A stretch of DNA of 64,000 bases from positions 92,682 through 156,681 of the forward strand of contig JBKQLU010000044.1 of the NCBI GenBank assembly GCA_052326585.1. Reading direction: 5' to 3'. The stretch comes from Desulfobaccales bacterium. GTDB taxonomy: Bacteria; Desulfobacterota; Desulfobaccia; Desulfobaccales; 0-14-0-80-60-11. The notes beneath the pieces are model-generated. The model was given only the letters and a program-made list of their open reading frames with translations. It made no database searches and had not been told where the DNA came from. Each line of letters begins with the position of its first letter. The first letter of the stretch is position 1. The translations under genes were made by a program, and so were the position numbers. Below are positions 1 to 64,000 of this stretch, piece after piece.

Positions 1-1655
1 ACCAGTTCTATAAACAGAAATACGACTTGGGTAAGTATGCCGATTCCAGCGTTTTCATCAATTTTTTCGAAAGATTTTTGCAGACCGACTCAGAACCGAA
101 ACATATACCCACCCGGTATCAGCACTATCGGGACCGGATTAAATATTTTTTCAGCAGTTCTTCGAAAAGCCGCCAGACCGACCCCTTCTTGTCTCTGATC
201 GTCACTGAAGCCATCAAGGCGCCGCAGAAATCGGCGACCAGGCCCGGACTGCAGTGGTTCCAGATACTCCATGACATCTCCACCACCATCTTGAAGCAGT
301 TTCACGAACATTTCCGCCAGGCGCTGACCGAGGTCAATATCCTCGGCTTGATTAATTCCCTGACCTCTTCCGGGATAATTTATCTGGGGTTGACTCCTTA
401 CCTGGCGGCCTTCTCCTCCTTCTCCAAGGACCGCAGCCTCGGGGCGGAAATCCTGCGCGGTTTTTCCGGGCGCGCCCCTGCGAGCCCTGAGAATGGCAAG
501 AGCCGGCTCAACCTGGCGCACTTTACCGATACCTTTTATGAGGTCAACGGGGTGGGACTCACCCTTCAGGGCCAGGTGGAGGCCGCGGTCCGGGCCGAGA
601 AGAGATACACCATTATCACCTGTGATTCCGAGGCCCGGCCGCAACTGCCCGGGATTCGCAATTTCGCGCCCATCGGGGTCTTTCATTTACCGGAATATCC
701 CGAACAGAAGCTGTTCCATCCACCCTGGTTCGAGATCCTCAACTATTGTTATGAACAGAATTTTACCCATATCAAGACCGCCACTCCGGGCCCCATGGGA
801 CTGACGGCCTTAGGGGTGGCCCGCCTGCTGCGCTTGCCGATCTGGGGCACCTACCACACCGCCCTGCCCCAATATGCGCAATATTTGACCGGTGATACCG
901 GCATGGAGGAGCTGATGTGGAAATATATCATCTGGTTTTACAATCAGATGGATCTCGTCTTCGCGCCCTCCGCCAGCACCGCCGAAGAATTGCACCAGAG
1001 AGGCATCGACCCGGTCAAGATCCGCCTCTATCCCCGGGGAGTGGACGTCGAGCGCTTCCATCCGGCCAAACGCAATGGGGTCTTGGAAAAGCGCTATCAG
1101 ATCAAAGAGGGCCTGAAGCTCCTTTATGTCGGCCGGGTATCCAAGGAGAAGAATTTGCCGCTCCTGGCCACAGTCTTCAATTCCCTGTTACCCAGACACC
1201 CGGAGCTCAAATTGATCATCGTGGGAGACGGACCCTATCTGGAAGAGATGCGCCAGGTGATGGCGGGCCCCTCTTGCGCCTTTATTGGCTATCTGGCGGG
1301 GGAGGCGCTGGCCGAGGTTTACGCCTCCTGTGACCTCTTCGTCTTCCCCAGCACCACCGATACCTTCGGCAATGTGGTCCTGGAAGCGCAGGCTTCCGGC
1401 CTGCCGGTGGTGGTCACCGATTCCGGGGGGCCGCAAGAAAACGTCATCGCTGGTGAGACCGGCGTCATAGTTCCGGGAAATGATGCGGAAGGGCTCGGCG
1501 CGGCCATCGAGCTGCTGTTGGCCAATCCGGATCGGTTAAGAAAGATGGGACTGGCGGCCCGGGATTACGTCAAGCAGCGCTCCTTTGCGGCGGCCTTCCA
1601 GGCCTCCTGGAAGATGTATGAGGACACGGCCGGCCACCAGCAAGCGGCCAATTAG
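1..1655 (+). CDS. Glycosyltransferase family 4 (GT-B, group 1), 5'-partial at window edge
   Basis: The frame of ORF 27..1655 stays open back to base 3, so the N-terminus lies outside the window. The C-terminal half has GT4 hallmarks (VGRVSKEKN, FVFPSTTDTFGNVVLEAQASGLPVVVTDSGGPQE). Confidence 0.8.
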   Translation, partial: QFYKQKYDLGKYADSSVFINFFERFLQTDSEPKHIPTRYQHYRDRIKYFFSSSSKSRQTDPFLSLIVTEAIKAPQKSATRPGLQWFQILHDISTTILKQFHEHFRQALTEVNILGLINSLTSSGIIYLGLTPYLAAFSSFSKDRSLGAEILRGFSGRAPASPENGKSRLNLAHFTDTFYEVNGVGLTLQGQVEAAVRAEKRYTIITCDSEARPQLPGIRNFAPIGVFHLPEYPEQKLFHPPWFEILNYCYEQNFTHIKTATPGPMGLTALGVARLLRLPIWGTYHTALPQYAQYLTGDTGMEELMWKYIIWFYNQMDLVFAPSASTAEELHQRGIDPVKIRLYPRGVDVERFHPAKRNGVLEKRYQIKEGLKLLYVGRVSKEKNLPLLATVFNSLLPRHPELKLIIVGDGPYLEEMRQVMAGPSCAFIGYLAGEALAEVYASCDLFVFPSTTDTFGNVVLEAQASGLPVVVTDSGGPQENVIAGETGVIVPGNDAEGLGAAIELLLANPDRLRKMGLAARDYVKQRSFAAAFQASWKMYEDTAGHQQAAN

Positions 1656-1930
1656 ATGCCCGATCTGCCTGAACCAAAGGGTCGCTGCTTCCAGCCCTGG
1701 CCGGTCTTTCCGCCCGCGCCCCCATTCAGCCCCCCGGGAAGAATTCATTAATTTCATTGATAATTAACGCGACCTTAAATCAATCCTAACCAAAGCCCTT
1801 TAATCTATGCCTGTCAGGGTCTCTGGGGGCCGGCTGCCGGGATTGGTTGATGGGCCCGGGGCGGCCTCCGGCTCACTGGCAAAACTTCAGGAGAGGGAGG
1901 GCTCTCTCCGGGAATTGAGGAGGAAAAGCC

Positions 1931-2296
1931 ATGCCTGACGGCGACATTCTCTTAATCAGTGATGGCTCCCAAATTTTTCCGCCCCTGGCCCGGTTTTTAA
2001 CGGAAGCGGGCCACCGGGTCATGACCACCTGCGAAACGCGGGAGGCCTTCCGGTCCTTGCGCGCCGGCAATTTTCGCCTGGTCATCACCTGCTTGAGCAA
2101 TGGCTGGACCGATACCCGCCCCTTCCTGAAGGCGGTCCGGGAGCTGGATCGGGAGATTGCGGTGGTCATTTTGCGCCCCGGACCCGAGGTCAGGTCCCCG
2201 GTCGGCGCCTACGTGGTCAAGGATGAGGGCTATGACTTCAAGCCTTTCGGCTGGCCGGGGCTCCGCCACCTGGTAGCCAATTGCCTGAGTAGCTGA
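1931..2296 (+). CDS. CheY-like receiver-domain protein, atypical (phospho-acceptor Asp position reads Cys)
   Basis: 121 aa with the receiver beta-alpha pattern (ILLISDGS...FRLVITCLSNGW...IAVVIL). The usual D in hhhhD is C. Confidence 0.5.
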   Translation: MPDGDILLISDGSQIFPPLARFLTEAGHRVMTTCETREAFRSLRAGNFRLVITCLSNGWTDTRPFLKAVRELDREIAVVILRPGPEVRSPVGAYVVKDEGYDFKPFGWPGLRHLVANCLSS

Positions 2297-2410
2297 GATC
2301 TCCTCCGGGATGGGGTGATGGCCGCACGCCCCAGCCGCCGGCCGCTTTCTCCTTTTTTAAATCCTCAAAATTACGAAAAAACCGAAAATGACCTCCTCTC
2401 CAGAGGCGGG

Positions 2411-2611
2411 TCACTTTAACGGCATCTCTTCCCGGGGCCGGTCCGGGGACAAATTTAGCGGCCTGGCCGGAAGGGCTGCCCCAACCTTTCGGGAAAAGCG
2501 CTGATAATGATGCTTAAGCAGCAAAAGCCGCTCCCGGGGCCGCAGATCAAAGTAGAAGGGGCTTTCCATAAACATGGCCACAAATTCTTTCCTCTCCAAG
2601 GGATTCTCCAT
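2411..2611 (-). CDS. Hypothetical small protein (start uncertain)
   Basis: Lower part of ORF 2411..2680, taken from the internal Met (MENPLERKEFVAMFMESPFYF...). It overlaps the 3' end of the FmdB-like ORF, so one of the two ends may be wrong. Confidence 0.25.
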   Translation of the reverse strand: MENPLERKEFVAMFMESPFYFDLRPRERLLLLKHHYQRFSRKVGAALPARPLNLSPDRPREEMPLK

Positions 2612-2795
2612 CTTCACACGGCCCGCTGACCTGGGCTGATTTATCCAGGGTTTCGAAATAAGGCTGAAAGAGGTCCTCATCCAGGCGCAGCATCAGGCCG
2701 CGGCAGAGAGCGCAGATGGCCGTCTGGTCATCCAGCCCCCCGATTCTCTGCTCGCGGTCCCCACAATCGACACATTGATAGGTATAAACCGGCAT
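2547..2795 (-). CDS. FmdB-family zinc-ribbon putative regulatory protein
   Basis: N-terminus MPVYTYQCVDCG...CALCRG shows the CxxC...CxxC zinc ribbon typical of the FmdB family. Confidence 0.6.
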   Translation of the reverse strand: MPVYTYQCVDCGDREQRIGGLDDQTAICALCRGLMLRLDEDLFQPYFETLDKSAQVSGPCEDGESLGEERICGHVYGKPLLL

Positions 2796-2917
2796 AAAGC
2801 ATCCCCCCCATAAAATAGCCGCCCCCCTGATGGCCGGCAGCCATATCTGTTGGCCTTGCGTAACTGGGCAGCCGGTGCGGCCGCATCCCGGATGAAGAAT
2901 TTTTTAGGCGGTGCGAT

Positions 2918-3097
2918 TCAGCCGAACAATTCTTTCAGGTTGGCCTCCGGCCCATGCTTCGCCACGAAATCTTCCGCCTCGGCCCGCACCACTTCCGGGT
3001 CGGGCTCTCTCCCCACCACGTCCCGATAGAGCTGGTGCAGTTCGCGGCGTATATTCTCCACCGCCTGCCTCTTTGACTGATCCAGAAGGCTATGCAT
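2918..3097 (-). CDS. Hypothetical small protein (59 aa)
   Basis: Internal ATG of ORF 2918..3304 (MHSLLDQSKRQAVENIRRELHQLYRDVVGREPDPEVV...). The upstream part of the ORF is low-complexity GC-rich read-through. Confidence 0.35.
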   Translation of the reverse strand: MHSLLDQSKRQAVENIRRELHQLYRDVVGREPDPEVVRAEAEDFVAKHGPEANLKELFG

Positions 3098-3637
3098 AGA
3101 TTTTGACCTTCTTCGGCAAGGATTTCCAAGGTTTGCCGGATCTGCTGCGATTAGCTGAAGCCAGCCGGCATTCCCGGCTATGGGCTTAAGAGCCGGGCCC
3201 CCCTGGGCTGCGCCTCTGGCTTCAGGCGCCTGGAACTGCGTCTTCCCCGCCGGGGCCCGATTTGGGCCGGTCCTGCGGCCGCCAGAGGGAAAACGGCTGG
3301 GCAAATTATGCCCCCCAGATTAGGGGGTCTTCATCAGCCCAGCCGTTTTTGCAGGGGAAAGGAATGTTTTGAGGTTACCCTGGGTTCGTAAAGATAGAAT
3401 TTCGGTTCGGTTAATATTTGATTAATTGCCGGAAACGGGTTCTGAGGGCAGGATTGCCGGGAAGAGAGTCGGCCGGGCGCGGCCGCGGGCGGGATGGTCC
3501 GGGGGCTTTGGGGCCGGGCAGACCTGAAAATGACCGGGAACCGGGCCCACCCGGCCCACAGAAACGGCCAGGCCCGCTAAACCCGCCCAAGGGCCTGCCG
3601 GGCAAAAGAGATGCGAAACCTTACCAATGGAAATGAC

Positions 3638-3715
3638 TGGTCGGGACGGGCGGATTCGAACCGCCGGCTTCCTGCTCCCAAAGCAGGCGCGCTAACCAGG
3701 CTGCGCCACGTCCCG
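3638..3715 (-). tRNA. tRNA-Pro (anticodon TGG), CCA encoded
   Basis: The reverse complement reads CGGGACGTGGCGCAGCCTGGTTAGCGCGCCTGCTTTGGGAGCAGGAAGCCGGCGGTTCGAATCCGCCCGTCCCGACCA. It has a 7-bp acceptor stem, a GTTCGAATC T-loop and anticodon loop TTTGGGA. Confidence 0.9.
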
Positions 3716-4354
3716 ACTCTCACTTAATGGGGCCAGGTCCTCTTTGAGGCCGGCCAATATCTGCCGCAGGGCGGCAAGGGCCCGGGCTCGGTGGCTGATG
3801 CGGTCTTTCACCTCCGGCCCCAGTTGGGCCATGGTGGCCCCGAACTCGTCCACCCAGAAGACCGGGTCGTAGCCGAAACCCTGGCTCCCCTGAGGCGTAA
3901 GGGCGATGCGGCCGGGGCACTCCCCTCTGGTCCGGAAGAGGCGGCCGTCCGGCAGGGCCAGGGCGATTTCGCAGACGAACCGGGCCTGGCGCTGCTCCCA
4001 GGGAATCTCCCGCAGCTCCTCCAAGAGTTTGCCCCAGTTGTCGGCGTCGCCGGGGCGGGCCGGTTGCGTACGGTCCTGGGCGTAGCGGGCCGAATGGACT
4101 CCGGGGCGGCCTCCCAGGGCCGCGACCTCCAGACCGGAGTCGTCGGCCAGGGCCGGAAACCCTGTGAGCCGCAGCACTTCCCGGGCCTTGGTCTCGGCAT
4201 TCGCCGCGAAGCTCGCGCCCTCCTCAGGAATCTCCGGCAGTCCCGGGAAATCGTCCAACCCCAACAGGCGCAAATTCAGGTCTGCCAGGATGTGCCTGAG
4301 CTCCCGGATCTTGCCGGCCGAGCGCGAGGCCATCACCAGGACAGGGGCAGCCAT
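3692..4354 (-). CDS. rdgB: RdgB/HAM1 non-canonical purine NTP pyrophosphatase
   Basis: VLVMASRSAGKIRE..., FGYDPVFWVDEFGATMAQL and KDRISHRARAL motifs. The 3' tail runs 24 nt into the tRNA-Pro gene. Confidence 0.88.
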   Translation of the reverse strand: MAAPVLVMASRSAGKIRELRHILADLNLRLLGLDDFPGLPEIPEEGASFAANAETKAREVLRLTGFPALADDSGLEVAALGGRPGVHSARYAQDRTQPARPGDADNWGKLLEELREIPWEQRQARFVCEIALALPDGRLFRTRGECPGRIALTPQGSQGFGYDPVFWVDEFGATMAQLGPEVKDRISHRARALAALRQILAGLKEDLAPLSESRDVAQPG

Positions 4355-5070
4355 GGGCGCAGGGCCTCCTCCTGGAGGTGGAAGAGCTCCTTAAGGCCCT
4401 CCTGAGCCAGGGCCAGCATCTGCGCCAACTGGGGGGCGGGAAAGGGCCCCGCCTCGCCGCTGAGCTGGACCTCGATGAGTTCGCCCTTGCTGGTGCCCAC
4501 GAAGTTGGCGTCCACCGCGGCCTGGGAATCCTCTTCATAGTCCAGGTCCAGCAACAGTTGCCCCCGGCAGGCGCCGGCGCTCACCGCGGCCACCTGCCCG
4601 GAAAGGGGCCGGGCGGCCAGCAGGCCCTGGCGCCGCAACCCTTCCAGGGCCAGGTTCAGGGCCACGAAGGCCCCGGTGATGCTGGCGCTGCGGGTGCCGC
4701 CGTCGGCCTGCAGGACGTCGCAGTCCAGGATGACGGTGCGGGGGCCCAGGGCCTTAAGGTCCACCGCGGCCCGGAGCGAGCGCCCGATGAGGCGGCTGAT
4801 CTCGTGGGTCCGGCCCCCCACCTGGCCCCGGCGGGACTCCCGCTCCTGGCGGCCGTGGGTCGCCCGGGGCAGCATGGCGTATTCGGCGGTGACCCAACCG
4901 CCGCCGCCGGCTTGACGAAAGGGCGGCACCGTCTCCAGCACCGTGGCGGCGCACAAGACCCGGGTGCGGCCCCAGGTAACCAGGCAGGAGCCTTCGGCAA
5001 AATCGAGGTAACCCGGGGTCAGGCTCACCGGCCGGAGCCGGTTCCGGGCCCGTCCGCTCTCGCGGCGCAT
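4333..5070 (-). CDS. rph: Ribonuclease PH
   Basis: RPVSLTPGYLDFAEGSCLVTWGRTRVLCAATV, GWVTAEYAMLPRAT, DCDVLQADGGTR. Confidence 0.93.
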   Translation of the reverse strand: MRRESGRARNRLRPVSLTPGYLDFAEGSCLVTWGRTRVLCAATVLETVPPFRQAGGGGWVTAEYAMLPRATHGRQERESRRGQVGGRTHEISRLIGRSLRAAVDLKALGPRTVILDCDVLQADGGTRSASITGAFVALNLALEGLRRQGLLAARPLSGQVAAVSAGACRGQLLLDLDYEEDSQAAVDANFVGTSKGELIEVQLSGEAGPFPAPQLAQMLALAQEGLKELFHLQEEALRPWLPLSW

Positions 5071-5073
5071 GGC

Positions 5074-5247
5074 TTAATCCTTAAGGGATTGGCGCAGGGT
5101 GTCGATTACCAGGTTAAATGTGTCGCTAAAGGAGGCGGGGGAGACCCGGCCCACCTCGATGAACTTGACCACGATCTCCTTGGCCGCCTTCAGGAGCACT
5201 TCCTCCCGGGTCGGCAGGGGGGCTCCGGCTGGTCGCTCCCGGCTCAT
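5074..5247 (-). CDS. Hypothetical 57-aa protein (below the ORF-track size cut-off)
   Basis: Hand translation gives MSRERPAGAPLPTREEVLLKAAKEIVVKFIEVGRVSPASFSDTFNLVIDTLRQSLKD. AAGGGAG lies 6 nt upstream of the ATG, and the stop is 4 nt before the rph start codon. Confidence 0.45.
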   Translation of the reverse strand: MSRERPAGAPLPTREEVLLKAAKEIVVKFIEVGRVSPASFSDTFNLVIDTLRQSLKD

Positions 5248-5315
5248 GCAAGGCTCCCTTCTGCGGCGATTTTTTGGTATATTATCAGTGAGCAGTAAGC
5301 AGTGAGCAGTGGAAT

Positions 5316-5337
5316 TGGTGGGCAGTGCCCACCCTAC
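5316..5337. repeat. Hairpin-CCCTAC repeat unit (TGGTGGGCAGTGCCCACCCTAC)
   Basis: Exact 22-mer also present at 8753-8774. GGTGGGCA/GTGCCCACC is palindromic. Confidence 0.85.
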
Positions 5338-5462
5338 ACTCTAGAAGGATTCGCAGATCTTTAATTTGCCGGTAAAACTCCAACTGGAAACTCCGGGAGA
5401 CCGCATCAGGGCCAAAGGCCCATGCCACAGTCGCCCCTACGGCCAGAAACTTCTAGAAAAGG

Positions 5463-5527
5463 TTGCCAGTTCCCAGTTCCCAGAGTAGTAGAAGTTCCCG
5501 AAAACTGGCAACTGGCAACTGGAAACT
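5463..5527. repeat. Inverted heptamer arrays (CCAGTTC x2 versus AACTGGC x3)
   Basis: ttgccagttcccagttcccag ... aaactggcaactggcaactggaaact, where the two arms are approximate reverse complements. Confidence 0.7.
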
Positions 5528-5629
5528 ATCAAAAGGCCCCGCGGGCCAGAAGAAGGCCGTCTTGATGGCCGGCGGGGCGGGTCAAGAAGAACCGGGTCAC
5601 AGCCCTCCTCAAGGGGAAATGATAAACCA

Positions 5630-7393
5630 GTGACTGGGCCAAGGCAAGAGCTAAAAAGAGAGCGGGCCATCCGGGTTCTGCCGCCCCAGGTGGCGGCCCA
5701 GATTGCCGCGGGGGAGGTCATCCTGCGCCCCGCCGCGGTGGTCAAGGAACTGGTGGAAAACTCCCTGGACGCCGGGGCCCGGAGCCTGGTGGTGGAGATC
5801 GAGGAGGGGGGCTGCCGCCGCCTACGGGTGGTGGACGACGGCTGGGGTATGACGAGGGCGGAGGCCCTCCTGAGCCTGGAGCGCCACGCCACCAGCAAGC
5901 TCAGGGATGAGGCCGACCTTCTCAACATCAGCACCCTGGGGTTTAGGGGCGAGGCCCTGCCCAGCATCGCCGCGGTGAGCCGCTTGACCCTGGTCACCTG
6001 CCCGCCGGGGACGTCCCCGGGCTTCCGGCTGGTGAGCCTGGCCGGGGAATTACAGGAATCGTCTCCCTGGGCGGCTGCCGGCGGCACCCAGGTGGAGGTG
6101 GCGGAGCTCTTTTTCAATACCCCGGCCCGGCGCAAATTTCTGAAGAGCAAAGAAGGAGAGCAGGCCTACATCGTCGAGATGTTGCGCCATCTGGCCCTGG
6201 GGTATCCGGAGGTCCAGTTCACCCTGAAGACGCCGACCCGGGTGCTGCTCAGCGCCCCGGGGCCGCATGAGCTGCCGGCCCGGGTGGCGGCCCTCTACGG
6301 CGCCGAGGCGGCGGCGCGGATGCTGCCGGTGTCCCTGGGGACCGGCTCCTTTGAGGTCAGCGGGCTCATCAGCGACCCGGATTTTTCCCTGGCCAGCTCC
6401 CGCTTCCAGGTCTTCCTGGTGAACCGCCGGGTGGTGCAGGACCGCATCCTGGGAGGGGTCCTGAAAGAGGTGTTCGCCGGCCTTCTGCCCCGGGGGCGCC
6501 ATCCGGCGGCAGTGCTCCACCTGACGCTCCCCGCCCCGGACTTGGACGTCAACGTCCACCCGGCCAAGGCCGAGGTGCGTTTTCAAGATCCGGGCCGGAT
6601 CTACGCCCTGCTGCTGGCGGCCCTGCGCCAGGCCCTGGGGCCGCTCTCCGGCGCGGCTCCCGGATACCGGGTGACCTTGCAGCCCGACTTCCCGCGGGTG
6701 GCCGAGGCTTCACTCCTGTCGCCATCCCCGCCTTCCTGGGGCGCCGCGGCCCCCTGGCCCCTGCCGCCGGCGCCGGCGCCGGGGGCGCTGCCGGCGGCCG
6801 CGCCCCGCTCCTGGCGCTTCCAGGACCTCAGGATCATCGGCCAGTTGAAGAACACCTATATCCTGACCCAGTCCCCGGAGGGCCTGGTCCTCATCGACCA
6901 GCACGCGGCCCACGAACGCGTTCTCTATGAATCCCTGCAGGCCAAAGGTCCGGGGGCCGCCAGCCAGGCGCTGCTCTTCCCCAAGGTGGTGGAGGTTCCC
7001 GCCGCCCAGGCCGATTGGGTACGGGAGCACCTGGAGGTCCTGGCCCAGGCGGGCCTGGCCCTCTCGGACTTTGGCGGGGCCAGCTTTCTGATCACCGCGG
7101 TTCCAGCCTTTCTCAGCCACGCCGACCTGGAGGCGGTGCTGGCCGAGGCGGTGGAGGTCTTGTCCCCCTTGAAGGGCGGCGCCTCGCCCCAGGCGATTAA
7201 GGAGCAGGCTTGCCAGTTCATGGCCTGCCGGGGGGCCGTCAAGGCGGGAGACCCCCTGAAGGGGGAGGCCGTTCAGGCCTTGCTGGCCCAATTGGATGAC
7301 ATCCCGGTATCCTCCCACTGCCCCCACGGCCGCCCCCTGTGGCGCCTGATCCCTTACGGCGACATCCACCAGAGCTTCCGACGCCCTAAATGA
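5630..7393 (+). CDS. mutL: DNA mismatch repair protein MutL
   Basis: GHKL ATPase N-terminus (IRVLPPQVAAQIAAGEVILRPAAVVKELVENSLDAGA), a Pro/Ala linker, and C-terminal dimerisation domain (GQLKNTYIL...DQHAAHERV...CPHGRP). GTG start. Confidence 0.93.
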   Translation: MTGPRQELKRERAIRVLPPQVAAQIAAGEVILRPAAVVKELVENSLDAGARSLVVEIEEGGCRRLRVVDDGWGMTRAEALLSLERHATSKLRDEADLLNISTLGFRGEALPSIAAVSRLTLVTCPPGTSPGFRLVSLAGELQESSPWAAAGGTQVEVAELFFNTPARRKFLKSKEGEQAYIVEMLRHLALGYPEVQFTLKTPTRVLLSAPGPHELPARVAALYGAEAAARMLPVSLGTGSFEVSGLISDPDFSLASSRFQVFLVNRRVVQDRILGGVLKEVFAGLLPRGRHPAAVLHLTLPAPDLDVNVHPAKAEVRFQDPGRIYALLLAALRQALGPLSGAAPGYRVTLQPDFPRVAEASLLSPSPPSWGAAAPWPLPPAPAPGALPAAAPRSWRFQDLRIIGQLKNTYILTQSPEGLVLIDQHAAHERVLYESLQAKGPGAASQALLFPKVVEVPAAQADWVREHLEVLAQAGLALSDFGGASFLITAVPAFLSHADLEAVLAEAVEVLSPLKGGASPQAIKEQACQFMACRGAVKAGDPLKGEAVQALLAQLDDIPVSSHCPHGRPLWRLIPYGDIHQSFRRPK

Positions 7394-7505
7394 GGCGGTT
7401 TGCGGTTGGAACCCGCTCCTGGGGGCGGACACACGGGGCCGCCCCGACATTCAGCAAATGAGGCGGTTTGCGGCGGCAACCCCGGCCGGTTGCCTGGGGA
7501 TATAA

Positions 7506-8450
7506 TTGAGGCTCATGACCAGGTCGCGCAACAATCGAGATCAGCCTCCGGTGGCGGTGTTGCTGGGCCCCACTGCGGTGGGCAAGACCGCCGTCGCCCT
7601 GGAATTGGCCCGCCGCCTTAAGGCGGAGATCGTCAACGCCGACTCCCTCCAGGTCTACCGCGAGCTCGATATCGGCACCGCCAAGCCCAGCCCGGCGGAA
7701 CGCCTCCTGGTACCCCATCACCTGGTGGACGTGGCCGACCCCCCGGAGCCTTATGACGCAGCCCGCTACTCCCGGGAGGGCCGGGCGGCGCTGGCCGCCC
7801 TGCACGCCCGCGGCACCCCGCCCCTGGTGGTGGGAGGCAGCGGCCTCTATCTCAAGGCCCTGCTCTATGGCCTCTTTGAGGAAGGCTCGCCCCGGGCGGA
7901 AATCCGGGGGCGCCTGCAGCGGGAGCTTACCGATCTGGGACCCCTGCACCTGCACCAGCGCCTGGCGGCCCTGGACCCGATCACCGCCGGCCGCCTGCAC
8001 CATAACGACCGCTACCGCATCCTCCGGGCCCTGGAGGTTATGGAGGCCAGCGGCCGGCCCCTCTCGGAACTCTTCCAGGCCCATCGCTTCCGGCACTGCC
8101 CCTACCGCCTCCTGAAGCTGGGCCTGAGAATCCCCCGGGAAGAACTCGACTCCAGGATCGCTTTGCGCATAGAGACCATGCTGGCCCAGGGATTTCTTCA
8201 GGAGGTGGCGGATCTGCTGGGGCGTTATCCTCCGGACCTGAAGCCCTTGCAGTCCCTGGGCTACCGGCACTTGCGCCAATACCTCAACGGGGAGCGCTCC
8301 TGGGAGGAGTCCCTGGCGGCGCTGCAGGTGGACACCCGGCGCTATGCCAAGCGCCAGGCCACCTGGTTCCGGGCCGACCCGGAGATCGAGTGGTTTCACC
8401 CGGAGCAAGTGGAGGAGATGGCCGCGGCGCTGGCGGGGTTCTTCGCCTAG
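7506..8450 (+). CDS. miaA: tRNA dimethylallyltransferase MiaA
   Basis: P-loop LLGPTAVGKTAVALELA, NADSLQVYRELDIGTAKPS and TRRYAKRQATWFR. The start may be the ATG at 7515. Confidence 0.92.
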   Translation: MRLMTRSRNNRDQPPVAVLLGPTAVGKTAVALELARRLKAEIVNADSLQVYRELDIGTAKPSPAERLLVPHHLVDVADPPEPYDAARYSREGRAALAALHARGTPPLVVGGSGLYLKALLYGLFEEGSPRAEIRGRLQRELTDLGPLHLHQRLAALDPITAGRLHHNDRYRILRALEVMEASGRPLSELFQAHRFRHCPYRLLKLGLRIPREELDSRIALRIETMLAQGFLQEVADLLGRYPPDLKPLQSLGYRHLRQYLNGERSWEESLAALQVDTRRYAKRQATWFRADPEIEWFHPEQVEEMAAALAGFFA

Positions 8451-8491
8451 ACAGATAACCAACCGATCCGATTAATCAGAGAAGCCACTTT

Positions 8492-8575
8492 AAACCTGAT
8501 TTCTCTGCCATCTGAACGAAGTGCAGGATCTCAAGTCAGTAAACCTACTAGATTCTTCCCTGCGCTGAGAATGAC
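8492..8575. repeat. ~84-nt intergenic repeat, copy A
   Basis: aaacctgatttctctgccatctgaacg...gatctcaagtcagtaaacctactagattcttccctgcgctgagaatgac aligns by eye at roughly 80% with 15376-15459. Confidence 0.75.
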
Positions 8576-8752
8576 ATTTTTGGGCAAGCCCTAATTTTTT
8601 GAGGTCAATCCCGGGTTAAAAAAATCGCCTTTTTTCATTTTTTCCGTAAGCATTGCATCTCTGGCCTATTCAGGCTAAATATTAACCGGGATCTGAAACT
8701 AAAAACCGGGCGGCTCGGTCAGCGGCTGGAAGCCGGTGCCACTTTAAGGAAA

Positions 8753-8832
8753 TGGTGGGCAGTGCCCACCCTACGCCAACTGGGCGACCCGGCGGGTCGC
8801 CCCTACAACTCGAAACTCAAAACTCGAAACTT
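8753..8832. repeat. Two hairpin-CCCTAC units followed by an AACTCGA/AACTCAA heptamer run
   Basis: TGGTGGGCAGTGCCCACCCTAC (8753-8774), GGGCGACCCGGCGGGTCGCCCCTAC (8782-8806), then aactcga aactcaa aactcga aactt (8807-8832), ending 5 nt before the permease ATG. Confidence 0.8.
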
Positions 8833-8837
8833 AAGAT

Positions 8838-9812
8838 ATGTGGCGCTATCTCAGCAAGAGGATACTGTTGATGATTCCCATGCTCCTGGGCATCACCCTG
8901 GTCTCCTTCCTGGTGATCCACCTGGCCCCGGGCACCCCCACCGAGCTGCAGACCACCATGAATCCCAAGGCGTCCTTAGAGGCCCAGAAGCGCCTGCAGG
9001 AGCTCTACGGTCTGAATAAGCCTTTGCAGGTGCAGTACTGGGATTGGCTCAAACGCATCAGCCGTCTGGACTTCGGCCGCTCCTTCTCCCCGGATCGGCG
9101 TCCGGTGTGGGACAAGATCCGGGAGCGTATCGGCGTCACCCTGGGTCTCAATCTCCTGAGCCTGCTGATCATCTTGGCGGTAGCCCTGCCTTTGGGGGTG
9201 CTGGCCGCCCAGCGGGCCCATTCCTGGTTCGACAAAGGCACCACCCTGCTGGTCTTTTTCGGCTTCGCCATGCCTTCCTTCTGGCTGGCCTTGCTGTTGA
9301 TGCTCTTCTTCGGGGTCTACCTGGACTGGCTGCCCATCTCCGGCCTCACTTCCCTGGGCTCCTCCCATCTTTCCCTCTGGGGGAAGCTTAGCGACCTGGG
9401 GGCCCACGTCACCCTGCCGGTGCTGGGGTCCGCCTTCATGGGCCTGGCCGGCGTCTCCCGTTACATGCGGGGCAGCATGCTGGAGGTGATCGGCCAGGAC
9501 TACATCACCACCGCCCGGGCCAAAGGGCTGCCGGAGCGGGTGGTTATCTTCAAGCACGCCTTGCGCAACGCCTTGCTGCCGGTGATCACCATACTGGGGT
9601 TCAGCCTGCCGGGCCTCATTGGCGGCAGCGTCATCTTCGAGACCATCTTCGCCATTCCCGGCATGGGGCAGTTGTTGTGGTGGGCGGTGATGGCCCGGGA
9701 TTATCCGGTGGTGATGGGGGAGTTGGTCATCGTGGCCCTCCTCACCCTGCTGGGCAACCTGCTGGCGGACCTGGCCTACGGGCTGGCGGACCCCCGCATC
9801 AGGATGGGATGA
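8838..9812 (+). CDS. Peptide/nickel-type ABC transporter permease (DppB/OppB/YejB-like)
   Basis: [33 protein letters not shown]-terminus, multiple TM segments, EAA-like loop ([21 protein letters not shown]). Confidence 0.88.
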
Positions 9813-10651
9813 GCATGAGAGTCAGCGAATCCTGGGTTCGTCTCTGGCGCAACCGCCTGGCCATAAGCGGCCTGGCCCTGGTCCTGGGCCTCTTTGCCGT
9901 GGCCCTGCTGGCCCACTGGCTGGCCCCCTACAACCCCGACTTTATTGACTTAAAGCAGGTGCTCATGCCTCCCAGCCCGGCCCATCTGCTGGGCACCGAC
10001 ACCTTGGGCCGGGATGTCTTGAGCCGCATCATCTATGGGGCCCGGGTGTCGCTGCTGGTGGGCTTCGTGGCGGTGGGCATCGCCACCCTGATCGGCCTGC
10101 TGGTGGGGGCCCTGGCGGGTTACTACGGCGGGGTGCTGGATCAGGTCCTCATGCGCCTGGTGGACCTGATGCTCTGTTTCCCGACCATCTTCCTGATCCT
10201 GGCGGTGATCGCGGTGCTGGGGCCCAATATCTGGAACATCATGGCGGTCATCGGGCTGACCAGTTGGATGGGGGTGGCGCGCCTGGTGCGGGCGGAGTTT
10301 CTGTCGCTTCGGGAGCGGGAATTCGTGGTGGCGGCCCGGGCCCTGGGGGCCTCGGACGCCCGCCTCATCTGGCGGCACCTGCTGCCCAACGCCCTGACCC
10401 CGGTGATGGTCTCCGCCACCCTGGGGGTGGCCGGGGCCATCCTGGTGGAGAGCTCCCTGAGCTTCCTGGGCCTGGGGGTGCAGCCCCCCACCCCCAGTTG
10501 GGGGAACATGCTCACCATGGGCAAGGACAACATCGAGATCGCCTGGTGGCTCTCGGTCTTTCCCGGCCTGGCGATCCTGGTGACGGTGATGAGCTACAAC
10601 CTCCTGGGCGAAGGCATCCGGGAGGCCATTGACCCCCGCCTCAGGGACTGA
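9809..10651 (+). CDS. Peptide/nickel-type ABC transporter permease (DppC/OppC/YejE-like)
   Basis: An ATGA overlap with the upstream stop sets the start at 9809 ([21 protein letters not shown]...). [21 protein letters not shown] and [22 protein letters not shown] motifs. Confidence 0.88.
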
Positions 10652-10789
10652 TCCCCACCGACTTTGTTTACAACCCCATAGATAATCGCCCTCTCCGGCT
10701 TACCCCGGCGCTGGGCCGGAGGGTTTCGGGCCGCCAGACGCGAAGCGCCAAAACTCCGCCCTCGGCCCCGAGATATCCGAGGATATTAT

Positions 10790-10818
10790 TTGACAAGCGG
10801 AGAACAGTAAACTATCTT
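10790..10818 (+). promoter_or_regulatory. Sigma70-like promoter (TTGACA-17-TATCTT)
   Basis: ttgaca at 10790-10795, a 17-nt spacer, tatctt at 10813-10818, about 60 nt upstream of the 10880 ATG. Confidence 0.4.
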
Positions 10819-10879
10819 GCAGCCTAAGGGCGGCTTACGCTTATTAGATTCAGCACCTTAACCTTAAAGGGAGAGATAG

Positions 10880-11332
10880 ATGAGACGAACCCAGATGAGA
10901 ATCATTTGCCTGGCGCTGGTCCTGGCCCTGTGCGGGGCGGGGCTAGCCCTGGCCGCCGATGCAAACAAGGCCTTGAGTAACAGCTATAACCTGATATCCC
11001 AGGGAAAATACGCCCGGGCCCAGAAAGTGTTGGATCAGGTCCTGGCCAAGGACCCGGGCAACCCCCTGGCCCTGAATAATCTGGCCGCGGCGATGGTCGG
11101 CATGAAGAAATTCGATAAGGCCGATACCTATTTGAATCAGGCCCTCCCCAAGGCCCAGGGTTACATGGTTCAAGTCAACCGGGTATGCACCGTAGGCAAC
11201 ATTTGCGTGGCCCTCAATCCAGTCTCCGGAGAAACGGGCAATCAGGATCTGGCGCCTTTAATCAAGATGAACATCGAGATGGTCAAAGGTATGATGAACG
11301 CAAGTCCCATCCCCGGCAAGGGCCTGAGATAA
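10880..11332 (+). CDS. Secreted small TPR-like protein
   Basis: Signal peptide MRIICLALVLALCGAGLALAADA. TPR-like helix pairs (YNLISQGKYARAQKVLDQVLAKDPGNPLALNNLA). GGGAGAG SD. Confidence 0.6.
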   Translation: MRRTQMRIICLALVLALCGAGLALAADANKALSNSYNLISQGKYARAQKVLDQVLAKDPGNPLALNNLAAAMVGMKKFDKADTYLNQALPKAQGYMVQVNRVCTVGNICVALNPVSGETGNQDLAPLIKMNIEMVKGMMNASPIPGKGLR

Positions 11333-11359
11333 GGGATCCTTAAAGCGCCGCCCCCTTTT

Positions 11360-11385
11360 GGCCCCTTCCCGGGGCCTTTTTTTTT
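11360..11385 (+). terminator. Rho-independent terminator
   Basis: GGCCCC-ttccc-GGGGCC followed by T9, nested inside an outer CCGCCCCC/GGGGGCGG pairing. Confidence 0.7.
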
Positions 11386-11440
11386 GGGGGAGGGGGCGGT
11401 CTCCGGTAAAGGCTGGAAGCCTCAGAGAGACGAAGCAGGG

Positions 11441-12121
11441 CTATTTCTTCACCCGGGCCTCATCGGCCCGCAGCTTTTCCTGCAGGTAGGGAACCAGTTG
11501 GGGCGAGCCGGGTTGATCCAGGAGCCTTTTCCAGTAAACCGCGGCCCCCGGATAGTCGCCGGCCTGCTCCAGGAGTAAGGCCAGGCGCTGCTCCATCTCG
11601 CCGTCCAAGGGTCCGGGGAGCTGCTCCTGGGCGGCCTTCAAGGCTGCCGCCGCCTTTTTAGAGTCGCCCATCCCCTCGTAGCAGTAACTGAGGCTTTCGT
11701 TAAGAAGCGCATCCCAGGCCGGGTCGCCGCTGGGGAGCAGGGAGGCGTAAGCCCTGGCGGCCTCGGGGTAATTTTTGAGGTGGTAGAGGAGATTGGCCCG
11801 CAGCAACTGGGCCTGCCGGGCCCCGCGGGTCCCGGGGTAGTCCCGGACCACCCGCTCCAGGGCCTGGGCGGTGCCGGACCCGGCCTCTCCGGCCAGGCTG
11901 GGACTTAGCTGGGCCAGGGCGGCAGCCGCCTGCCTTTCCTGGCGCGCCTCAAGGCCGGCGTAGATGGCCCAGGCGGCCAGGACCAGGGCAACCAGCACCA
12001 GACCAGAAGCCAGCCACTTCCAGTGGAGTTTCCCTTGCTCCAACAGGCGTTGGGCCAGGTTTAAGACCTCTTCAGGATTTTCCAACAGCGAGCGCTGCCG
12101 GGGGCTGATTTTGGCCATCAA
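11441..12121 (-). CDS. Membrane-anchored TPR protein (YfgM-like architecture)
   Basis: Single N-terminal TM (WLASGLVLVALVLAAWAIYAGL) followed by TPR-like repeats. Confidence 0.6.
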   Translation of the reverse strand: MMAKISPRQRSLLENPEEVLNLAQRLLEQGKLHWKWLASGLVLVALVLAAWAIYAGLEARQERQAAAALAQLSPSLAGEAGSGTAQALERVVRDYPGTRGARQAQLLRANLLYHLKNYPEAARAYASLLPSGDPAWDALLNESLSYCYEGMGDSKKAAAALKAAQEQLPGPLDGEMEQRLALLLEQAGDYPGAAVYWKRLLDQPGSPQLVPYLQEKLRADEARVKK

Positions 12122-12249
12122 GTTCTCCTAGGCTAGTGCCCCATATGGGCTATGAAATTTCAAACTATGGTTTTTTAACCACCCATGGAAAACAGGGGAA
12201 GGAGAGATTTAAAATACCGTCCTGAAATCCCCCTAAATCCCAGTAGTGT

Positions 12250-12549
12250 CCGGCAGATATTTTACATAAGGGCGGTCGAATGGAAAATGAAAAATGTAGC
12301 CGCAAACCTTTAGCTCCTTTAGCCAGAGATGACGGCGGCAGTACCGACGCGCCAAAACTCCCTCTCCCCTGCGAGGGGAGAGGGTGGGGGTGAGGGGTGG
12401 CTTCGAGTACTGACCACTTCCCCCTCACCCTGCCCTCTCCCCCATTGGGGGAGAGGGGATAAATCAATAGAACTCCATAAGTTAGCGAGAGGAGATTTGG
12501 CGGCCTTATATTAACGCCAGATTAGCAAAAAGCTTGCCGGACACTACTG
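12250..12549. mobile_element. MITE-like non-autonomous element (~300 bp)
   Basis: Perfect 15-bp terminal inverted repeats CAGTAGTGTCCGGCA (12250-12264) and TGCCGGACACTACTG (12535-12549). The flanking 9-mers cctaaatcc and cctgaatcc match 8/9. The interior holds CCCTCTCCCC...GGGGAGAGGG hairpins and has no credible ORF. Confidence 0.6.
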
Positions 12550-12634
12550 CCTGAATCCCCTTTCCCAAAGCGGGACTTTAATACCCTTGGAACTTAGGTT
12601 TCGACTCGATTTAATGCCAGATGGCAGCTCAACC

Positions 12635-13147
12635 TTAAGGGGCGGTTTTCCGTTTTTTGCTTCCGGTTTTCTCTTTGAGATTCTCCACCAATTCCCGCCC
12701 CCGGCGGCCGTGGCCCAGGAAGCTGAGTTGCCGCTGGCTCCGGGTGAGGATGGCCAGCCGCACTTCCAGGTAGTCCTGCGGCAGCAGCCCGGCCAGGCGC
12801 TGGGCCCATTCCACCGCCAGCACCGAGTCGCCTTCGAGATACTCCTCCAAATCCGGCAGCAGCTCGGCAGGGAGGTCCTCCAGGCGGTACAGGTCCAGGT
12901 GTATCAGGGGCGTCCGGCCGGGGTACTCATGGACCAGGGTGAAGCTGGGAGAGGCCACCGCCGCCGCGGCCGGCACCCCCAGGCCCCGGGCCAGGCCATG
13001 GACGAACTCGGTCTTGCCGCTGCCCAGTTCGCCGTTCAGGGCGATGATATCCCCCGGAGCCAGCCGGGCTGCCAGGCGGGCCGCCAGGTCCCTGGTCTCC
13101 CGGGCTGAGTCGGTCACATACTCAAGGGGCCTCACCAGCCCCCGCAT
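12635..13147 (-). CDS. tsaE: tRNA t6A37 biosynthesis ATPase TsaE (YjeE)
   Basis: ALNGELGSGKTEFVHGLARGLG P-loop, SPSFTLVHEY, HLDLYRL. Confidence 0.9.
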   Translation of the reverse strand: MRGLVRPLEYVTDSARETRDLAARLAARLAPGDIIALNGELGSGKTEFVHGLARGLGVPAAAAVASPSFTLVHEYPGRTPLIHLDLYRLEDLPAELLPDLEEYLEGDSVLAVEWAQRLAGLLPQDYLEVRLAILTRSQRQLSFLGHGRRGRELVENLKEKTGSKKRKTAP

Positions 13148-13604
13148 CGGCCCACTCCCGGGCCAGGCCCCGGACCAGGTCCATCTTGCCGATAATGCCC
13201 ACGATCTTTCCCGCCTCCACGACCGGCAGGGTGTGCACCCCCTGCTTGGCCATCAGGGCGGCGAGCCGGGGCACCGGGGTGTCCGGGGAGACGGTCACCG
13301 GTTTGGGACTCATAATGTCGCCCACGGTGGCGCCCAGCATCTTCTCCACCTTGCGGAAGAGGTGGGACGGGACCTGCAGATAGAGGTGGAAGTCCAGGAT
13401 ATTGAGGGCCGGAGGCAACTCCAGTTCCTGGGCCCGCTCCACCAAGTCACTCTGGGTGACGATGCCCACCAGGCGGCCGTCGGCGTCCACCACCGGCACG
13501 CCGCTGATATTTTTACCCACCAGGGTTTTGGCCAGATCGCTCACCAGGGTCTCCGGGGAGACGGTGAACACCGCTTGCGTCATGATATCACGCGCTTGTA
13601 GCAT
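13122..13604 (-). CDS. CBS-pair domain protein
   Basis: Two CBS motifs (DIMTQAVFTVSPE...GVPVVDADGRLVGIVTQSDL, and GDIMSPKPVTVSPD...LPVVEAGKIVGIIGKMDL). Confidence 0.85.
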   Translation of the reverse strand: MLQARDIMTQAVFTVSPETLVSDLAKTLVGKNISGVPVVDADGRLVGIVTQSDLVERAQELELPPALNILDFHLYLQVPSHLFRKVEKMLGATVGDIMSPKPVTVSPDTPVPRLAALMAKQGVHTLPVVEAGKIVGIIGKMDLVRGLAREWADAGAGEAP

Positions 13605-15205
13605 ATGCCTTCCTCGACGAGGGGGATAGAGCCCCGGGTGAATTGGCCCAACACCTCGGGGAACAGCGACAGCAGATCTCCGGCCACCAGGCCCCGGGTA
13701 CCGTGTTGGGCGGCAAACCAGTCGGCGCTGAGGCCGTGGAGGTAGACCCCCAGGCGGGCGGCATCCCAGGCAGAGAGCCCCTGGGCCAGGAAGCCGCCGA
13801 TGAGGCCGGTGAGGACGTCGCCGGTACCGCCGGTAGCCAGGGCCGGGTTGCCGGTGGGATTGAGGCTGACCCGGCCGTCCGGGGCGGCCACCAGGGTCTG
13901 GGCCCCTTTGAGGACCAGCACCACGCCGTAGCGGCCGGCGGTCTCCCGGGCCAGCGCCAGCCGCCGGGATTGCACCTCTTTAGTGGAGCAGCCCAACAGG
14001 CGGGCCAACTCCCCGGGATGGGGGGTGAGAATCCGAGGGCCGGCGGCCCCCAGAGAGAGATTTTTCCCGGCTCCTTTTCCCTTCTGACCTTCCTGGTCTC
14101 CGGCTAGGGCGTTGATGGCGTCGGCGTCCACCACCATGGGGCGCTCCAGGCGCTGCACCAGGGTCCGCACCAATTCCCGGGTCTCCGGGTGGGTCCCCAG
14201 GCCCGGTCCCAGGGCCAGGGCGGCGCAACCTTCGGCAAAGGCCGAAATAGGCTCCAGGGCCTGGCGCCCCAGGGCCCTGGCCCCTGCAGCCTGGGGCAGG
14301 GGCAGGGTCATGGCCGCCGTGATCTTCACCGCCATAATGTCGCTGAGGCCTTCTGCGACGCCCAAGGTCACCAGGCCGGCGCCAGCCCGGAGCGCACCCC
14401 GGGAGGCCAGGGCCGCCGCCCCGGTCTTGCCCTCGGAGCCGGCCAGCACCAGGAGGTGGCCAAAGGTCCCCTTGTGGCTGTCCCGGGGGCGGGGGGGCAG
14501 CAGTTCCCGCAGTTCCCGGGCCTCGGCCAGCGACACCGGCACCTCCCGGGCCAGGTCGGGCGGCATGCCGAGGTCCGCCTGCCACAGGCGGCCCACGTAG
14601 TCCCGTCCCGGGGACATGACCAGGCCGATTTTCGGCCAGCCGCAGGTCACGGTGACGTCCGCCCGGACCGCCACCCCCAGCGCCTCCCCGGTGTCGGCAG
14701 ACAGGCCGCTGGGGAGATCCAGCGCCAGGACCTGGCGCTTGAGCTGATTGACCGCCTGGATGAGGCTGGCCAGGAGGCCGGTCACCGGGGAGTTGAGCCC
14801 GGTGCCCAGGAGGGCGTCGACGATCAGGCCGGCCCGGGCCAGGCGGTCCAGAGCCTTCTCAAGATGGGATTCCTCCAGGACCTCCAGCACCTCCAGTCCC
14901 TGGTGGGCCAGGATCTCCAGGTTCACCCGGGCGTCGCCCCCCACCTGGTCCCGCCGCCCCACCAAGAAAACGGCCACCGGGATCCCGGCGTTGGCCAGGC
15001 AGCGGGCCACCACGAAGCCGTCGCCGCCGTTGTTGCCCCGGCCGGCCAAGACCGCCACCTCCCCGGAGAGCTCGGGAAATTCCCGCCGGAGCACCTGGTA
15101 GGCGGCGCGCCCGGCATTCTCCATCAAAACCAGGGAAGGGAGCCCCACCTCGGCAATGGCTCGCCGATCCAACTCCCGCATCTCGGCGGCGGTGAGCAGT
15201 TTCAT
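13580..15205 (-). CDS. nnr: Bifunctional NAD(P)H-hydrate repair enzyme Nnr (epimerase/ADP-dependent dehydratase, YjeF)
   Basis: N-terminal YjeF_N (AGRGNNGGDGFVVARCL) and C-terminal carbohydrate-kinase-like domain (KGTFGHLLVLAGS..., ATGGTGDVLTGLIGGFLAQG). Confidence 0.92.
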   Translation of the reverse strand: MKLLTAAEMRELDRRAIAEVGLPSLVLMENAGRAAYQVLRREFPELSGEVAVLAGRGNNGGDGFVVARCLANAGIPVAVFLVGRRDQVGGDARVNLEILAHQGLEVLEVLEESHLEKALDRLARAGLIVDALLGTGLNSPVTGLLASLIQAVNQLKRQVLALDLPSGLSADTGEALGVAVRADVTVTCGWPKIGLVMSPGRDYVGRLWQADLGMPPDLAREVPVSLAEARELRELLPPRPRDSHKGTFGHLLVLAGSEGKTGAAALASRGALRAGAGLVTLGVAEGLSDIMAVKITAAMTLPLPQAAGARALGRQALEPISAFAEGCAALALGPGLGTHPETRELVRTLVQRLERPMVVDADAINALAGDQEGQKGKGAGKNLSLGAAGPRILTPHPGELARLLGCSTKEVQSRRLALARETAGRYGVVLVLKGAQTLVAAPDGRVSLNPTGNPALATGGTGDVLTGLIGGFLAQGLSAWDAARLGVYLHGLSADWFAAQHGTRGLVAGDLLSLFPEVLGQFTRGSIPLVEEGICYKRVIS

Positions 15206-15375
15206 GGCTCTGGCCTCAGCAAAGAAATTTTACCGGCTAAGATAACACACCTGCGGGGGGATTGCCAGGGCGAGGCGGAAAGGACCTGGGAACCCCCGCC
15301 CGCCGTGGGGCGCGGCTGGCAAAATTGTCTGGAAGGGGGTCCACCAGCGGGCGTTTAAATGCTAGGGCTATTGCA

Positions 15376-15459
15376 AAACCTGTTTCACTGCCATCCGGAA
15401 CGGCGTGAATGATCTCAAGTCATTAAAAATACTAGATTCTTCGTTTCGCTCAGAATGAC
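15376..15459. repeat. ~84-nt intergenic repeat, copy B
   Basis: aaacctgtttcactgccatccggaacg...gatctcaagtcattaaaaatactagattcttcgtttcgctcagaatgac, the homologue of 8492-8575. Confidence 0.75.
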
Positions 15460-15692
15460 CTTGGTTAGCTGCTGAGTTCAAACCGCTCTCCGTTTCCTGC
15501 CGCGCCGCAAAAACCTTGCCTGACACATACTGCGGCCTGGATGAATTTGGTCCAGGGCCATGACAAATCAGGCTGAAGATGTTAAGCTAACTGGTGCAGT
15601 AATATTGGCTGGCCGGATTAAGTTTATTGACTCCGGGCATTGGAATGGTTAAATTTTTAAATTGTCCCTAAGATAAGGCAACGGATCATTTT

Positions 15693-16310
15693 TTGGTTAT
15701 CATCGACTATAAGGCGGGCAATCTCACCAGCGTGGTCAACTCCTTCCAGGCCCTGGGGGTGGAGAGCCGGGTGACCCAGGATGCCGCCGCGGTGGCAGCC
15801 GCGGACCGGGTGGTCTTCCCCGGGGTGGGAGCGGCCGGGAAGGCCATGGCGACCTTGCGGGAGCTGGGCCTGGACCGGGCCTTAGAGGAGAGCTTCCGGA
15901 AGGGCACCCCCATTTTGGGCATCTGCCTGGGGGCCCAGATCATCCTGGAATACAGCCAGGAAAACGAAACCCCCTGTCTAGGGTTGCTGCCGGGCCGCAC
16001 CCAGGCGCTGCCCCGGCAGCCAGGGTTGAAGATTCCCCACATGGGCTGGAACCGCGTCCGCTTCCTGAAGCCGCATCCGGTGTTTCAGGGTTTGCCGGAA
16101 GAGGCCGAATACTACTTTGTCCACAGTTACTATCCGGAGCCGGCCGAGCAGGCCATGGTCCTGGGGGTTACCGAGTACGCCCTCCCCTTTCCCAGCGTCC
16201 TGGGATGGCGCTCGCTGGTGGCTACCCAGTTCCACCCGGAAAAGAGCGGTCGTTTCGGGCTGAAAATCCTGGAAAATTTCCTGGCCTGGGACGGCGCCGA
16301 TGCTGAGTAA
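15693..16310 (+). CDS. hisH: Imidazole glycerol phosphate synthase, glutamine amidotransferase subunit HisH
   Basis: TTG start. [26 protein letters not shown] (catalytic Cys), HSYY, QFHPEKS. Confidence 0.93.
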
Positions 16311-17079
16311 AAGGATCATCCCCTGCCTGGATGTCAGGGATGGGCGCACCACCAAAGGCATCAAGTTCCGCAACAACGTGGACGTCGGCGATCCGGTGGC
16401 CATGGCCCGGTTCTATTACGAAGCCGGAGCCGACGAGCTGGTCTTTTATGATATTACCGCCTCCAGCGACCGCCGGGGGATTATGATCGAGGTGGTGCGC
16501 CGGGTGGCCGCCGAGATTTTCATCCCCTTCTCGGTAGGCGGCGGCATCGGGAGCCTCAACGACATGCGGGCCGTGCTTTTGGCCGGGGCGGAAAAGGTGA
16601 GCATCAACACTGCCGCCATAGAGAATCCCCAGCTCATCAGCCAGGGGGCCCGGGCCTTCGGCAGCCAGTGCGTCGTTCTGGGAATGGATGTGAAAAAGGT
16701 GGGGGTCTCGGAGGCCACCCCTTCGGGCTACGAGATGGTGATCCATGGGGGCCGCACTCCCACGGGCCGCGACGCCCTGTGGTGGGCCAAGGAAGGCGAA
16801 CGCCTGGGCGCCGGGGAGATTTGCCTCAATTCCATCGATGCCGACGGGACCCAGGCCGGATATGAGCTGACCCTGACCCGGATGATTTCCCAAGCCGTGT
16901 CCATCCCGGTCATCGCCTCCGGCGGGGCCGGCACCCCGGAGCATCTCCAGGCAGTCTTGACCCAGGGCCGGGCCGACGCGGCCCTCATTGCCTCCATGGT
17001 CCATTACGAGAATTATACCATCACGGAAATCAAACAATATCTCCAGAAGCATGGGATCCCCGTAAGGCTGGCCTGGTAA
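16300..17079 (+). CDS. hisF: Imidazole glycerol phosphate synthase, cyclase subunit HisF
   Basis: [56 protein letters not shown]. Confidence 0.95.
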
Positions 17080-17116
17080 CGCAACGGCCGGTCTTCCTCG
17101 ATCCGGGAAGCCAACA

Positions 17117-18091
17117 GTGAGCGATCAGTACGAACTGGAGTCTCCGGAAGAACTGACCGAGATCCTGGAACCGGAGGTCGCCCCGGAAATAGCGGAGAAG
17201 GAAGAGCTGGAGGCAGCCCTGCCCATCCCCGCGGATCTTGACCTGGTGCAGCGTTACATCCGGGAGGCGAACCGCTTTGCCCTCCTGACCCCGGTGGAGG
17301 AGAAGGCCTTGAGCAGCCGGTTCCGCGAGACCGGGGACCCGGAGGCCGGCTCCAACCTAATCACCAGCAACCTCCGCCTGGTGATCAAGATTGCCCTGGA
17401 GTTTCAGCAATATTGGATGAAGAACCTCCTGGACCTGATTCAGGAGGGCAACATCGGCCTGATGCACGCCATCAAGAAGTTCGATCCCTACCGGGGCATT
17501 AAGCTCTCTTATTATGCCTCCTTCTGGATCAAGGCCTACATCCTTAAATTCATCATGGACAACTGGAAGCTGGTGAAGATCGGCACCACCCAGTCGCAGC
17601 GCAAGCTCTTTTACAACCTGAAACGGGAGAAGGAGAAGCTCCGGGCCCTGGGCTTCGAGCCCGGTCCCAAGCTGCTGGCCGACGCCCTCAAGGTCCGGGA
17701 GGAAGAGGTCATCGAAATGGACCAACGCCTGGGAGGCTGGGAGCTCTCTCTGGACGCCCCCTTGAAGGAAGGCTCGGACGAATACCACAAGAACTTCCTC
17801 CCGGCTTCAGATCCACAGGTGGAGGATATCCTGGCCAAGGCGGAGCTCAAAGACCTGTTCCGCCAGAAGCTCTCCCAGTTCCGTCTGGAACTCAACGGCA
17901 AAGAGCTGGATATCCTGGACTTGCGCCTGCTGGCGGAGAAGCCTTTGACCTTGCAGGAGATCGGCGCCCGGCATCGGATCTCCCGGGAACGGGTGCGCCA
18001 GATCGAAGACCGGTTGATTAAAAGACTGCGGCAATTCCTCAAGTCAGAAATCTCCGATTGGGAAGATTACCGCAATCCCCTGGGCGATTAA
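17117..18091 (+). CDS. rpoH: RNA polymerase sigma-32-type factor (RpoH-like) with acidic N-terminal extension
   Basis: Region 2 (LIQEGNIGLMHAIKKFDPYRGIKLSYYASFWIKAYI), RpoH-box-like QSQRKLFYNLKREK, region 4 (LQEIGARHRISRERVRQIEDRLIKRL). GTG start. Confidence 0.75.
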   Translation: MSDQYELESPEELTEILEPEVAPEIAEKEELEAALPIPADLDLVQRYIREANRFALLTPVEEKALSSRFRETGDPEAGSNLITSNLRLVIKIALEFQQYWMKNLLDLIQEGNIGLMHAIKKFDPYRGIKLSYYASFWIKAYILKFIMDNWKLVKIGTTQSQRKLFYNLKREKEKLRALGFEPGPKLLADALKVREEEVIEMDQRLGGWELSLDAPLKEGSDEYHKNFLPASDPQVEDILAKAELKDLFRQKLSQFRLELNGKELDILDLRLLAEKPLTLQEIGARHRISRERVRQIEDRLIKRLRQFLKSEISDWEDYRNPLGD

Positions 18092-18112
18092 CCAGGGGTC
18101 TGGGGAGATAGT

Positions 18113-19891
18113 TTGGCGATATCGATAGCCATTGATCAAACCTTTAGGGCCCAACGCCGGCCGACTTTTTGGGCCAGAGCCGGGCTGGCGATCCTGAGTC
18201 TCGGGCTGGCCTTGAGCTTGAGCAGCTGCGCCAGCCTGGGCCGGGGCCCGGGGGCAGCCTCCCCGGCGGACCAGGAAACCTCCAAGACCCTGGCCTATTA
18301 CCACTATCTCCAGGCCCAGGAAATGCTGCTGGAGGAAAATGAATCCGGGGCCATCCGGGAATACGAGGAAGCCCTTAAAGAAGACCCCGAATCGGCCCGG
18401 ATGGAACTGGAACTGGCTTCCCTTTATCAACGCCAGGGGGACGTCAAAAAGGCGCTGGCTCATGTAGAAAAGGCCCTGAAGCTGGATCCTAAACAACAGG
18501 AGGCCTACTTTCTGCTGGCCGGCCTGCATGTGGGCCTCAACCAATTGGATGACGCCATCCGGGAGTACGAGCATATCCTGGTATTGGACCCGGAAAACCG
18601 GGAAGCCCGCCTCTTCCTGGCCACCCTCTATGCCCAGCAGGGCCGCTTCCCCCAGGCCATCCGCACCATCCAGGAGATCCTGCGCCTGGAGCCGGATTCG
18701 GTGGTGGGCCACTATTACCTGGGGCGCTTCTTCCTGGCGACCGACCACCTGGATGAGGCGAAACAGGAACTCAACAAGACCCTGAACCTGGACCCCGAGT
18801 TTGTGCCGGCTATCTTCGACCTGGCGTCGATCCTGGAAAAGGAGAAACAGTTTAGCCGGGCCCTGGCCATGTACCGCCGGGTCTTGCGCTCCCAGCCCAG
18901 CAATCCCCGGGCCTGGGCCAACATCGGCCGCCTGCTTCTGATCCTCAATCGTTACGGTGAGGCCCAGAAGGCCTTCACCATGGTCAAGGGATTCGAGAAA
19001 AACGACCCCGCGGCCCGTTTCAGTGTCGGGGTCATCTTCCTGGAACAGAGACTCCCGGACGACGCCATCAAGGAATTTCGGCCCCTGCTGGTCAATCCTC
19101 GTTTCCAGGATCGGGCCCACTATTATATTGCCCTGGCCCTGGAGGAAAAGGGCGACAACCCGGGAGCCCTCCGGGAATATCAATTGGTGGGCCGTGAGTC
19201 GGAGCAATTCCTCCTGGCCCGCCTGCGCGTGGCTTACCTGGAGTATCACCAGGGGGACAAGCAGCGGGCCCGCCAAACCCTGGAAGATCTCCAGAAACTG
19301 GCCCCGAACCGGGAAGAGGTCTATCTCACCAGTTCCTACTTTTATGAAGAGGAAGGCCTTTGGGACCGGGCCATCGAGGTCCTGAAACAAGGGATCGGCA
19401 AGGCGGAGCACCCCGAGGAAATCTATTTCCGGCTGGCGATGATCTACGCCAAGAAGCAGGAGCCGAACGACAGCATCATCTATATTAAAAAGGTCCTGGA
19501 GATTAACCCGAATAACCCCGACGCCCAGAATTTTCTGGGCTACACTTATGCCGAGCAGGGAGTCAACCTGGATGAGGCGGAACGGTTAATCCAGGCTGCC
19601 TTGCAGGCCAAGCCCGACAGCGGCCAGATCATCGACAGCCTGGGATGGGTCTATTTCAAGAAGGGACAATTGGACAAGGCCCTGGTGGCACTGGAGCGGG
19701 CCCATCGTCTCATGCCCCAGGATGGCACTGTGACTGAACATCTGGCCGACGTTTACTCCAGCCTGCAACGCCAACGGGAGGCGCTGCGACTCTATCGCCG
19801 GGCCCTGGGACAGGAGGATGCCAATACCGGGGAGCTGCGCAAGAAAATCGACAAGCTGGAACATTTGCTGCAGCAAGGATCGGTCCTGTGA
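18113..19891 (+). CDS. Multi-TPR lipoprotein
   Basis: Lipobox LSLSSC, then more than 12 TPR-like repeats along the length. Confidence 0.75.
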   Translation: MAISIAIDQTFRAQRRPTFWARAGLAILSLGLALSLSSCASLGRGPGAASPADQETSKTLAYYHYLQAQEMLLEENESGAIREYEEALKEDPESARMELELASLYQRQGDVKKALAHVEKALKLDPKQQEAYFLLAGLHVGLNQLDDAIREYEHILVLDPENREARLFLATLYAQQGRFPQAIRTIQEILRLEPDSVVGHYYLGRFFLATDHLDEAKQELNKTLNLDPEFVPAIFDLASILEKEKQFSRALAMYRRVLRSQPSNPRAWANIGRLLLILNRYGEAQKAFTMVKGFEKNDPAARFSVGVIFLEQRLPDDAIKEFRPLLVNPRFQDRAHYYIALALEEKGDNPGALREYQLVGRESEQFLLARLRVAYLEYHQGDKQRARQTLEDLQKLAPNREEVYLTSSYFYEEEGLWDRAIEVLKQGIGKAEHPEEIYFRLAMIYAKKQEPNDSIIYIKKVLEINPNNPDAQNFLGYTYAEQGVNLDEAERLIQAALQAKPDSGQIIDSLGWVYFKKGQLDKALVALERAHRLMPQDGTVTEHLADVYSSLQRQREALRLYRRALGQEDANTGELRKKIDKLEHLLQQGSVL

Positions 19892-20679
19892 AACCCGGCA
19901 GGATGGCCCGCCTGGCAGTGCTGGCGCTCCTGGCCGGGCTGGGGCTGGCCGGCTGCCGCGCCCTGCCCCCGGCCCCGCCGCCCGCGGTCCTGTCCCCCGA
20001 GGAAGTCCTGGCCCGGCTCCATAACCGGCAGCAGGCCCTGGAATCTTTACAGGCCCGGGGCCGCGTCACCTTCCTGAGCCCGGAGCGCAACTACTCCGGC
20101 ACCATCCTGATCAAGGCCCGCCGCCCGGAGAGCCTCCGGGTGGACATCCTGGATCTTCTGGGACGCACCCTCCTCAGCTTTGCCACCGACGGCAGCCAGG
20201 TCCAGGTATTGTCCCCCCACGAGGGGAAGCTTTTCGTCGGCCCGGCCACTCCCCGAAATCTGGCGGTCTTTATCCCCCCGGCGGTGCCCCTGTCCCAGGT
20301 CGTGCCACTGCTGGCGGGGGCCCTGCCCCTGAGCCCGGGCCCGCCGGCGCGCTTTGATTACGACGCCGCCAGCGGCCGTTATCTACTGGAATGGCGCCAG
20401 GGCGGCAGCCTACAGGAGCGCCTGTGGGTGGCGGCCCAGGGTCTCTACCCGGTGCAGGAGGAATACTTCCAGGGCCAAAGCGAACCGCGTTTCACCCTGA
20501 AGCTCTCGCAGTTCGGCGTGGTGGGACCGGATTTGCCCGGCGAGATCATTATCCAAACCACTTCCCCCAAGATGGAACTGCGCCTGGCCTATAAGGAACT
20601 ACGCCTCAACCCGCCCTTGAGTCCGGCTGATCTGGCCCTGACGCCGCCTCCCGGGGTGGCGGTGGTGCAACTCCCTTAA
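19888..20679 (+). CDS. Lipoprotein, LolB-like/DUF4292-type (tentative)
   Basis: Lipobox LGLAGC. ATGA-type overlap with the upstream TPR gene. The family assignment comes from size, context and sequence feel only. Confidence 0.45.
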   Translation: MKPGRMARLAVLALLAGLGLAGCRALPPAPPPAVLSPEEVLARLHNRQQALESLQARGRVTFLSPERNYSGTILIKARRPESLRVDILDLLGRTLLSFATDGSQVQVLSPHEGKLFVGPATPRNLAVFIPPAVPLSQVVPLLAGALPLSPGPPARFDYDAASGRYLLEWRQGGSLQERLWVAAQGLYPVQEEYFQGQSEPRFTLKLSQFGVVGPDLPGEIIIQTTSPKMELRLAYKELRLNPPLSPADLALTPPPGVAVVQLP

Positions 20680-20720
20680 GAGACCCAAAAACCGGCATTG
20701 CCAGGAGGATTCGCGCGGCC

Positions 20721-21176
20721 ATGAAATTCCTGGTGGACCAGCCCCTGGGCGGTCTGGCCAAATGGCTGCGGTTTTGCGGCTTCGACGCCGACTGCCGCCG
20801 CCTGGCGCCCCATGGCCCCGGCTCCCTGCCGCCGCCGGACCCCGGCACCTTTATCCTGACCCGCCAGGAGTCCTTAAGACAACTGGCCCGCCCGGACCTC
20901 AAGTTCATCAAGGCCGGCTCCCCCGAGGCCCAACTTCAGGAAGCGCTGTCCCTTCTTAAGATCGCGCCCCGGCAGCTCAAGCCCTTGAGCCGCTGCAGCC
21001 GCTGCAACCAGAGACTCCGCCCCATCCCCCGGGAGCAGGCCCAGGGGCGGGTGCCGGAGCACGTCTTCCACTATCATGACCAGTTCTTCGAGTGCGGCCA
21101 TTGCCGGCGCCTTTTCTGGCCCGGGAGCCACCTGCCCGCCATCCTCAAGACCCTGAAGACCACCCGGGAAGATTAG
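20721..21176 (+). CDS. Mut7-C RNase domain protein (PIN-like plus C-terminal zinc ribbon)
   Basis: MKFLVDQPLGGLAKWLRFCGFDA N-terminus and CSRCNQ...CGHCRRLFWPGSH zinc ribbon, the typical PF01927 layout. Confidence 0.75.
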   Translation: MKFLVDQPLGGLAKWLRFCGFDADCRRLAPHGPGSLPPPDPGTFILTRQESLRQLARPDLKFIKAGSPEAQLQEALSLLKIAPRQLKPLSRCSRCNQRLRPIPREQAQGRVPEHVFHYHDQFFECGHCRRLFWPGSHLPAILKTLKTTRED

Positions 21177-21409
21177 CTTAAGCTATCCGCCTGCGGCTTA
21201 GGGGCACGGGCCGGCGGGCGCCGGCCGCCGATCCGCCCGCTCCGCCGCCACCTCATGGGGTCTGCATTTTGCCTTTTGCCGGGTTGCAATCTCTGCGGCC
21301 GATCCTATATTGATATTTAGGTGAATGACCTGGGGCGCGGCGCAAGCTGGCCCCTGCACCCCTGACTCAGTCCAAAAATCTGGCCCCGGGTATCATCAAG
21401 GAGGAACCG

Positions 21410-21790
21410 ATGGACGCTAAATCTAAAGATAATCCGCCCCAGGCCCTGTGCAGCGGTTGCTGGTGCAACCTCTGGACCTTCACGGCGAACACCGCCAGGC
21501 GGGCCCAGATCCTGGGCCGCTATACCCTGGCCTGCTGGCAGCAGCAAAAGATCAGGAAAGCCACCCGCCTCCTGGGCGAAAAGACCTTTCAGGCCCTGGA
21601 GCGGGGGGAGGCTAATCCCCTGGTGGCCCCTGAAGTGAGTGAGGCGGTGCAAAAGGCCAAGGACTTGAAGGAACTCAAAGAGGAGAATTACCAGGCCATC
21701 GCCGCCATCCGGGAAAAGATTCGCTCCTCCTGCAGCACTCTGGCCCCGGAGGAACCGCAGGGCGGGGAGGATAATCCGCCGCTGCCGTAA
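21410..21790 (+). CDS. Hypothetical protein (Cys-containing N-terminus, coiled-coil C-terminus)
   Basis: AAGGAGG SD 6 nt upstream. No recognisable family. Confidence 0.5.
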   Translation: MDAKSKDNPPQALCSGCWCNLWTFTANTARRAQILGRYTLACWQQQKIRKATRLLGEKTFQALERGEANPLVAPEVSEAVQKAKDLKELKEENYQAIAAIREKIRSSCSTLAPEEPQGGEDNPPLP

Positions 21791-21909
21791 ACCCGGCCAG
21801 CGGTCTGCTGCCGCCCCGGCAATACCCCCGGGGGCCCCCCCGCCTTTGCCTTTGAGCGTCGCGAGGGCCGGTTTGCGGTTCCCGGAAGCACCGGAAAGGG
21901 GACTGGTTT

Positions 21910-22089
21910 ATGCAATGCGAGAAGTGTAAATTCTGGAAATACCTGGAAGGATTTGAGGGAGGATTTGGGGAATGCCACCGCCATGCCCCCGCGCCGATAT
22001 GGGGGAGAAAGCCGCCGGATGTCGCCTCCTGGCCCATAACCCACCAAGAAGATTTTTGTGGAGATTTTAGCGCCCGGATAGATACCTGA
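21910..22089 (+). CDS. Hypothetical 59-aa Cys-rich protein (below ORF-track cut-off)
   Basis: Hand translation gives MQCEKCKFWKYLEGFEGGFGECHRHAPAPIWGRKPPDVASWPITHQEDFCGDFSARIDT, with the pattern CxxC...C...WP...CG. Confidence 0.4.
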   Translation: MQCEKCKFWKYLEGFEGGFGECHRHAPAPIWGRKPPDVASWPITHQEDFCGDFSARIDT

Positions 22090-22114
22090 AATCGTCGGGG
22101 CCGCCTAAAAATCC

Positions 22115-22606
22115 TTAAGGGGCGCCGCACTCCGCCGGGCTGCCGCCCAGTTTCTCCAGGGCGTGGGGCAGGGCGGGCAGGATGGCGGCCAGGTTTTCCC
22201 GGGCCCCCTTGGGGCTGCCGGGGAGGTTGACGATCAGGGTGCAGCCCCGGAGCACCGCCACTCCCCGGGAGAGCATGGCATGGGGGGTCTTGGCCAGGCC
22301 GGCGGCCCGCATGGCCTCGGGCAGGCCCGGCACCTGCCGTTGGGCCACCGCCAGGGTGGCCTCCGGGGTGAGGTCCCGGGGGCTGAGGCCGGTGCCGCCG
22401 GTGGTGAGGATCAGGTCCAGCCGTTCCCGGTCGCACCAGGCCAGCAGTTGGGCGCTGATGGCCTCCAGCTCGTCAGGGACCACGGCGGTGGCGGCCACCT
22501 GGAAAGCTGCGGCCGGCAGCAACCGGGCCAGTTCCGGCCCGGAGGCGTCGTGGCGCTCCCCGGCGTGCCCCTTATCGCTCACCGTCAGAATCCCTACCCG
22601 GAACAT
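22115..22606 (-). CDS. mogA: Molybdopterin adenylyltransferase MogA/MoaB-family protein
   Basis: GILTVSDKG, DLILTTGGTGLSPRDLTPEAT, NLPGSPKG. Confidence 0.88.
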   Translation of the reverse strand: MFRVGILTVSDKGHAGERHDASGPELARLLPAAAFQVAATAVVPDELEAISAQLLAWCDRERLDLILTTGGTGLSPRDLTPEATLAVAQRQVPGLPEAMRAAGLAKTPHAMLSRGVAVLRGCTLIVNLPGSPKGARENLAAILPALPHALEKLGGSPAECGAP

Positions 22607-23061
22607 CTGTTCAAGACCTCGATGGCGTCGCCCACCTGCACCAGCCCTTCCTTAAGCACCCGGGCGAAGACTCCTTCCCGGGGCATGACGCAGTCCCCCA
22701 CCAGCTCCCGGATGGCGCAGCCTTTATGGCAGGTCTTGCCGATCTGGGTGATCTCCAGCAGCGCCTGCGGACCCACCTTAAGAAGGGTCCCCACCGGCAG
22801 GGACATCACTTCCAGGCCGGCCACCGTCAGGTTTTCGGCAAAATCCCCCGGGGCCACCGCGGCGCCCCGGGCCACCATCTTGTCAATGCTGGCCAGCGAC
22901 AGCAGGCTCACCTGGCGGCAGCCGCCTTCGGCGTGGGCGTCGCCTTCCAGGCCGTGCTCCGCCAACAGGCGGGCCGCCGGCACGTTGTGTTTTACCACGC
23001 CCTTGCGGTCGCTGAGGGAGACGGCGACAATCCGGCCTGGGGCGATGCGGGGGAATATCAT
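22594..23061 (-). CDS. MOSC domain protein
   Basis: GLEGDAHAEGGCRQVSLL and CHKGCAIRE motifs. 13-nt overlap with mogA. Confidence 0.8.
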   Translation of the reverse strand: MIFPRIAPGRIVAVSLSDRKGVVKHNVPAARLLAEHGLEGDAHAEGGCRQVSLLSLASIDKMVARGAAVAPGDFAENLTVAGLEVMSLPVGTLLKVGPQALLEITQIGKTCHKGCAIRELVGDCVMPREGVFARVLKEGLVQVGDAIEVLNRCSG

Positions 23062-23175
23062 GGTTTTATCTCAGGGAAAGACGCCAAGACGCCGGGGATG
23101 CTCTCCCCCTGGCTTCCAGGCTAAGCACTTCATTTCTTAAATATGGTAGGTCTCTTTTGGCCCCCCTGACCCCAG

Positions 23176-23202
23176 CCCTCTCCCCCCGCCGGGGGGAGAG
23201 GG
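23176..23202. repeat. CCCTCTCCCCCC-GCC-GGGGGGAGAGGG hairpin repeat
   Basis: 12-bp perfect stem. Related hairpins occur at 12360-12384 and 12433-12457, with a degenerate copy at 23228-23262. Confidence 0.75.
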
Positions 23203-23353
23203 AGTATTGCAGGAGTTCCTTCTTTATCCCCTCTCCCCCAATGGGGAACGACACCGGGTGAGGGGGAATTAATCACTTACCCCCTGCCGATAATAACTAC
23301 GTTATCGGATTTATGAAATTGGGTACTAGGCTCGGGAACCGGGGGGAAAATTC

Positions 23354-25432
23354 CTACTCCTTCTCCCTGGCGGCCCTGGCCTCGGCGATGACCTTTTCCG
23401 CCAGGTGCGGCGGCACCTCCTCATAGTGGTCGAACTCCATGGTATAGCTGCCGCGGCCGCCGGTTTTGGAGACCAGATCCGGGGCGTAGAGGAGCACCTC
23501 GGCCATGGGGACGTGGGCCATGATCACCTGCATCCGGCCCTGGGCCTCGACCCCCAGAACCCGCCCCCGGCGGCCGTTGAGGTCGCCGATGATGTCCCCC
23601 ATATTATCTTCCGGCACGGTGACGCTCAGCTTCATTATGGGCTCCAGCAGGGTGGGCTGGGCCTGCTCGCAGCCCTTCTTAAAGCCCATGGAGCCGGCGA
23701 TCTTGAAGGCCATGTCGGAGGAGTCCACATCGTGGAAGGAGCCGTCATAGAGGGTGACCCGGAAGTCCACCACCGGGAAGCCGGCCAGGATGCCTTCCTG
23801 CTTGGCCTCGGTGATGCCCTTTTCCACCGAGGGAATGTACTGCCTGGGTATGGCGCCTCCCACGATCTTGTCCACGAATTCGAAGCCGGAGCTCCGGGGG
23901 AGAGGATGCAGCTCGATCCAGGTGTCGCCGTATTGGCCCCGGCCCCCGGACTGGCGTTTGTATTTGCCCTGGACGCGGACGGTGCCCTTGATGGTCTCCC
24001 GGTAGGGGATCTTGGGGGCCTTGAGGTTGACCTCGACCCCGAATTTACGCTTCAGCTTTTCGGCAGTGGCCTCGATGTGCACCGCGCCCACCCCGGAGAG
24101 GAGGATCTCTTTGGTTTCGGCGTTGCGGCTGAGGGACAGGGAGGGATCCTCTTCGATGAGCTTGAAAAAAGAGGAGAAGACCTTGTCCTCCTCCCCCTGC
24201 TTCTTGGGCTCCACCGCAAAGGTGACCATGGTCTGGGAAGGCCTCAGGGGCGGCAGCAGGATGGGGTGGGCTTCGCTAGCCAGGGTGTCGCCGGTCACCG
24301 TCTCCTTGAGCTTGGCCACCGCGGCGAAGGCCCCGGGGCCGAGGCTGCTCACGGCCTTCTGGCCCTTGCCTTCCAGCAGGAAGAGCTGGCCGTACCTTTC
24401 CGGGACGGCCCGGTTGACGTTGAACACGGTGGCATCGGCCCTCATGGTGCCGCAGAAGATCCTGAAGATGGAGAGGCGGCCGGCGTAGGGGTCGGCCACC
24501 GTCTTGAAGACCTGGGCCGCCAGGGGGCCGTCCGGGTCCGGCTCCAGCTCCACCCTGGCATCGGTGCCGGGTTTGCTGCCGGTGATCTTGCCTCTCTCCT
24601 CCGGGGCAGGCAGGAAGAGGTTAATGGCGTCCAACAGCAGGCTGGGGCCCAGGTTGGCGGCCGCCGAGCCGCACAGTACCGGGACGAAGGCCCCCTTGAG
24701 GACCCCCTGCTTCAGGCCACGGTAAATCTCCTCCGGAGTGAGCTCCCCTTCTTCCAGGAATTTTTCGATCAAGGCGTCGTCGCTTTCGGCAGCGTAATTC
24801 ATCAGATCGCTCCGGAGCTGCGCGGCTTCGTCCTGCAACTCATCGGGGATGGGCCCGCCCGCCTGGGAGCCGCCCGGCCCCCCGGTGTAGGCCTTCAGAT
24901 TGATGAGGTCCACCACCCCCTTAAAGCCGGCCTCCTTGCCGATGGGAAGCTGGAGGGGCACGGCCTGCACTTCCAGGATATCCCTGATACTCTTGAGGGC
25001 CGTGGCCAGGTCGGCCCGTTCCCGGTCCAGTTTATTGATAAAGAGCAAGCGGGGCAATTGATAGTGGTTGGCGGTCTGCCAGACCTTTTCAGTGCCCACC
25101 TTGACGCCGTCCACCGCGTCGACCACCACCACCGCCGCGTCCCCCACGTGGAGGACGGCTCGGGCATCCGCCAGAAAGTTGTCGTCCCCGGGGGTGTCGG
25201 CCAGATAGACGGTATGTTTTTTCCACTGGTAATGATGGAAGGCGCTGGAAATGGTAATCTTGCGTTTAATTTCCTCAGGTTCGTAGTCGAGGACGGAGGA
25301 GCCGTCATCCACCCGCCCCAGCCGGGAAGTGGCCCCGGCGGTGAACAGCAGGGCCTCTGCCAGCGAGGTCTTGCCGCAGCCGCCGTGCCCGATGAGGACC
25401 AGATTGCGGATATTTGCCGTTTTGCCGGACAT
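23354..25432 (-). CDS. Elongation factor G paralogue (EF-G-like GTPase)
   Basis: Start at MSGKTANIRNLVLIGHGGCGKTSLAEALLF (ATG at 25432). G-domain DTPGDDNF and NKLDRE motifs, and domains II-V recognisable. It is not in an rpsL-rpsG-fusA context. Confidence 0.88.
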   Translation of the reverse strand: MSGKTANIRNLVLIGHGGCGKTSLAEALLFTAGATSRLGRVDDGSSVLDYEPEEIKRKITISSAFHHYQWKKHTVYLADTPGDDNFLADARAVLHVGDAAVVVVDAVDGVKVGTEKVWQTANHYQLPRLLFINKLDRERADLATALKSIRDILEVQAVPLQLPIGKEAGFKGVVDLINLKAYTGGPGGSQAGGPIPDELQDEAAQLRSDLMNYAAESDDALIEKFLEEGELTPEEIYRGLKQGVLKGAFVPVLCGSAAANLGPSLLLDAINLFLPAPEERGKITGSKPGTDARVELEPDPDGPLAAQVFKTVADPYAGRLSIFRIFCGTMRADATVFNVNRAVPERYGQLFLLEGKGQKAVSSLGPGAFAAVAKLKETVTGDTLASEAHPILLPPLRPSQTMVTFAVEPKKQGEEDKVFSSFFKLIEEDPSLSLSRNAETKEILLSGVGAVHIEATAEKLKRKFGVEVNLKAPKIPYRETIKGTVRVQGKYKRQSGGRGQYGDTWIELHPLPRSSGFEFVDKIVGGAIPRQYIPSVEKGITEAKQEGILAGFPVVDFRVTLYDGSFHDVDSSDMAFKIAGSMGFKKGCEQAQPTLLEPIMKLSVTVPEDNMGDIIGDLNGRRGRVLGVEAQGRMQVIMAHVPMAEVLLYAPDLVSKTGGRGSYTMEFDHYEEVPPHLAEKVIAEARAAREKE

Positions 25433-25741
25433 TAAACTCTCCTTCCCATTCAGGTGGCCCTCCCAGCCAGGAAAAGCTCTCCCTGCCCAGGGCAATCTTT
25501 TTTAGTTATCAGATTTTTGCGCCAATCTCAAGATACTTTCGGCTCACGGTTTCCGGTTAAAAATAATCCCCGGCCGCAGGGCTTCTGAGCAGGGGCTTAG
25601 TCAGTCGCGGCCGGCTCTGGTTCCTCCCCTGCACCCAACTCTCTCACACCGGGGTCTTGGGACCGGGGAGAGGCAAGGTGCGGGGGATATTGACTCTCTT
25701 TAAGGGACGCCCCGCACGAGTGGACCCACCTGCGGGCAGCA

Positions 25742-25793
25742 GGGCGGGTTTTAAACCCGCCCCTACCAGGCGGACACCTGGGTCCGTCCCTAC
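25742..25793. repeat. Two hairpin-CCCTAC units
   Basis: GGGCGGGTTTTAAACCCGCCCCTAC (25742-25766) and CGGACACCTGGGTCCGTCCCTAC (25771-25793). Confidence 0.7.
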
Positions 25794-25898
25794 CGCAAAG
25801 CGGGATAGGTTTTTAAGGGGGCGGGGCGCGGGGGCCTGCCACGGCAACCGGGTTAGGGGCGCGGCCGGGAACCAAAGTCCTCCCTGGCGCCCCAATGG

Positions 25899-25928
25899 TT
25901 GACAGATTCCGGGCCGGTTTGCTATATT
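25899..25928 (+). promoter_or_regulatory. Sigma70-like promoter upstream of tRNA-Pro(GGG)
   Basis: TTGACA at 25899-25904, TATATT at 25923-25928 (18-nt spacer, or CTATAT at 17 nt), about 124 nt before the tRNA. Confidence 0.4.
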
Positions 25929-26051
25929 AAAATTTCTGCGGACCTGCCCATGGGAGTTTTTTTGGTTTCGGTTTAGGGCCCCGCGGCGGTCAGCCGCCGG
26001 GATCAGGGGAATTGGCCGGAGGTTCGCGAAGGCTCGCGGATTAGCAAGCGT

Positions 26052-26128
26052 CGGGACGTGGCGCAGACTGGTAGCGCACCTGAATGGGGTTCAGGGGGTC
26101 GGAGGTTCAAATCCTCTCGTCCCGACCA
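26052..26128 (+). tRNA. tRNA-Pro (anticodon GGG), CCA encoded
   Basis: CGGGACGTGGCGCAGACTGGTAGCGCACCTGAATGGGGTTCAGGGGGTCGGAGGTTCAAATCCTCTCGTCCCGACCA, with acceptor stem CGGGACG/CGTCCCG and anticodon loop ATGGGGT. Confidence 0.9.
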
Positions 26129-26145
26129 ATAAATGGCAATAATAT

Positions 26146-26178
26146 AGGCAAGCTATCTAAGGTTGGCTGGGCTTGCCT
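26146..26178 (+). terminator. Hairpin downstream of the tRNA (possible terminator)
   Basis: AGGCAAGC-17 nt-GCTTGCCT, a perfect 8-bp stem followed by tt..attttt (weak U tract). Confidence 0.35.
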
Positions 26179-26601
26179 TTAATCATTTTTGGCGGTGTGC
26201 ACATAGTGTGCATGGTTCCCCTTTCAAGACCAAAAATTAACCGGGGGAGACAACTTCACCCGGCCACAAAATCAGTTTTGATGATTACACCCTGCAAAAG
26301 CTGCGAAACTTCTCCAGTTAGCCTTGCCGCCCCCCTAGAGTGTGAAGGTGATAGACAGGCGGGGCACCTTAGTCACCCTTCATGACGCTTCTCGTGCGGC
26401 GCTTTTTCCTGGCCGGGTCATAATCCTACATCCATGCCGGCGATGAAGTTCAAGAATACTTTCAAAAAATCTAGGGGGTGCCTGTTAGGCAGAATCACCC
26501 GAAAAATATTTAATCAGGCATGATCCTCGTCACTTAGCCCATCAAGCCTGGGCAGAACTTTTATAATGAGCAATTTTTTAAAAAAATTTCTTCAAAAGAG
26601 C

Positions 26602-26630
26602 TTGACAGATTCTAAAATTATGACTAATCT
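26602..26630 (+). promoter_or_regulatory. Sigma70-like promoter (TTGACA-17-TAATCT)
   Basis: ttgaca at 26602-26607, a 17-nt spacer, taatct at 26625-26630, placing the TSS just before the riboswitch aptamer. Confidence 0.55.
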
Positions 26631-26635
26631 ACTAC

Positions 26636-26720
26636 CACAGTGAAAAGCCAAACCTGCCGCAAGGTAGGGACGGAAAGCCACGGGTCTTTTAATTCGAGAG
26701 AGATAGCCGGGCTGCCCGGT
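26636..26720 (+). promoter_or_regulatory. GEMM-I class cyclic-dinucleotide riboswitch (c-di-GMP-I type)
   Basis: AAAAGCCAAACC-[CCTGCC GCAA GGTAGG hairpin with GNRA tetraloop]-GGGACGGAAAGCC-ACGGGTC...GCCGGGCTGCC matches the GEMM-I core (GGCAAACC...GGGACGCAAAGCC...CGGG). The two deviations are reciprocal G/C swaps. Confidence 0.6.
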
Positions 26721-26743
26721 TGGAGGGGGCAGGCCGGTTTTTT
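26707..26743 (+). terminator. Intrinsic terminator (riboswitch expression platform)
   Basis: CCGGgCTGCCC-ggttggagg-GGGCAGgCCGG followed by TTTTTT. The 5' arm overlaps the 3' conserved strand of the aptamer. Confidence 0.6.
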
Positions 26744-26868
26744 ATTGCCCCTGAATAAAAAGGAATAAGGGAGTGACCGGCTGAAGGGATTTATAAAAAG
26801 CGAGTTCCCGGATTTTAAGGGAAGGAAAGCGAACAGAGAAGACCAAGCAAGATGAGAAGGAGCACGCC

Positions 26869-27546
26869 ATGAAGAAAGCGGGAATATTGCTAGCGGTCTT
26901 GCTGGTGGTGGTAGGGTTCGCGGCTCAGGCGAATGCAGCTATCATCATCAACCCTGCGAGCGGAGGCGAGCCGAATCTTTGGGACATCTCCACGGGTTGG
27001 GGCTTTACGGTTACCCAAACCCAATTGGAGAACGCCACCACCTCGGAAACCCTGCCCGCAGGCAGTTACACGGTCATTGATCTTGCCAGGTATGCGGGCA
27101 ACGACAACGACGGAGGCTTCTACACCGGAATCGGCAGTGTCCCGGCACACACCGCCACCTTGGCCTCCATCTCGGCCACGGCAGAGGTTGACCCGGACCC
27201 CAACGGCTATAATTCGGCGGTAAGCATTACGTTTAACCCAACCTCCACCTTCGGCTTTTATAACAAAGACATGAGCAACCTTATCCTGGGCACTACCCAG
27301 AACCAAAACGCGGGAAGCCAGTCCAATGGATATATCTTCAATCTAGCATCGATCAATCCCGCCTATGCCGGTGACTACCTGGTTGCCTTTGAGGATGGCG
27401 ATGGGCACCCGCCTTTAAACGACATGGACTACAACGACCTCGTGTTCGCGGTGCAGGTCAATGCCGTCCCGGTCCCTCCCTCTCTGCTCCTCTTCGGCTC
27501 CGGCCTCCTGGGGCTGACTGGCTGGAGGTGGTTCCGGAAAAGTTAA
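26869..27546 (+). CDS. PEP-CTERM-anchored secreted protein with DUF4114-like domain
   Basis: Signal peptide MKKAGILLAVLLVVVGFAAQANA, a DUF4114-like YLVAFEDGDGHPPLNDMDYNDLVFAV, and C-terminal VPVPPSLLLFGSGLLGLTGWRWFRKS (PEP-CTERM layout of motif, TM helix, basic tail). AGGAG SD. Confidence 0.8.
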   Translation: MKKAGILLAVLLVVVGFAAQANAAIIINPASGGEPNLWDISTGWGFTVTQTQLENATTSETLPAGSYTVIDLARYAGNDNDGGFYTGIGSVPAHTATLASISATAEVDPDPNGYNSAVSITFNPTSTFGFYNKDMSNLILGTTQNQNAGSQSNGYIFNLASINPAYAGDYLVAFEDGDGHPPLNDMDYNDLVFAVQVNAVPVPPSLLLFGSGLLGLTGWRWFRKS

Positions 27547-27572
27547 CCAGCCATCGTCTTCAGCAAACTCTA

Positions 27573-27602
27573 AGGCAGGGTCGGAAGGCTCTGCCTTTTT
27601 GG
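27573..27602 (+). terminator. Rho-independent terminator
   Basis: GGCAG-ggtcggaaggct-CTGCC followed by a T-run at 27596-27600 (ctgccttttt then gg). Confidence 0.6.
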
Positions 27603-27781
27603 TAGGCAACCTATAAAGCAAGATAGAGGAGCACTGGTCTGGACCAACTCTTTTTGCCGTGGCGGTAAAAATGCCAGGTAAAGTCTGAATATGGGTGGTT
27701 TTTGACTCTCTGCTAAGTCTCGAATCATAGCAGTACACTGCTGCTTATCAATTTCCTGATTAGACCAGTTGCCAAAGGTTA

Positions 27782-27967
27782 GAGGGCAACCGGGGCAGGT
27801 TACAGATGGGGGTTCTGGCCTATAACCTCCTGTCTAGGTTCAGGCAGTTCTCGGTTTGGGGTGAAAAAGTGGAACGGTCCATCGCCTGGCGTCTGATCAA
27901 ATTGAGGCCAGAGTTCTTACCAGGCCCGAAGATGATAGGTGCATGTGCCTCAGCCTTTCCCCTGTAG
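27782..27967 (+). pseudogene. DDE transposase C-terminal fragment (IS4/IS1380-like)
   Basis: Translation ...LQMGVLAYNLLSRFRQFSVWGEKVERSIAWRLIKLRPEF... resembles the conserved (L)AYNL...LR.KLIK C-terminus of IS4/IS1380-type transposases. There is no upstream catalytic region. Confidence 0.4.
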
Positions 27968-28298
27968 CGCCACCACCGAGCGCTGCTGGCCAAAGGATTC
28001 TTAGGTTTATGAACCATATGGCATCTGGTCGGCGAAGGATTTTTATGCTCTAAACTCTGGAGAAGATTGACTTTTCACCCAAATGTGCACTATCATCCAT
28101 TCCGCGAGAAAATTTGGCTTCGAGAAGGGGACTTTTAGGAAGATTTTACTTGCACAAAGAGGCTCCAAAACCTTGTTGGGACAGAAATGACTGGAGATGG
28201 GGCATAATCTCGCCTTAATAAACCTAAGGCCTTCGGCCTCAAGGAGGAGAACTTAACCTTGAATAAAAATAATTTAATTTTAATAATAACCATTACTT

Positions 28299-28904
28299 AT
28301 GAGAGATGGGGGTAAAATGAGCGAGGGAGGCGCCGGACAACCCATTATCATCGTCTCTGGGTTGCCGCGCTCAGGTACTTCTTTGATGATGCAGATGTTA
28401 AGCGCTGGCGGTGTGGAGATTTTATCCGATGGCAACCGCGAGGCTGATCCGGACAATCCTAAAGGATACTTTGAATACGAGCCAGTTAAATCGTTGCGGA
28501 GAGATAACTCATGGCTGAAGGCGGCGGGAGGGAAGGCATGTAAAGTCATCTCTGCCTTGCTTCCTTATCTCCATCCGGAATTGAACTATAAGATTATCTT
28601 GATGAAGCGTCCCATGGCAGAGGTGTTAGCCTCTCAGCGCCAGATGAGGCAGCGACAGGGAACAGGCAGAAGCACTGCCAGCGATGGGACCCTGGGAGAA
28701 CTGTTCTCCAGGCAGCTAGTGCAAACGGAACATTGGTTACAGAACCAACGGAATATGGCGATTCTGGTGATCCGGTATCGGGACGCGGTTTGGAAACCGG
28801 AGGTCACTGCCATTACTGTTGCTCGATTTATCGGTATTCCCTTGGATATTGACGCAATGGGTAAGGTGGTTGACCCTGCTTTATACCGTAATGTCGACCC
28901 TTGA
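28299..28904 (+). CDS. PAPS-dependent sulfotransferase family protein
   Basis: 5'-PSB loop IIIVSGLPRSGTSLMMQML. About 200 aa. The start may be the ATG at 28317 (MSEGG...). Confidence 0.7.
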   Translation: MRDGGKMSEGGAGQPIIIVSGLPRSGTSLMMQMLSAGGVEILSDGNREADPDNPKGYFEYEPVKSLRRDNSWLKAAGGKACKVISALLPYLHPELNYKIILMKRPMAEVLASQRQMRQRQGTGRSTASDGTLGELFSRQLVQTEHWLQNQRNMAILVIRYRDAVWKPEVTAITVARFIGIPLDIDAMGKVVDPALYRNVDP

Positions 28905-29057
28905 TTGGCCCGAGCGGCGATATTTGTGAAATTTTTTAAACAAGTATTGACTTTGCCCTGACAGAGCTAAGGACATAATCATATTTTTAAATATGGCATG
29001 AAAATTGGTCAATATAATTCGCAGGCGAAGTAACTGGTGCCAAAGGGGTAAGAGACA

Positions 29058-29651
29058 ATGAACAGCGGTTTTTGTATATGGCTGACTGGGCTGAGTGCCT
29101 CGGGAAAAACCACCATTGCTAAGCTGGTGAAAAATGCTCTTCTATCCAGAGGGTTAAAGGTAGAGGTCTTGGATGGAGATGTGATCCGAAGGAACCTTAG
29201 CGAAGGCTTGGGATTTAGCCGTGCTGACCGGGAAATCAATTTACGGCGGATAGCTTTTGTGGCAGAGCTTTTGGTGCGCCACGGAATAGTAGTGGTGGTT
29301 GCGGCGATCACGCCTTATCAATCTATCCGTGAAGAAGTGCGGAGTACCATCGGTGAATTCTTTGAGGTTTATCTCAATTGCCCTTTGGAAATTTGCATTC
29401 AACGTGATCCTAAGGGCCTTTACAAGAAGGCGCTATCAGGCGAAATTCGGAATTTTAGCGGGATAGGTGACGTATATGAAACGCCGAGGCATGCGGATAT
29501 TGAATTGAAGACGCATTTGGAAAGCGCGGAAAATTGTATGCATAAAATTATTAAAACCATAGAAATCCTTAATAAAATCCCTCCAAAGGAGGATGGTTTT
29601 TTGGAAAAAGACAGCGATTTTTTCGAAAAACGCCAAATCATTTTAGATTGA
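29058..29651 (+). CDS. cysC: Adenylyl-sulfate (APS) kinase
   Basis: IWLTGLSASGKTTIA P-loop, LDGDVIRRNLSEGLGFSRADREINLRRIAFVAELL, GLYKKALSGEIRNFSGI. Confidence 0.92.
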   Translation: MNSGFCIWLTGLSASGKTTIAKLVKNALLSRGLKVEVLDGDVIRRNLSEGLGFSRADREINLRRIAFVAELLVRHGIVVVVAAITPYQSIREEVRSTIGEFFEVYLNCPLEICIQRDPKGLYKKALSGEIRNFSGIGDVYETPRHADIELKTHLESAENCMHKIIKTIEILNKIPPKEDGFLEKDSDFFEKRQIILD

Positions 29652-29769
29652 GCATAAACGTTATTGATGTACGAATCACCTTGACCAACAGTTTCCCAGA
29701 TATGCTGCTCTTGCGGAGTTAGTTTGCAAATCACCCATTTTTAAAAAGGGTGGTTTAATTAGGTAAAGA

Positions 29770-31800
29770 ATGGACAAATTTCAGATCATCACCTTAACCC
29801 CGTCAGGCTTCCCCAATGCTACGATAGCCATTGCCGGCTGTCGAGCTGACGGATTGGGGGTGTTAGATTTGGAGTATTGCCCGCACGCCCAGGCAGCTAA
29901 TGAAGCCATCAAGTCCCTCGCCGGTAACACCAGGAGTTCCTTCGGCGTTAAGTTCGCTGGGAATGATGTGGAACTCATAGAAGAGATCACTTCTAGCCCC
30001 CCAGAAAATCTGGACGTTGTCATCATAGGACGCATCGACCTGGACCAATTAAAGCGGCTCGTAGAAACGCAAAGCTTTAAGGGCTTCAGAGTTTTGCTTG
30101 AATGCACGTCATTGTCCGAGGCTCGCCTTGGAGAAGAGGCAGGGGTTGCGGGAGTTATTGCCAAGGGGCATGAAGCAGGCGGGTGGGTAGCTCAGGAAAC
30201 CACCTTCATTTTACTCCAGCAATTTCTCCATAGCCTCTCCATTCCGGTTTGGGCCCAGGGAGGTATAGGTCAACATACGGCCAGTGCCTGTTTTGCTGCG
30301 GGAGCGGCCGGGGTGATTTTGGACAGCCAATTGACCCTCACCCGGGAGTCTCCCCTTCCCGAAGCTATTAAATCGAGAATTGCGAACTTTGATGGCAGTG
30401 AAACCATTTGTCTTGGAGAGACATTGGGAGTACCCTTCCGGGTCTGCTCACGCTTGGGAACTCCGTTGATCAAGGAGTTGCAAGAATTTGAAAAACAACT
30501 AACCCGCGAGGGAACCGCTACGAGCGAGGGCTTGGCCCAATTCCGCCGCGCCATCGCTTCCCAGGTAGATTGGCAATCTCCGGAAAATAACCTCGTTCTT
30601 TTCGGGCAGGATATTGGGTTCGCAGCTCCTTTGGCCCACAAGTTTGAGACCGTTGGAGGGATTTTAGCAGCCATTCGGCAAACCATCAAAGGCAACTGTC
30701 AGGCGGCGGCGACTAACCAGCCATTGGCCCAAGATTCTCCTTTGGCCCGGTCCCATGGTACCAGCTATCCAATCGTTCAGGGGCCCATGGCCCGGGTAAG
30801 TGATAATCCAGCCTTCGTGGCTGCGGTGGCCAAGGGAGGAGCTTTGCCGTTTGCGGCGGCGGCCTGGATGCAAGCCCCTGAATTAAAGACCTTGCTTCAT
30901 CAGACCAAAACTCTCTTAAAAGACCAGGCCTGGGGGGTTGGCTTGTTGGGATTTCTGCCCCAAGAGGTATATTCCGAGCAAATCAAGGTAATCCTCGAGT
31001 TTCGGCCTCGTTTTGCTTTGATCGCCGGCGGACAGACCTATCAAGTTAAGCAATTGGAACAGGCGGATATTGCAACCTACGTTCATATCCCTACGCCAGG
31101 ATTACTTCGGATGTTCTTGGCCGAAGGGTTGAGCAGATTTGTCTTTGAAGGTCGCGAGTCCGGCGGGCATGTGGGACCTTTCTGTAGCTTTGTGCTTTTT
31201 GAAACAGCGATTAATGTGCTCTTGGAATCACCCGCGGTTAACAAGGCACCGGAGAATTATCATATCTTGTTCGCCGGCGGCATCCATGATGACTTGTCTG
31301 CCGCAATGATCGGAGTCTTGGCTGGCCAATTGATTGAGCGGGGCATCAAGGTAGGCCTCCAAATGGGTACCGCGTATCTTTTCACCGAGGAAGCGGTGTC
31401 CAGTGGAGCCATCGTCCGGACTTTCCAGCAAGAAGCCCTGCAATGCAACTCCACCACCTTGCTAGTTTCAAGTCCTGGCCATGCTGATCGTGTCATCGAG
31501 ACCCCATTCGTCCAGGTTTTCAACCAGGAAAGATGCTTGCAATCTGCATCAGGTGCCACGGTGGAGGCAATGCGCAACTCCCTGGACCGCATCAAAATAG
31601 GGCGATTGCGAATTGCCACCAAGGGTATCGCCAGAAATCCTAACCATAAAGATAATCCGCAAACGCCGAAGTTTATCAACCTGAGCGAGAACAAACAGCG
31701 GGCGCAGGGGATCTACCTGATTGGACAACTGGCTGCCATGCGGAGCCAGGTTGGCACCATTGCTTCCTTGCATCATGACATTTCCACCCTTGGAACAGCT
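29770..31800 (+). other. Domain: two tandem nitronate-monooxygenase/PfaD-like TIM-barrel (enoyl reductase) modules
   Basis: The first module (aa ~1-300) is divergent, with GGW in place of GGH. The second (aa ~330-680) is canonical trans-ER/PfaD-like. Confidence 0.65.
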
Positions 31801-34800
31801 CGAATCGACCAAAGTTGGCAAGAATGCTCCGAAGCTTATGCGCCTAGCGAGGAATCAGAGCCAGCGGATGTCGCCATTATCGGCATGGCCTGTCTGCTGC
31901 CCCGGGCTTCCAACCTTCAGGCCTACTGGGAAAACATTCTTAATAAGGTTAATGCCATCAAGGAAATTCCTGCCGAGCGTTGGGATTGGCGCCCTTACTA
32001 TGACCAGGATCGGGCCACCCGAGACAAAATCTGTTCAAGGTGGGGCGCGTTCATAGATGATATTCCTTTTGATCCAACGGCCTATGGCATGCCCCCCAAT
32101 TCTCTTTCTTCCATTGAGCCTTTGCAGCTTCTGACCCTTGAAGTCACCAAATGGGCCTTGGCAGATGCGGGGTATGCAAAACGGCCATTCCGTCGTGACC
32201 GCACCTCCGTTGTCCTTGGGATTAGCGGGTCCGGGGAACTCGCCCAGCTTTACAGCCTCAGGACCGCATTGCCCCAATTCTTCGGGGACCGATCCCGGGA
32301 TATACTGACCCATTTCGATGGGGTCCTGCCAGAATGGACAGAGGACACCTTCCCGGGCATTTTGATGAATGTCGCGGCGGGGCGTATCGCCAATCGGTTC
32401 AATCTGGGGGGAGCCAATTGTACGGTAGATGCAGCCTGCGCATCATCCCTGGCCGCGGCTTACTGGGCGGTGAGGGAGCTGGAAGCCCGGGCCTGTGATA
32501 TGGCCATTGTGGGTGGTGCAGATTGCATGCAAAATCCCTTCACCTATATGTGTTTTTCAAAGACCCAGGCCCTGTCGCTTCAGGGAACCTGTAACTCGCT
32601 GGATGAAGGCGCAGATGGCATCGTGCTTGGTGAGGGAATCACCGTAATGATTTTCAAGCGTCTTGCTGATGCTGAGCGGGACGGCGATCGTATTTATGCG
32701 GTCATTAAGGGGGTGGGAGCTGCCAGCGACGGGAGGGAAAAGAGCCTTACCGCGCCCAATCGGGAAGGGCAGGTCCGGGCCCTTGAGCGGGCTTATGCCA
32801 AGGCTCGCGTATCTCCGGCCGCGGTGGGACTAATTGAAGCCCATGCAACCGGGACCACGGTGGGCGACCGCATTGAGATTGAGTCCCTCAGTAAAGTTTT
32901 CAAAGATGCCGGAGCCGGGAGCCGGGGTTGCGCCATTGGTTCAATCAAGTCGATGATCGGGCACACCAAATCTTCCGCCGGATTGGCGAGCCTCATCAAG
33001 ACCACCCTGGCATTGCATCATAAAGTTTTGCCGCCGACGCTGGGAGTGGCAAGGCCTAACTCCGTCCTCCTTCTCCCTGATACCCCCTTCTATGTCAATA
33101 CCGAGTCACGCCCCTGGCTGAATGCTACGGAGAATCAGCCTCGCAGGGCGGGAGTCAGCGCTTTCGGCTTTGGGGGTACCAATTTCCATGTGGTCCTGGA
33201 AGAATATACGAGGAATTATCTCGACCAGCAGGGCTGTGCATCATTCCAGGATTGGCCGGTTGAGCTGTTTTTCTGGGAAAGAGGCTCTCGTCAGGAATTG
33301 GTGGAAGCCCTCGCTGCTTTTGAAGAATCATTGCGCAGCGGAGTCAACTCATCCCTTGGCGATCTGGCTTTTATGCATTTTACGGATCAGAGAAGAGCGC
33401 CTGCCGGAACGGAAGCACCTTTACGCCTGGCTGTGGTTGCCTCTTGTCGCAAAGATTTGCAAGGCAAATTAGCCAAGGCCAAGGAATCTTTGTCGAATTT
33501 TGATTCAACCTTATGCGATCCAACGGGAATTTATTTTAATGAACGCCCGCTGGCGCCGGCAGGCAAGGTAGCCTTTCTTTTCCCCGGCCAGGGGTCTCAG
33601 TATATCAACATGTTGGCGGACCTTGCTATTCAATTCCCCGAAATCCGAGCCAGGTTCGAGCAAAGCGATCGTCTTCTGGCGGGAAGGTTTCCCAGGCCAA
33701 TGACCAGCTATGTATTCCCGCCTTCAGCTTTTACTGAGGAGGAAATTTCTTCCCAGAAAGAAGCCCTGGCAGATACCCTGGTATCCCAACCTGCGGTAGG
33801 AACCGCCGGCCTCGCCTTATTTCATTTCTTGCAATCCTTGGGAATCAAGCCGGAAATGGTGGCTGGTCATAGTTACGGGGAATATGTGGCCTTGAGTGCG
33901 GCCGGGGTACTGGACCCCGATGACCTGATCCTCCTTTCGGAGGCCAGGGCGCGTTTCATTGTCGATAGCGCCGGGCCGCATCCCGGGGCCATGGCGGCGA
34001 TCAACGCCAAGGTTGACACCGTTAGCGCTCACATAAAAGGACTGGAGGGAGTCTGGGTCGCCAATGTAAATGCGCCGGAGCAGACCGTTATTTCCGGAAC
34101 CCGACCAGGTGTAGATGCCGCCGTAGATATTTTTCGCAAGGAGAATATCCGGGCCCGGATTATTCCGGTGAGTTGCGCCTTTCATTCCCCGATCGTTTCC
34201 CCTGCCTGCCAGGCTCTTGAGGCGTACCTCTCTACCCTTAAGTTGGGCTCGCCCAGGTTAAGGATCTTTTCCAACAGCACGGCCGCCCCTTACCCGGTGG
34301 AGCCTGAAGCCATTGCCCATCAACTCGTGAAACACTTGGAAAGTCGGGTGGAGTTTGTCCAGGAAATTGCCGCCATGTACGAAGATGGAGCCCGCATCTT
34401 CTTGGAAGTCGGGCCGGGCCGGGTATTAACAGACCTTGTGGGGCAGATTTTAAACCACCGTCCCCATCTGGCAGTGGCTAGCAACCCGGCCGGGCGATCA
34501 GGACTGGTGAGTCTGCTGCACGCTGCAGCTCAATTGCTGGCACATGGTGTTTCCGTCAACTTGGAGAAGATTTTCCAAGGCAGATTTTTTAAAAAGGTTG
34601 AGGCCACAGCGCCTGACCAGGATCAGATGCGAACTTCCTCAACCTGGATGGTGAATGGCGCCAAGGCCAGGCCTTTCAAGGAATCCGCCGCCTCAAGTGG
34701 CGGGATCAGGATTACCCCATTTCATTTTGTAGATACTAAAGGAACGAGAGCAACAGCGGCAATCTCAACCTCGGGATCTTTAAGAGGGGAAGGTGGCCGT

Positions 34801-37800
34801 AAACCCGTAAGCCTGTCTGGTTCAGGCTGCGATGCCTTGCCGGCTTCATCGCAGGATGAGCCTCCAAATAATCAGCCGGATCAGGTCATGCTCCAGTATC
34901 AACGTCTTATGCAGCGTTTCCTGGAAGCCCAGAAGGCCGTAATGCTGAAGTATCTCGAGGTTGCTGGTCAGACGCCGGTTCATTTCCAGGAGGGCAACAC
35001 ATCCGTCGCTTCGGTTGCGTTTAAAGAGGCGGCGGTGCCGCCGCTCTTGGGGGGGGAATCTGATACCCGCGGGTTAAGCCAGCCAAAATCATCTGACGTG
35101 AAGCAGGCGCCAGTTCCGGGGGGGATAGAGATAACCGCGCCTATCCTGTCTTACAACCAGCCCACTGCCAATCAGGAAGAGTTGAGCTCGACTCTTCTTA
35201 AAATCGTGAGCGAGCGAACCGGTTATCCCCCGGAAATGCTGGGCCTGGATTTGAGCCTGGAAGCGGATTTGGGCATCGATTCCATAAAAAGGACGGAGAT
35301 CATAGGCCATTTTCTGCAGTGCATCTTCCCGCTGGAGGACGGTGGACCTCCCGAAGAATTGACGGAGTTGAGCCGGGTAAATAGTTTGGGCGAGATTATC
35401 GAGCAGGTTGCGGCCTGTCGCATAAATTCTAGCCTGAGCGCCGCCATAATCCCATCTCCAGCGCCGCCCGCTATTTCTTTAATATCTCCCACTTCCTCTC
35501 AGGCTCAGGAACTTTTGCCGCGCTTCACTTTGACGGCGGTGCCCGCACCGGTCCCCACCGGTTCCGTACGCCTGGCTCCCGGGCGACTGGTGCTGATTAC
35601 CGATGATGGCCGGGGTATTGCCGCAGCCCTGGGGGAAAAATTACGGCAATACGGCTTAAAGACTGCTTTAGTGCGATTGGCTGGTGGCAGAACCACTGAC
35701 ACGGAATACTGTCTTGCGGATATTTCATCAGCAAGTTTGGCAAGCCTCTTGGAGACTATGCGGCGAGAGCAGGGACCAATTGGCGCCTTGGTTCATCTGC
35801 TGCCCTTGAGACCTTGGACCTCTTATGATGAACTTGATCTGGCAGGCTGGCGGAGTCGCTTGCAAGAAGACATTGTCGCACTTTATCAGCTCCTGAAATT
35901 GACAGCCCCGGATCTCAAGGAGGCGGCAGGGGCGGGCGGCGCCTGGGTGGTGTCTGCTTCCGGCATGGGAGGATATTTCGCCAGCGATCCTCTGCAGCAA
36001 ACAGATTTTTTCCCTGGACAAGGCGGTGTCGCCGGTTTGTTGAAGACGGTGGCGATAGAATTACCTGAAGTCCGAGTGAGGTGTGTGGATCTAAGTTTGG
36101 ACGAAGGGAATGCCGTGCTGGCGGAGTGTCTTCTCTCGGAGATCGAGGCTGGAGACGAAATGCTGGAGATAGGGTATCGTCATGGACAACGCCTGACTTT
36201 AGGTCTGCAGGAGATGCCCCTCTCAGCTCGCCAGGGAAATGGACTTCAGGTTGATTCCTCTTCAATCATCCTGGCTACCGGCGGCGCCCGGGGAATAACC
36301 GCCGCAGTGACCCTGGAAATGGTACGCAAGTACCAACCAATTCTGTTATTAGCGGGGCGGGCGCCCTTACCCCCAGAAAATGAAGGGGCCGAGACTGCGG
36401 GCTTGACCCAGCCCCAAGAATTGAAAGCTAGTCTGGTTGAGAGCAGAAGGCGCCAGGGGCAATCCATCAACCTCCCGGAGGTGGAAGCAGCTTACCGCAA
36501 TCTTCTCAAGGAAAGGGAAATTCGAGGCAACCTTGCCGCCTTACGCGCCGCAGGCTCCCAGGTGGCGTATTTTCAAGTGGATGTCCGAGATCCAGTCGCC
36601 TTCGGAGACCTCCTGGATCACATTTATAGCCATTACAGCCGGCTGGATGGCGTTATCCATGGGGCTGGCATCATTGAAGACAAAATGCTCCAGGATAAAT
36701 CCCGGGACTCTTTTGACCGAGTCTTTGGAACCAAGACAGAGAGCGCCTTTATCCTCAGTCGAAAGCTAAACCCTGAAACCCTCAAATTTCTAGTGCTCTT
36801 CTCCTCTGTGGCTGGGCGCTTTGGGAGCCGCGGCCAGAGTGATTATACTGCTGCCAACGAAGTGTACAACAAACTGGCTGTATACCTGGACCGGAAGTGG
36901 CCCGGGAGGGTGCTGGCCATCAACTGGGGCCCCTGGAAAACCGCTGGCATGGCATCGGCTGAAGTGCAGCGGCAGTTTCAAGAACGGGGAGTGCAGTTGA
37001 TAGAACCGGCTGCCGGGGCCAGGTCTTTCGACCTGGAGCTGCATCGGGGCTGCAAAGGTGAAGGAGAAGTAGTGATCGGTGACGGTCCTTGGCGGCAGCA
37101 AGCCTTTTCGCACCCAATTGACGTTGGTATCGCCGCCTCCCTACCACTGTTGGAGCAGTTCACTACATACCAGAAGCTCAATGGGCAGCTTGAGATCGTC
37201 AGACGTTTAGATCCGGATCATGATCTTTACTTGATGGATCATCGCCTGGACTCCAAGCCGGTGTTACCCGCAGCCATGGCCATAGAATTGATGGCTGAGT
37301 CGGCCCAAAAAAACTTTCCTGAGTGGCAAGTGGTCGGTCTCAAAGATGTGCGAGTATATAAAGGGATCGTCTTGGTTGATGGCTTTTGCGATATCCATAT
37401 TCTCATAGGCACGCCTGGGGCCTGCCCCCAGTCGTCAGCAAAAATGGAACTCGAGGTTACTATTAAGGGGACCTCCCGGCCAGAGCCGATATTTTACCAG
37501 GGAACGGTGATAATGAGTCCGGGGCCTATTTCCCCGGAAGCACATCATTTACCATCGGCGGAAGAATTCCAGGATTTCGGGATAGCCGCGGCTGAAGCTT
37601 ACCGCAGATTTACATTCCACGGCCCGCGTTTCCAAGGTATCCGAAGCATCTTGGGGATCAGCGAGAAAGGGATGCTCGCCACGGTGGCGCCTTCTTCGCC
37701 CCAATCCTGCCTGGCCGGTAACCCCTCTGGTCCGTGGCTTATCGACCCGGTGGCGATTGATTGCGGCCTCCAGATGGCCCTGCTCTGGGGGCGGACTTAT

Positions 37801-38061
37801 CTCGATATCACCCCTCTTCCTTCCAGTTTCAAGGAGATCTGGCTTTACGAACACTTCCACACCGCCGACACGCTAACCTGTTATTACGAGGTGCTGAAGA
37901 AATTCGGGGGACAGACCGTTTATGCCAACATCTATTATTTTGACCAGGAAGGCAGCCTCCGGGGAATCATTAAAGAGTTTGAATCCACCGGGAGCAAGGA
38001 GTTAAATCGGTTAGCCGGTTCTCATCTCCGAGAAGGAGATTTATCTCTTCGTAATAAATAG
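29770..38061 (+). CDS. Iterative-type PKS/PUFA-synthase-like megasynthase: tandem NMO/PfaD-like ER - KS - AT - ACP - KR - DH (2763 aa)
   Basis: ER region: KGHEAGGWV...AQGGIG, then YPIVQGPMARVSD...FEGRESGGHVG...FAGGIHD. KS: DAAC(890)ASS, EAHATGT, IGHTKSSAG. AT: GQGSQ, GHS(1368)YGE, CAFHSP. ACP: DLGIDS(1838)IK. KR: ATGGARGIT, SDY(2359)TAAN. DH: MDH(2491)RLDSKPVLP. Confidence 0.9.
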   Translation: MDKFQIITLTPSGFPNATIAIAGCRADGLGVLDLEYCPHAQAANEAIKSLAGNTRSSFGVKFAGNDVELIEEITSSPPENLDVVIIGRIDLDQLKRLVETQSFKGFRVLLECTSLSEARLGEEAGVAGVIAKGHEAGGWVAQETTFILLQQFLHSLSIPVWAQGGIGQHTASACFAAGAAGVILDSQLTLTRESPLPEAIKSRIANFDGSETICLGETLGVPFRVCSRLGTPLIKELQEFEKQLTREGTATSEGLAQFRRAIASQVDWQSPENNLVLFGQDIGFAAPLAHKFETVGGILAAIRQTIKGNCQAAATNQPLAQDSPLARSHGTSYPIVQGPMARVSDNPAFVAAVAKGGALPFAAAAWMQAPELKTLLHQTKTLLKDQAWGVGLLGFLPQEVYSEQIKVILEFRPRFALIAGGQTYQVKQLEQADIATYVHIPTPGLLRMFLAEGLSRFVFEGRESGGHVGPFCSFVLFETAINVLLESPAVNKAPENYHILFAGGIHDDLSAAMIGVLAGQLIERGIKVGLQMGTAYLFTEEAVSSGAIVRTFQQEALQCNSTTLLVSSPGHADRVIETPFVQVFNQERCLQSASGATVEAMRNSLDRIKIGRLRIATKGIARNPNHKDNPQTPKFINLSENKQRAQGIYLIGQLAAMRSQVGTIASLHHDISTLGTARIDQSWQECSEAYAPSEESEPADVAIIGMACLLPRASNLQAYWENILNKVNAIKEIPAERWDWRPYYDQDRATRDKICSRWGAFIDDIPFDPTAYGMPPNSLSSIEPLQLLTLEVTKWALADAGYAKRPFRRDRTSVVLGISGSGELAQLYSLRTALPQFFGDRSRDILTHFDGVLPEWTEDTFPGILMNVAAGRIANRFNLGGANCTVDAACASSLAAAYWAVRELEARACDMAIVGGADCMQNPFTYMCFSKTQALSLQGTCNSLDEGADGIVLGEGITVMIFKRLADAERDGDRIYAVIKGVGAASDGREKSLTAPNREGQVRALERAYAKARVSPAAVGLIEAHATGTTVGDRIEIESLSKVFKDAGAGSRGCAIGSIKSMIGHTKSSAGLASLIKTTLALHHKVLPPTLGVARPNSVLLLPDTPFYVNTESRPWLNATENQPRRAGVSAFGFGGTNFHVVLEEYTRNYLDQQGCASFQDWPVELFFWERGSRQELVEALAAFEESLRSGVNSSLGDLAFMHFTDQRRAPAGTEAPLRLAVVASCRKDLQGKLAKAKESLSNFDSTLCDPTGIYFNERPLAPAGKVAFLFPGQGSQYINMLADLAIQFPEIRARFEQSDRLLAGRFPRPMTSYVFPPSAFTEEEISSQKEALADTLVSQPAVGTAGLALFHFLQSLGIKPEMVAGHSYGEYVALSAAGVLDPDDLILLSEARARFIVDSAGPHPGAMAAINAKVDTVSAHIKGLEGVWVANVNAPEQTVISGTRPGVDAAVDIFRKENIRARIIPVSCAFHSPIVSPACQALEAYLSTLKLGSPRLRIFSNSTAAPYPVEPEAIAHQLVKHLESRVEFVQEIAAMYEDGARIFLEVGPGRVLTDLVGQILNHRPHLAVASNPAGRSGLVSLLHAAAQLLAHGVSVNLEKIFQGRFFKKVEATAPDQDQMRTSSTWMVNGAKARPFKESAASSGGIRITPFHFVDTKGTRATAAISTSGSLRGEGGRKPVSLSGSGCDALPASSQDEPPNNQPDQVMLQYQRLMQRFLEAQKAVMLKYLEVAGQTPVHFQEGNTSVASVAFKEAAVPPLLGGESDTRGLSQPKSSDVKQAPVPGGIEITAPILSYNQPTANQEELSSTLLKIVSERTGYPPEMLGLDLSLEADLGIDSIKRTEIIGHFLQCIFPLEDGGPPEELTELSRVNSLGEIIEQVAACRINSSLSAAIIPSPAPPAISLISPTSSQAQELLPRFTLTAVPAPVPTGSVRLAPGRLVLITDDGRGIAAALGEKLRQYGLKTALVRLAGGRTTDTEYCLADISSASLASLLETMRREQGPIGALVHLLPLRPWTSYDELDLAGWRSRLQEDIVALYQLLKLTAPDLKEAAGAGGAWVVSASGMGGYFASDPLQQTDFFPGQGGVAGLLKTVAIELPEVRVRCVDLSLDEGNAVLAECLLSEIEAGDEMLEIGYRHGQRLTLGLQEMPLSARQGNGLQVDSSSIILATGGARGITAAVTLEMVRKYQPILLLAGRAPLPPENEGAETAGLTQPQELKASLVESRRRQGQSINLPEVEAAYRNLLKEREIRGNLAALRAAGSQVAYFQVDVRDPVAFGDLLDHIYSHYSRLDGVIHGAGIIEDKMLQDKSRDSFDRVFGTKTESAFILSRKLNPETLKFLVLFSSVAGRFGSRGQSDYTAANEVYNKLAVYLDRKWPGRVLAINWGPWKTAGMASAEVQRQFQERGVQLIEPAAGARSFDLELHRGCKGEGEVVIGDGPWRQQAFSHPIDVGIAASLPLLEQFTTYQKLNGQLEIVRRLDPDHDLYLMDHRLDSKPVLPAAMAIELMAESAQKNFPEWQVVGLKDVRVYKGIVLVDGFCDIHILIGTPGACPQSSAKMELEVTIKGTSRPEPIFYQGTVIMSPGPISPEAHHLPSAEEFQDFGIAAAEAYRRFTFHGPRFQGIRSILGISEKGMLATVAPSSPQSCLAGNPSGPWLIDPVAIDCGLQMALLWGRTYLDITPLPSSFKEIWLYEHFHTADTLTCYYEVLKKFGGQTVYANIYYFDQEGSLRGIIKEFESTGSKELNRLAGSHLREGDLSLRNK

Positions 38062-38065
38062 CAGG

Positions 38066-41000
38066 TTGAGTTTAATGGCAGGCAAGGACTTTAAAGGAAA
38101 CAAGGTTTCCGCGCCAGGTGAGGTAGCCATCATCGGGATGGCCTGTATCTTCCCCAAGGCTCCCAATTTGCAGACCTTCTGGCAAAACATCGTCTCGAAG
38201 GTAGATGCCATTGATGATCCGGCTGAAGCAAGCCTGACCAGTCAGGTATATGACCCAACCTCCACGGCGAATAACCGCATTTACTGTAAGCGCGGCGGTT
38301 ACTTGAAAGAATTACCCCCTTTCAATCCCGCCGATTTCGGGATTATGCCGGTGGCGTTGGACGGGTCGGAACCGGAACATTTTATGGCCCTTAAGATAGC
38401 TTACGATGCCCTGGCGGACGCCGGCTATCCTGATAAGCCATTTAACCGCGAACTTACCGAAGTCATCCTGGGCCGAGGCACCTTCGTCAACCGGGCCTAT
38501 ATCAGCATGTTGCAGCATGTCCTGGTGGTGGATCAAACCATCAAAATTCTCAAAGAGTTGCATCCAGAGCACACCACGGCAGAACTGGAATCTATCCGGG
38601 AAAGGCTCAAAGCTAGCCTGCCGCCCTTTACTCCTGATACCGCCCCCGGTTTACCCCATAGTGTGATGGCCGGCATCATCGCCAACCGACTGGACTTGAA
38701 AGGCCCCAGTTTGGTGATAGACGCCGCTTGTGCCTCCTGCTTGCTGGCTTTAGAGATTGGCATGCGAGACCTGCTGACTGGGCGATGCGATGCCTGTCTG
38801 ATCGGCGGCGTCCAGATCTCTACTCCGGCCCCTATCCACATGCTCTTCACGCAACTGGGGGCCCTCTCCCATCTACCCCAGTTGAGGCCGTTCGACCAGA
38901 GGGCTGACGGCACTATGCTGGGCGAAGGGATCGGGATGATGGTTCTCAAGCGTAAGGAAGATGCAGTCAGAGACGGCCATCGGATTTATGCTCTGGTAAA
39001 AGGGGTGGGAGCATCCAGCGACGGCAAGGGTAAAGGCCTGCTGGCGCCTCAAGTGGAAGGGGAAGAACTGGCCCTGCGGCGAGCCTATGAGGCAGCAGGG
39101 GTGACCCCGGACACCATCGGCTTGATTGAGGCACACGGGACCGCCTTGCCCCTGGGCGATATTACCGAAATCGAGGCCCTGCGGCGGGTCTTTGGTGGTC
39201 GGAATAGCGGCTTCCCCCGCGTGGCCTTAGGAACGGTGAAATCCATGATCGGCCACCTCATCCCGGCGGCGGGCATCGCGGGGTTAATCAAGGCGGCCTT
39301 GTCCTTATATCACAAAATTTTGCCTCCCACCCTCCATGCAGAGGAGCCCAATCCCGCGCTGGAGATGGAGCGAACCCCTTTTTATCTGAATACGGAAACC
39401 CGACCTTGGATTCACGGTTCCTCCCGGCTGCCGCGTCGCGCCGGGGTTAATTCCTTTGGATTCGGCGGCATCAACACGCATGCGGTGCTGGAGGAATATT
39501 CCGGTGAAGCGGCTCCTGCGGAACTCTATCACCGGATCTGGGAAACAGAGCTCATCCTCATTGAAGGCGCGACCCGCCAGGAACTCATTGACCAGTGCGA
39601 TCTTACCCTGGAATTTTTGGCTCACCAGGCTGAAGCAGACCTGGTAGATATCGCCTCCAGCCTGAACCGACGTCTGAAAGGTAAGCCATACCGGCTGGCC
39701 ATTGTCGCGGAGTCATTGGAAAATCTGGTCAAAAAGTTGAGCCACGGCAGCCAAAAGCTGAGAGATCCAAACCGGGGTCAGATTAAAGATAGAAGCGGTA
39801 TCTACTTTTTTGAAAATCCATTGAGTGGACCGGGAAAACTGGCCTTTCTCTTCCCGGGGGAGGGTTCCCAATATGTGCATATGCTCCAGGATCTTTGTCA
39901 GCATTTCCCTGAAGTAAGAAATTGCTTCGACCTCCTGGATCAAGCGTTTAGCGACCATCCCCGGAACTACCTACCCAGTCAGATCATATTCCCGCCGACG
40001 GAAAAAGATGTTGCCGAAGCGGGGACCAGAATCTGGCAGATTGATGGCGCGGTGGATGCGGTGATCACGGCAGATCGGGCCCTTTTTCGGTTGCTCACTC
40101 TCTTGGGTGTCACTCCCGATGGCATCGCGGGGCATAGCAGCGGTGAACTGATGGCCCTGGAGGCGGCAGGCGCCGTCGCCCTGCGGGGCGACGAAGAACT
40201 GGTCCGGCTTATCAAGGCCGGCAACCAGATGCTCGAAGCCTTGATGGCGGCCCAGGATATCCCGACGGGGGTTCTGCTGGCGGTAGGCGGAGTGGATCGA
40301 CCGGCCATTACCGCAGTCATTGAAAAAAGCTCTGAATTTTTGGTGCTCGCCATGGATAACTGCCCCCATCAATTTGTGCTTTGCGGGACAGAAACCTCCA
40401 TCGCGGCCGCCAAAGCAAAGTTTCTCGAGCTGGGGGGCATCTGTCAATCTTTGCCGTTTACGCGGGCCTACCATACGGAACGCTTTGAACCTATTCTGGG
40501 GCCACTGCGTAACTATTTTCAGAAAGCGACTATTGTATCACCTGCTATTCCTCTCTATTCGTGCATGACCGCAGGGCCTTTCCCTCAGGAGCCAAAAGAA
40601 ATTCGGCGTTACGCGGTGCAACAGTGGGCCAAGCCAGTGCGCTTCCGGGAAACGATTGAGGCAATGTATCAGGATGGTTTCCGGATCTTCCTGGAGGTGG
40701 GCCCTCGGAGCAATCTGACCAGTTTCGTCAATGATATTTTAAAAGGCCAATCGTTTCTGGCAGTGGCCGCTAATGTGCACCAGCGGTCCGGGATCACGCA
40801 ATTGAACCATGCTTTGGGTGTTCTCGCGGCCCATGGTGTGGCCATGAAACTGGATGTCTTGTATAAGTATCGAGCCCCCCGGCAGTTGGATATAGAATCT
40901 GGTGTCGCCGCGCCTCCCGGGAAGCACACCCCAGGCGTCATCCTATCACGAGAATTGCCACTGTTGACCCTGGGAAAGGATGATACTCCCCACGACCAGG

Positions 41001-43570
41001 TTAGGCCCGGGACGCAGTTGGAAGCACAACCGGATAGGCCTCAGCACTGCCAGGTAGGTAATCGAGACATTTGTTCCACTATTCCGAAGAGGACAGATAC
41101 TATTTTTCCGGAAAAACTAGGGGCAGCGCCCGGAACGGAGCTAAGCGCAGCAGAGAATTCTTTTTCAACGGAGAAAATGGCTAAACTGGGCCAAAGGCTA
41201 GGGACCCAGGCAGTCATGCAAGAGTATCTGGCCACCATGGAAGGGTTCCTGGAAACCCAGGAGCAAATTATGCTGGCCTATATTCAGGAAGGCTCTCTCT
41301 CCCTGGGCGAGATTGAGCCTCGGAGCGGAGTGCGGCACCGTGAGACCGACATTCAGGGTGGTTCTGAGATTGCATTTGGGAAAGAATTGACTGCGGTTTC
41401 TCCTCCTGCCCCCAGACAGGTCGAACCGCAAACCCTAAACCTCAACAAGGAATCGACCGTTGCCGCCTCTACGAGGGCTCAGGCCCCGGAGAAGAACCTG
41501 GCCTCGCTACTCTTGTCCATTATCAGTGACAAAACCGGTTACCCGCTTGATATGCTGAATGAGCATCAAAACCTGGAGGCAGACTTGGGGATCGATTCCA
41601 TTAAGCGGATCGAGATCCTGGGAATGCTGTTCCAGCAGCGTGAAGCGCTTACAGTACCCCCCGAGGATCTCGGGTCGTTGCGGACGGTGGCGGAGATCGT
41701 AGCGTTCCTGTCAGCATCGCCGGACACCAAGAGCATTGCGCCGGGAAAGCGCCCAGTTATCCTGGTACAGAAGAGTGGTGGAGCGCCTGGCGATGACGAC
41801 AACCCTGAACTGCCCTTGGTTCTGCGGCCGGGAGGTAGAATAGTCTACTTGGTGCCCCATCAGGAAGTCAGGGTGAATAGAATTCTGGATGTGGAGGAAG
41901 ACCTATTTCTCCGGCATCATACGCTGGGGGGACAGGTGTCCCAAATTACCCCAGAATTGCTGGCGCTGCCGGTTGTTCCCCTCAGCATGAGCTTGGAAAT
42001 GATGGCTGCGGCGGCTGTCCTTCTGAACCCGCAAAAACACCTCGTGGGTATGAAAAATATCCAGGTACACGATTGGCTAGCGATGACTGAGGGAAGCCTT
42101 GAGCTGGAAATAACGGCTCAAGTCCAGTCGGCAACTGCCATCGAGGTGCAGTTGCGCAAGCAGGATTCTACGTCCAAGCAAGCCAAAAAGCCTCGCCTGG
42201 CACTGGAAGGTACCATGATCTTTGGGGGAGAATATCCCGCCGCTCCTGATGCCGGACCCTTTGATCCTGGGGTTGAACTCCCATCAATTCCCCCACCGGA
42301 GGATTTCTATCCCCAAGCTCTTTTCCACGGTCCGTTGTTCCGCTCTGTCAAGGAGATCAGGTATTCCGGCAAAAATGGCGTAGAGGCGGTCTTGGAGAAT
42401 ACGCTCACCCAGCCTTTCTTCCGGAACCAGCCCTCTGACCTTTTTTTGACCAACCCGATTCTTTTGGACGGGGCCGGGCAAGTGGTAGGTCTCTGGGCCA
42501 TTGCCTCCTTGGAATCGACTTTTGTAATCTTTCCTACGATGATAGATGAAATCACCTTTTACGCTTCCCTCGGGGGTCGGACAGGAGAGGTTATTTGTCG
42601 CATTAACCCTCACCTCGAAGGCAATACCAGGATAACTTCAGATATCCGGCTAGTTGCAGAAGACGGGACCTTGTTGGTCCATCTCCAGGGGATGCACCAC
42701 AACCGGCTTAAGCTGCCAAAGATTCTTCATCTCTTTAGGGGTTCGCGGGAGATCATGCTCAGCAGTCCCTGGCGGCTGCCCCTTGCCTCCCTGCCTGAGT
42801 CTAAAAAGATGACCTGTAATCGGCTTGACCCCTTGCCGGTGGAATTCAGTGGCGCTGAAGGCCAGATTTGGCTGAATGTGATAGCTCATATAGTGCTTAG
42901 TAATGAAGAGCGCCAGACTTGGGTTCAACTTTCTGACCTTGATAAACGGCGTATCGAATGGTTAATGGCGCGCCTGACGGGCAAGGAAGCAGTCCGGCGC
43001 CTATTGCAAGAGAATTACAGCCTTGATGTGTGGCTGGCGGATATTGACATTTATCAAGACAACCGGGGGAAACCCTTGGTCCGGGGAGAATGGCTCAACA
43101 AGATCGAAGCGGCGCCAGCGCTGTCTCTGACGCATTCTAACGGAGTCGCTGTGGCCTTGGCTGCGGATAGCTCATCTGGCATCAGCGTCGGGGTCGATAT
43201 CGAATCAGTTCATCGTCCGGGGAAAGGCTTTCCCGAGGTAGCCTTTGCTCCCGAAGAACGGGATCTTCTGCCGCCCCCGCAAACGCCGGAATTCCACGAG
43301 TGGTGCTTACGCCTCTGGTGTGCCAAAGAAGCTGTGGGGAAGGCCTTGGGCCGGGGATTGCCAAACCTGCTGCGAGATTTGAAAGTGGTAGCGGTAAATA
43401 GTCAGACAGGAATAATCAGCGTGGAGGTGACGAATAAATTGGCCCAGGATTATCGACACCTGGCCGGTAAACCTCTCCAAGCTTACACGGCAGGCTCCGA
43501 AGAATTTATTGTGGCAAGCGCATTCATTAAGGAAGTCTCCGGAAACCGCGCGACATCCAAGAACGCTTAA
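38066..43570 (+). CDS. PKS megasynthase: KS - AT-like - ACP - DH - Sfp-type PPTase (1834 aa)
   Basis: KS: DAAC(222)AS, EAHGTA, IGHLIPAAG. AT: GEGSQ, GHS(691)SGE, RAYHT. ACP: DLGIDS(1178)IK. DH: LRHH(1285)TLGG. PPTase: GVDIESV, FAPEER, WCAKEAVGKALG. The start lies 4 nt after the upstream stop (TTG at 38066 or ATG at 38075). Confidence 0.9.
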   Translation: MSLMAGKDFKGNKVSAPGEVAIIGMACIFPKAPNLQTFWQNIVSKVDAIDDPAEASLTSQVYDPTSTANNRIYCKRGGYLKELPPFNPADFGIMPVALDGSEPEHFMALKIAYDALADAGYPDKPFNRELTEVILGRGTFVNRAYISMLQHVLVVDQTIKILKELHPEHTTAELESIRERLKASLPPFTPDTAPGLPHSVMAGIIANRLDLKGPSLVIDAACASCLLALEIGMRDLLTGRCDACLIGGVQISTPAPIHMLFTQLGALSHLPQLRPFDQRADGTMLGEGIGMMVLKRKEDAVRDGHRIYALVKGVGASSDGKGKGLLAPQVEGEELALRRAYEAAGVTPDTIGLIEAHGTALPLGDITEIEALRRVFGGRNSGFPRVALGTVKSMIGHLIPAAGIAGLIKAALSLYHKILPPTLHAEEPNPALEMERTPFYLNTETRPWIHGSSRLPRRAGVNSFGFGGINTHAVLEEYSGEAAPAELYHRIWETELILIEGATRQELIDQCDLTLEFLAHQAEADLVDIASSLNRRLKGKPYRLAIVAESLENLVKKLSHGSQKLRDPNRGQIKDRSGIYFFENPLSGPGKLAFLFPGEGSQYVHMLQDLCQHFPEVRNCFDLLDQAFSDHPRNYLPSQIIFPPTEKDVAEAGTRIWQIDGAVDAVITADRALFRLLTLLGVTPDGIAGHSSGELMALEAAGAVALRGDEELVRLIKAGNQMLEALMAAQDIPTGVLLAVGGVDRPAITAVIEKSSEFLVLAMDNCPHQFVLCGTETSIAAAKAKFLELGGICQSLPFTRAYHTERFEPILGPLRNYFQKATIVSPAIPLYSCMTAGPFPQEPKEIRRYAVQQWAKPVRFRETIEAMYQDGFRIFLEVGPRSNLTSFVNDILKGQSFLAVAANVHQRSGITQLNHALGVLAAHGVAMKLDVLYKYRAPRQLDIESGVAAPPGKHTPGVILSRELPLLTLGKDDTPHDQVRPGTQLEAQPDRPQHCQVGNRDICSTIPKRTDTIFPEKLGAAPGTELSAAENSFSTEKMAKLGQRLGTQAVMQEYLATMEGFLETQEQIMLAYIQEGSLSLGEIEPRSGVRHRETDIQGGSEIAFGKELTAVSPPAPRQVEPQTLNLNKESTVAASTRAQAPEKNLASLLLSIISDKTGYPLDMLNEHQNLEADLGIDSIKRIEILGMLFQQREALTVPPEDLGSLRTVAEIVAFLSASPDTKSIAPGKRPVILVQKSGGAPGDDDNPELPLVLRPGGRIVYLVPHQEVRVNRILDVEEDLFLRHHTLGGQVSQITPELLALPVVPLSMSLEMMAAAAVLLNPQKHLVGMKNIQVHDWLAMTEGSLELEITAQVQSATAIEVQLRKQDSTSKQAKKPRLALEGTMIFGGEYPAAPDAGPFDPGVELPSIPPPEDFYPQALFHGPLFRSVKEIRYSGKNGVEAVLENTLTQPFFRNQPSDLFLTNPILLDGAGQVVGLWAIASLESTFVIFPTMIDEITFYASLGGRTGEVICRINPHLEGNTRITSDIRLVAEDGTLLVHLQGMHHNRLKLPKILHLFRGSREIMLSSPWRLPLASLPESKKMTCNRLDPLPVEFSGAEGQIWLNVIAHIVLSNEERQTWVQLSDLDKRRIEWLMARLTGKEAVRRLLQENYSLDVWLADIDIYQDNRGKPLVRGEWLNKIEAAPALSLTHSNGVAVALAADSSSGISVGVDIESVHRPGKGFPEVAFAPEERDLLPPPQTPEFHEWCLRLWCAKEAVGKALGRGLPNLLRDLKVVAVNSQTGIISVEVTNKLAQDYRHLAGKPLQAYTAGSEEFIVASAFIKEVSGNRATSKNA
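42860..43567 (+). other. Domain: in-cis 4'-phosphopantetheinyl transferase
   Basis: RRIEWLMARLTGKEAVRRLL, LSLTHSNGVAVALA, GVDIESV, WCAKEAVGKALGRG. Confidence 0.8.
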
Positions 43571-43630
43571 ATTCATGATCGGGGATTTTTTAAAAAATTT
43601 TGATTGTTAGTTCGAAACGGAGGTTAAACG

Positions 43631-43945
43631 ATGTGCCCACAAAAAACTGACAACGAATCCAAAGGACGCCTTTCCAAGGAGACTATTTTTGAAGAGGTTT
43701 CCAAGATCTTGGCAGATATGACCAGTGATTGGGACATTGATTTTTCGGGGGGGATTACACCTGATACTCAGATAATATCGGACCTGCAGTTCGAATCTAT
43801 CGATGTCGTCCAGTTCATTGTGCAACTTGAGGGTAAATTTCAACGCAAAGACCTGCCCTTCGAAAAACTCTTGATGGTGGATGAACGCTATCGGGATGAT
43901 TTTACGGTGCAAGAAGCGGTTGACTTTCTCCAGAAAAATCTCTAA
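43631..43945 (+). CDS. Stand-alone acyl carrier protein-like protein
   Basis: 104 aa. A four-helix-type sequence with ISDLQFESIDVVQFIVQLE (Ser in the ESID attachment context). GGAGG SD. Confidence 0.65.
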   Translation: MCPQKTDNESKGRLSKETIFEEVSKILADMTSDWDIDFSGGITPDTQIISDLQFESIDVVQFIVQLEGKFQRKDLPFEKLLMVDERYRDDFTVQEAVDFLQKNL

Positions 43946-43971
43946 TTATTGGGGCTACGCGGAGTACTATC

Positions 43972-45552
43972 ATGCATAAGACCGTGTTAATAGGTCTGGA
44001 CGGCGCAACTTTTTCAATCCTCGACCCTCTGATGGCCGAAGGATATATGCCGTTTCTGAAGAATTTCCTTACCAGGGCTTTCCGGGCCAATTTATTGTCG
44101 ACCCCTAATCCGCTGACTCCTCCGGCCTGGGTTTCCATGATCACAGGCCGGAGTCCAGGCAATCACGGGGTTTATGACTTCATCCGCTCAGAAGATCGAA
44201 ACGGCACAATTTACTTCACCCTTTATAATTCTAGTGATATCCGCTGTGAAACCATCTGGTCAATGGCCAGCCGCCAGGGGCGCAAGGTAATACATCTGAA
44301 TTTTCCCATGATGGCCCCTCCCCAACCCGTCAACGGGTTCGTTATTCCCAGCATGGTGCAATGGCGTCATATTAGGAAGAATATTTATCCTAAAAATTTA
44401 TATGACACGCTCGCCTCAATCCCCGATTTCCAGGCGGACCAATGGGCCTTGACCTATTGTGAGGCCAACGAAGCCATGCGGCACAGGGCCTTATTTCCCA
44501 GCGAAGAAGAGGGCAAGGAATGGGTGGCGAAAAATCTCAACCGGGATAAACAGTGGTTCATTATTCTCAAATATTTGATGGAAAATGACTCAGCCGATTT
44601 AACCGCCATCGTCTTCGATGGCGTGGACAAGCTGCTGCATCCTTATTGGCGGTTACTCGATCCGAATACGCCGGAAAAGCTGCTCGATTGGGAACTACGC
44701 TTGCGGGATCAAGTCCTGGAATATTTCCGCCAGCTTGACTTGTATATCCGGGATATTATCGAATTGGCCGGAGATGAGGCGCATATTTTGATTGCCTCTG
44801 ATCATGGGTTCGGTCCGGCGCGCTATGTCTTTCATATCAATGTCCTGCTGGAGCAATTAGGGTATCTCGGCTGGAGAGAGGTGCACCATTCAAAGGTAAA
44901 AAAACATAATCATGAATGGTCCTTTGCCAGCCTGGACTGGTCAAAAACTACCGCTTATGTCGGAACTCCCAGCAGCAATGGGATTAAAATCAGGGTTCCG
45001 GAGGCTAATGCAAACCCCGAGGACTACCTGGCTTTCAGGGAAAGATTGACGCAGCAATTGCTGGACTACCGGGATCCCGCCACCGGGGAGCAAATTGTCA
45101 CCCGGGTAACTCCCCGGGAGCAGGCTTTCCCAGGTGCGGCGCTGGAACATGCTCCCGATCTGCTGGTAACGCTAAGTGATCACAGTTTTGTTTCCATTAT
45201 CAATGAGGAGCCTATCGTGCTCCACAGACCGGAGATCAACGGAACGCACCGGCCAGAGGGTATCTTTATCCTGGCGGGCCCGGGGGTCAAGGGCGGAGAA
45301 AACCCTGAACCATGTTCCATCCTGGATATTGCCCCCACCATTCTCTATTGCCTGGGGTTACCCATACCTCAGGAATTCGAAGGCAGGTTAACCGTGGGGG
45401 CCTGGGAGGAGGGATATTTGCAGGAGCATAAAATATTGGCCGGGATAGAAACCGCAAACTTTCCGGATCCGACCAGGGTTGAGTCTCCTTTTTCTATCGA
45501 GGAAGAGGAGGCTATCTGGTCTCAATTGCGAGCTTTGGGATATGTTGACTAG
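43972..45552 (+). CDS. Alkaline-phosphatase-superfamily enzyme (type I phosphodiesterase/nucleotide pyrophosphatase family)
   Basis: VLIGLDGATFSILDPLM..., TPNPLTPPAWVSMITGRSPGNHGV (nucleophile Thr context), ASDHGFGP, NGTHRPEG. Confidence 0.75.
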   Translation: MHKTVLIGLDGATFSILDPLMAEGYMPFLKNFLTRAFRANLLSTPNPLTPPAWVSMITGRSPGNHGVYDFIRSEDRNGTIYFTLYNSSDIRCETIWSMASRQGRKVIHLNFPMMAPPQPVNGFVIPSMVQWRHIRKNIYPKNLYDTLASIPDFQADQWALTYCEANEAMRHRALFPSEEEGKEWVAKNLNRDKQWFIILKYLMENDSADLTAIVFDGVDKLLHPYWRLLDPNTPEKLLDWELRLRDQVLEYFRQLDLYIRDIIELAGDEAHILIASDHGFGPARYVFHINVLLEQLGYLGWREVHHSKVKKHNHEWSFASLDWSKTTAYVGTPSSNGIKIRVPEANANPEDYLAFRERLTQQLLDYRDPATGEQIVTRVTPREQAFPGAALEHAPDLLVTLSDHSFVSIINEEPIVLHRPEINGTHRPEGIFILAGPGVKGGENPEPCSILDIAPTILYCLGLPIPQEFEGRLTVGAWEEGYLQEHKILAGIETANFPDPTRVESPFSIEEEEAIWSQLRALGYVD

Positions 45553-45569
45553 AGGGTAATGCCAATATT

Positions 45570-46754
45570 ATGCCGATGTTAGCCAGCAATGGTGTCAAGT
45601 TGAACTATATCCAAACGGGTGCAGGCGCTGATGTCGTCTTGGTCCATGGGCTGGCCTCCAGTTTGGCCTTCTGGTACTGCGGCACGGTTCTGCCGTTGCG
45701 GCGCCATTATCGAGTAACTGCCTATGATCTGCGCGGCCACGGCTACAGCGGTATGCCCACTTCCGGTTATACCCATATGAACATGGCCGAAGATCTGGCC
45801 GGTTTGGTAGATCGCCTGGGCCTGGAAAAATTCCATCTGGTTGGCCACAGCTTCGGAGGCCTCATAGCTATTTCTTATGGCCGGCGTTATCCCCATCGCT
45901 TGAGATCAATGGTGCTGGCAGATGTACCGCTGAATGAAATCAATCCTACTCCGGAGTGGCCCTTTTGGTGGCCAAGCCTGATGAAATTTGAAAACTTGGG
46001 GATCGTTATCCCCCGCGATGAGCCCTATCCGGAATTAAAAGTGCTTGAGGAACTGGCCCGGCCCCAAATTCGCCAACAACTAGGAAACCTTTTATGTGAA
46101 AGCGTGCGCTTGCCCTATGGGTGGGGAAAAGGAGCTGAGCGCGCTGCTAAACGCTGGTTAAATCTATTGAATACCACCACCGCCCCGGATGATATTCGCT
46201 ACCGGCAAGTTTCGGCCGTCGACCTCAGCCAGATTGCCGTGAAAACTTTAGCTGTCTATGGCGTGGAGTCGAAATGGCGCTCTTCAGGTGAGATTTTGAG
46301 AGGCTGCCTGCCTAATGTCGAGGTGGTCTATGTCGAGAAAGCTGGCCATGCTCATCCCTGGGAGCGCCCGGAAGTTTTTTCCGAGCTTTTGCATCGTTTC
46401 CTGGCAGACAGAGACCGCCTCGCCCACCTCTCCCCTGAGGACCGGCGAAAATATCAGCGATTTCCTGTGGAAATGCCGGTAGAAGTGCGAAATCCCGCGG
46501 GAATTTATGCCTCAGCGAAAACCATGAATATCTCGATGAATGGCCTCCGCCTGCACTGTTCTGAAATTATCGGGCGCGGAGACGTCGAAGTTATTATCCC
46601 CGTGAATCAGAACGGTTTAACCCTTATCATACCCGGAAGAATTGTCCGAGAAGAAAATGATGAAGTTGGGGCGGTTTGCCGTTTGGGCGTCGAACTTCTC
46701 TGGCCCGCTGGAGGCAATAAGACGTGGGAAGAGCTTCTGGCCAAGCATCAATAA
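45570..46754 (+). CDS. Alpha/beta-hydrolase fused to a C-terminal PilZ domain
   Basis: ABH: VVLVHGLASS, nucleophile elbow VGHSFGG, GHAHPWERP. PilZ: RRKYQRF (RxxxR, aa 293-297) and NISMNG ((D/N)xSxxG, aa 320-325). Confidence 0.85.
   Translation: MPMLASNGVKLNYIQTGAGADVVLVHGLASSLAFWYCGTVLPLRRHYRVTAYDLRGHGYSGMPTSGYTHMNMAEDLAGLVDRLGLEKFHLVGHSFGGLIAISYGRRYPHRLRSMVLADVPLNEINPTPEWPFWWPSLMKFENLGIVIPRDEPYPELKVLEELARPQIRQQLGNLLCESVRLPYGWGKGAERAAKRWLNLLNTTTAPDDIRYRQVSAVDLSQIAVKTLAVYGVESKWRSSGEILRGCLPNVEVVYVEKAGHAHPWERPEVFSELLHRFLADRDRLAHLSPEDRRKYQRFPVEMPVEVRNPAGIYASAKTMNISMNGLRLHCSEIIGRGDVEVIIPVNQNGLTLIIPGRIVREENDEVGAVCRLGVELLWPAGGNKTWEELLAKHQ
46437..46720 (+). other. Domain: PilZ (c-di-GMP receptor signature intact)
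   Basis: RRKYQRFPVEMPVEV...TMNISMNGLRLH...GRIVREE...CRLGVEL. Confidence 0.75.
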
Positions 46755-46779
46755 CCCTTTTGGGGTGTGAGCTAAGACC

Positions 46780-49092
46780 ATGAATTCCGGATTTCTGCAA
46801 GTCGTAAGACCTGGAGTCAAGCCTGTTGAAAGAGGAGAAACCCCCAGTCAACCGGTGGGGCTAAGGGCGCAAAACTTCCGAAAGGTCTCTCCGAATGGGT
46901 TCGGAGATCCTTTCAATGCCTATCCCCATACCATGGTTTGGTTCAAGGACCACCTTTATGTGGGTACGACGCGGGCCAACCTCCACCTACTGTGGTTTAC
47001 CATGGGAGAAAATGTCAACCGCTTCTCCATCTGGCCCGTGGAGCAGCCAGCTAACCCCTATGATCTCGATCTTAGGGGTCAAATCTGGAGATTCAATCAT
47101 CGCAATGGGGAATGGCAACAGGTTTATATCTCCCCTATGCTGATGGGGAGCGAAGGTTTTGAAGTGCCGCTTTCCATAGGGTTTCGAGGGATTACGGTCT
47201 ATCAGGGCAAGAACGACCCGGAACCTGTGCTTTATTGCACCACCTGGGCCTCTTCCAAGGGGCCTGGGCCCGTCTTGCTGCGTTCCAGTGACGGCCTCAA
47301 TTTTGAAGTGGTCGGTCAACCGGGCCTGGGCGATCCCACGGTGGCAACGGTCCGGTCTGTCGTGCCCTTCCAAGGGAAATTATTCCTTTCTCCTACGGGC
47401 ACCACCAAAGGAAAATACTTAGCGAATATTCCCGACAGAATGGTGATCCTGGTAAACCAGGATCCAGAAAAAGGCGATTGGCAGTTGGCCTGTGAACCTT
47501 TTTTTGGCGACACGACCAACATGGGTGTCTTTGACATGGCCCCTTTTAATGGCTATCTCTATGCCGCCACCACGAATTCTGCGACCGGTTTCCAAATTTG
47601 GAAGACGGATGCCAGTGGCACGCCGCCATACAGGTGGAAAAAAGTACTTTCCCATGGTGGCTACCGGGGCAAGGAAAATCAGAGTGTCGGCCACTTGTTC
47701 GAGTTCAAGGGATGCCTTTACATCGGCACGGGCATTTTGGGTGGCCATGACCGGGAACGCAAGATCGGCCCGGCTGCTCCAGAACTTTTCCGTCTTTTCC
47801 CTGATGATTCCTGGGAATTAATCGTCGGAGAACCACGCCTCACACCGGAGGGGTTAAAAGTTCCTCTCAGTGGTTTAGGAGCTGGTTATAACAGCCCTAC
47901 CGTGGGATATTTCTGGCGCATGTGCGAATACGAAGGTTGGCTTTATCTGGGGACCTACGATTGGTCTGTCTGGATGCCCTATATACGCCCGGAAACCATG
48001 CCGGATAAGCTGCGCCAACGGATCGAACGGGTCGGGGTGGACAACATCGTCAGAGCCCAGGCGGGCTTTGACCTCTGGCGTAGCCGCGATGGGGTGGAAT
48101 GGGTCCCGGTTTCCCGCAACGGTTTCGGCAATCCTTGCAATTACGGGATACGCACCATGGTCTCCTCACCTTATGGCCTCTTTCTGGGGGTAGCGAATCC
48201 CTTCGGGCCGACCCTGGCTGTCCGGAGACTGGCAGGTTGGCGGTATGAGCCCAATGAAGGGGGATGCGAGATTTGGCTGGGCTCCAGAGATTTTCCTGAC
48301 CCCGCGGCTCAACCGGAAGAGGACCTCGTCCCCTACGAAATAGTGGCTGGGAGTGGAAAGCACCCCCTGTCCGACCTCGCTGAGGAAATGATCAGCGATT
48401 TTTACGAGGGTAGCGGTTTCCGCCACTGCGGTTTCTGGCGCCACCCAATCAAGACCCCGCTTAAAGCCTGCGAAAATCTCGTCGAGGAGCTGCTAGCCTT
48501 CCTTTCGAATGAGCCGGGTTCTTTGCTGGAAATCGGCTGTGGCACGGGCGCTACCACCCGGATGATCGCTAAACATTTGCCAGCCACCGCCTTAACCGGG
48601 GTGGTTAGCACTGCTGCGGATCTGGCAGCATGCCAGGAAACCATCCCTACGGGGTTATTCCACCTTGAAAAACGGCCCAAGTTAAAGTTCGCTCCTGGAA
48701 CTTTCGACGCAGCTATCTGTGTCGAAGGCCCCAGTGCCTTTTTGCCAACGGCCCAAAAGTTCTTCCGGATCGTCCACCAGGTGGTGAAGCTGGGGGGGGT
48801 GGTGGTATTTGCGGATTTAGTGACGGCCGGTTCACGCGGTGCACCCAGCAGCCTCCCGGAGTATGAAGCTATCTTAACTCAAGGTGGTTTCAAAGATGTT
48901 CAGCTTTGGGACGTCACGCACTTATGCTGGAGCCCCTTTAAAGGCCACGCCATGAAATACTTCGGGGCTAAATTACTGGGAGGGAAAATAACCCAAAACC
49001 TCTATCAGGAAATTATCAGCCGATTACCGGGCTGGAATCAGCCGGTAAAACTCTACGTCATTGGTCTGGCCAAGAAGACTGAGAATCATTAA
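46780..49092 (+). CDS. Beta-propeller-like domain fused to a class I SAM-dependent methyltransferase
   Basis: The N-terminal ~540 aa have recurring blade-like (L/F)Y(V/A/I/L)GT motifs (HLYVGTT, YLYAATT, CLYIGTG, WLYLGTY). The C-terminus has MTase motif I LLEIGCGTGATT and VVKLGGVVVFADL. Confidence 0.7.
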   Translation: MNSGFLQVVRPGVKPVERGETPSQPVGLRAQNFRKVSPNGFGDPFNAYPHTMVWFKDHLYVGTTRANLHLLWFTMGENVNRFSIWPVEQPANPYDLDLRGQIWRFNHRNGEWQQVYISPMLMGSEGFEVPLSIGFRGITVYQGKNDPEPVLYCTTWASSKGPGPVLLRSSDGLNFEVVGQPGLGDPTVATVRSVVPFQGKLFLSPTGTTKGKYLANIPDRMVILVNQDPEKGDWQLACEPFFGDTTNMGVFDMAPFNGYLYAATTNSATGFQIWKTDASGTPPYRWKKVLSHGGYRGKENQSVGHLFEFKGCLYIGTGILGGHDRERKIGPAAPELFRLFPDDSWELIVGEPRLTPEGLKVPLSGLGAGYNSPTVGYFWRMCEYEGWLYLGTYDWSVWMPYIRPETMPDKLRQRIERVGVDNIVRAQAGFDLWRSRDGVEWVPVSRNGFGNPCNYGIRTMVSSPYGLFLGVANPFGPTLAVRRLAGWRYEPNEGGCEIWLGSRDFPDPAAQPEEDLVPYEIVAGSGKHPLSDLAEEMISDFYEGSGFRHCGFWRHPIKTPLKACENLVEELLAFLSNEPGSLLEIGCGTGATTRMIAKHLPATALTGVVSTAADLAACQETIPTGLFHLEKRPKLKFAPGTFDAAICVEGPSAFLPTAQKFFRIVHQVVKLGGVVVFADLVTAGSRGAPSSLPEYEAILTQGGFKDVQLWDVTHLCWSPFKGHAMKYFGAKLLGGKITQNLYQEIISRLPGWNQPVKLYVIGLAKKTENH

Positions 49093-49099
49093 GGCTTAA

Positions 49100-49996
49100 A
49101 TGGTGGCCGCAGACATGATTAACACATCCTACGAGCCTTTTTCCCGACAACCCGAGTATATTGAAGTTAACCTGGGCTTTATTCAAAGTCTCCATTTACA
49201 GCAATGCCATCAAGTGTTGGACCTGGCCTGTGGCACGGGGACGCTCACCGATCTTCTAGTGGCGCAATACCCTGTTCTGGGAATTATCGGTTTAGATCTG
49301 GACAGAGGATCCCTGCGGTTGGCTTGGGAGCATTTCCAGGCCAGGGGACTTCTAGGAAACAACGGGAGTAAGATCGTCGCCACAGGACAGACCGGCAAGC
49401 CAGCGATACTTTTCCTGCAAGGCACAGCCGACTCCTTACCTGTCAAGAGCCAGAGCTTCGACGCCGTGGTCATGGGCAATGCTATCCATAACCTTCCTGA
49501 TCAGGACCTATTGTTACAAGAAATTCACCGCGCCTTGAAACCGGGCGGCCTCTTTGCCTTTAACACCTCTTTTTTCGCTGGCACCTTTCCCCCCGGTACC
49601 GAAAATCTCTACCATGGCTGGCTGAAGTTCTCCCTGGGCTATATCCAGGCCAAAAATGAAGAATTGCAGCGCCAGGGCCTGGAAGGAATCAAGAGGACGA
49701 GAGGCACCTCGCATCAGGCTTTTTCCAAGCAGTGGCCCACTCCAGAGGAATTTACCCGACTCCTATTACGGAATAACTTTGAGGTAAAATGGTTCTGCCA
49801 CCGCACCATAATGATGAACCAGAACAGCCTCGAAACCGTAGGGGCATATGCTGGTTTAGCCTGTGTCCTTCTCAGCGGGTATCCCATCGAGCTGGCCTGT
49901 AAGGCGCTGGAAGCCTCTGCCGGCCCTGCTTTTGAAGCCATGGGACTAACGGAAGTACGTCGCCTCTGGCTGGAGGTAGTCGCGGTGAAAAAATGA
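49100..49996 (+). CDS. Class I SAM-dependent methyltransferase
   Basis: VLDLACGTGTLTDLL, FDAVVMGNAIHNL, LKPGGLFAFNT. Confidence 0.85.
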   Translation: MVAADMINTSYEPFSRQPEYIEVNLGFIQSLHLQQCHQVLDLACGTGTLTDLLVAQYPVLGIIGLDLDRGSLRLAWEHFQARGLLGNNGSKIVATGQTGKPAILFLQGTADSLPVKSQSFDAVVMGNAIHNLPDQDLLLQEIHRALKPGGLFAFNTSFFAGTFPPGTENLYHGWLKFSLGYIQAKNEELQRQGLEGIKRTRGTSHQAFSKQWPTPEEFTRLLLRNNFEVKWFCHRTIMMNQNSLETVGAYAGLACVLLSGYPIELACKALEASAGPAFEAMGLTEVRRLWLEVVAVKK

Positions 49997-50820
49997 GACC
50001 GGCATCATTAGAATGCAGAGATAACCGGAACCGGCTACCGGGGAGACTGAAAGGCCAGGTCGCCATAGTTACGGGCGGCACCAGCGGTATCGGCCACCAC
50101 GCCTGTCTGGCCTTAGCGCAAGAGGGGGCGGCCGTAATCGTTGTGGGGAGGAATAGTGCACGTCTGACTGCCGTGGTAGCGGAGTTAGAGTCCAAGAGTG
50201 CGGCCTATGGCTTACCCCGGGCCGCCCTGGGTCTGCAACTCGATGTCTGCCTGGAAGCAGATATGTTGCATATGGTTTGCCAGACGCTGAAACACTTCGG
50301 CAGGATAGATATTTTAATCGCCGCTGCCGGGATTTTACGCGGGGAAGACTCCCGGCCGACCAGACTGTTCGAATTGACTAGCCAGGAATGGGATCGAGTT
50401 ATTAATACTAATTTGAAAGGGGTCTTCCTGAGCAACCGAGCCGTGTTGCGAACCATGATGGAGCAAGGCGCCGGCCAGGTCATTAACATTTCCTCTTTAA
50501 GTGGCCGGCGGGCTGTGGCTTTTGATACGCCGTATTCCGCCTCCAAATTTGGCGTGGTTGGCCTCACGGAAAGTCTGGCACAGGAGATGCGGCCCTACGG
50601 AGTCCGGGTGCAGCTATTGTTGCCGGGCAATACCGACACCCCGATCTGGTCTCAAAATGCACCACTCCCTGCGGCGGCGCACACAATTCCGGCCGCCCGG
50701 GTGGCGGAACTCATCGTCCTCATGCTCACCTGGCCTCACGATGCGACCCTGGGGGAACTGGCTATCGCTCCTTTGGGTGCCAAAACGAAAGGGGTAGCTC
50801 ATTGGGGATACTCGCACTGA
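49993..50820 (+). CDS. SDR-family oxidoreductase (FabG-like)
   Basis: ATGA overlap with the upstream gene. VAIVTGGTSGIG, NISSLSG, YSASKFGVVGL. Confidence 0.88.
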   Translation: MRPASLECRDNRNRLPGRLKGQVAIVTGGTSGIGHHACLALAQEGAAVIVVGRNSARLTAVVAELESKSAAYGLPRAALGLQLDVCLEADMLHMVCQTLKHFGRIDILIAAAGILRGEDSRPTRLFELTSQEWDRVINTNLKGVFLSNRAVLRTMMEQGAGQVINISSLSGRRAVAFDTPYSASKFGVVGLTESLAQEMRPYGVRVQLLLPGNTDTPIWSQNAPLPAAAHTIPAARVAELIVLMLTWPHDATLGELAIAPLGAKTKGVAHWGYSH

Positions 50821-50886
50821 CCGAGATCGTGATAGCCGGGAAGGGGTTATGGAGGGACGCGAGCGGGAGCGGACGGAGATGAACTG

Positions 50887-51672
50887 ATGGAATCCATTGA
50901 TCAACGATCGCTATCCGGACAGACAGCCATCGTCACGGGGGGGGCCAGTGGCATAGGACGGGCCGTCTCCCTTGGTCTAGCCCGGCTAGGGATAGAGGTG
51001 GCCATCGTAGACCTGAACGAGCGATTACTAAAAGAAACCGCCCAGGAAGTAAAAAGATTAACAGGCTCCCCCGAGCCCTTAATATTGAATAAGGACATCC
51101 GGCGTGAAACCGACATGGAGGACATGGCCCGGGTTACTCTGGAAAAGTTCGGCAGTATCGATATTCTGGTGCATAGTGCCGCCATCTTGCGTGGCAAGGG
51201 CAGCGGACCCAAAATGATGGTAGATGTCGAAGCGGCGGAATGGGACGAAGTTGTGGGCACGAATCTGAAAGGAACCTTCCTCTGTAACCGGGCCGTCTTG
51301 CCGGCCATGATCAAGCAGAGGCGAGGGCAGATCATTAATATCTCGTCTACCTCGGGATTGAGGGGGCGTGCCCTCGATTCGGTCTATTGCGCCTCAAAGT
51401 TCGGGGTTATGGGTCTATCCCAGGCCTTGGCGGAGGAGGTTCGGCCATATGGTATCAGGGTTCAGGTAGTTGCGCCCGATGCTATTGATACTCCTATGTG
51501 GGACCAGAACGGTCCAATTCGTCCTCCCGGCGATTCCTTACCGCCGTCCCGGGTGGCGGATCTGATCGCCTACATGGTAGCCTTGCCTCTGGATGCTGTG
51601 CTCGGTGACGTGGTAATCGCCCCGTTTCGTTTCCGTCGCCGCAAGAGACAGGATGCCACTGATAAGATTTAA
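50887..51672 (+). CDS. SDR-family oxidoreductase (FabG-like)
   Basis: TAIVTGGASGIG, NISSTSG, YCASKFGVMGL. Confidence 0.88.
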   Translation: MESIDQRSLSGQTAIVTGGASGIGRAVSLGLARLGIEVAIVDLNERLLKETAQEVKRLTGSPEPLILNKDIRRETDMEDMARVTLEKFGSIDILVHSAAILRGKGSGPKMMVDVEAAEWDEVVGTNLKGTFLCNRAVLPAMIKQRRGQIINISSTSGLRGRALDSVYCASKFGVMGLSQALAEEVRPYGIRVQVVAPDAIDTPMWDQNGPIRPPGDSLPPSRVADLIAYMVALPLDAVLGDVVIAPFRFRRRKRQDATDKI

Positions 51673-51715
51673 TCGAACCCCTATTATGAAGATTAATAAA
51701 AAGGAGAGCTACCCG

Positions 51716-52687
51716 ATGAATTTAAATCACACTCCATTTAATTCTTCGTTTTTTGTTGTCTTGGTCATCGGCGTGGTGCTGCTGTTACAGACCTCGGCCT
51801 CGGCCCAGGGAGGGTCGTTTGCCCTGGGGCCAGGCAATTATGACCGTACCATCAACTTTGGAGGCATGGAGCGTTCCTATGTAGTGCATGTTCCCGGGAG
51901 TTATACTGCAAGCAGGGCGACCCCGGTAATCCTCAACTTTCACGGTGGCGGCGGCAATCCTAATAGTGAGAGAACGATCTCCATGATGGATCAGGCCTCT
52001 GAGCGTTACGGTTTTATTGTCGTATATCCACAGGGCACCGGTGCCAAAGGGCGCCTCATCAATCCACATGGATATACCTGGAATGCCGGCACCTGTTGTG
52101 GGTGGGCGATGGAAAATGGTATTGACGATGTTGGCTTTACCAATGCGATGCTCGACGCCCTGGAGCAACAGTTCAATATTGATAAGAGACGAGTTTTTGC
52201 TACTGGTATATCCAACGGCGCCATGATGTGCTACCGTCTGGCTTGTGAACTCTCTAACCGCATTGCCGCCATCGCCCCTATCTCCGGTACCATGGGTGTA
52301 ACTAGCTGTAATCCGGTCCGACCGGTTTCGGTGATACATTTCCATGGCACCGCTGATATGTTTGCTCCATACGCCGGCGGCAGAGGGCCGCGTTCTCTCC
52401 CGGGAGAGTCTTTTCAGTCAGTCGATCAAACGATCGCTTTTTGGCTCAAAAGGGATAAGATCAGCGGCCCACCCAGGACCGTCACACGGGGCCAGGCCAG
52501 CGGTTCTTATTATGGCCCCGGAGCGCAGGGCACGGAGGTGGCTCTGTGGACAATTCAGGGAGGAGGCCATACCTGGCCTGGTGGCAGATTCGGTATTTTG
52601 GGGAAGAGATTCCTTGGTGAGTTAACTCAAGACATTTCCGCCAATGACCTCATGTGGGAATTTTTTCAACGGCACCCACTGAAATAG
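51716..52687 (+). CDS. Secreted PHB-depolymerase-family esterase (LpqC-like)
   Basis: Start chosen at the ATG with an AAGGAG SD (MNLNHTPFNSSFFVVLVIGVVLLLQTSASAQG signal). HGGGGN, NAGTCCGWA, GISNGAMM nucleophile elbow, HFHGTAD. Confidence 0.8.
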   Translation: MNLNHTPFNSSFFVVLVIGVVLLLQTSASAQGGSFALGPGNYDRTINFGGMERSYVVHVPGSYTASRATPVILNFHGGGGNPNSERTISMMDQASERYGFIVVYPQGTGAKGRLINPHGYTWNAGTCCGWAMENGIDDVGFTNAMLDALEQQFNIDKRRVFATGISNGAMMCYRLACELSNRIAAIAPISGTMGVTSCNPVRPVSVIHFHGTADMFAPYAGGRGPRSLPGESFQSVDQTIAFWLKRDKISGPPRTVTRGQASGSYYGPGAQGTEVALWTIQGGGHTWPGGRFGILGKRFLGELTQDISANDLMWEFFQRHPLK

Positions 52688-52769
52688 TGGCGGAGCATGA
52701 AAAAATACTATATTTCCGTGGCATGCGGGAAGACCGGCAAAATCTGAGGAACCGACTGGTTCGGTATAG

Positions 52770-53567
52770 GTGAGAACCGTGAATAGGAGGATGGCGGACA
52801 GGATCATCAGGTATTATGACGACAGCATGTATCATGAAAGGTTGCACGAGTACTTTGGCTTTAGCGACTTCTTTAACTATGGTTATTGGGACGACAACAC
52901 CTTGGACCAAAAGGGGGCTTGCGAAAACTTGGTCGACAAGCTTCTCTCCTTTATTCCGACCAAGGACGGAAACATTCTTGATGTCGCCTGCGGCAAAGGG
53001 GAAGTTGCTCATTATCTGCTGAAATATTTTGAACCGCAGAACATTACGGGAATCAATCTGTCTCAGAAGCAACTGGCGACCTGTCGGCAAAAGGTACCGG
53101 GGGGAACTTTTCTTTGTCTGGATGCCGCAAATATTGATTTTGAAAATGAATTATATAATAATATCATCTGTATAGAGGCAGTCTTTCATTTTCGTACGAG
53201 AGAAAAGTTCCTGCAACAGGCCTACCGGGTGTTAAAGCCCCAGGGATACCTGGTTCTGACCGATATTCTTTTGACTGATTGGGGAAAGAAGCACCGCTTA
53301 TGGTGGTTTGACCAAGAAAACGCGCTATTGAATGATCTCAAGGCATACTCAGAGCTATATCAGCGTATCGGCTATCAGGGGGTTGAGATCCTGGATGCCA
53401 CTAAGGAATGTTGGGAGGGTTATTATTCCAATCTTGCCCGCTATTGCTTTGAGAAACTGGACAAGAAGGAATTCGATCTAGGAGCTTTGAACAAGATCGC
53501 CGTTAATATATTCAGGAGAATTCCGGCAACCCGCTATTACTTGCTGGTTGTGGCCAGGAAGGCCTAA
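52770..53567 (+). CDS. Class I SAM-dependent methyltransferase
   Basis: ILDVACGKGEVAHYL, IICIEAVFHF, LKPQGYLVLTD. The start may be the Met at 52791. Confidence 0.82.
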   Translation: MRTVNRRMADRIIRYYDDSMYHERLHEYFGFSDFFNYGYWDDNTLDQKGACENLVDKLLSFIPTKDGNILDVACGKGEVAHYLLKYFEPQNITGINLSQKQLATCRQKVPGGTFLCLDAANIDFENELYNNIICIEAVFHFRTREKFLQQAYRVLKPQGYLVLTDILLTDWGKKHRLWWFDQENALLNDLKAYSELYQRIGYQGVEILDATKECWEGYYSNLARYCFEKLDKKEFDLGALNKIAVNIFRRIPATRYYLLVVARKA

Positions 53568-53646
53568 GGATGCTGGATGCAGCTTTTTGGCTGGGTTTCT
53601 CATTTGACCTGGAGGAGCCACACCTAATCTCTGATCTTCGAGTTCT

Positions 53647-55089
53647 ATGGAGGAGCGACTGGCCATGAAGCAACCACAATGGGTGCCAAGAATCCATGCC
53701 CTGGGAACCAGCCCGCAGGCCAGACTGGCCCTCGCTGTAACGCACATCAAAAATAGTGAATATCAAGAGGCCTTGAGTGAACTCCGGGCCGCCTTGAAAA
53801 CCAACCCATACCATGCCGATATCCATCTAACTCTCGCCTGGGTCTATACCGCGTTGGACCGGGGAGAGGAAGCCATTGAAGCCGGCCGATCTGCCCTCAA
53901 ATACAACCCCAAGCTGGAACAGGCCCATCTAATCTTGGCACATAACTATAAAAAGCTGGACTATGCCCCTGAGGCCTTGGAGGAGTGTCGCCAAGCCGTA
54001 GAGATCGACCCGAAAAATTTTTATAGCTATCTTCTGTTAGGCGAATTGACTTTTTCGGAAAGGCTCTATGAGGAATCCATCTATGCCTTCAATTCCGCCC
54101 TTAAATACAACCCCCAATTAGAAATGGCACATTATAAACTGGCTAATATCTACCAGCAGAAAAATCAAGAAAATGAAGCCATCGCCGAAATAGAAGCCGC
54201 CCTGCAAATCAATCCAGCCTTGGCTCGTAACCAAATACTGCTGGGCGATATGCTTTTAGCTCGGCATGATTATGAGGCCGCACTGGGCCAGTATAAGGAG
54301 GCGGTGCTGGTTAGTCCGTACATGGCGGAAGCCCATGCCAAAGTCGGCCAATCCTATCTCCATTTGGGATTCAGTCATGAAGCTTTGCAAGCCTTTCGGG
54401 TAGCGCTGCGATTGAACCCGAAACTCGCTGAAGCTCACCTGGGATTGGGGAAAATCTATCTTTCCTTCCGGAAAAGCTCGCCGGCACTGCAAGAATACCA
54501 AGCAGCGTTGGCCCTAAATTCCCAATTGCTGGAGGCACGCGCCGGCTTAGGAGATGTGTTTACTCTGGGAGGACGCTATCAGGAGGCCATCACGGAGTAT
54601 CGGATGGCTCTGCGGCTTATCCAGAAGGGAAGTCTTCGGGGAGAACACTACGCGGCGCAAGGCGAGTATCTCCAGGCAATCGTGGAATTTCGCCACGCTT
54701 TGGATCTTGGGGCCGAGATAATTCTGCCGGACTCGGAATCCGGCAAGCTCATAAAAATGCCCTACCCGGTAGCAGACGAGCGGCGGCGGTACGAACGGTT
54801 CCTCCTCAGGATGCCGGTGGATGTCCGGGAAGGTCCGGGAGCCTATTCTTCCGCCATCATTTTAAATGTCTCCAAGCGGGGTCTGGCGCTCGAAACTACC
54901 TGGGAAATGCCAATGGGCTTCCAAGTGGAAATAATTACCCCCTGGATTCAAAATGATCGAAAAATAGCAGTCCCCGCACGGGTTGTCAGGCTGGAAAGAA
55001 AGGATTCAGGGGAGCATTACCGGTTGGGGTTGGAATTGTCATCCGAAGAGGCAGATAGTAGAGATTGGCAAGACTTTCTTGTTGCCTGA
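53647..55089 (+). CDS. TPR-repeat protein with C-terminal PilZ domain
   Basis: About 9 TPR repeats (aa ~30-340), then RRRYERF (RxxxR, aa 380-384) and NVSKRG ((D/N)xSxxG, aa 407-412). Confidence 0.82.
   Translation: MEERLAMKQPQWVPRIHALGTSPQARLALAVTHIKNSEYQEALSELRAALKTNPYHADIHLTLAWVYTALDRGEEAIEAGRSALKYNPKLEQAHLILAHNYKKLDYAPEALEECRQAVEIDPKNFYSYLLLGELTFSERLYEESIYAFNSALKYNPQLEMAHYKLANIYQQKNQENEAIAEIEAALQINPALARNQILLGDMLLARHDYEAALGQYKEAVLVSPYMAEAHAKVGQSYLHLGFSHEALQAFRVALRLNPKLAEAHLGLGKIYLSFRKSSPALQEYQAALALNSQLLEARAGLGDVFTLGGRYQEAITEYRMALRLIQKGSLRGEHYAAQGEYLQAIVEFRHALDLGAEIILPDSESGKLIKMPYPVADERRRYERFLLRMPVDVREGPGAYSSAIILNVSKRGLALETTWEMPMGFQVEIITPWIQNDRKIAVPARVVRLERKDSGEHYRLGLELSSEEADSRDWQDFLVA
54775..55086 (+). 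other. Domain: PilZ (c-di-GMP receptor signature intact)
   Basis: ERRRYERFLLRMPVDV...ILNVSKRGLALE...ARVVRLE...YRLGLEL. Confidence 0.75.
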
Positions 55090-55236
55090 TAATGGTTAGG
55101 TTGCATGACTCGAAGGCTCAGGGGAATCAGTTTCCCTTGAATACTGGGAGCGATGGCCTGGCGCACGAATTTGGAGGTCGGCCTATTAGCTATAAGGAAG
55201 TAGAAGAAGGAATTTCGACTACTAAGGGACAAACTT

Positions 55237-57525
55237 TTGGCGACTCAACTACCTAAATTTCGAAATGATTTTGAGGTTGTCCCGCGACTTGTCGAAGGAG
55301 AAGGCCTCCGGTATATTCTTAAAGATGTTCACAACGACAGAATTTTTGCTTTTGGAGAAGAAGAGTATTTTATCTGCCGGCAATTTGATGGGAAGACATC
55401 ACTTCCTGTCATTCAGGAGTCATTCTATCAGCAATTCCATACTCCCCTAGAACTTGAGCAACTTGAAGCTTTCGTCAGGCAACTTGCCAGTATGGAGTTG
55501 TTGGAATACGCCCTGGCGCCCGAAGAAATTCCCTGGCACTTTCCGATCTATTATAAGAAGCATATTCTCGGCAACCCCGACCGTTGGCTGCATCGACTGG
55601 CCCCCGTGTTCTCCTGGTGTTTCACCCGGACTTTTATGGTTGGGGTCGCCTTCTTCATGCTCATGTTGTCGATGCTCCTGAGCAATTATTTTTCCTTCTT
55701 TCACCATGAAGTGAAACATACCTTGTGGAACCCGGGTCCCTTTGTATTGGAAACGCTGTTGGGGCTTTTTGTCGTCAATCCAATAGGGGAGTTCGGCAAG
55801 GCCTTCGCTTTAAAGCATTGGGGAGGTAATATCCCCGAGGTCTGTGTGGGCTTATCCTACCGCTTGGTACCCACCTTTCATTTTGACCTCATGGATCTCT
55901 GGATGAAAAAAAGGGCGGTGCAACTGAAAGTTTTGTCGGCGGGCTTGATTGCGCAGCTTTTGCTCGTGGCCATCGGCATGCTGGGCTGGAGGATCACCGC
56001 TCCCTGGACCGGTATGCATACCTTTTGGGTAATCTTCTCGGTGGCGGCCCAATTTTTTTTCCTCATCAACTTTCTTCCTCTTTTACCCAGGGACGGCTAT
56101 TATCTGCTGGGAGCCTGGTTAGAAGTTCCGGACCTATTTTTACGCTCCCGTTCTTTGGTGGAAGCCTGGTTTTTCCGCAGGCCCCTGCCGGAGCCGGTAA
56201 CCTCCAGGCAAAGACTGTGGTACAAGGTCTTTGGAGGTTTATCAATCGCCTTTCTTTTTTCGTTCTGGCTGTTGGTGCTTGGAATCATCGGTTACTGCCT
56301 GATCTGGTATTGGAATTTGAAGGGATTAGGCGCATGTTTATTTTTAATGATACTAGGACTACGATATGGTGATGCTATGAAACAGCTAGGTTCAAGACTT
56401 GTTTCTCCCCAAGGGCCTTTTTCCCATCAAAAACGCTTTTTTACCAAGAAGCGCCTAATCTGGCTGGGAGTGCTGGTCCTTTTGCTCATCCTCTTTTTTA
56501 TTCCCTATCCCTATGATGCCGGTGGCGATTTCTGGATTTTGCCGACTCATCAGCTATCCCTCCGGGCGGTAGTGTCGGGGGAAATTGAAGAGGTAATGGT
56601 ACATGAAGGCGACTGGGTTCAAAAAGGGCAGCTCCTGGCCCTCCTCCTGGACAAGGACCAAAAGGCCAAGATGGAAAGCGCCAAGGAAAACCTGACTGCG
56701 GCTCAGGAAAAGCTCAACATGATGAGGATAGGGGCCAAACCGGAGGAGATTGCCAAGGCTGAGCAAGAAGTCAAGTTGGCCCGAACGGCTCTGGCGTATA
56801 GTACCGTTGAAGCCAACCGCTACACGAAAATGTATCAAGAAAAAGCGGTTTCGGAAAAAGATTATCTAGATTACTTGAAGACCCGGGATGAAGACCGGGA
56901 GAAAGTCATCCTGGCCCAGAAGAATTTGGAATTGGTGAAGGTTCCTTTCCGGCCGGAAGAAATCAGGGCCCAAGAGGCCGAAGTGCGCCGCCTGGAAGCG
57001 GAGTTGACCCTGGCCGAAAAGAATCTCCATCTTACTAAAATCTGCGCCCCCGCTGAAGGCAGGCTCATAACTGCCCGTCCTTTAGAAAAGGTCGGCCAGT
57101 ATCTAGATGTGGGCGACATGCTGGGCGTAATAGAAGACGCCCGCATTATCGAAGCTGAAATTGAGATTCTCGAAAATGATATCACTCTGGTCAGGTTGGG
57201 GGCCCGGGTGAAGATCAAGACCTGGGCCAGGCCCACCAAAACTTATATCGGGACAGTAACGGCCATTGCTCCCGCGGCTTATAATGAGCCGCGGCATCGG
57301 GTGGAGCGGGTCCTGACCGAAAAGGAATATCGGGGTATGCAGGTCCTGCCGCAACAAGGAGGGGTAATTCGGGTTATCTCCGAATTTCCTAAGACCGACG
57401 GCTTGCTCCACACCGACATGACCGGCTATGCCAAGATTCACACCAGATATATGCCGTTCGGCGTGGCTTGGACCCGCTGGCTGATGCGCTTAATCTTGGT
57501 TGAAATTTGGTCGTGGATACCGTAG
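55237..57525 (+). CDS. Fusion protein: soluble N-domain + M50/S2P-like polytopic membrane domain with degenerate active site + HlyD-type periplasmic adaptor
   Basis: TTG start. The membrane core reads NPIGEFGKAFALKHWGG where M50 proteases have HExxH, yet it keeps the NFLPLLPRDGYY (NxxPxxxxDG-like) motif. The C-terminal ~330 aa are HlyD/MFP (lipoyl-like VSGEIEEVMVHEGDWVQKGQLLALL, long coiled coil, APAEGRL). Confidence 0.75.
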   Translation: MATQLPKFRNDFEVVPRLVEGEGLRYILKDVHNDRIFAFGEEEYFICRQFDGKTSLPVIQESFYQQFHTPLELEQLEAFVRQLASMELLEYALAPEEIPWHFPIYYKKHILGNPDRWLHRLAPVFSWCFTRTFMVGVAFFMLMLSMLLSNYFSFFHHEVKHTLWNPGPFVLETLLGLFVVNPIGEFGKAFALKHWGGNIPEVCVGLSYRLVPTFHFDLMDLWMKKRAVQLKVLSAGLIAQLLLVAIGMLGWRITAPWTGMHTFWVIFSVAAQFFFLINFLPLLPRDGYYLLGAWLEVPDLFLRSRSLVEAWFFRRPLPEPVTSRQRLWYKVFGGLSIAFLFSFWLLVLGIIGYCLIWYWNLKGLGACLFLMILGLRYGDAMKQLGSRLVSPQGPFSHQKRFFTKKRLIWLGVLVLLLILFFIPYPYDAGGDFWILPTHQLSLRAVVSGEIEEVMVHEGDWVQKGQLLALLLDKDQKAKMESAKENLTAAQEKLNMMRIGAKPEEIAKAEQEVKLARTALAYSTVEANRYTKMYQEKAVSEKDYLDYLKTRDEDREKVILAQKNLELVKVPFRPEEIRAQEAEVRRLEAELTLAEKNLHLTKICAPAEGRLITARPLEKVGQYLDVGDMLGVIEDARIIEAEIEILENDITLVRLGARVKIKTWARPTKTYIGTVTAIAPAAYNEPRHRVERVLTEKEYRGMQVLPQQGGVIRVISEFPKTDGLLHTDMTGYAKIHTRYMPFGVAWTRWLMRLILVEIWSWIP

Positions 57526-57583
57526 AAAGGTGTAGCTGGCCCACCCTGATTTTAAGGGATTGTGCCTGAAAGGAGGGGGACCC

Positions 57584-59005
57584 TTGACTGATACCCGCAC
57601 GGCAAACTTCCGGGGAACAGAATACCGACCGGGAAGATCTCTGCAGCCCGGCATCGTCTCTGCGGCGCTTCTGCTGGCAATCATTCTGGCACTGGCGGTC
57701 ACCGCCTCCAGGGCTCAGGAGCGTACCCAGGTAATTTCCATTGAAGATGCTTACCGTATGGCTCTTCAAAGCCATGAACTGATTCTCATTTCCGAGAAAG
57801 AAATTGATAAAAGCAAGCTGGGTACGAAGAAAGCCCTGGCCATGATGTTGCCTCACGCCGATTTATCAGGCACTTATCAGACGGTCGATAAGGCCATCAC
57901 CCAGTCTAATATACTTAACGTCATCAATATCTTGCCCAAAGACCAGACCATGGGAGATATCAAGGTCACGAACTCGATCTATAATCCTAATTATTTCCCG
58001 GCCCGGCGCCAGGCTAATGAGACGATCGATAAAACCACCAATAATTGCTACCAGGTCATCCAGGATGTCCTCCTCCAGGTGGGTAAGGAATATTATCTGG
58101 TCTTGCGCGCCAATGAATTGGTGCAGAATTCCAAAGGACTGATCCAGACAGCCCAGGAAGCAGTCCGGGAAAGTAAAGTAAAATTTGCCGCCGGCGCCGT
58201 CACCGAAGATGTGCTGCTCGGGTCCTTAATGGACTTGGCCACCATGGAAAATAAACTCATTAGTGACTCCAACCGGTTGAGACTGGCCAAGGATGACCTC
58301 AGGAATCTTATCAGTCTGAAAACCGCGAACTTCGAGGTCGCCAAGCCGGCGCATTTGACGGAACCGAATCAAAGCTACGAGACCTTACTCGGTTCCGCCT
58401 ATGATCACCGGTTTGACCATAAGATGTCGATATCAGATGTGGAGCTCGCTAAAAGCGGGGTGGAAGTGGTGAAAGCCCATTTTCAGCCGTCGCTGGATGT
58501 CAGTTGGGAGTACTATTCCGTCCACCATCCGAGATACGACCAGGACGCCAACAACTGGGCAGCAGTTGCCTCTGTAACGTTCCCGTTTTTGGAAGGAGGT
58601 CTGCGGGTCTGGGAACTCAGGGAGGCCAAGGAGACTTTGGAACAAGCCAAATTGTCCCTGGCAGACAAGAGGCGCAGTATCAGAATGGAAGTCGACAGCG
58701 CCATGCTTACGGTCTACAACAATAAAAGCCTGTTGCTAAAAATGCAGAGCCAGATAGATTTGGCCCAAAAGAATTATGAGATTGTTTTTTCCAAGTTCAA
58801 GCATGGAGCTGCGACCATTGTGGATTTGAGTCAAGCTTTGTCCGCCTTGGGGAGCGCTAAAACCGATCTTATCAACAAGACCTATGACTACCAAACTTCG
58901 CTTTTGGATTTGCAAAAGGCCACCGGCATTTTCGTTTTAGATTTTATCACAGGGTTGCGTCTTCAGGGGAATTCTATTGCTCCTGCCATTAATAATAAGA
59001 GGTAG
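57584..59005 (+). CDS. TolC-family outer-membrane efflux protein
   Basis: TTG start with an AGGAGG SD (the ORF track starts at 57560). Signal-like AALLLAIILALAVTASRAQE, and two OEP repeats with long helical segments. Confidence 0.82.
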   Translation: MTDTRTANFRGTEYRPGRSLQPGIVSAALLLAIILALAVTASRAQERTQVISIEDAYRMALQSHELILISEKEIDKSKLGTKKALAMMLPHADLSGTYQTVDKAITQSNILNVINILPKDQTMGDIKVTNSIYNPNYFPARRQANETIDKTTNNCYQVIQDVLLQVGKEYYLVLRANELVQNSKGLIQTAQEAVRESKVKFAAGAVTEDVLLGSLMDLATMENKLISDSNRLRLAKDDLRNLISLKTANFEVAKPAHLTEPNQSYETLLGSAYDHRFDHKMSISDVELAKSGVEVVKAHFQPSLDVSWEYYSVHHPRYDQDANNWAAVASVTFPFLEGGLRVWELREAKETLEQAKLSLADKRRSIRMEVDSAMLTVYNNKSLLLKMQSQIDLAQKNYEIVFSKFKHGAATIVDLSQALSALGSAKTDLINKTYDYQTSLLDLQKATGIFVLDFITGLRLQGNSIAPAINNKR

Positions 59006-59098
59006 CCCAGCCCTAACATGACCTTGCGGTTCGTTTATGAAGAGCAGGCAGACCCTGCGGGGTTTCTTTAAGTCATAATTCTTACCCACTTCACAGGA

Positions 59099-59659
59099 GT
59101 GATGCATAAGAAAATGGACAGGCAAAAATTGATCGTTATCGTCACCCTGGGTTTTTTCTGGATTTGCGCCCAAACTCTGGGTGGCTGTGTGGTTTTTCCA
59201 GCGGTGGCCATCCGCGGCGCCGCTCCCTATGAGGGAAACCTGGCTCAGACCGATCTCCCCGAACTGGCTCACCGGGAGGATGTTATCGATCTTGCCTGCC
59301 GCCTTGGAGAATGCCTCGGTTACGCGGTTTCCTTGAAAACCGATGACACCATTATCTTGTTATACGAGACGTCTGAGATTAAAGAGCCAGTTACCGGCGA
59401 TTATCAATCGACTAAAATATTCGTTTATAAAGTGAAACCATTTACGTTAAATTCTGCTCAATCCAAGGATAAAGACTTTGAAAGAATATATCGGAAAATC
59501 ATGCCGACCCAACACACAGAGACAACGGTGCATCTTGCTGTTTATGATGGTGGTGTTTATCCTGCCGGTGTCCAAGAAAGTGTCAATAACATAATGGAAG
59601 ATTTTAAAACAAGATTGCTCTTTTTGGCCTCGCGCTCGCCGTCTGACAAGGGCCTTTAG
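59099..59659 (+). CDS. Hypothetical lipoprotein
   Basis: Lipobox TLGGC after a hydrophobic h-region. No recognisable family. Confidence 0.55.
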   Translation: MMHKKMDRQKLIVIVTLGFFWICAQTLGGCVVFPAVAIRGAAPYEGNLAQTDLPELAHREDVIDLACRLGECLGYAVSLKTDDTIILLYETSEIKEPVTGDYQSTKIFVYKVKPFTLNSAQSKDKDFERIYRKIMPTQHTETTVHLAVYDGGVYPAGVQESVNNIMEDFKTRLLFLASRSPSDKGL

Positions 59660-60068
59660 GAATAAGGAGAAATATCTAACCTGGCACTTGGGGGCATCTA
59701 CGGTCGATGGATTCCAGGAGATGGGAAAAAAGACCTCCCGAACATTCTTCAAGGTTCATAGGGCTGTCCGGGACAATCGCATCTGGCCCTCATTAGGGAA
59801 GAGTATAATTATATTATATTAGGAGGACCGAACCAGAGTTAGGGGTTTGGTTTCGTCATTTTCGAAGAGTAAAGGATGAGATTTACTTTGCAGACTATAA
59901 TACTAACGCTAACTCATGGTATAAGTACATTATGACAGATGTCATCTCAATTTTGAGGGATACAAATTCAAAATCGTCTAGGCTAATTGAAGAGATGACC
60001 AGGGAAAGATAACAAACAACCTGCCCCTCGGAACCCTAATACCTTCACTACTGCCTAATATTAATAAC

Positions 60069-60179
60069 TTAGTGCCAGTAAATTTTAATATGATAAATTG
60101 CAACCAGTATGGCCACAGCCAGGATCACGAACGGCAGAAAGGGGATGAGTCTGCGTCCGACTTTTTTGAAGTTTCTCAT
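60069..60179 (-). CDS. Hypothetical 36-aa single-TM peptide
   Basis: MRNFKKVGRRLIPFLPFVILAVAILVAIYHIKIYWH. The AGGAG SD overlaps the TauE stop codon. Confidence 0.3.
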   Translation of the reverse strand: MRNFKKVGRRLIPFLPFVILAVAILVAIYHIKIYWH

Positions 60180-60192
60180 GTTCAGGCCACTC

Positions 60193-61317
60193 CTAAATAC
60201 TGAAAGGCAACCTCCAGAAATAATTAATAACATAAAGAATCCCAACCGTTCCCGTGACCGCTCCCAGCATGGGTTTGAGATATTCCTCCGGAATAAACTT
60301 CTGAGTCTTCGAGGCCAGCCAGGCGCCAAAGATGGCCCCGCTGGAAGCAAATAATGCGAAGCTCCAATCCGGGGGAGTTGAGATTCCGGTGAGCAACGGC
60401 AGAGTCACCGTAAAAGAAAGCAGCCCCGTGATGGAGAGAATGATGACATAGGGTATGGTTGCAGCCACTAGAACGTACATGGGCATACCGAAGAACGATA
60501 CCAGAATCGGTACCAGCAAGAAGCCTCCCCCCGCTCCCAAGGCTGAGGAGACCACCCCCACGATAAAGCCAATGAACACCATGAGAGGTATATTAAAGGT
60601 TTGCCTTTCCCCCCAATAGCCTATCGTAAAATGCTTCCATGACCTCGCCAGAGTGACGATGCGGAAATCCTCCGGCAGCCCAGATGGGGCCTTGCCAGCT
60701 TTGAAGGATTCGTTCATCAGGTTATCAAACTTTTCTTTAAAAGATCTTTGGCGTGCATTTTTACTTAAGTACCAGGGAGTAAGTTGCATACACAGATCAA
60801 TCGCCATGAGCAATAAGGCAATGCCGGTGACACATTTAAAAGGAACAGGATCGCTCAAGAAGAAAACGCGGATAAAAGGACCGATGGGAGAACCGAAAAA
60901 AGCGCCCAGGGACAGCCATAGCGCCAAATCAATGTTCCATTGTTTCTCCCGCCAGAATCCGAGGAGGGCGCCAAGAGGGTTTAGAAAGGTGACGATTAAG
61001 GTCGTTGAACTAACACTGACGCTGGAAAATTGTAAAACCGACATAGTATAAGGCAGAAGAAAGATCCCCGCAGCCTGCCCCACGATTCCCATAGTGTACC
61101 CGGTCCAGAATCCCATCCAAAGAAGATGCCATATGGGTACCCGTATGCCGGCAATGGGGAAGGGACGGTCTGCTCCCGGTAGGTAACCATATTCAAGGTA
61201 GCTGACAAGGATGCCAACTACAAATACCCCGACAACCAATGGGATTTGCTCGCAGATAAATTCCTTCAGGACCGGGTGTTGTCTCCAAAAACTCTCTGAG
61301 GCTTGATCTGCATTCAC
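60193..61317 (-). CDS. TauE/SafE-family sulfite/organosulfonate exporter-type permease
   Basis: Duplicated 4-TM halves. LGAGGGFLLVPILVSFFGMP and GAFFGSPIGPFI motifs. Confidence 0.75.
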   Translation of the reverse strand: MNADQASESFWRQHPVLKEFICEQIPLVVGVFVVGILVSYLEYGYLPGADRPFPIAGIRVPIWHLLWMGFWTGYTMGIVGQAAGIFLLPYTMSVLQFSSVSVSSTTLIVTFLNPLGALLGFWREKQWNIDLALWLSLGAFFGSPIGPFIRVFFLSDPVPFKCVTGIALLLMAIDLCMQLTPWYLSKNARQRSFKEKFDNLMNESFKAGKAPSGLPEDFRIVTLARSWKHFTIGYWGERQTFNIPLMVFIGFIVGVVSSALGAGGGFLLVPILVSFFGMPMYVLVAATIPYVIILSITGLLSFTVTLPLLTGISTPPDWSFALFASSGAIFGAWLASKTQKFIPEEYLKPMLGAVTGTVGILYVINYFWRLPFSI

Positions 61318-61404
61318 GGCTAGTTCTTTTCACTCTGGTAACTTGGGCATAGTCTTCAAGAGCCCATCCCAAACTCAGTTGAAAGTTTGCGGATGGGGTT
61401 AAAG

Positions 61405-61650
61405 TTAACAAAGATTAGGCTGCCTTTGGTTTGGAGTCAAGGGCAACCTCCTTAAAGAAACCGCCAGGGCCAAGAGGCTCACACCCGGGGAAAAACCGCT
61501 GAGGGCCCAAGGAATTGGGTTGCCGCCGTGACTTTTCTTGTAGGGCTGGCATCCCGCCAGTAGCGTAAGCCTTTTTGATAGCAAAGAAATGCTGCCGGGA
61601 CACGCCCAGCACCCTGGAAAATCAAACAATGACCACCAAGACCTCAAAGA
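61405..61650 (-). pseudogene. IS481/IS3-style transposase N-terminal HTH fragment (in-frame stop, truncated)
   Basis: Translation ...LFEVLVVIV*FSRVLGVSRQHFFAIKKAYATGGMPALQEKSRRQPN matches the HTH...SRRP N-terminus pattern of IS481-type transposases. No catalytic domain follows. Confidence 0.45.
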
Positions 61651-62798
61651 GTTGTTTTGCCGACGTACCGGCGCTTGACGCAAAAATATTCTTTCCAGCG
61701 GCGCCAGGCCCGCTGCCCCATAATCAGTTCTTCATGAAGGTCGCCGCTGGGAAAGGGTAATGGCTTGGGGGCTTCTTTCCAGATGCCCTTTTCTCTTCTC
61801 GCCTCCCGCTGGTCTATGAGCCAGTCATTATAGCTCTCATAGACAATGTGCCCCTCTGGGGCATCCAGGGTGGCAGCCCGGATACGGCCATCCAGTTCGC
61901 GGAACCGCGCAGCCTCTTCCTCGCTTATCTGCAAAGGCTCAACGTCTAGGCGGTATCCCGCCTCGGCCAATTCTTTTCCAGCGACTCCGGCAAAGATGCG
62001 CTGTTCCCGGAGACTCAGGTATTCCCGGTAAATTCCCATATATTTATCGCTCACCGCGTGTCCCAATGGCTTATGGTCCCGGGTGGCCCCGCGGGCCTTG
62101 CAGATATCAGTCTGGTAAAATTCCAGCATGGCTGGATGATAATCTTCCTCCAGAAAATCACAGATCTGGCGTAGGACTTTCTCCGGCTCTTTGACCAGGG
62201 TTTCGTATTGAACATCCAGCCAATCGTGGGGATGAAGCCTGGCGCGCCAGGGCTTAACCGCGTTCTGGCACATCTTCCAGGTTTCGGCGGCAGAGAAGAT
62301 ATTGGTAGGGCCAAACGCCGATTGCAGGTAATCCGTGCAGGCGTCCCGTCCATCACGGGTTATATAAATAAATTGCGTATTGGGAAAATCCTCCTTGATC
62401 TCCTTTACGAAAAAAAGATTGTGGGGCGTCTTTTCGCCCCATCTGGGCTTGTTGCCGGCCTCTCGCGCATAGCGCGCCTGCATGGCGCAGTATATTCCGG
62501 CAAAGCTCCGCTCTTTAAGTTCGGCCAGGATCTCATCCAGGATCGTTCTGGGGTTTACCTTCATTCCCCAGAAAGGCGTCTTGAGACCAAAGACCATCTC
62601 CTCGGCGAGCGTCCTGAGATTATCGTTATTGCTCAGATCTCCATAAGTGTAGAGATAAGGTCTGAATCGCGGATAATACCAGACTACTTCCGGGACGGCG
62701 ATCCTGGGGTGACATCCCAGCATGGCCATGACCAGCGTTGTGCCGGACCTTTCGTGGCCGATCATCATGATCGGCTTTTCCAGCAACGTTATGGCCAT
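61644..62798 (-). CDS. Sulfotransferase family protein (Sulfotransfer_3-like)
   Basis: 5'-PSB loop MMIGHERSGTTLVMAML, 3'-PB-like ITRDGRDA. 384 aa. Confidence 0.75.
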   Translation of the reverse strand: MAITLLEKPIMMIGHERSGTTLVMAMLGCHPRIAVPEVVWYYPRFRPYLYTYGDLSNNDNLRTLAEEMVFGLKTPFWGMKVNPRTILDEILAELKERSFAGIYCAMQARYAREAGNKPRWGEKTPHNLFFVKEIKEDFPNTQFIYITRDGRDACTDYLQSAFGPTNIFSAAETWKMCQNAVKPWRARLHPHDWLDVQYETLVKEPEKVLRQICDFLEEDYHPAMLEFYQTDICKARGATRDHKPLGHAVSDKYMGIYREYLSLREQRIFAGVAGKELAEAGYRLDVEPLQISEEEAARFRELDGRIRAATLDAPEGHIVYESYNDWLIDQREARREKGIWKEAPKPLPFPSGDLHEELIMGQRAWRRWKEYFCVKRRYVGKTTL

Positions 62799-62817
62799 GA
62801 AAATTCTCCTTTGTCTG

Positions 62818-64000
62818 TCAGGTTAGGATCCATCTAAGCCAGGGATATCCGATAAAAAAGAGGGCAGCCAGGTATATCGCTCCGAATATCAGTCCAAGCC
62901 GCCAATAATCCGTTCCAGGCAGATAACCGCTGCCGTAGTACAGGGGTGAGGCGCCGGTACCGTAAGGGGTGAGGATTCCCATAATGCCTAGAGAATAGCA
63001 TAACATCATGGTGAACAGCTTTACCGGCATACCCGGGACGGCTATGGCGGCCGCGAGAAATACCGGCATCAAGGCCACCGTATGCGCGGTGACGCTGGCG
63101 AACATGTAATGTGCGGCGTAGAAGATCAAAATGAGCAGGAAAATCATGAGCGTCACGGGCAATTCCTTTATGGATCCGGAAGCGAGCCTGGCAAACCAGT
63201 CCAGGAATTTTACTATGCTCAATCCGTCAGCCAGCGCTACCAGCGTGGCAAACCAGACGAGCACGCTCCAGGCCTGTTTATTGCCGATCACATCATCCCA
63301 GGTAAGCACCCCGGAAAGCAGCATGGCGCATAAAATAATGAGCCCTGTCATGGTCTCATTTATCTTCAAGGCATTGGCGAGTATCCAGAGGGCGAGCGCG
63401 GCAACGACCAGCAGCACCATTATCACTTCCCTTCGCGTTATACCGCCCATTTTCGACAACTCGCGGGCAGCCCACGCCGGCACTTCTTCACTGTCCTTTA
63501 TGCGCGGCGGGTATATCTTGTAAATCAGATACGGAGTCGCGGCAAAAAGAAAGAGGCCCGCCGGCAGCATGCCTATGAACCAGCCAGCCCAGGATATGCT
63601 CAGCCCGGATATTTTTGCGGCAATGGCGATGGCCAGCAGATTCGGCGCATGCGCAGTGAGGAACAGCGAACTGTTGATGCAGGTGGCGGCGGGGGCCGTC
63701 CACATGATATATGAACCGATTTGACGCGCGGTTTCGCCCGGCTGCGACCCATAAATGGGGGGAATGTTCCGGACTATCGGAAAGATTATCCCGCCGCTGC
63801 GTGCCGTGCTCGACGGGGTAAAGGGCGCAACTATCAAGTCTGCAATTGCTACGGCGTAACCGAGGCCGAGGGTTTTTTTCCCGAGGGCTTTCACCAGGAC
63901 TAAAGAAATCCGGCGCCCCAGACCGGTTTTCTCGTACGCCTTGCCGAACATGAAGGCTACGAAGATAAGCCAGACTATCGCATTGGAAAAACCGGAAAGG
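62818..64000 (-). CDS. DASS-family (SLC13-like) anion:sodium symporter, N-terminus beyond window
   Basis: GLGRRISLVLVKALGKKTLGLGYAV, APFTPSSTARSGGIIFPI hairpin motif, and many TM segments. The frame stays open to base 64000. Confidence 0.8.
   Translation of the reverse strand, partial: LSGFSNAIVWLIFVAFMFGKAYEKTGLGRRISLVLVKALGKKTLGLGYAVAIADLIVAPFTPSSTARSGGIIFPIVRNIPPIYGSQPGETARQIGSYIMWTAPAATCINSSLFLTAHAPNLLAIAIAAKISGLSISWAGWFIGMLPAGLFLFAATPYLIYKIYPPRIKDSEEVPAWAARELSKMGGITRREVIMVLLVVAALALWILANALKINETMTGLIILCAMLLSGVLTWDDVIGNKQAWSVLVWFATLVALADGLSIVKFLDWFARLASGSIKELPVTLMIFLLILIFYAAHYMFASVTAHTVALMPVFLAAAIAVPGMPVKLFTMMLCYSLGIMGILTPYGTGASPLYYGSGYLPGTDYWRLGLIFGAIYLAALFFIGYPWLRWILT

Follow-up and report, generated by a model that had tools for sequence, protein, structure and literature searches.

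Does a lipid pathway carry its own receptors for c-di-GMP, a second messenger? The question is raised by a 64,000-nucleotide stretch of a Desulfobaccales metagenome-assembled genome (the window), which was originally predicted to hold an undescribed, c-di-GMP-wired island for the synthesis, sulfation, methylation and export of a polyketide lipid. All 17 plus-strand genes of the island, from 28299 to 59659, are present in the ORF listing (Table 1), and their intergenic gaps are mostly as tiny as predicted (in gene order 153, 118, 4, 60, 26, 17, 25, 7, -4, 66, about -20, 82, 79, 147, 34 and 93 nt). The gap of about -20 nt belongs to the esterase, whose true start is probably further downstream. 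By direct reading of the sequence, the predicted 4-nt spacing between the megasynthase genes PKS1 and PKS2 lies at 38062-38065 and the ATGA overlap between a methyltransferase and an SDR at 49993-49996; PKS2 has an alternative ATG start at 38075. The AT-richer block is also there: GC is 0.57-0.70 upstream but only 0.46-0.56 beyond about 26 kb, as far as the window end, the left edge being probably marked by tRNA-Pro(GGG), and the block and its sulfur-related genes run on past 59659 on the minus strand. Pfam recovered every domain call in the predicted gene content, subject to corrections on the ACP, the HlyD protein and the lipoprotein that are given below. The genes stand in the same order in relatives with hydrolase-PilZ proteins 98%, 58% and 44% identical to that of the window, as well as in further metagenome loci, and L001, L003, L004, L096 and L097 are syntenic all the way from PKS1 to the HlyD fusion, in agreement with the idea of one conserved biosynthesis and export cluster. 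A version of the cluster with no PilZ domains is present in many phyla.

Table 1. Features of the window discussed in the text, with strand and distinguishing properties.
Feature	Position	Strand	Properties
tRNA-Pro(GGG)	26052-26128	+	sits where GC falls
c-di-GMP-I clan aptamer with terminator platform	26638-26743	+	aptamer 26638-26720; arms 26707-26717 and 26727-26737; U-run to 26743
Secreted DUF4114/PEP-CTERM protein	26869-27546	+	hairpin with U-run at 27572-27600
Small stand-alone sulfotransferase ST1	28299-28904	+	49.6 bits; PRSGTS PAPS-binding loop
APS kinase (APS to PAPS)	29058-29651	+	201 bits
Megasynthase 1 (PKS1)	29770-38061	+	ER(NMO)-KS-AT-ACP-KR-DH (Pfam); KS Cys-His-His; single ACP
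Megasynthase 2 (PKS2)	38066-43570	+	KS-AT-ACP-DH-PPTase (Pfam); KS Cys-His-His; PPTase LSLTH (hShxH), GVDIE, WCAKEA
Free ACP-like protein	43631-43945	+	FESID serine; third gene of catalogued triad
Alkaline-phosphatase (AP)-superfamily (Phosphodiest) enzyme	43972-45552	+	130 bits; conserved core gene
Alpha/beta hydrolase with C-terminal PilZ	45570-46754	+	Ser94, His260, conserved Asp118 and Asp208
PilZ domain of the hydrolase	46440-46697	+	RxxxR 46446-46460; NISMNG 46527-46544
770-aa protein MT770	46780-49092	+	C-terminal SAM methyltransferase domain; conserved core gene
Methyltransferase	49100-49996	+	domain match
SDR ketoreductase-like enzyme 1	49993-50820	+	domain match
SDR ketoreductase-like enzyme 2	50887-51672	+	domain match
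Secreted esterase	51653-52687	+	extracellular type-1 short-chain PHA depolymerase catalytic domain, above NCBIfam cut-off
Methyltransferase	52770-53567	+	nearest matches, sub-threshold: lipid O-methyltransferases
Cytoplasmic TPR protein with C-terminal PilZ	53647-55089	+	PilZ nt 54778-55056; RRYER...NVSKRG; first export-module gene
HExxH/HlyD fusion, 762 aa	55237-57525	+	protease-like about aa 30-356; HlyD about aa 437-696
TolC-family outer-membrane channel	57560-59005	+	OEP 151 bits
186-aa protein	59099-59659	+	LGGC lipobox-like N-terminus, by eye
TauE/SafE-family permease	60193-61317	-	convergent, outside cluster range
Second sulfotransferase	61644-62798	-	convergent, outside cluster range
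Na+/sulfate symporter	62818-63951	-	close to window end at 64000

On sequence grounds, two proteins of this pathway have gained PilZ domains, and the fusions are real and conserved. The domain of the alpha/beta hydrolase scores 43.2 bits and that of the TPR protein 42.3 bits against a Pfam cut-off of 22.5 (PF07238), and the motifs, which had been predicted to be intact as RxxxR and (D/N)xSxxG, fit in both cases the refined binding motif [D/N]hSxxG (bioRxiv 10.1101/814665). In the hydrolase domain (RKYQR...NISMNG), all members of the hydrolase-PilZ family (55/55) have R293, R297, S322 and G325, with either N or D at position 320; the TPR-PilZ motifs are intact in the five syntenic loci named above and in every TPR-PilZ protein examined, down to 30% identity. 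The AF2 model of the hydrolase domain shows strands over residues 303-376 followed by a helix at 384-393, that is, a beta-barrel with a C-terminal helix, with block-mean pLDDT of 68-90 over residues 301-390. Within the hydrolase-domain clade of 54, 52 proteins carry the PilZ domain. The two PilZ domains are 36% identical to each other (E = 1e-17), and in a search of 1.84e9 proteins TPR-PilZ proteins made up 6 of the 10 scanned nearest relatives of the hydrolase domain; judged by these comparisons, the two are paralogues and each other's closest PilZ relative among the 1.84 billion proteins, with a domain tree that is poorly resolved. Six distinct clusters have the two fusions together and the Halioglobus locus L009 lacks them both, a small count (six with both, one with neither) taken where both PilZ-bearing genes are visible. 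The domains are thus paralogues that travel together, and not the independent devices that they had been taken for. The fusions are seen in one subclade, so far found in MAGs and metagenomes only, two of them assigned to Thermodesulfobacteriota.

The synthase core that these proteins accompany is not new. The three-gene unit ER-KS-MAT-ACP-KR / KS-AT-PPTase / ACP matches the secondary lipid synthase listing of Shulse & Allen 2011, whose supplement catalogues the unit for Dinoroseobacter, Gloeobacter, Frankia, S. avermitilis and Azotobacter ArsA; within this class, a product is known for Azotobacter ArsA alone. Since the core is listed there, it belongs to an already catalogued "secondary lipid synthase" class, and the suggestion of an undescribed type of PKS had to be given up. 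The triad is shared with Types M-P of that catalogue (e.g., the Dinoroseobacter/Gloeobacter type and Azotobacter ArsA/ArsD), as are the integrated hShxH PPTase and the single-module iterative synthases; the Dinoroseobacter type in particular is no more than suggested by related loci from Paracoccaceae and Shimia (L034, L035). In contrast to the catalogued units, the cluster has one ACP per synthase and detectable DH domains, and adds the AP-family enzyme, the hydrolase, a propeller-like methyltransferase, SDRs, the esterase and the export module, to which the PilZ subclade adds two PilZ domains and the sulfation genes; unlike Ars, it has no type III PKS partner. A canonical PUFA (Pfa) synthase was considered and rejected: PKS1 exceeds the NCBIfam PfaA cut-off (1183 vs 1010 bits), and a PfaD/FabK-like ER and the order KS-AT-ACP-KR are shared with PfaABCDE, whereas the ACPs of the cluster are single and not tandem, both KS domains retain Cys-His-His so that there is no KS-CLF pair, PfaB is missing, and the synthases include the ER and PPTase as fused domains. 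The KS domains of both megasynthases are accordingly predicted to be active, and KR and DH motifs are present. At the C-terminus of PKS2, the PPTase P1b' motif is hShxH, and no (F/S)NxSH motif was found. The free ACP falls below threshold in both Pfam (18 bits) and NCBIfam (34 bits); its ACP-like identity is supported because its position is conserved and it has the FESID serine.

Downstream of the core, Pfam counts three methyltransferases and two SDRs, and the repeat-rich N-terminal 530 aa of MT770 gave no family match. The alpha/beta hydrolase would be the pathway's only candidate for chain release or transfer. Its fold matches generic esterases and lipases, with PlaF as the top match, and not dedicated thioesterases; because of this, the earlier description of it as the most plausible chain-release hydrolase is presumptive.

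The export half had been predicted to consist of a HlyD-type adaptor with TolC and a lipoprotein. The HlyD domain is there, with HlyD_3 and HlyD_D23 matches of the membrane-fusion type at the C-terminus, but the description misses a fused N-terminal polytopic domain of the HExxH / NxxPxxxxDG intramembrane-metalloprotease-like (M50-like) kind. The N-terminal 438 aa of the fusion have no Pfam match at all; the N-terminus matches daptide and YydH/LiaK RiPP-maturation metalloproteases (E = 2e-27 and 5e-9), a likeness that could point to a peptide cargo. Also missed was the absence of a pump: in a domain scan, the stretch from 26.6 to 59.7 kb showed no inner-membrane transporter of the ABC, RND or MFS kind. 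A standard tripartite efflux system was rejected, since the MFP and the TolC-family channel are found and the inner-membrane pump is missing from the operon, as was an Alg44-type PilZ-MFP fusion, since the PilZ motif regex found nothing in the 762-aa HlyD fusion and the PilZ domain sits on the adjacent TPR protein. The predicted lipoprotein is at most a candidate, both as a lipoprotein and as a conserved member of the cluster; it has a lipobox-like LGGC N-terminus, read by eye, and no family match. The pump-less M50-like/HlyD/TolC module is an unexplained export design in itself.

It is conceivable, though unlikely, that this half is a separate machine, gated by c-di-GMP, which secretes or processes a cargo of peptide or protein and merely lies beside the lipid genes. 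The protease matches would fit such a machine, as would the 147-nt gap ahead of the M50-MFP gene and the different upstream gene set that precedes the module in L100, one of the eight loci in which TPR-PilZ / M50-MFP / TolC recurs. However, the L100 module is still flanked by homologues of MT770, MT265, MT298 and the esterase, and this locus therefore represents the same system, rearranged. The module follows PKS genes in six clusters at 28-98% identity, an ST1-family sulfotransferase gene adjoins it in another of the eight loci, L101, no precursor-peptide gene was evident in a non-systematic look, and paralogous PilZ domains are common to both halves, all of which argues for a single biosynthesis and export system.

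Sulfation genes recur in the close relatives. The arrangement ST-APSK-PKS1 is found in L087 and ST-PKS1 in L086, a sulfotransferase gene shares a contig with the hydrolase-PilZ gene in four close relatives (a count that leaves aside the upstream regions of the distant L003, L004 and L097), and an ST1-family gene lies within the cluster in L006. Sulfation could alternatively be transient: a beta-hydroxyl would be activated, and release by the hydrolase with decarboxylative elimination would give a terminal alkene or hydrocarbon, as in CurM/olefin synthase (the CurM precedent for sulfotransferase-assisted release is summarised in PMC3908369). Such a route would use what is present here, a PKS that has no TE together with a hydrolase, a sulfotransferase and a source of PAPS, but we regard it as improbable. 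ST1 is a small, free-standing Sulfotransfer_3 protein of 201 aa, and no ST or TE domain was found in either megasynthase, so that the CurM/Ols-type offloading architecture, an ST-TE didomain ending the synthase, was rejected; in addition, the cluster is adjoined by another sulfotransferase gene and by genes for a sulfate symporter and a TauE permease, and many PilZ-less clusters with the same hydrolase have no ST within 10 kb. Membership in the Swf cluster of sponge symbionts, a mono-modular iterative PKS/FAS with a sulfotransferase and methylation for which an alkyl sulfate product was proposed (PMC3908369), was rejected as well, since the domain architecture differs from that of SwfA (KS-AT-DH-ER-KR-ACP), SwfB (reductase-ST fusion) and SwfC (radical SAM) (PMC3908369); also missing from Swf are a PPTase fusion, a free ACP, an AP-family enzyme, a hydrolase, PilZ and an export module.

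A third c-di-GMP device, a GEMM-I riboswitch serving as the entry switch of the island, was part of the original prediction. A c-di-GMP-I clan aptamer is indeed present; in Rfam it is matched best by the variant model RF03167 and not by the canonical family (71.5 bits vs a gathering threshold of 59, E = 6e-15), and an overlapping, lower-scoring match of the same clan was suppressed in the Rfam scan. Aligned to RF03167, the aptamer reads A (GGGACG-G-A-AAGCC) at a position at which the consensus of the GGC variant is G, and in this it looks canonical; in the canonical c-di-GMP-I aptamer, the ligand-contacting nucleotides are G20/A47/C92. Because the aptamer is followed by a terminator platform of its own, a GC-rich hairpin of 11 bp with a U-run lies as a second terminator 25 nt past the PEP-CTERM stop codon, and no riboswitch was found in seven related loci (L086, L087, L003, L004, L006, L007 and L009), we infer that the riboswitch is a separate, neighbouring ON-type unit, whose target is most likely the PEP-CTERM gene. 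In L087, the 10 kb visible upstream of the sulfotransferase hold unrelated genes. That the riboswitch also drives the island by read-through, so that three c-di-GMP devices act on one pathway, seems very unlikely: the two are adjacent on the same strand, and the PEP-CTERM gene adjoins the cluster in the 98% relative too, on the same 89 kb contig, but besides the two terminators about 750 nt of non-coding DNA with a promoter-like site at 28067-28096 (10/12 matches) separate the PEP-CTERM unit from the island. With the riboswitch a unit of its own and the PilZ pair paralogous, three independent devices can no longer be counted.

That the PilZ domains have lost c-di-GMP binding and serve as protein-protein adaptors, for example by tethering the hydrolase to the TPR protein or either of them to the synthase, has little probability, for although PilZ lineages without binding are known (bioRxiv 10.1101/814665) and paralogous domains might interact with each other, such lineages lost the motifs too, and here the motifs are kept in all 55 hydrolase fusions and in every TPR-PilZ protein examined.

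Based on these findings, we consider it probable that the locus is a conserved secondary-lipid cluster in which c-di-GMP, through two paralogous PilZ fusions, gates release and export post-translationally. Judging from domain content, the two single-module iterative megasynthases and the free ACP would produce a long, largely reduced acyl chain, which would be tailored by the SDRs, the three methyltransferases, the AP-superfamily enzyme and a PAPS-dependent sulfotransferase supplied by the in-cluster APS kinase. The product would leave via the TPR protein, the M50-like/HlyD fusion, TolC and the secreted esterase. c-di-GMP would act after translation at two checkpoints, release at the hydrolase and export at the TPR protein, much as PilZ gates BcsA and Alg44 in polysaccharide secretion; activation at high c-di-GMP would be favoured. 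More tentatively, the product may be a sulfated, methylated long-chain lipid whose double PilZ checkpoint permits release to envelope or matrix only when the cell is sessile and its c-di-GMP is high.

This scheme recalls the heterocyst glycolipid system, in which hgl PKS genes with a PfaA-like synthase act together with DevBCA-HgdD and the long-chain envelope lipid leaves through an MFP and a TolC-type channel; the MFP of the window has a weak DevB-family match (56 bits). Compared with that system, the cluster lacks a glycosyltransferase, an ABC ATPase/permease and a thioester reductase, its head group would be sulfate plus methyl, and its control would be c-di-GMP and not development. Polysaccharide synthases, adhesins, pili and flagella are known targets of post-translational gating by c-di-GMP, whose known links to secondary metabolism are, to our knowledge, transcriptional. 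As here, BcsA-PilZ and Alg44 have a canonical PilZ domain on or beside synthesis and export machinery with a HlyD-type MFP, TPR proteins and an outer-membrane channel (bioRxiv 10.1101/814665); the present cluster differs in its predicted cargo, a polyketide/fatty-acid-type lipid and not a polysaccharide, in having PilZ on the hydrolase and on a soluble TPR protein and not on the synthase or MFP, and in having two receptors per pathway. In the literature searched, no characterised precedent was found for PilZ receptors in PKS or lipid pathway proteins, as had been anticipated.

If our proposal is correct, the cluster would encode the first PKS/fatty-acid-synthase-type pathway whose own proteins contain receptors for a second messenger, and direct control by second messengers would reach as far as lipid and polyketide biosynthesis. 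It would also reveal a new M50-like/MFP/TolC export route that uses neither an ABC nor an RND pump. The widespread "secondary lipid" clusters have been uncharacterised since they were catalogued in 2011, and the accessory genes that travel with the synthase, now defined, give a handle on them; the c-di-GMP level, as a natural switch, could serve to activate the pathway after transfer to a heterologous host. Under our proposal, secreted lipids would count among the direct outputs of c-di-GMP signalling, next to polysaccharides, adhesins and pili, and the conserved PilZ fusions with their intact motifs would suggest that lipids are regulated components of the matrix or envelope in anaerobic sulfate-reducer lineages.

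The cluster is a same-strand block of 17 genes in succession, and the ORF list together with a direct reading of the sequence bears out its short gaps, among them the 4 nt that separate the two megasynthase genes, and an ATGA overlap at 49993. All domains named in the original prediction were recovered with Pfam and NCBIfam, both PilZ domains lie about 20 bits over the HMM gathering threshold, and the aptamer ahead of the cluster matches the c-di-GMP-I clan in Rfam at 71.5 bits. Since the ORF list, the domain calls and the Rfam match agree, the initial observation is confirmed, with refinements: the account holds in part, but the synthase core is already catalogued, the riboswitch is separate from the cluster and the PilZ domains are not independent. 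Terminator scans within the island gave 22 against 20.3 in shuffles, no excess, and leave an operon neither proven nor broken. Over the part of the window beyond about 26 kb, GC content is 0.46-0.56 versus 0.57-0.70 upstream, where the ten ORFs that were scanned have housekeeping functions (a glycosyltransferase, MutL, Opp-type permeases, YjeF, a sigma-70 factor and EF-G among them). The drop, from about 0.63 to about 0.50, falls exactly at tRNA-Pro(GGG), which is the pattern expected of a tRNA-inserted island; the right border lies beyond the window. The genes near the window end show that both the sulfur-related gene content and the stretch of low GC reach past the right edge originally assigned to the island.

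Features of the window (Desulfobaccales MAG, Thermodesulfobacteriota, 169 kb contig; proteins MGP8050895 to MGP8050902 and those following)
Feature	Coordinates	Strand	Remark
tRNA-Pro(GGG)	26052-26128		low-GC block starts directly after it
c-di-GMP-I clan aptamer	26638-26720		Rfam match
Aptamer 3' half	26707-26717
Potential pairing partner of 3' half	26727-26737		six U after it
DUF4114/PEP-CTERM protein			secreted; next gene after riboswitch
Hairpin with U-run	27572-27600		11 bp; 25 nt past PEP-CTERM stop codon
Stretch without supported gene	27600-28299		about 700-750 nt, up to sulfotransferase
53-aa ORF	27806-27967
Promoter-like site	28067-28096		10/12 matches
Cluster	28299-59659	+	17 genes
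ST1, small sulfotransferase	28299-28904	+
APS kinase	29058-29651	+
PKS1, megasynthase	29770-38061	+
PKS1 enoyl-reductase region	29815-31689	+	residues 1-640
PKS2, megasynthase	38066-43570	+
AP, alkaline-phosphatase-superfamily enzyme	43972-45552	+
Hydrolase-PilZ	45570-46754	+
MT770, methyltransferase	46780-49092	+	N-terminal 530 aa: 46780-48370
MT298, methyltransferase	49100-49996	+
Esterase	51653-52687	+
MT265, methyltransferase	52770-53567	+
TPR-PilZ	53647-55089	+
M50-like/HlyD (MFP) fusion	55237-57525	+
TolC	57560-59005	+
TauE/SafE permease, second larger sulfotransferase (384 aa), Na+/sulfate symporter	60193-63951	minus	convergent with cluster

The alpha/beta hydrolase with a C-terminal PilZ domain (hydrolase-PilZ) belongs to a family of which 55 full-length members were recovered, at 35-98% identity. 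Throughout these 55, R293, R297, S322 and G325 do not vary and position 320 holds either N or D, and the motif agrees with the refined [D/N]hSxxG form; in the hydrolase part, conservation extends to Ser94, His260 and a pair of candidate Asp residues. The AF2 model (pLDDT 80.6, pTM 0.68) comprises an alpha/beta-hydrolase, a low-confidence linker (286-294) and a beta-barrel with a terminal helix. A Foldseek comparison with the PDB gave generic esterases and lipases as the sole matches of the hydrolase, with no thioesterase-specific signal. Neighbour joining of the hydrolase domains gave one clade in which 52 of 54 members bear PilZ, and one of the two that do not is truncated, ending exactly at RxxxR; three divergent hydrolase-PilZ fusions fall outside this clade. 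The distribution fits a single old gain of PilZ on the hydrolase, which would have been stably retained.

Orthologues of the TPR-PilZ protein with intact motifs occur in five related loci: L001, L003 (30% identity), L004, L096 and L097. In Halioglobus, the hydrolase is without PilZ and the TPR orthologue stops after its repeats. Where both genes are visible, PilZ is on both (six distinct clusters) or on neither (one), a both-or-neither pattern. The domains had been taken for independent c-di-GMP devices; they are instead related to each other, with 36% identity (E = 1e-17). The hydrolase PilZ alone found just 26 matches at E <= 0.001 among 1.84 billion representative proteins, and six of the ten of these that were scanned are TPR-PilZ proteins. 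This identity, together with the presence of TPR-PilZ proteins among the nearest matches, argues at the sequence level that the two predicted receptors are one PilZ sub-lineage duplicated within this system. The PilZ domain is too short for a tree of it to resolve the order of duplication. A third homologue search, with the TPR-PilZ C-terminus, gave 4 fragment matches among 44 candidates.

The domain order is ER(NMO)-KS-AT-ACP-KR-DH in PKS1 and KS-AT-ACP-DH-PPTase in PKS2, after which an ACP-like protein of 104 aa is encoded. Each synthase has one ACP (LGIDSIKR), the KR and DH motifs are intact and the PPTase fused in PKS2 carries the motifs GVDIE, WCAKEA and LSLTH; since the Cys-His-His triad is kept in both KS domains, neither is a chain-length factor (CLF). 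Although PKS1 scores 1183 bits against the NCBIfam PfaA model (cut-off 1010), the tandem ACPs, CLF and separate PfaB, PfaD and PfaE of a canonical PUFA synthase are all absent from the cluster. The supplement of Shulse and Allen (2011; PMC3098273) catalogues a three-gene unit, ER-KS-MAT-ACP(1-3)-KR / KS-AT-PPTase / ACP, in Dinoroseobacter shibae, Gloeobacter violaceus, Frankia, Streptomyces avermitilis, Chryseobacterium and others, with its first two genes only in Parvularcula, and gives Azotobacter ArsA as ER-KS-MAT-ACP-KR. In their text the hShxH PPTase motif marks Types M-T, and the PPTase of the window carries it. To judge from its domains, the synthase core is exactly this unit, a catalogued class of known kind. 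The products of the class are uncharacterised except for Ars (the alkyl part of phenolic lipids), and the later literature that we searched leaves this unchanged. The Swf cluster of sponge symbionts was rejected as a match because its domain order and partner genes differ (PMC3908369). The enoyl-reductase region of PKS1 matches NMO in three separate places and FabK in two, so this part of the protein may be duplicated or split.

Comparison of all island proteins with 85 fetched loci by tblastn found PKS1-PKS2-ACP-AP-hydrolase-MT770 again in Gammaproteobacteria (including Halioglobus japonicus), Desulfobulbaceae, Acidobacteriota, Planctomycetota (including Singulisphaera acidiphila), Paracoccaceae and Poribacteria; the hydrolase of these multi-phylum clusters is about 285 aa long and lacks PilZ in all. 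The full order of the nearest relatives, PKS1, PKS2, ACP, AP, hydrolase-PilZ, MT770, MT, SDR, SDR, esterase, MT, TPR protein and HlyD fusion, is kept in L001, L004 and L003 (hydrolase-PilZ 98%, 58% and 44% identical to that of the window) and also in L096 and L097. Among the matches listed in a genome-collection scan with a hydrolase-PilZ profile were PilZ-less relatives only, at <=41% identity; the scan patterns are generic hydrolase motifs, and the result shows the wider cluster family rather than an absence of PilZ-type clusters from isolate genomes.

The entire MT770 protein is conserved in every related cluster, PilZ-less ones included. Its N-terminal 530 aa matched nothing in Pfam or the PDB, where the sequence search hit the methyltransferase domain alone, weakly; a hydrophobic-G-x-L-Y/F-x-G-T motif recurs about six times in this part, suggestive of a beta-propeller. 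The same PDB search returned nothing for the AP-family enzyme or ST1. The esterase has a signal-peptide-like N-terminus and passes the NCBIfam threshold for an extracellular type-1 short-chain PHA depolymerase catalytic domain (171.7 bits, cut-off 150); from this match the product may be ester-linked or oligomeric, or a methyl ester may be unmasked outside the cell.

For sulfation, ST1 has the PAPS-binding loop PRSGTS, and the APS kinase call, at 201 bits, leaves no ambiguity. Desulfobaccales includes sulfate reducers, and APS is made in bulk for dissimilatory reduction, so an APS kinase in the cluster would suffice to divert sulfur to PAPS. The order sulfotransferase-APS kinase-PKS1 is seen again in the related locus L087, and sulfotransferase-PKS1 in L086; the sulfotransferase shares a contig with hydrolase-PilZ in four close relatives, and the PilZ-less cluster L006 contains an ST1 homologue. 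Genes of the ST1 family are not confined to the cluster: in L088 (7970-10573), one (63% identity) directly follows the gene for a 670-aa AP-superfamily-TPR fusion, and an integrase and an IS1595 transposase are encoded in the same region. From this arrangement, AP-family enzymes may be functionally paired with sulfotransferases of this family even where no PKS is involved.

The riboswitch had been placed as the entry switch of the island. It has its own terminator-type platform, in which the aptamer 3' half, CCGGGCUGCCC, can potentially pair with GGGCAGGCCGG; the folded, ligand-bound aptamer would block termination, from which we infer an ON switch. A hairpin and U-run follow the PEP-CTERM gene, a promoter-like site precedes the sulfotransferase, and Rfam found no riboswitch in any of seven related loci, one of which, L087, covers 10 kb ahead of its sulfotransferase gene. 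On these features the riboswitch is a neighbour of the cluster, not its entry switch. The top Rfam model is the variant c-di-GMP-I-GGC (RF03167); the alignment places an A where the variant consensus carries its distinguishing G, so the ligand pocket looks canonical and the label is not a specificity call. The 53-aa ORF resembles a transposase remnant by eye, but neither Pfam (E <= 1) nor blastn and tblastn against plasmids gave a match, and that reading was rejected.

The protein predicted to be an HlyD-type adaptor does contain an HlyD-type membrane-fusion domain (residues ~437-696), but it is a 762-aa fusion rather than a plain adaptor. Its residues ~30-356 are polytopic, with HEVKH and NFLPLLPRDG, and are similar, under family cut-offs, to daptide and YydH/LiaK intramembrane metalloproteases (E = 2e-27 and 5e-9). 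Such a HExxH / NxxPxxxxDG domain on an MFP resembles RiPP-maturation intramembrane proteases. The cluster has no gene for an ABC, RND or MFS pump. Look-up of two TPR-PilZ representatives showed that TPR-PilZ, M50-like/MFP (763-767 aa) and TolC recur as a module, seen in eight loci with the window counted. An ST1-family sulfotransferase (42% identity) comes next after it in L101. In L100 (GCA_040755095.1, 1-17048) the genes around the module include homologues of MT770, MT265, MT298 and the esterase as well as a radical SAM enzyme and a CoA-transferase, and by this gene content the locus is a putative variant of the system. There, four small methyltransferases, the radical SAM enzyme, the 836-aa CoA-transferase and the MT770 homologue lie ahead of TPR-PilZ, M50-like/MFP, TolC and the esterase.

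Full-text literature searches and a PilZ domain review gave no precedent, within a PKS/FAS cluster, for a fusion of PilZ with an alpha/beta hydrolase or with a TPR protein, and the full-text searches found no characterised cluster with a sulfotransferase, an APS kinase and a PfaA-like synthase. The expectation that no characterised PKS or PUFA-like pathway has built-in PilZ domains is thus upheld by the literature search, which also gave no characterised cluster of like content. Of the system put forward as undescribed, what is new is the conserved dual PilZ wiring, the accessory set as defined here and an export module without a pump, whereas the core is of known kind.

Starting from the demonstrated gene content and conserved synteny, the motif-intact, co-occurring and paralogous PilZ domains and the recurrent export module, we propose a mechanism for this system. 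A long reduced chain would be built by the two megasynthases and the ACP and decorated by the SDRs, the methyltransferases and the sulfotransferase; the hydrolase would release or transfer it, and the TPR protein, the M50-like/MFP fusion, TolC and the secreted esterase would serve its export and maturation outside the cytoplasm. Release and export may be gated together by c-di-GMP at the two predicted PilZ receptors, for which PilZ gating in BcsA and Alg44 is the model. By this analogy, the other support being only the putative ON-type riboswitch on the neighbouring secreted protein, we favour a system that would be activated at high c-di-GMP.

Follow-up and report, generated by a model that had tools for sequence, protein, structure and literature searches.

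The locus considered here raises two questions: which cyclic dinucleotide would be read by the leader ahead of the gene at 26869-27546, and would binding switch that gene on or off? In the window, by which we mean the whole 64,000-nt stretch of DNA analysed, the interval 26638-26720 (+) was the sole riboswitch match obtained with Rfam cmscan across the 64 kb. We assign a probability of about 0.8 to the reading in which this RNA forms the 5' end of a single-gene mRNA, belongs to the class I c-di-GMP riboswitches and works as a transcriptional ON switch, a reading that draws on predicted folds. The aptamer comprises the following elements.

26638 to 26720, + strand: c-di-GMP-I (GEMM-I) aptamer, from cmscan and covariation
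26638 to 26640, + strand: 5' strand of P1 (CAG), pairing with 26716-26718 (CCG) as two G-C pairs around an A.C mismatch
26643 to 26654, + strand: 5' core AAAAGCCAAACC, read directly
26647, + strand: G equivalent to Vc2 G20, the ligand-base reader; model position 10 in the cmscan alignment
26648 to 26649, + strand: C21 and C22, pairing with G46 (26673) and G45 (26672), from the cmscan alignment and the Vc2 pairs
26653 to 26668, + strand: upper P1b hairpin CCTGCC-GCAA-GGTAGG, 6 bp with a GCAA (GNRA) loop at 26659-26662, from folding
26667 to 26679, + strand: central core GGGACGGAAAGCC, read directly
26674, + strand: A equivalent to Vc2 A47; model position 37, where the RF03167 consensus has a conserved G
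26676 to 26713, + strand: P2 hairpin; lower helix 26676-26683 with 26707-26713, upper helix 26684-26690 with 26698-26704
26706 to 26716, + strand: 3' strand GCCGGGCTGCC, read directly
26715, + strand: C equivalent to Vc2 C92, Watson-Crick partner of a ligand guanine; model position 75

The match covers model positions 1-80 of 80 and, at 71.5 bits with the gathering score set at 59 (E 6e-15), lies far outside what chance would give. The score is that of family RF03167, which belongs with RF01051 to clan CL00126; another family in this clan likewise reached its own gathering score and was displaced by RF03167 as the best match per clan. The refuting outcome named beforehand, a score under the threshold, was thus not observed, the answer for RF01051 being an indirect one. 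The GEMM-I core and GCAA-capped hairpin of the original prediction can all be read directly in the sequence, and the GEMM-I identity is borne out both by a clan covariance-model score above the gathering score and by covariation of P1b and P2 in 102 relatives among the matches listed. In these relatives, 97.1% of the P1b and P2 cells are paired, compared with 86.0% after shuffling of the columns and no more than 49% once the partners are slid. Changes on both sides of a pair number 189 in total, at 7 pairs; four of the six upper P1b pairs show them, and the lower helix of P2 is 95.6% paired in the same 102 relatives. P1b and P2 also form the minimum-energy structure of the aptamer. It had been noted earlier that P1 and P2 could not be folded convincingly by eye: P2 in fact folds cleanly, while P1 is truly weak, a point discussed below.

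Compared with Vc2 of Vibrio cholerae (GEMM-I, RF01051), the window RNA has the same P1, P1b with a GNRA loop and P2, the same G20, A47 and C92, the same AAACC and GGGAC...AAAGCC core strings, and the same pairing of positions 21 and 22 with 46 and 45. The two RNAs differ in the 21:46 pair (G:C in Vc2, C:G in the window), in the loop (GAAA versus GCAA) and in the sequence of P2; P1 is much shorter in the window, and its expression platform is an overlapping terminator. In Vc2, G21-C46 and C22-G45 are the base pairs adjoining the ligand (PMC11705072). Both pairs are kept in the window as C26648:G26673 (21:46) and C26649:G26672 (22:45), the former with both sides changed. The GGC to GCC and ACGC to ACGG swaps, from whose reciprocity a pairing had been deduced, map to positions 21 and 46, so that they represent the two sides of Vc2 G21-C46, a single G:C pair inverted to C:G.

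These swaps had been presented as a notable deviation from the known core, whereas they mark a widespread natural subtype. A scan with the pattern GCCAAACC-N8-30-GGGACGGAAAGCC, with one genome per species, found the flipped core at no fewer than 120 loci. The species genomes that carry it, at least 120 in number, belong for the most part to Thermodesulfobacteriota ("delta proteobacterium" MAGs). Other carriers among the matches listed belong to Campylobacterota, Acidobacteria, Planctomycetes and some Gammaproteobacteria, and the loci closest to the window, again among the matches listed, are L074 and L051, from two Desulfobaccales MAGs. Relatives contain tandem arrays of 2-4 complete aptamers, and many of these aptamers have a terminator of their own (L074 1927-2297 (-), L093 7162-7518 (-), L084 5811-6304 (+) and L147 6466-7021). 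L093 and L147 carry four aptamers in a row, and the window holds a single copy.

A scan of metagenomes for the same flip with A at position 20 yielded at least 146 aptamers with the typical look of the Geobacter cGAMP riboswitch. These A20-type (cGAMP-class) aptamers lie on at least 120 metagenome contigs (L125-L244). Among those listed, position 43 is occupied by A in 94 of 146 and by G in 52, U predominates at position 22, and many end in GCCGAAAUAUC with the same overlapping terminator. A20-type relatives read A-CU/ACC-AAACC. The A20 group is characterized by U22 and GCC-UAxAGGGUC and the G20 group by C22 and GCC-ACGGGUC; the window RNA follows the latter in both respects and is placed among the G20 siblings on the basis of C22 and its GCC-ACGGGUC entry into P2. 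As far as these sequences go, the flip is a lineage trait common to the cGAMP class and its G20 siblings.

The shared lineage bears directly on the ligand, since it raises the alternative of a cGAMP (GEMM-Ib) or bispecific cGAMP/c-di-GMP riboswitch. The C21:G46 flip and the ACGGAAAGCC core are common to the window, to pilM and to at least 120 metagenomic A20-type aptamers, as are the GCCGGG...GCC strand of P2 and the overlapping-terminator platform, and some natural members of the lineage have been reported as bispecific (PMC6140456). The pilM/Gmet_0970 aptamer of Geobacter metallireducens reads ...CGACAAU-A-CU-AAACC...GGGAC-GG-AAAGCC..., with the same flipped pair (supplement of PMC9262584). 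Position 20 in the window is nevertheless G and not the A of the cGAMP class, and the C22 and GCC-ACGGGUC of the G20 group are present in place of the U22 and GCC-UAxAGGGUC of the A20 group. In Vc2, G20 reads one ligand guanine and C92 the other; with G20 the binding of c-di-GMP is picomolar and that of cGAMP is at 10 uM, which disfavours cGAMP, and the G20A mutant is bispecific (PMC6140456). Conversely, A20G in Gmet_0970 shifts selectivity from cGAMP to c-di-GMP (PMC6456294). We consider the cGAMP or bispecific alternative very improbable.

The nucleotides favour c-di-GMP instead. The canonical c-di-GMP set of G20, A47 and C92 is complete in the window (G26647, A26674 and C26715), and the C92 equivalent is C in 113 of 118 relatives among the matches listed. 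The earlier assignment of G to the Vc2-20 position, which had been made on the proviso that no indel intervened, stands: the model alignment contains no indel there, and G20 favours c-di-GMP by analogy with A20G Gmet_0970 (PMC6456294). By its bases at these positions, the window RNA is the natural counterpart of that engineered variant. Selective binding of c-di-GMP is thus probable from G20 and the published A20G Gmet_0970, which is the only precedent for selectivity with C21:G46 and G20 and has U22, not C22. The "Dp" c-di-GMP biosensor was also considered for comparison and was set aside as not relevant, as it derives from Deinococcus.

A different difficulty is posed by the Rfam label. The best-scoring family for the window RNA, RF03167, describes the orphan variant c-di-GMP-I-GGC, and membership in that class would imply an RNA sensing a ligand other than c-di-GMP. 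Besides the top score (71.5 bits, gathering score 59), the P2 sequence of the window lies very near the RF03167 consensus, and P2 and the junction together are nearly identical to it. The printed alignment gives the consensus as ...AAAGGCAAACC...GGGACGCGAAgCc..., with G21:C46 and then a conserved G. The distinguishing part of the model is ACGCGAAGCC, compared with ACGGAAAGCC in the window (ACGC-G-AAGCC against ACGG-A-AAGCC), and the A at model position 37 is scored as a mismatch, with a blank (negative) match in the alignment. The window therefore has A47 and C21:G46 where the model has G47 and G21:C46, and the feature that distinguishes the variant, G47 for A as judged from the model consensus, is absent. 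We take "GGC" to denote positions 20/47/92, a reading based on the model consensus.

The same label is attached to relatives with the same binding site. All 20 flipped-pair, A47 aptamers tested, from 18 other loci, scored best on RF03167 (61-76 bits), which indicates that the label tracks the shared P2 and junction sequence of the lineage and not a change in the binding site. The loci concerned are L003, L005, L014, L016, L041, L049, L051, L054, L062-L064, L074, L075, L095, L096, L100, L113 and L115. In the Rfam scan of these 18 loci, 22 lower-scoring matches of the same clan were displaced by the best match, and L096 gave one extra canonical RF01051 match. A regular-expression search of the fetched contig loci and the window returned no true G47 variant and no canonical G21:C46 aptamer. 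Filing the window RNA under RF03167 was therefore dropped, the label being misleading where A stands at the conserved G of the model, and we regard membership in the orphan class as extremely improbable. Automatic Rfam annotation thus gives the name "GGC" to the window RNA and 20 tested relatives despite their canonical binding-site nucleotides, so that counts of the orphan variant class may be, and probably are, inflated.

The remaining elements of the transcription unit are as follows.

26602 to 26607, + strand: -35 hexamer TTGACA, read directly
26625 to 26630, + strand: -10-like hexamer TAATCT, 17 nt past the -35 hexamer, read directly
26705 to 26743, + strand: intrinsic terminator, 26705-26717 with 26727-26739, and U6 at 26738-26743, from RNAfold
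26857 to 26862, + strand: ribosome-binding site AAGGAG, 6 nt before the ATG, read directly
26869 to 27546, + strand: controlled gene, encoding a 225-aa predicted secreted protein with a partial DUF4114 domain and a PEP-CTERM tail, from Pfam and alignment
27572 to 27602, + strand: terminator at the gene end, 11-bp hairpin and U5

The proposed TTGACA-17-TAATCT promoter is present as to hexamers and spacing, but its -10 element is weak, with TAATCT matching TATAAT at only three of six positions, and a consensus promoter/terminator scan did not list it. In an alignment with other genomes, TTGACA and TAAT occur at the same offset from the aptamer in four related loci (L074a, L051, L049 and L062), and this conserved position supports a transcription start near 26637, just before P1, as we infer from the sequence. 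The ribosome-binding site lies 114 nt past the riboswitch terminator and was unpaired with the riboswitch in every fold examined. Given the terminator at the gene end, the unit is monocistronic. A tRNA-Pro (GGG) gene is located about 470 nt upstream of the promoter (26052-26128, +). A tRNA gene just upstream of the riboswitch was also observed in L051 and L115, the latter tRNA being 91% identical to the tRNA-Pro of the window.

The direction of regulation depends on the terminator. It had been described as a 10-bp stem with T6 that shares one arm with the aptamer. The T6 and the shared arm were found, whereas the stem is not a clean 10 bp: it consists of 12 bp in two runs of 6 (26705-26710/26734-26739 and 26712-26717/26727-26732), separated by a G.G mismatch and closed by a loop of 9 nt, with a predicted energy of -25.6 kcal/mol and a z of -2.7 (RNAfold). 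The consensus scan listed neither this terminator nor the one at the gene end; the former was probably missed owing to its 9-nt loop and internal mismatch. The 5' arm of the terminator (26705-26717) comprises the 3' strand of P2, C92 and part of the 3' strand of P1 (C26716 and C26717), and C26715 pairs with G26729 in the terminator fold. Because this arm is the 3' strand of the aptamer itself, the two predicted folds are mutually exclusive, in agreement with the ON switch that had been proposed.

The predicted energies are -27.4 kcal/mol for the secondary structure of the aptamer and -41.3 to -44.0 kcal/mol for the terminator conformer. The minimum-energy fold is the aptamer up to a transcript end at about 26732 and the terminator by 26736-26740. 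This margin of about 14 kcal/mol in favour of the terminator conformer speaks for a kinetic ON switch of the same sort as pilM, which has been shown experimentally to be an ON switch with a terminator that sequesters C75, its C92 equivalent (PMC9262584). Mutants of the Geobacter terminator bypass the ligand requirement (PMC6456294). The same overlapping design was observed in 55 of 132 related aptamers among the matches listed. Another expression platform lies downstream of the aptamers in L017, L037, L045, L091 and L104, where the 5' arm of the terminator (GCCCGUGG) is complementary to the 5' strand of P2 (CCACGGGUC) and, unlike the window design, is not identical to the 3' strand of P2.

From these elements the following mechanism may be proposed. 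Transcription would begin near 26637, and the nascent RNA would fold first into the aptamer, with P1b and its GCAA loop, P2 and a very short P1. The ligand pocket would be formed by G26647 (G20), A26674 (A47) and C26715 (C92), adjoining the C21:G46 pair. Bound c-di-GMP would lock the 3' strand of P2, C92 and P1, so that 26727-26739 could not invade, and polymerase would read through the ligand-held aptamer into the gene of the PEP-CTERM protein. Without ligand, 26705-26717 would re-pair with 26727-26739 to give the much more stable terminator and its U6, and transcription would stop at about 26743.

The weak element of this scheme is P1. In the window allele, the only P1 pairs available are C:G, A.C and G:C, with a predicted energy of +4.5 kcal/mol, so that this helix would burden the fold and not stabilise it. 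A strain variant on a separate metagenome contig, L123, is 99.4% identical over a 311-nt leader; six differing positions and one gap separate L123:12-321 from 26560-26870 of the window. Two of its changes, A26637>C and C26717>T, create four contiguous P1 pairs (CCAG/CUGG) and bring P1 from +4.5 to -2.9 kcal/mol. The changes also weaken the top pair of the terminator; in this comparison the terminator as a whole is at -38.5 kcal/mol in the window and -36.0 kcal/mol in L123, and the window allele is biased in the opposite direction. The CAG/CCG register was chosen for P1 because this is the very helix that L123 restores. The register drawn by cmscan (C38:U20, G40:C17, U41:C16) contains two non-standard pairs and was rejected, and a longer irregular helix, CC-AC...GU-GG, was dropped in favour of the register that L123 supports.

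This comparison brings up the alternative of a decaying or constitutively terminating relic, in which P1 is broken, the terminator is strengthened and switching is lost. It would account for the A.C mismatch without a flanking pair in the window, compared with four clean pairs and a weaker terminator in L123, and for a gap between aptamer and terminator of 14-18 kcal/mol compared with about 8.5 kcal/mol in L123. It is at odds with the intact state of all ligand-contacting and core positions, and with the occurrence of the exact window allele and an intact gene on three of four independent metagenome contigs. A weak P1 is moreover the norm in the subgroup: the median duplex energy is -2.7 kcal/mol, compared with -1.7 kcal/mol in mismatched controls, and among 102 relatives from the matches listed the window takes rank 41. 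The same T.C pairing also occurs in 16 other listed relatives at a fixed alignment register; at the fixed register of the MAFFT alignment P1 pairs are about 55% paired, a value that is uninformative since junction lengths vary. A short, weak P1 is thus normal in the subgroup, and we consider a relic unlikely.

P1 length affects ligand binding in Vc2 (PMC11705072), so that with its weak P1 the window allele may be a poor binder or may depend on high ligand levels. A more speculative proposal, to which we give only a small chance, is that the G20/C21:G46/A47/C92 subgroup has relaxed or different dinucleotide selectivity, with alleles such as those of the window and L123 tuning the switching threshold through reciprocal shifts in the strength of P1 and the terminator. 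Such selectivity is conceivable because the pocket-closing pair and the scaffold are shared with cGAMP riboswitches. If altered selectivity were true, the subgroup would define a dedicated regulon of exosortase substrates.

The gene controlled by the switch had been described as encoding a PEP-CTERM protein, and the sequence of its product agrees. Pfam scores of the 225-aa product fall below the cut-offs, at 24.2 bits for DUF4114 (cut-off 27) and 20.5 bits for PEP-CTERM PF07589, just under its cut-off of 20.7. Its tail, VPVPPSLLLFGSGLLGLTGWRWFRKS, aligns with those of 18 other riboswitch-linked PEP-CTERM proteins. The aligned tails agree at P-x-P and GxGLLGL, with P201 and P203 invariant, and 14 of the 19 proteins with such tails match PF07589. 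The product combines P-x-P, a hydrophobic helix, a basic tail and an N-terminal signal peptide, the last of these recognised by eye as a signal-peptide-like N-terminus. PEP-CTERM-type tails were found in 19 of 107 first downstream ORFs of the subgroup among the matches listed. In L051, a tRNA, the riboswitch and a PEP-CTERM gene follow one another as they do in the window, and the tail is nearly identical. A Pfam scan of the 13 ORFs in 26.9-55.1 kb identified no exosortase (EpsH/XrtA).

Downstream of the riboswitch unit, a long co-directional cluster extends over 28299-55089 (+). It includes a sulfotransferase, an APS kinase, two giant polyketide synthases (2763 and 1834 aa), a type I phosphodiesterase-family protein, methyltransferases and short-chain dehydrogenases. 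Two of its proteins, an alpha/beta hydrolase-PilZ (45570-46754, +) and a TPR-PilZ (53647-55089, +), carry at the C-terminus a PilZ domain, which is a receptor for c-di-GMP. These two PilZ-domain proteins in the neighbouring cluster indicate that c-di-GMP signalling is used in this genome, and the cluster may be involved in c-di-GMP-linked sulfated lipid or polyketide chemistry.

Two known systems help to place the unit. The pilM/Gmet_0970 riboswitch (GEMM-Ib) has in common with it the C21:G46 pair, the GGGACGGAAAGCC core, the GCCGGG-type 3' strand of P2, and ON logic with a terminator that captures that strand and the C92 equivalent; its engineered A20G form, selective for c-di-GMP, matches the natural G20 state of the window RNA. 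It differs in its natural A20, its U22, its GCC-UACAGGGUC entry into P2 and its longer 5' junction (ACGACAAU), and it controls genes for the pilus and exoelectrogenesis in response to cGAMP, whereas the window gene encodes a PEP-CTERM protein. c-di-GMP riboswitches ahead of PEP-CTERM genes have already been reported in Methylophaga nitratireducenticrescens GP59, where a c-di-GMP-type riboswitch lies directly before a PEP-CTERM gene in a setting of exopolysaccharide and biofilm biology to which the window unit may be likened (PMC12530212). In contrast to the window, this strain belongs to the Gammaproteobacteria and carries several units clustered among EPS genes (PMC12530212), while the window has a single unit adjoining a PKS/sulfation cluster.

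Taken with the predicted folds, the window RNA is most likely a genuine and well-formed c-di-GMP-I riboswitch, of a subtype common among deltaproteobacteria, and an ON switch for a PEP-CTERM protein. It leaves the knowledge of how GEMM-I riboswitches work unchanged, and the caveat on the RF03167 label and the natural pair of P1/terminator alleles are mildly useful extras only. For the organism, the riboswitch would link c-di-GMP directly to one exosortase-type surface protein, with no protein factor needed, and high c-di-GMP, as in the sessile, biofilm state, would likely turn on this exosortase/PEP-CTERM-sorted protein. About one in five of the recognisable targets of the subtype is a PEP-CTERM protein, which supports a general connection from c-di-GMP to exosortase substrates.

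Follow-up and report, generated by a model that had tools for sequence, protein, structure and literature searches.

A small sulfotransferase gene (ST1) and an adenylyl-sulfate (APS) kinase gene (CysC) stand at the front of a cluster of polyketide synthase (PKS) and lipid genes in a Desulfobaccales bacterium. We consider, with a probability of about 0.5, that they form a recruited two-gene sulfation cassette at the 5' edge of this cluster, which decorates an exported lipid. What the two genes most likely give the product is a sulfate ester, presumably a stable one, and not a sulfate which acts as a leaving group. A previous examination of the letters alone (the sequence-only reading) had proposed both options; the stable ester has come out as the better supported, while the leaving group that ends in an alkene did not stand up to comparison with the CurM/OLS systems. 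The window, by which we mean the whole stretch of 64,000 nt that was analysed, has in this cluster both hydroxyl-forming enzymes and export genes, as the sulfation cassette would need. The host would supply APS from its respiratory ATP sulfurylase, as in sulfate reducers; CysC would phosphorylate APS to PAPS and ST1 would move the sulfo group onto a hydroxyl of the cluster product. The latter is presumably a reduced, methylated, hydroxyl-bearing long chain, to judge from two PKSs, two short-chain dehydrogenases/reductases (SDR) and three methyltransferases. The stable anionic sulfate ester would then leave the cell through a HlyD/OEP pair, and two PilZ fusions may put its production or release under c-di-GMP control.

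We will start with ST1, which is found on the + strand at 28299..28904 as an ORF of 201 aa. Its start is probably M7 (28317), which gives a protein of 195 aa, since most homologues start there and a G-rich Shine-Dalgarno-like stretch lies just 5' of it. Pfam recognizes Sulfotransfer_3 (E 8e-13, 49.6 bits, cut-off 27) and Sulfotransfer_1 (E 5.6e-8). Two features are invariant in an alignment of 38 homologues: the 5'-PSB loop GLPRSGTS (residues 21–28) and the 3'-PB pair R104...S112, two positions eight residues apart. With the profile of the ST1 family this pair is aligned with the R130/S138 region of SULT1A3, in the segment YVARNPKDVAVSYY. ST1 keeps every residue that is invariant in its family. 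An AF2 model has a pLDDT of 89.5, and its top 40 Foldseek matches in the PDB are all sulfotransferases, with TM 0.5–0.58 on the query. The PSB loop, the 3'-phosphate site and the fold place this minimal protein in the superfamily of PAPS-dependent sulfotransferases, which is its predicted activity. Indirect support for PAPS-dependent transfer comes from the CysC and CysQ-like genes which adjoin members of the family. The small sulfotransferase with a PRSGTS loop that had been read on the + strand is genuine, as is apparent from Pfam, the invariant motifs and the fold match.

The next gene, CysC, at 29058..29651 of the same strand, codes for an APS kinase of 197 aa. It matches PF01583 with E 1.2e-59 (201 bits, cut-off 21.1), TIGR00455 with E 2e-66 (223 bits, cut-off 138.7) and the APS kinase 5CB6 of the PDB with E 5e-57; the P-loop GLSASGKTT and the LDGD motif are conserved in the alignment. 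By these three comparisons it is canonical, so that the bona fide APS kinase announced ahead of the megasynthases on their strand is confirmed. The window ORFs of 150 aa or more which were submitted to Pfam gave no ATP sulfurylase, CysD or CysN domain, in agreement with the earlier statement that the window has no sat or cysDN. The submitted set comprised all cluster genes and, for nearly all loci upstream of them, the longer of the ORFs; alternate-frame ORFs overlapping identified genes were left out of it. The order Desulfobaccales, to which the source annotations assign this metagenome-assembled genome, includes sulfate reducers, in which APS is made for respiration and PAPS is not needed for assimilation. 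Since cysC accompanies this type of sulfotransferase even where there is no PKS, an assimilatory role for ST1-CysC is unlikely.

All the genes of the cluster that follow are found on the + strand. PKS1 (29770..38061, 2763 aa) starts 118 bp 3' of cysC and has, according to Pfam, an NMO/PfaD-like ER region and KS, AT, ACP, KR and DH domains. PKS2 (38066..43570, 1834 aa) has KS, AT, ACP, DH and a C-terminal PPTase; no KR was found in it by Pfam. Neither PKS has an ST or a TE domain in Pfam, ST1 being a separate gene upstream of both. A small ORF of 104 aa (43631..43945) is ACP-like by a weak PP-binding match (E 0.0035, below the cut-off). It is always placed immediately 5' of a phosphodiesterase (PDE) gene, where a counterpart 52–72% identical is found in loci L093, L094, L095 and L103. 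We considered this ORF as a partner of PDE-sulfotransferase cassettes elsewhere and rejected it: it is found in PKS clusters only. The PDE itself (43972..45552) is an NPP-type enzyme of the alkaline-phosphatase superfamily (PF01663, E 1.9e-37). Its invariant residues are D10, T49, D216, D219, H223, D277, H278 and H426, with T49 as the candidate nucleophile. Its AF2 model (pLDDT 85.6) is matched by Foldseek to ENPP1 (9e-15), PhnA, ENPP6, Xac NPP and PafA.

Next comes an alpha/beta hydrolase fused to the c-di-GMP-binding domain PilZ (45570..46754; Abhydrolase_1 E 8e-29, PilZ E 5e-11). A protein of 770 aa (46780..49092) has an N-terminal part of 530 aa of unknown nature and a C-terminal SAM methyltransferase recognized by Pfam; like PKS2, it is conserved in L093, L094 and L103. 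It is followed by a methyltransferase of 298 aa (49100..49996, Methyltransf_11 E 1.9e-19), by two SDRs of 275 aa (49993..50820, adh_short E 2.9e-55) and 261 aa (50887..51672, adh_short E 7.6e-55), and by an esterase similar to PHB depolymerases (51653..52687, NF050058 E 2.1e-50, Esterase_PHB). A further methyltransferase of 265 aa (52770..53567) matches Methyltransf_11 with E 2.9e-19 and has a CMAS-like match with E 2.6e-9. The second PilZ domain is found by Pfam at the C-terminus of a TPR protein (53647..55089). The export genes code for a HlyD-type membrane-fusion protein of 762 aa (55237..57525, HlyD_3 E 1.9e-13), whose N-terminal 440 aa have no Pfam match, and for a TolC-like outer-membrane efflux protein (57560..59005, OEP E 3.2e-44). 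The final + strand gene of the block (59099..59659) codes for a protein of 186 aa with no Pfam match, which is also found in the same-species contigs L090–L092.

The order ST1-CysC-PKS1 is present in loci L005, L007, L096 and L101, with identities of 65–77%. Partial orders are found in L097, which has CysC-PKS1 only, and in L100, with ST1-PKS1. The upstream flanks of these six loci are mutually unrelated. The recurrence of the order in six other metagenomic lineages with different flanks shows that the pair belongs to the cluster, and the linkage of the sulfotransferase and cysC to the PKS genes, as it had been proposed, is thus a matter of conserved synteny. The cluster is also distinguished by its composition: GC3 is 0.56 in ST1 and 0.58–0.61 in the PKSs, against 0.71–0.87 in the genes upstream of this low-GC3 island, which begins at a tRNA-Pro. 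A PKS/lipid cluster of about 31 kb has been acquired horizontally, with ST1-CysC at its conserved front edge. For the more distant versions of the cluster, the loci L093, L094 and L103 start only within PKS1; their contigs had no members in the ST1-family clusters in an indirect and unreliable look-up, limited to the 120 best matches and 10 inspected clusters. A metagenome scan with the N-terminus of PKS1 gave only four short loci, two of which (L098 and L099) belong to more distant, unrelated PKSs. A conserved c-di-GMP riboswitch governing the cluster was also considered and discarded: RF03167 is found only in the window and in L001 of the same species, and is absent from L005, L007, L101, L096 and L100.

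The ST1 family is much wider than the cluster. We found 3986 homologues, in most phyla, and the family is present in hundreds of genomes without this PKS. In a set of 80 genome loci, about 27 have a PDE at 10 kb or less from ST1, mostly directly upstream or fused to it; a sulfatase-family AlkP adjoins ST1 in 9 more, and two thirds of the loci have no PDE nearby. CysC is adjacent in 5 of the 80 and a CysQ-like IMPase in 4. The usual partner of the family is an NPP-type phosphodiesterase with TPR repeats, not a PKS. The sequence-only reading had missed this widespread family and its usual partner. In at least 12 of the 80 loci, from Bacteroidota, Planctomycetota and Methylococcales, a single protein combines PDE, TPR and sulfotransferase. 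From L104, L105, L010, L053, L013, L064 and others we have defined a grouping PDE(NPP-type)-TPR-ST1(-CysC). In L104 and L105 the ST1 and CysC genes overlap by their stop and start codons. An operon PDE-TPR/ST1/CysC/UbiA without PKS has an ST1 which is 65% identical to that of the window, and the identity with the cassette sulfotransferases P0025 and P0018 is 63–65%. In an NJ tree all PKS-linked ST1s group in a single clade, which has L010 as its sister and lies within the PDE-linked sulfotransferases. The ST1-CysC pair of the window descends from a PDE-TPR/ST1/CysC cassette. Both have orthologous ST1s, adjacent ST1 and CysC and an NPP-type enzyme whose metal ligands agree; however, the cassette of the window is found inside a PKS cluster and its PDE, which has no TPR, is neither adjacent nor fused to ST1.

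These observations bear on the acceptor of the sulfo group. ST1 may act on a general acceptor of its family instead of a polyketide, as suggested by its conservation of all family-invariant residues and by its 65% identity to the ST1 of an operon without PKS. ST1 and the NPP-type PDE could both act on such a family-wide acceptor, for which a nucleotide, a protein and a phosphorylated lipid alcohol or head group come into question. The linkage to the PKS would then arise because the pair modifies a partner molecule or some generic moiety of the cluster product, and the PDE would either expose the hydroxyl for ST1 or remove PAP. The frequency of PDE or AlkP neighbours in the 80 loci, the fusions in three different groups, the operon without PKS and the nesting of the PKS-linked clade argue for this possibility. 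So does the PDE of the cluster itself, whose residues D10, D216, D219, H223, D277, H278 and H426, the metal ligands, are invariant in the fusions; Ser takes the place of T49 there. Furthermore, an ST1 identity of about 50% across phyla, with many invariant residues not related to the cofactor, suggests a conserved acceptor. Nevertheless the window PDE is only 27–29% identical to the fused domains, differs from them by an insertion (about 130 aa) and by the lack of TPRs, and lies 15 kb downstream of ST1. It is also a core gene of L093, L094 and L103, whose loci start within PKS1, and the majority of ST1 loci lack a PDE. We consider this explanation possible, although doubtful. A split PDE-TPR-sulfotransferase system in the window has been rejected in its TPR part: the TPR-PilZ protein is nearer to an unrelated housekeeping TPR (80 bits) than to the TPRs of the fusions (at most 49 bits), to which its likeness is merely generic. 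A more elaborate proposal, which we find unlikely, is a two-step swap of a phosphate head group for sulfate by the NPP-type PDE and the minimal sulfotransferase, with CysC, as a widespread enzyme system. After cleavage of a phospho(di)ester by the PDE, the sulfotransferase would sulfate the hydroxyl thus exposed; in Desulfobaccales the swap would be wired into a lipid PKS and yield an exported sulfolipid at the expense of APS otherwise used in dissimilatory sulfate reduction. As the least likely case, ST1-CysC might be a separate unit for sulfur assimilation or general PAPS metabolism, found beside the PKS by chance. The gaps between ST1 and cysC (153 bp) and between cysC and PKS1 are AT-rich and have promoter-like matches, which would permit independent transcription. 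Against it we have the order conserved in six other lineages, the shared island composition and the lack of PAPS reductase, sat and cysDN near the pair; moreover, a sulfotransferase plays no part in assimilation. Such a coincidence is extremely improbable.

The remaining explanation is the one put forward by analogy with curacin A (CurM) and the olefin synthase (OLS) of Synechococcus PCC 7002, for which sulfate as a leaving group is established (PMC3903477). ST1 would sulfonate a beta-hydroxyacyl thioester and a discrete hydrolase would hydrolyse, decarboxylate and eliminate sulfate to give a terminal alkene. The cluster does have a sulfotransferase, a PAPS supply, two discrete genes of serine-hydrolase type and PKSs devoid of TE; both systems share a PKS-associated, PAPS-dependent sulfotransferase and, at the superfamily level, its fold, the CurM and OLS enzymes being among the fold matches of ST1. 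However, in CurM/OLS the sulfotransferase is a domain of the terminal PKS placed after the ACP, whereas ST1 is discrete and there is no TE of the CurM type. Nor is ST1 a specific relative: its family profile gives E 0.0059 with the CurM sulfotransferase 4GBM and 0.35 with 4GOX, against 1.6e-5 with SULT1A3 and 3.8e-5 with TPST; BLASTP aligns only 26 residues with the CurM core; TPST2, Teg12, OLS, CurM and 3-OST rank essentially equal in Foldseek. ST1 is no nearer to the CurM/OLS sulfotransferases than to TPST, SULTs or Teg12. The best match of the single sequence in the PDB and the best one in Foldseek are in fact TPST1/2, with a nearly identical 5'-PSB loop, G(L/V)PRSGT(S/T): GVPRSGTT in TPST and GLPRSGTS in ST1. 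This likeness is mainly due to the P-loop (E 0.1 with a single sequence); moreover, some 100 residues of TPST have no counterpart in the shorter ST1, for which no peptide substrate is evident.

The hydrolases also differ from the CurM thioesterase. In the case of the alpha/beta hydrolase, Abhydrolase_1 and the PDB point to an esterase or meta-cleavage-product (MCP) hydrolase type: the best 60 PDB matches comprise esterases, MCP hydrolases and epoxide hydrolases, the CurM TE is not among them, and the Pfam Thioesterase match (E 5.7e-4) is below the cut-off. A terminal module that leaves a beta-hydroxyl has KR and no DH; PKS1 has both domains and PKS2 has DH without KR, so that a retained beta-hydroxyl is not predicted from PKS2, although a KR or SDR could act in trans. 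Finally, the ST1 family occurs overwhelmingly without PKS, and the efflux genes suit an amphiphile better than a hydrocarbon. Alkene formation is therefore very unlikely: the ST-TE logic of CurM/OLS finds no support in the cluster and, at the level of sequence, there is no basis to call it a split olefin-forming system. An attractive but unsupported analogy is thus removed.

Biosynthetic clusters in which a sulfotransferase and an APS kinase are embedded have been described before. The cylindrospermopsin cluster has a tailoring sulfotransferase and its own adenylylsulfate kinase (CyrJ/CyrN). Other cases are the clusters of paralytic shellfish toxins, with SxtN/SxtO for saxitoxin (PMC2679770), and that of the sulfated adipostatins (PMC12135136). 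As in the SxtN/SxtO type, the Desulfobaccales cluster contains PKS genes, a free-standing sulfotransferase and an APS kinase, has no ATP sulfurylase, and would presumably use sulfate as a stable decoration. It differs by its minimal sulfotransferase of about 195 aa, which has no NCBIfam model, and by its iterative PKS/lipid type, which is uncharacterised. A literature search gave no characterisation of this cluster type or of the ST1 family and no known product of the cluster. If the sulfation cassette acts as we propose, members of an order of sulfate reducers would make a sulfated lipid or polyketide, for which a single added kinase would draw activated sulfate out of the APS pool of respiration; energy metabolism and secondary metabolism would thus be linked in an economical way. 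It would also offer a first clue to the function of a PKS/lipid cluster which is conserved across Thermodesulfobacteriota, and of a family of minimal sulfotransferases with thousands of members in bacteria and Bathyarchaeia. The recurrent fusion of this family with NPP-type phosphodiesterases suggests a coupled reaction, so far undescribed.

The window has a second sulfotransferase, ST2 (61644-62798, - strand), found at its far end beside the genes of a Na+/sulfate symporter and of TauE; it went unmentioned in the earlier reading. Of the two sulfotransferases ST2 is by sequence the closer relative of the CurM enzyme, which is its best PDB match (E 1.2e-10). We have rejected it as a PKS-associated CurM-like enzyme: it runs convergently to the cluster, as part of a self-contained module of ST2, symporter and TauE. 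This module is also found without any PKS (L102), and it runs on into an operon of redox enzymes past the window.

ST1, the small sulfotransferase ahead of the polyketide synthases, is encoded by an ORF of 201 aa at 28299–28904 (+), which scores above the Pfam cut-offs of both Sulfotransfer_3 (E 8e-13) and Sulfotransfer_1 (E 5.6e-8). Neither its 5'-PSB loop SGLPRSGTS nor its 3'-PB pair R104/S112 varies among 38 aligned homologues; the family profile matches the R104/S112 stretch with its counterpart segment in SULT1A3. The top PDB fold-search matches of its AF2 model (pLDDT 89.5) are sulfotransferases only. M7, whose codon has a G-rich stretch ahead of it, is where most homologues begin, so that the real gene is probably 28317–28904. 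CysC, at 29058–29651 (+), is an APS kinase (PF01583, E 1.2e-59; TIGR00455, E 2e-66; PDB 5CB6, E 5e-57), and 118 bp 3' of it, on the same strand, starts PKS1 (29770–38061). The sequence-only reading had described a small sulfotransferase with a PRSGTS loop and a bona fide APS kinase ahead of the megasynthases on one strand, in a window with no ATP sulfurylase. All of this is confirmed, the last point by a scan of window ORFs from 150 aa upwards: none of those scanned has an ATP-sulfurylase, CysD or CysN domain.

The order ST1-CysC-PKS1 is repeated in four other lineages (L005, L007, L096 and L101), with protein identities of 65–77%. A short contig, L097, retains CysC-PKS1 alone, and in L100 ST1 is found immediately ahead of PKS1. 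The 5' neighbours of ST1 vary by locus: glycogen phosphorylase and ion exchangers, thioredoxin and a peptidase, or a two-component system. Since the upstream genes differ in each locus while the order persists, ST1 is the conserved left edge of the block. Its codon composition is like that of the island, that of cysC is somewhat lower. The two intergenic gaps, ST1-cysC and cysC-PKS1, are AT-rich and contain promoter-like matches; the sole terminator-like hairpin ahead of PKS1 is a weak five-pair stem within the 3' end of cysC. Gene identities and synteny, as well as the cassette ancestry discussed below, come from tool results.

Tailoring sulfation is the best-supported account of this pair. 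APS would come from the host, CysC would convert it to PAPS, ST1 would sulfate a hydroxyl of the cluster product, and the anionic product would leave through the HlyD/OEP pair; what we infer here is the acceptor, the stability of the ester, the way out of the cell and where the APS comes from. It is established physiology that sulfate reducers obtain APS through their respiratory ATP sulfurylase, and they are not known to need PAPS for assimilation. Published examples exist of clusters with their own sulfotransferase and adenylylsulfate kinase (PMC2679770, PMC12135136), so that the logic of the pairing is already known. New are the host order Desulfobaccales, the uncharacterised PKS/lipid cluster and a minimal sulfotransferase from an uncharacterised family, usually partnered with an NPP-type phosphodiesterase.

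It had also been proposed that sulfate is installed as a leaving group by the CurM/OLS ST-TE logic, which gives a terminal alkene. Its hallmarks are a terminal module in which an ST domain follows the ACP, a dedicated TE and a module with KR only, which leaves the beta-hydroxyl behind (PMC3903477). We checked all three and the window has none of them: ST1 is a separate ORF and not a domain after an ACP, and PKS2 (38066–43570, +) has a DH and no KR. Thus membership of the CurM/OLS family is less likely and the proposal is not sustained. That sulfate acts as a leaving group through enzymes unrelated to CurM/OLS is compatible with these results, though improbable. Comparisons of sequence and of model place ST1 at a similar distance from all characterised sulfotransferase families. 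With the single sequence as query, the PDB yields nothing beyond the TPST P-loop (E 0.1). The profile of the family scores SULT1A3 at 1.6e-5, TPST at 3.8e-5 and CurM ST at 0.0059, and Foldseek lists TPST2, Teg12, OLS ST, CurM ST and 3-OST within the range 3e-5 to 9e-5. BLASTP aligns 26 residues of ST1 with the CurM ST core.

ST1 has 3986 homologues, usually 186–205 aa long, with around 50% identity between phyla, Bathyarchaeia included; no NCBIfam model exists for it. Neighbourhoods were counted in 80 species-representative genomes, where the recurrent neighbour is an alkaline-phosphatase-superfamily protein, not a PKS. A PF01663 phosphodiesterase (PDE), mostly with TPR repeats, is found within 10 kb at about 27 of the 80 loci. 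At 9 further loci the homologue adjoins a PF00884 sulfatase-family protein, which is a second partner type from the same superfamily. In at least 12 of the 80 there is a single PDE-TPR-ST polypeptide of 850–1040 aa (L053, 7814–10564; L013, 7442–10558; L064, 4088–6952; also L028, L036, L045, L046, L055, L081, L089 and L020). These fusions belong to Bacteroidota, Planctomycetota and Methylococcales and have no N-terminal signal peptide. CysC adjoins in 5 and a CysQ-like IMPase in 4 of the 80 loci. In nine loci the PF00884 protein ends about 28 bp 5' of the ST1 homologue; in the one from L018 (8577–9938) a reading of the sequence finds no C/S-x-P-x-R formylglycine motif.

Two operons, L104 (2766–7124) and L105 (734–5126), contain PDE(-TPR), a homologue 65% identical to the window ST1, CysC and a UbiA-family prenyltransferase gene; the start of CysC overlaps the stop of the sulfotransferase and no PKS is present in the operon. 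They show ST1 and CysC moving together as a cassette and hint at a lipid-type acceptor. The PKS-linked ST1s group as a single clade in an unbootstrapped neighbour-joining tree. This clade lies within a set of PDE-linked and fused forms, and a PDE-TPR-linked sulfotransferase from a deltaproteobacterial MAG is sister to it. The simplest history is that the PKS cluster captured an existing ST1-CysC cassette once.

The cluster has its own PDE (43972–45552, +), with an NPP-type two-metal site and Thr as candidate nucleophile. Across 36 homologues D10, T49, D216, D219, H223, D277, H278 and H426 do not vary, and its AF2 model (pLDDT 85.6) matches ENPP1, phosphonoacetate hydrolase, ENPP6, Xac NPP and PafA. 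The metal ligands are kept in the fused proteins. The identity with them is just 27–29%, and the window PDE has about 130 extra residues and no TPRs, so that its tie to ST1 is suggestive.

The rest of the cluster is on the + strand. PKS1 contains an NMO/PfaD-type ER region, KS, AT, ACP, KR and DH; two NMO/PfaD-like regions open it ahead of the KS (29770–31800). PKS2 contains KS, AT, ACP and DH, and is closed by an integrated PPTase domain (43100–43570); enediyne-type iterative PKSs end likewise. An ACP-like ORF of 104 aa (43631–43945; weak PP-binding match, E 0.0035; motif FESIDVVQF) is directly 5' of the PDE gene every time in related clusters (52–72% identity), and none is found near PDE-ST cassettes elsewhere. 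There follow an alpha/beta hydrolase-PilZ fusion (45570–46754), a 770-aa protein with a methyltransferase at its end, two further methyltransferases, two SDRs, a PHB-depolymerase-like esterase, a TPR-PilZ protein (53647–55089), a HlyD-type protein, an outer-membrane efflux protein and, as last gene, an unknown 186-aa protein (59099–59659). This last protein is conserved, as are the N-terminal 530 aa of the 770-aa protein (46780–48369) and the N-terminal 440 aa of the HlyD-type protein (55237–56556); Pfam matches none of the three, even at E 5. Three other Thermodesulfobacteriota/metagenome contigs keep the block that runs from PKS1 to HlyD (PDE identity 47–73%). Two different proteins of the PKS cluster carry a fused PilZ domain, which implies that c-di-GMP controls a step of biosynthesis or release.

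The MAG is assigned to Desulfobaccales in the source annotations. GC3 is 0.71–0.87 in the upstream genes (housekeeping 0.73–0.87, PEP-CTERM gene 0.71) and 0.45–0.67 from ST1 onward. Near this break is tRNA-Pro(GGG) (26052–26128, +), with the PEP-CTERM gene just past it, and the independent contig L001 starts right after the tRNA; tRNA and compositional break fit a genomic island, whose junction is seen in a single assembly. A c-di-GMP-I-GGC riboswitch aptamer (RF03167; 26638–26720, +; 71.5 bits, gathering score 59) is found 150 bp 5' of the DUF4114/PEP-CTERM protein gene (26869–27546), also in L001, which is from the same species. It was not found upstream of ST1 in L005, L007 or L101.

A second sulfotransferase, ST2 (61644–62798, –; 384 aa), has CurM ST as its nearest solved relative (E 1.2e-10) and is closer to it than ST1. 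In its module (60193–63951, –; also L090) it stands between a TauE-family transporter (60193–61317) and a Na+/sulfate symporter (62818 to past the window end); past that end the module runs on into a redox-enzyme operon. ST2 is 70–83% identical across Nitrospirota, Deltaproteobacteria and Burkholderiales. The three genes are also found without PKS, in a different order and with an ORF of 35–36 aa after TauE (L102). We treat the module as an independent neighbour of the PKS cluster; a small sulfated molecule may be what this module produces and exports.
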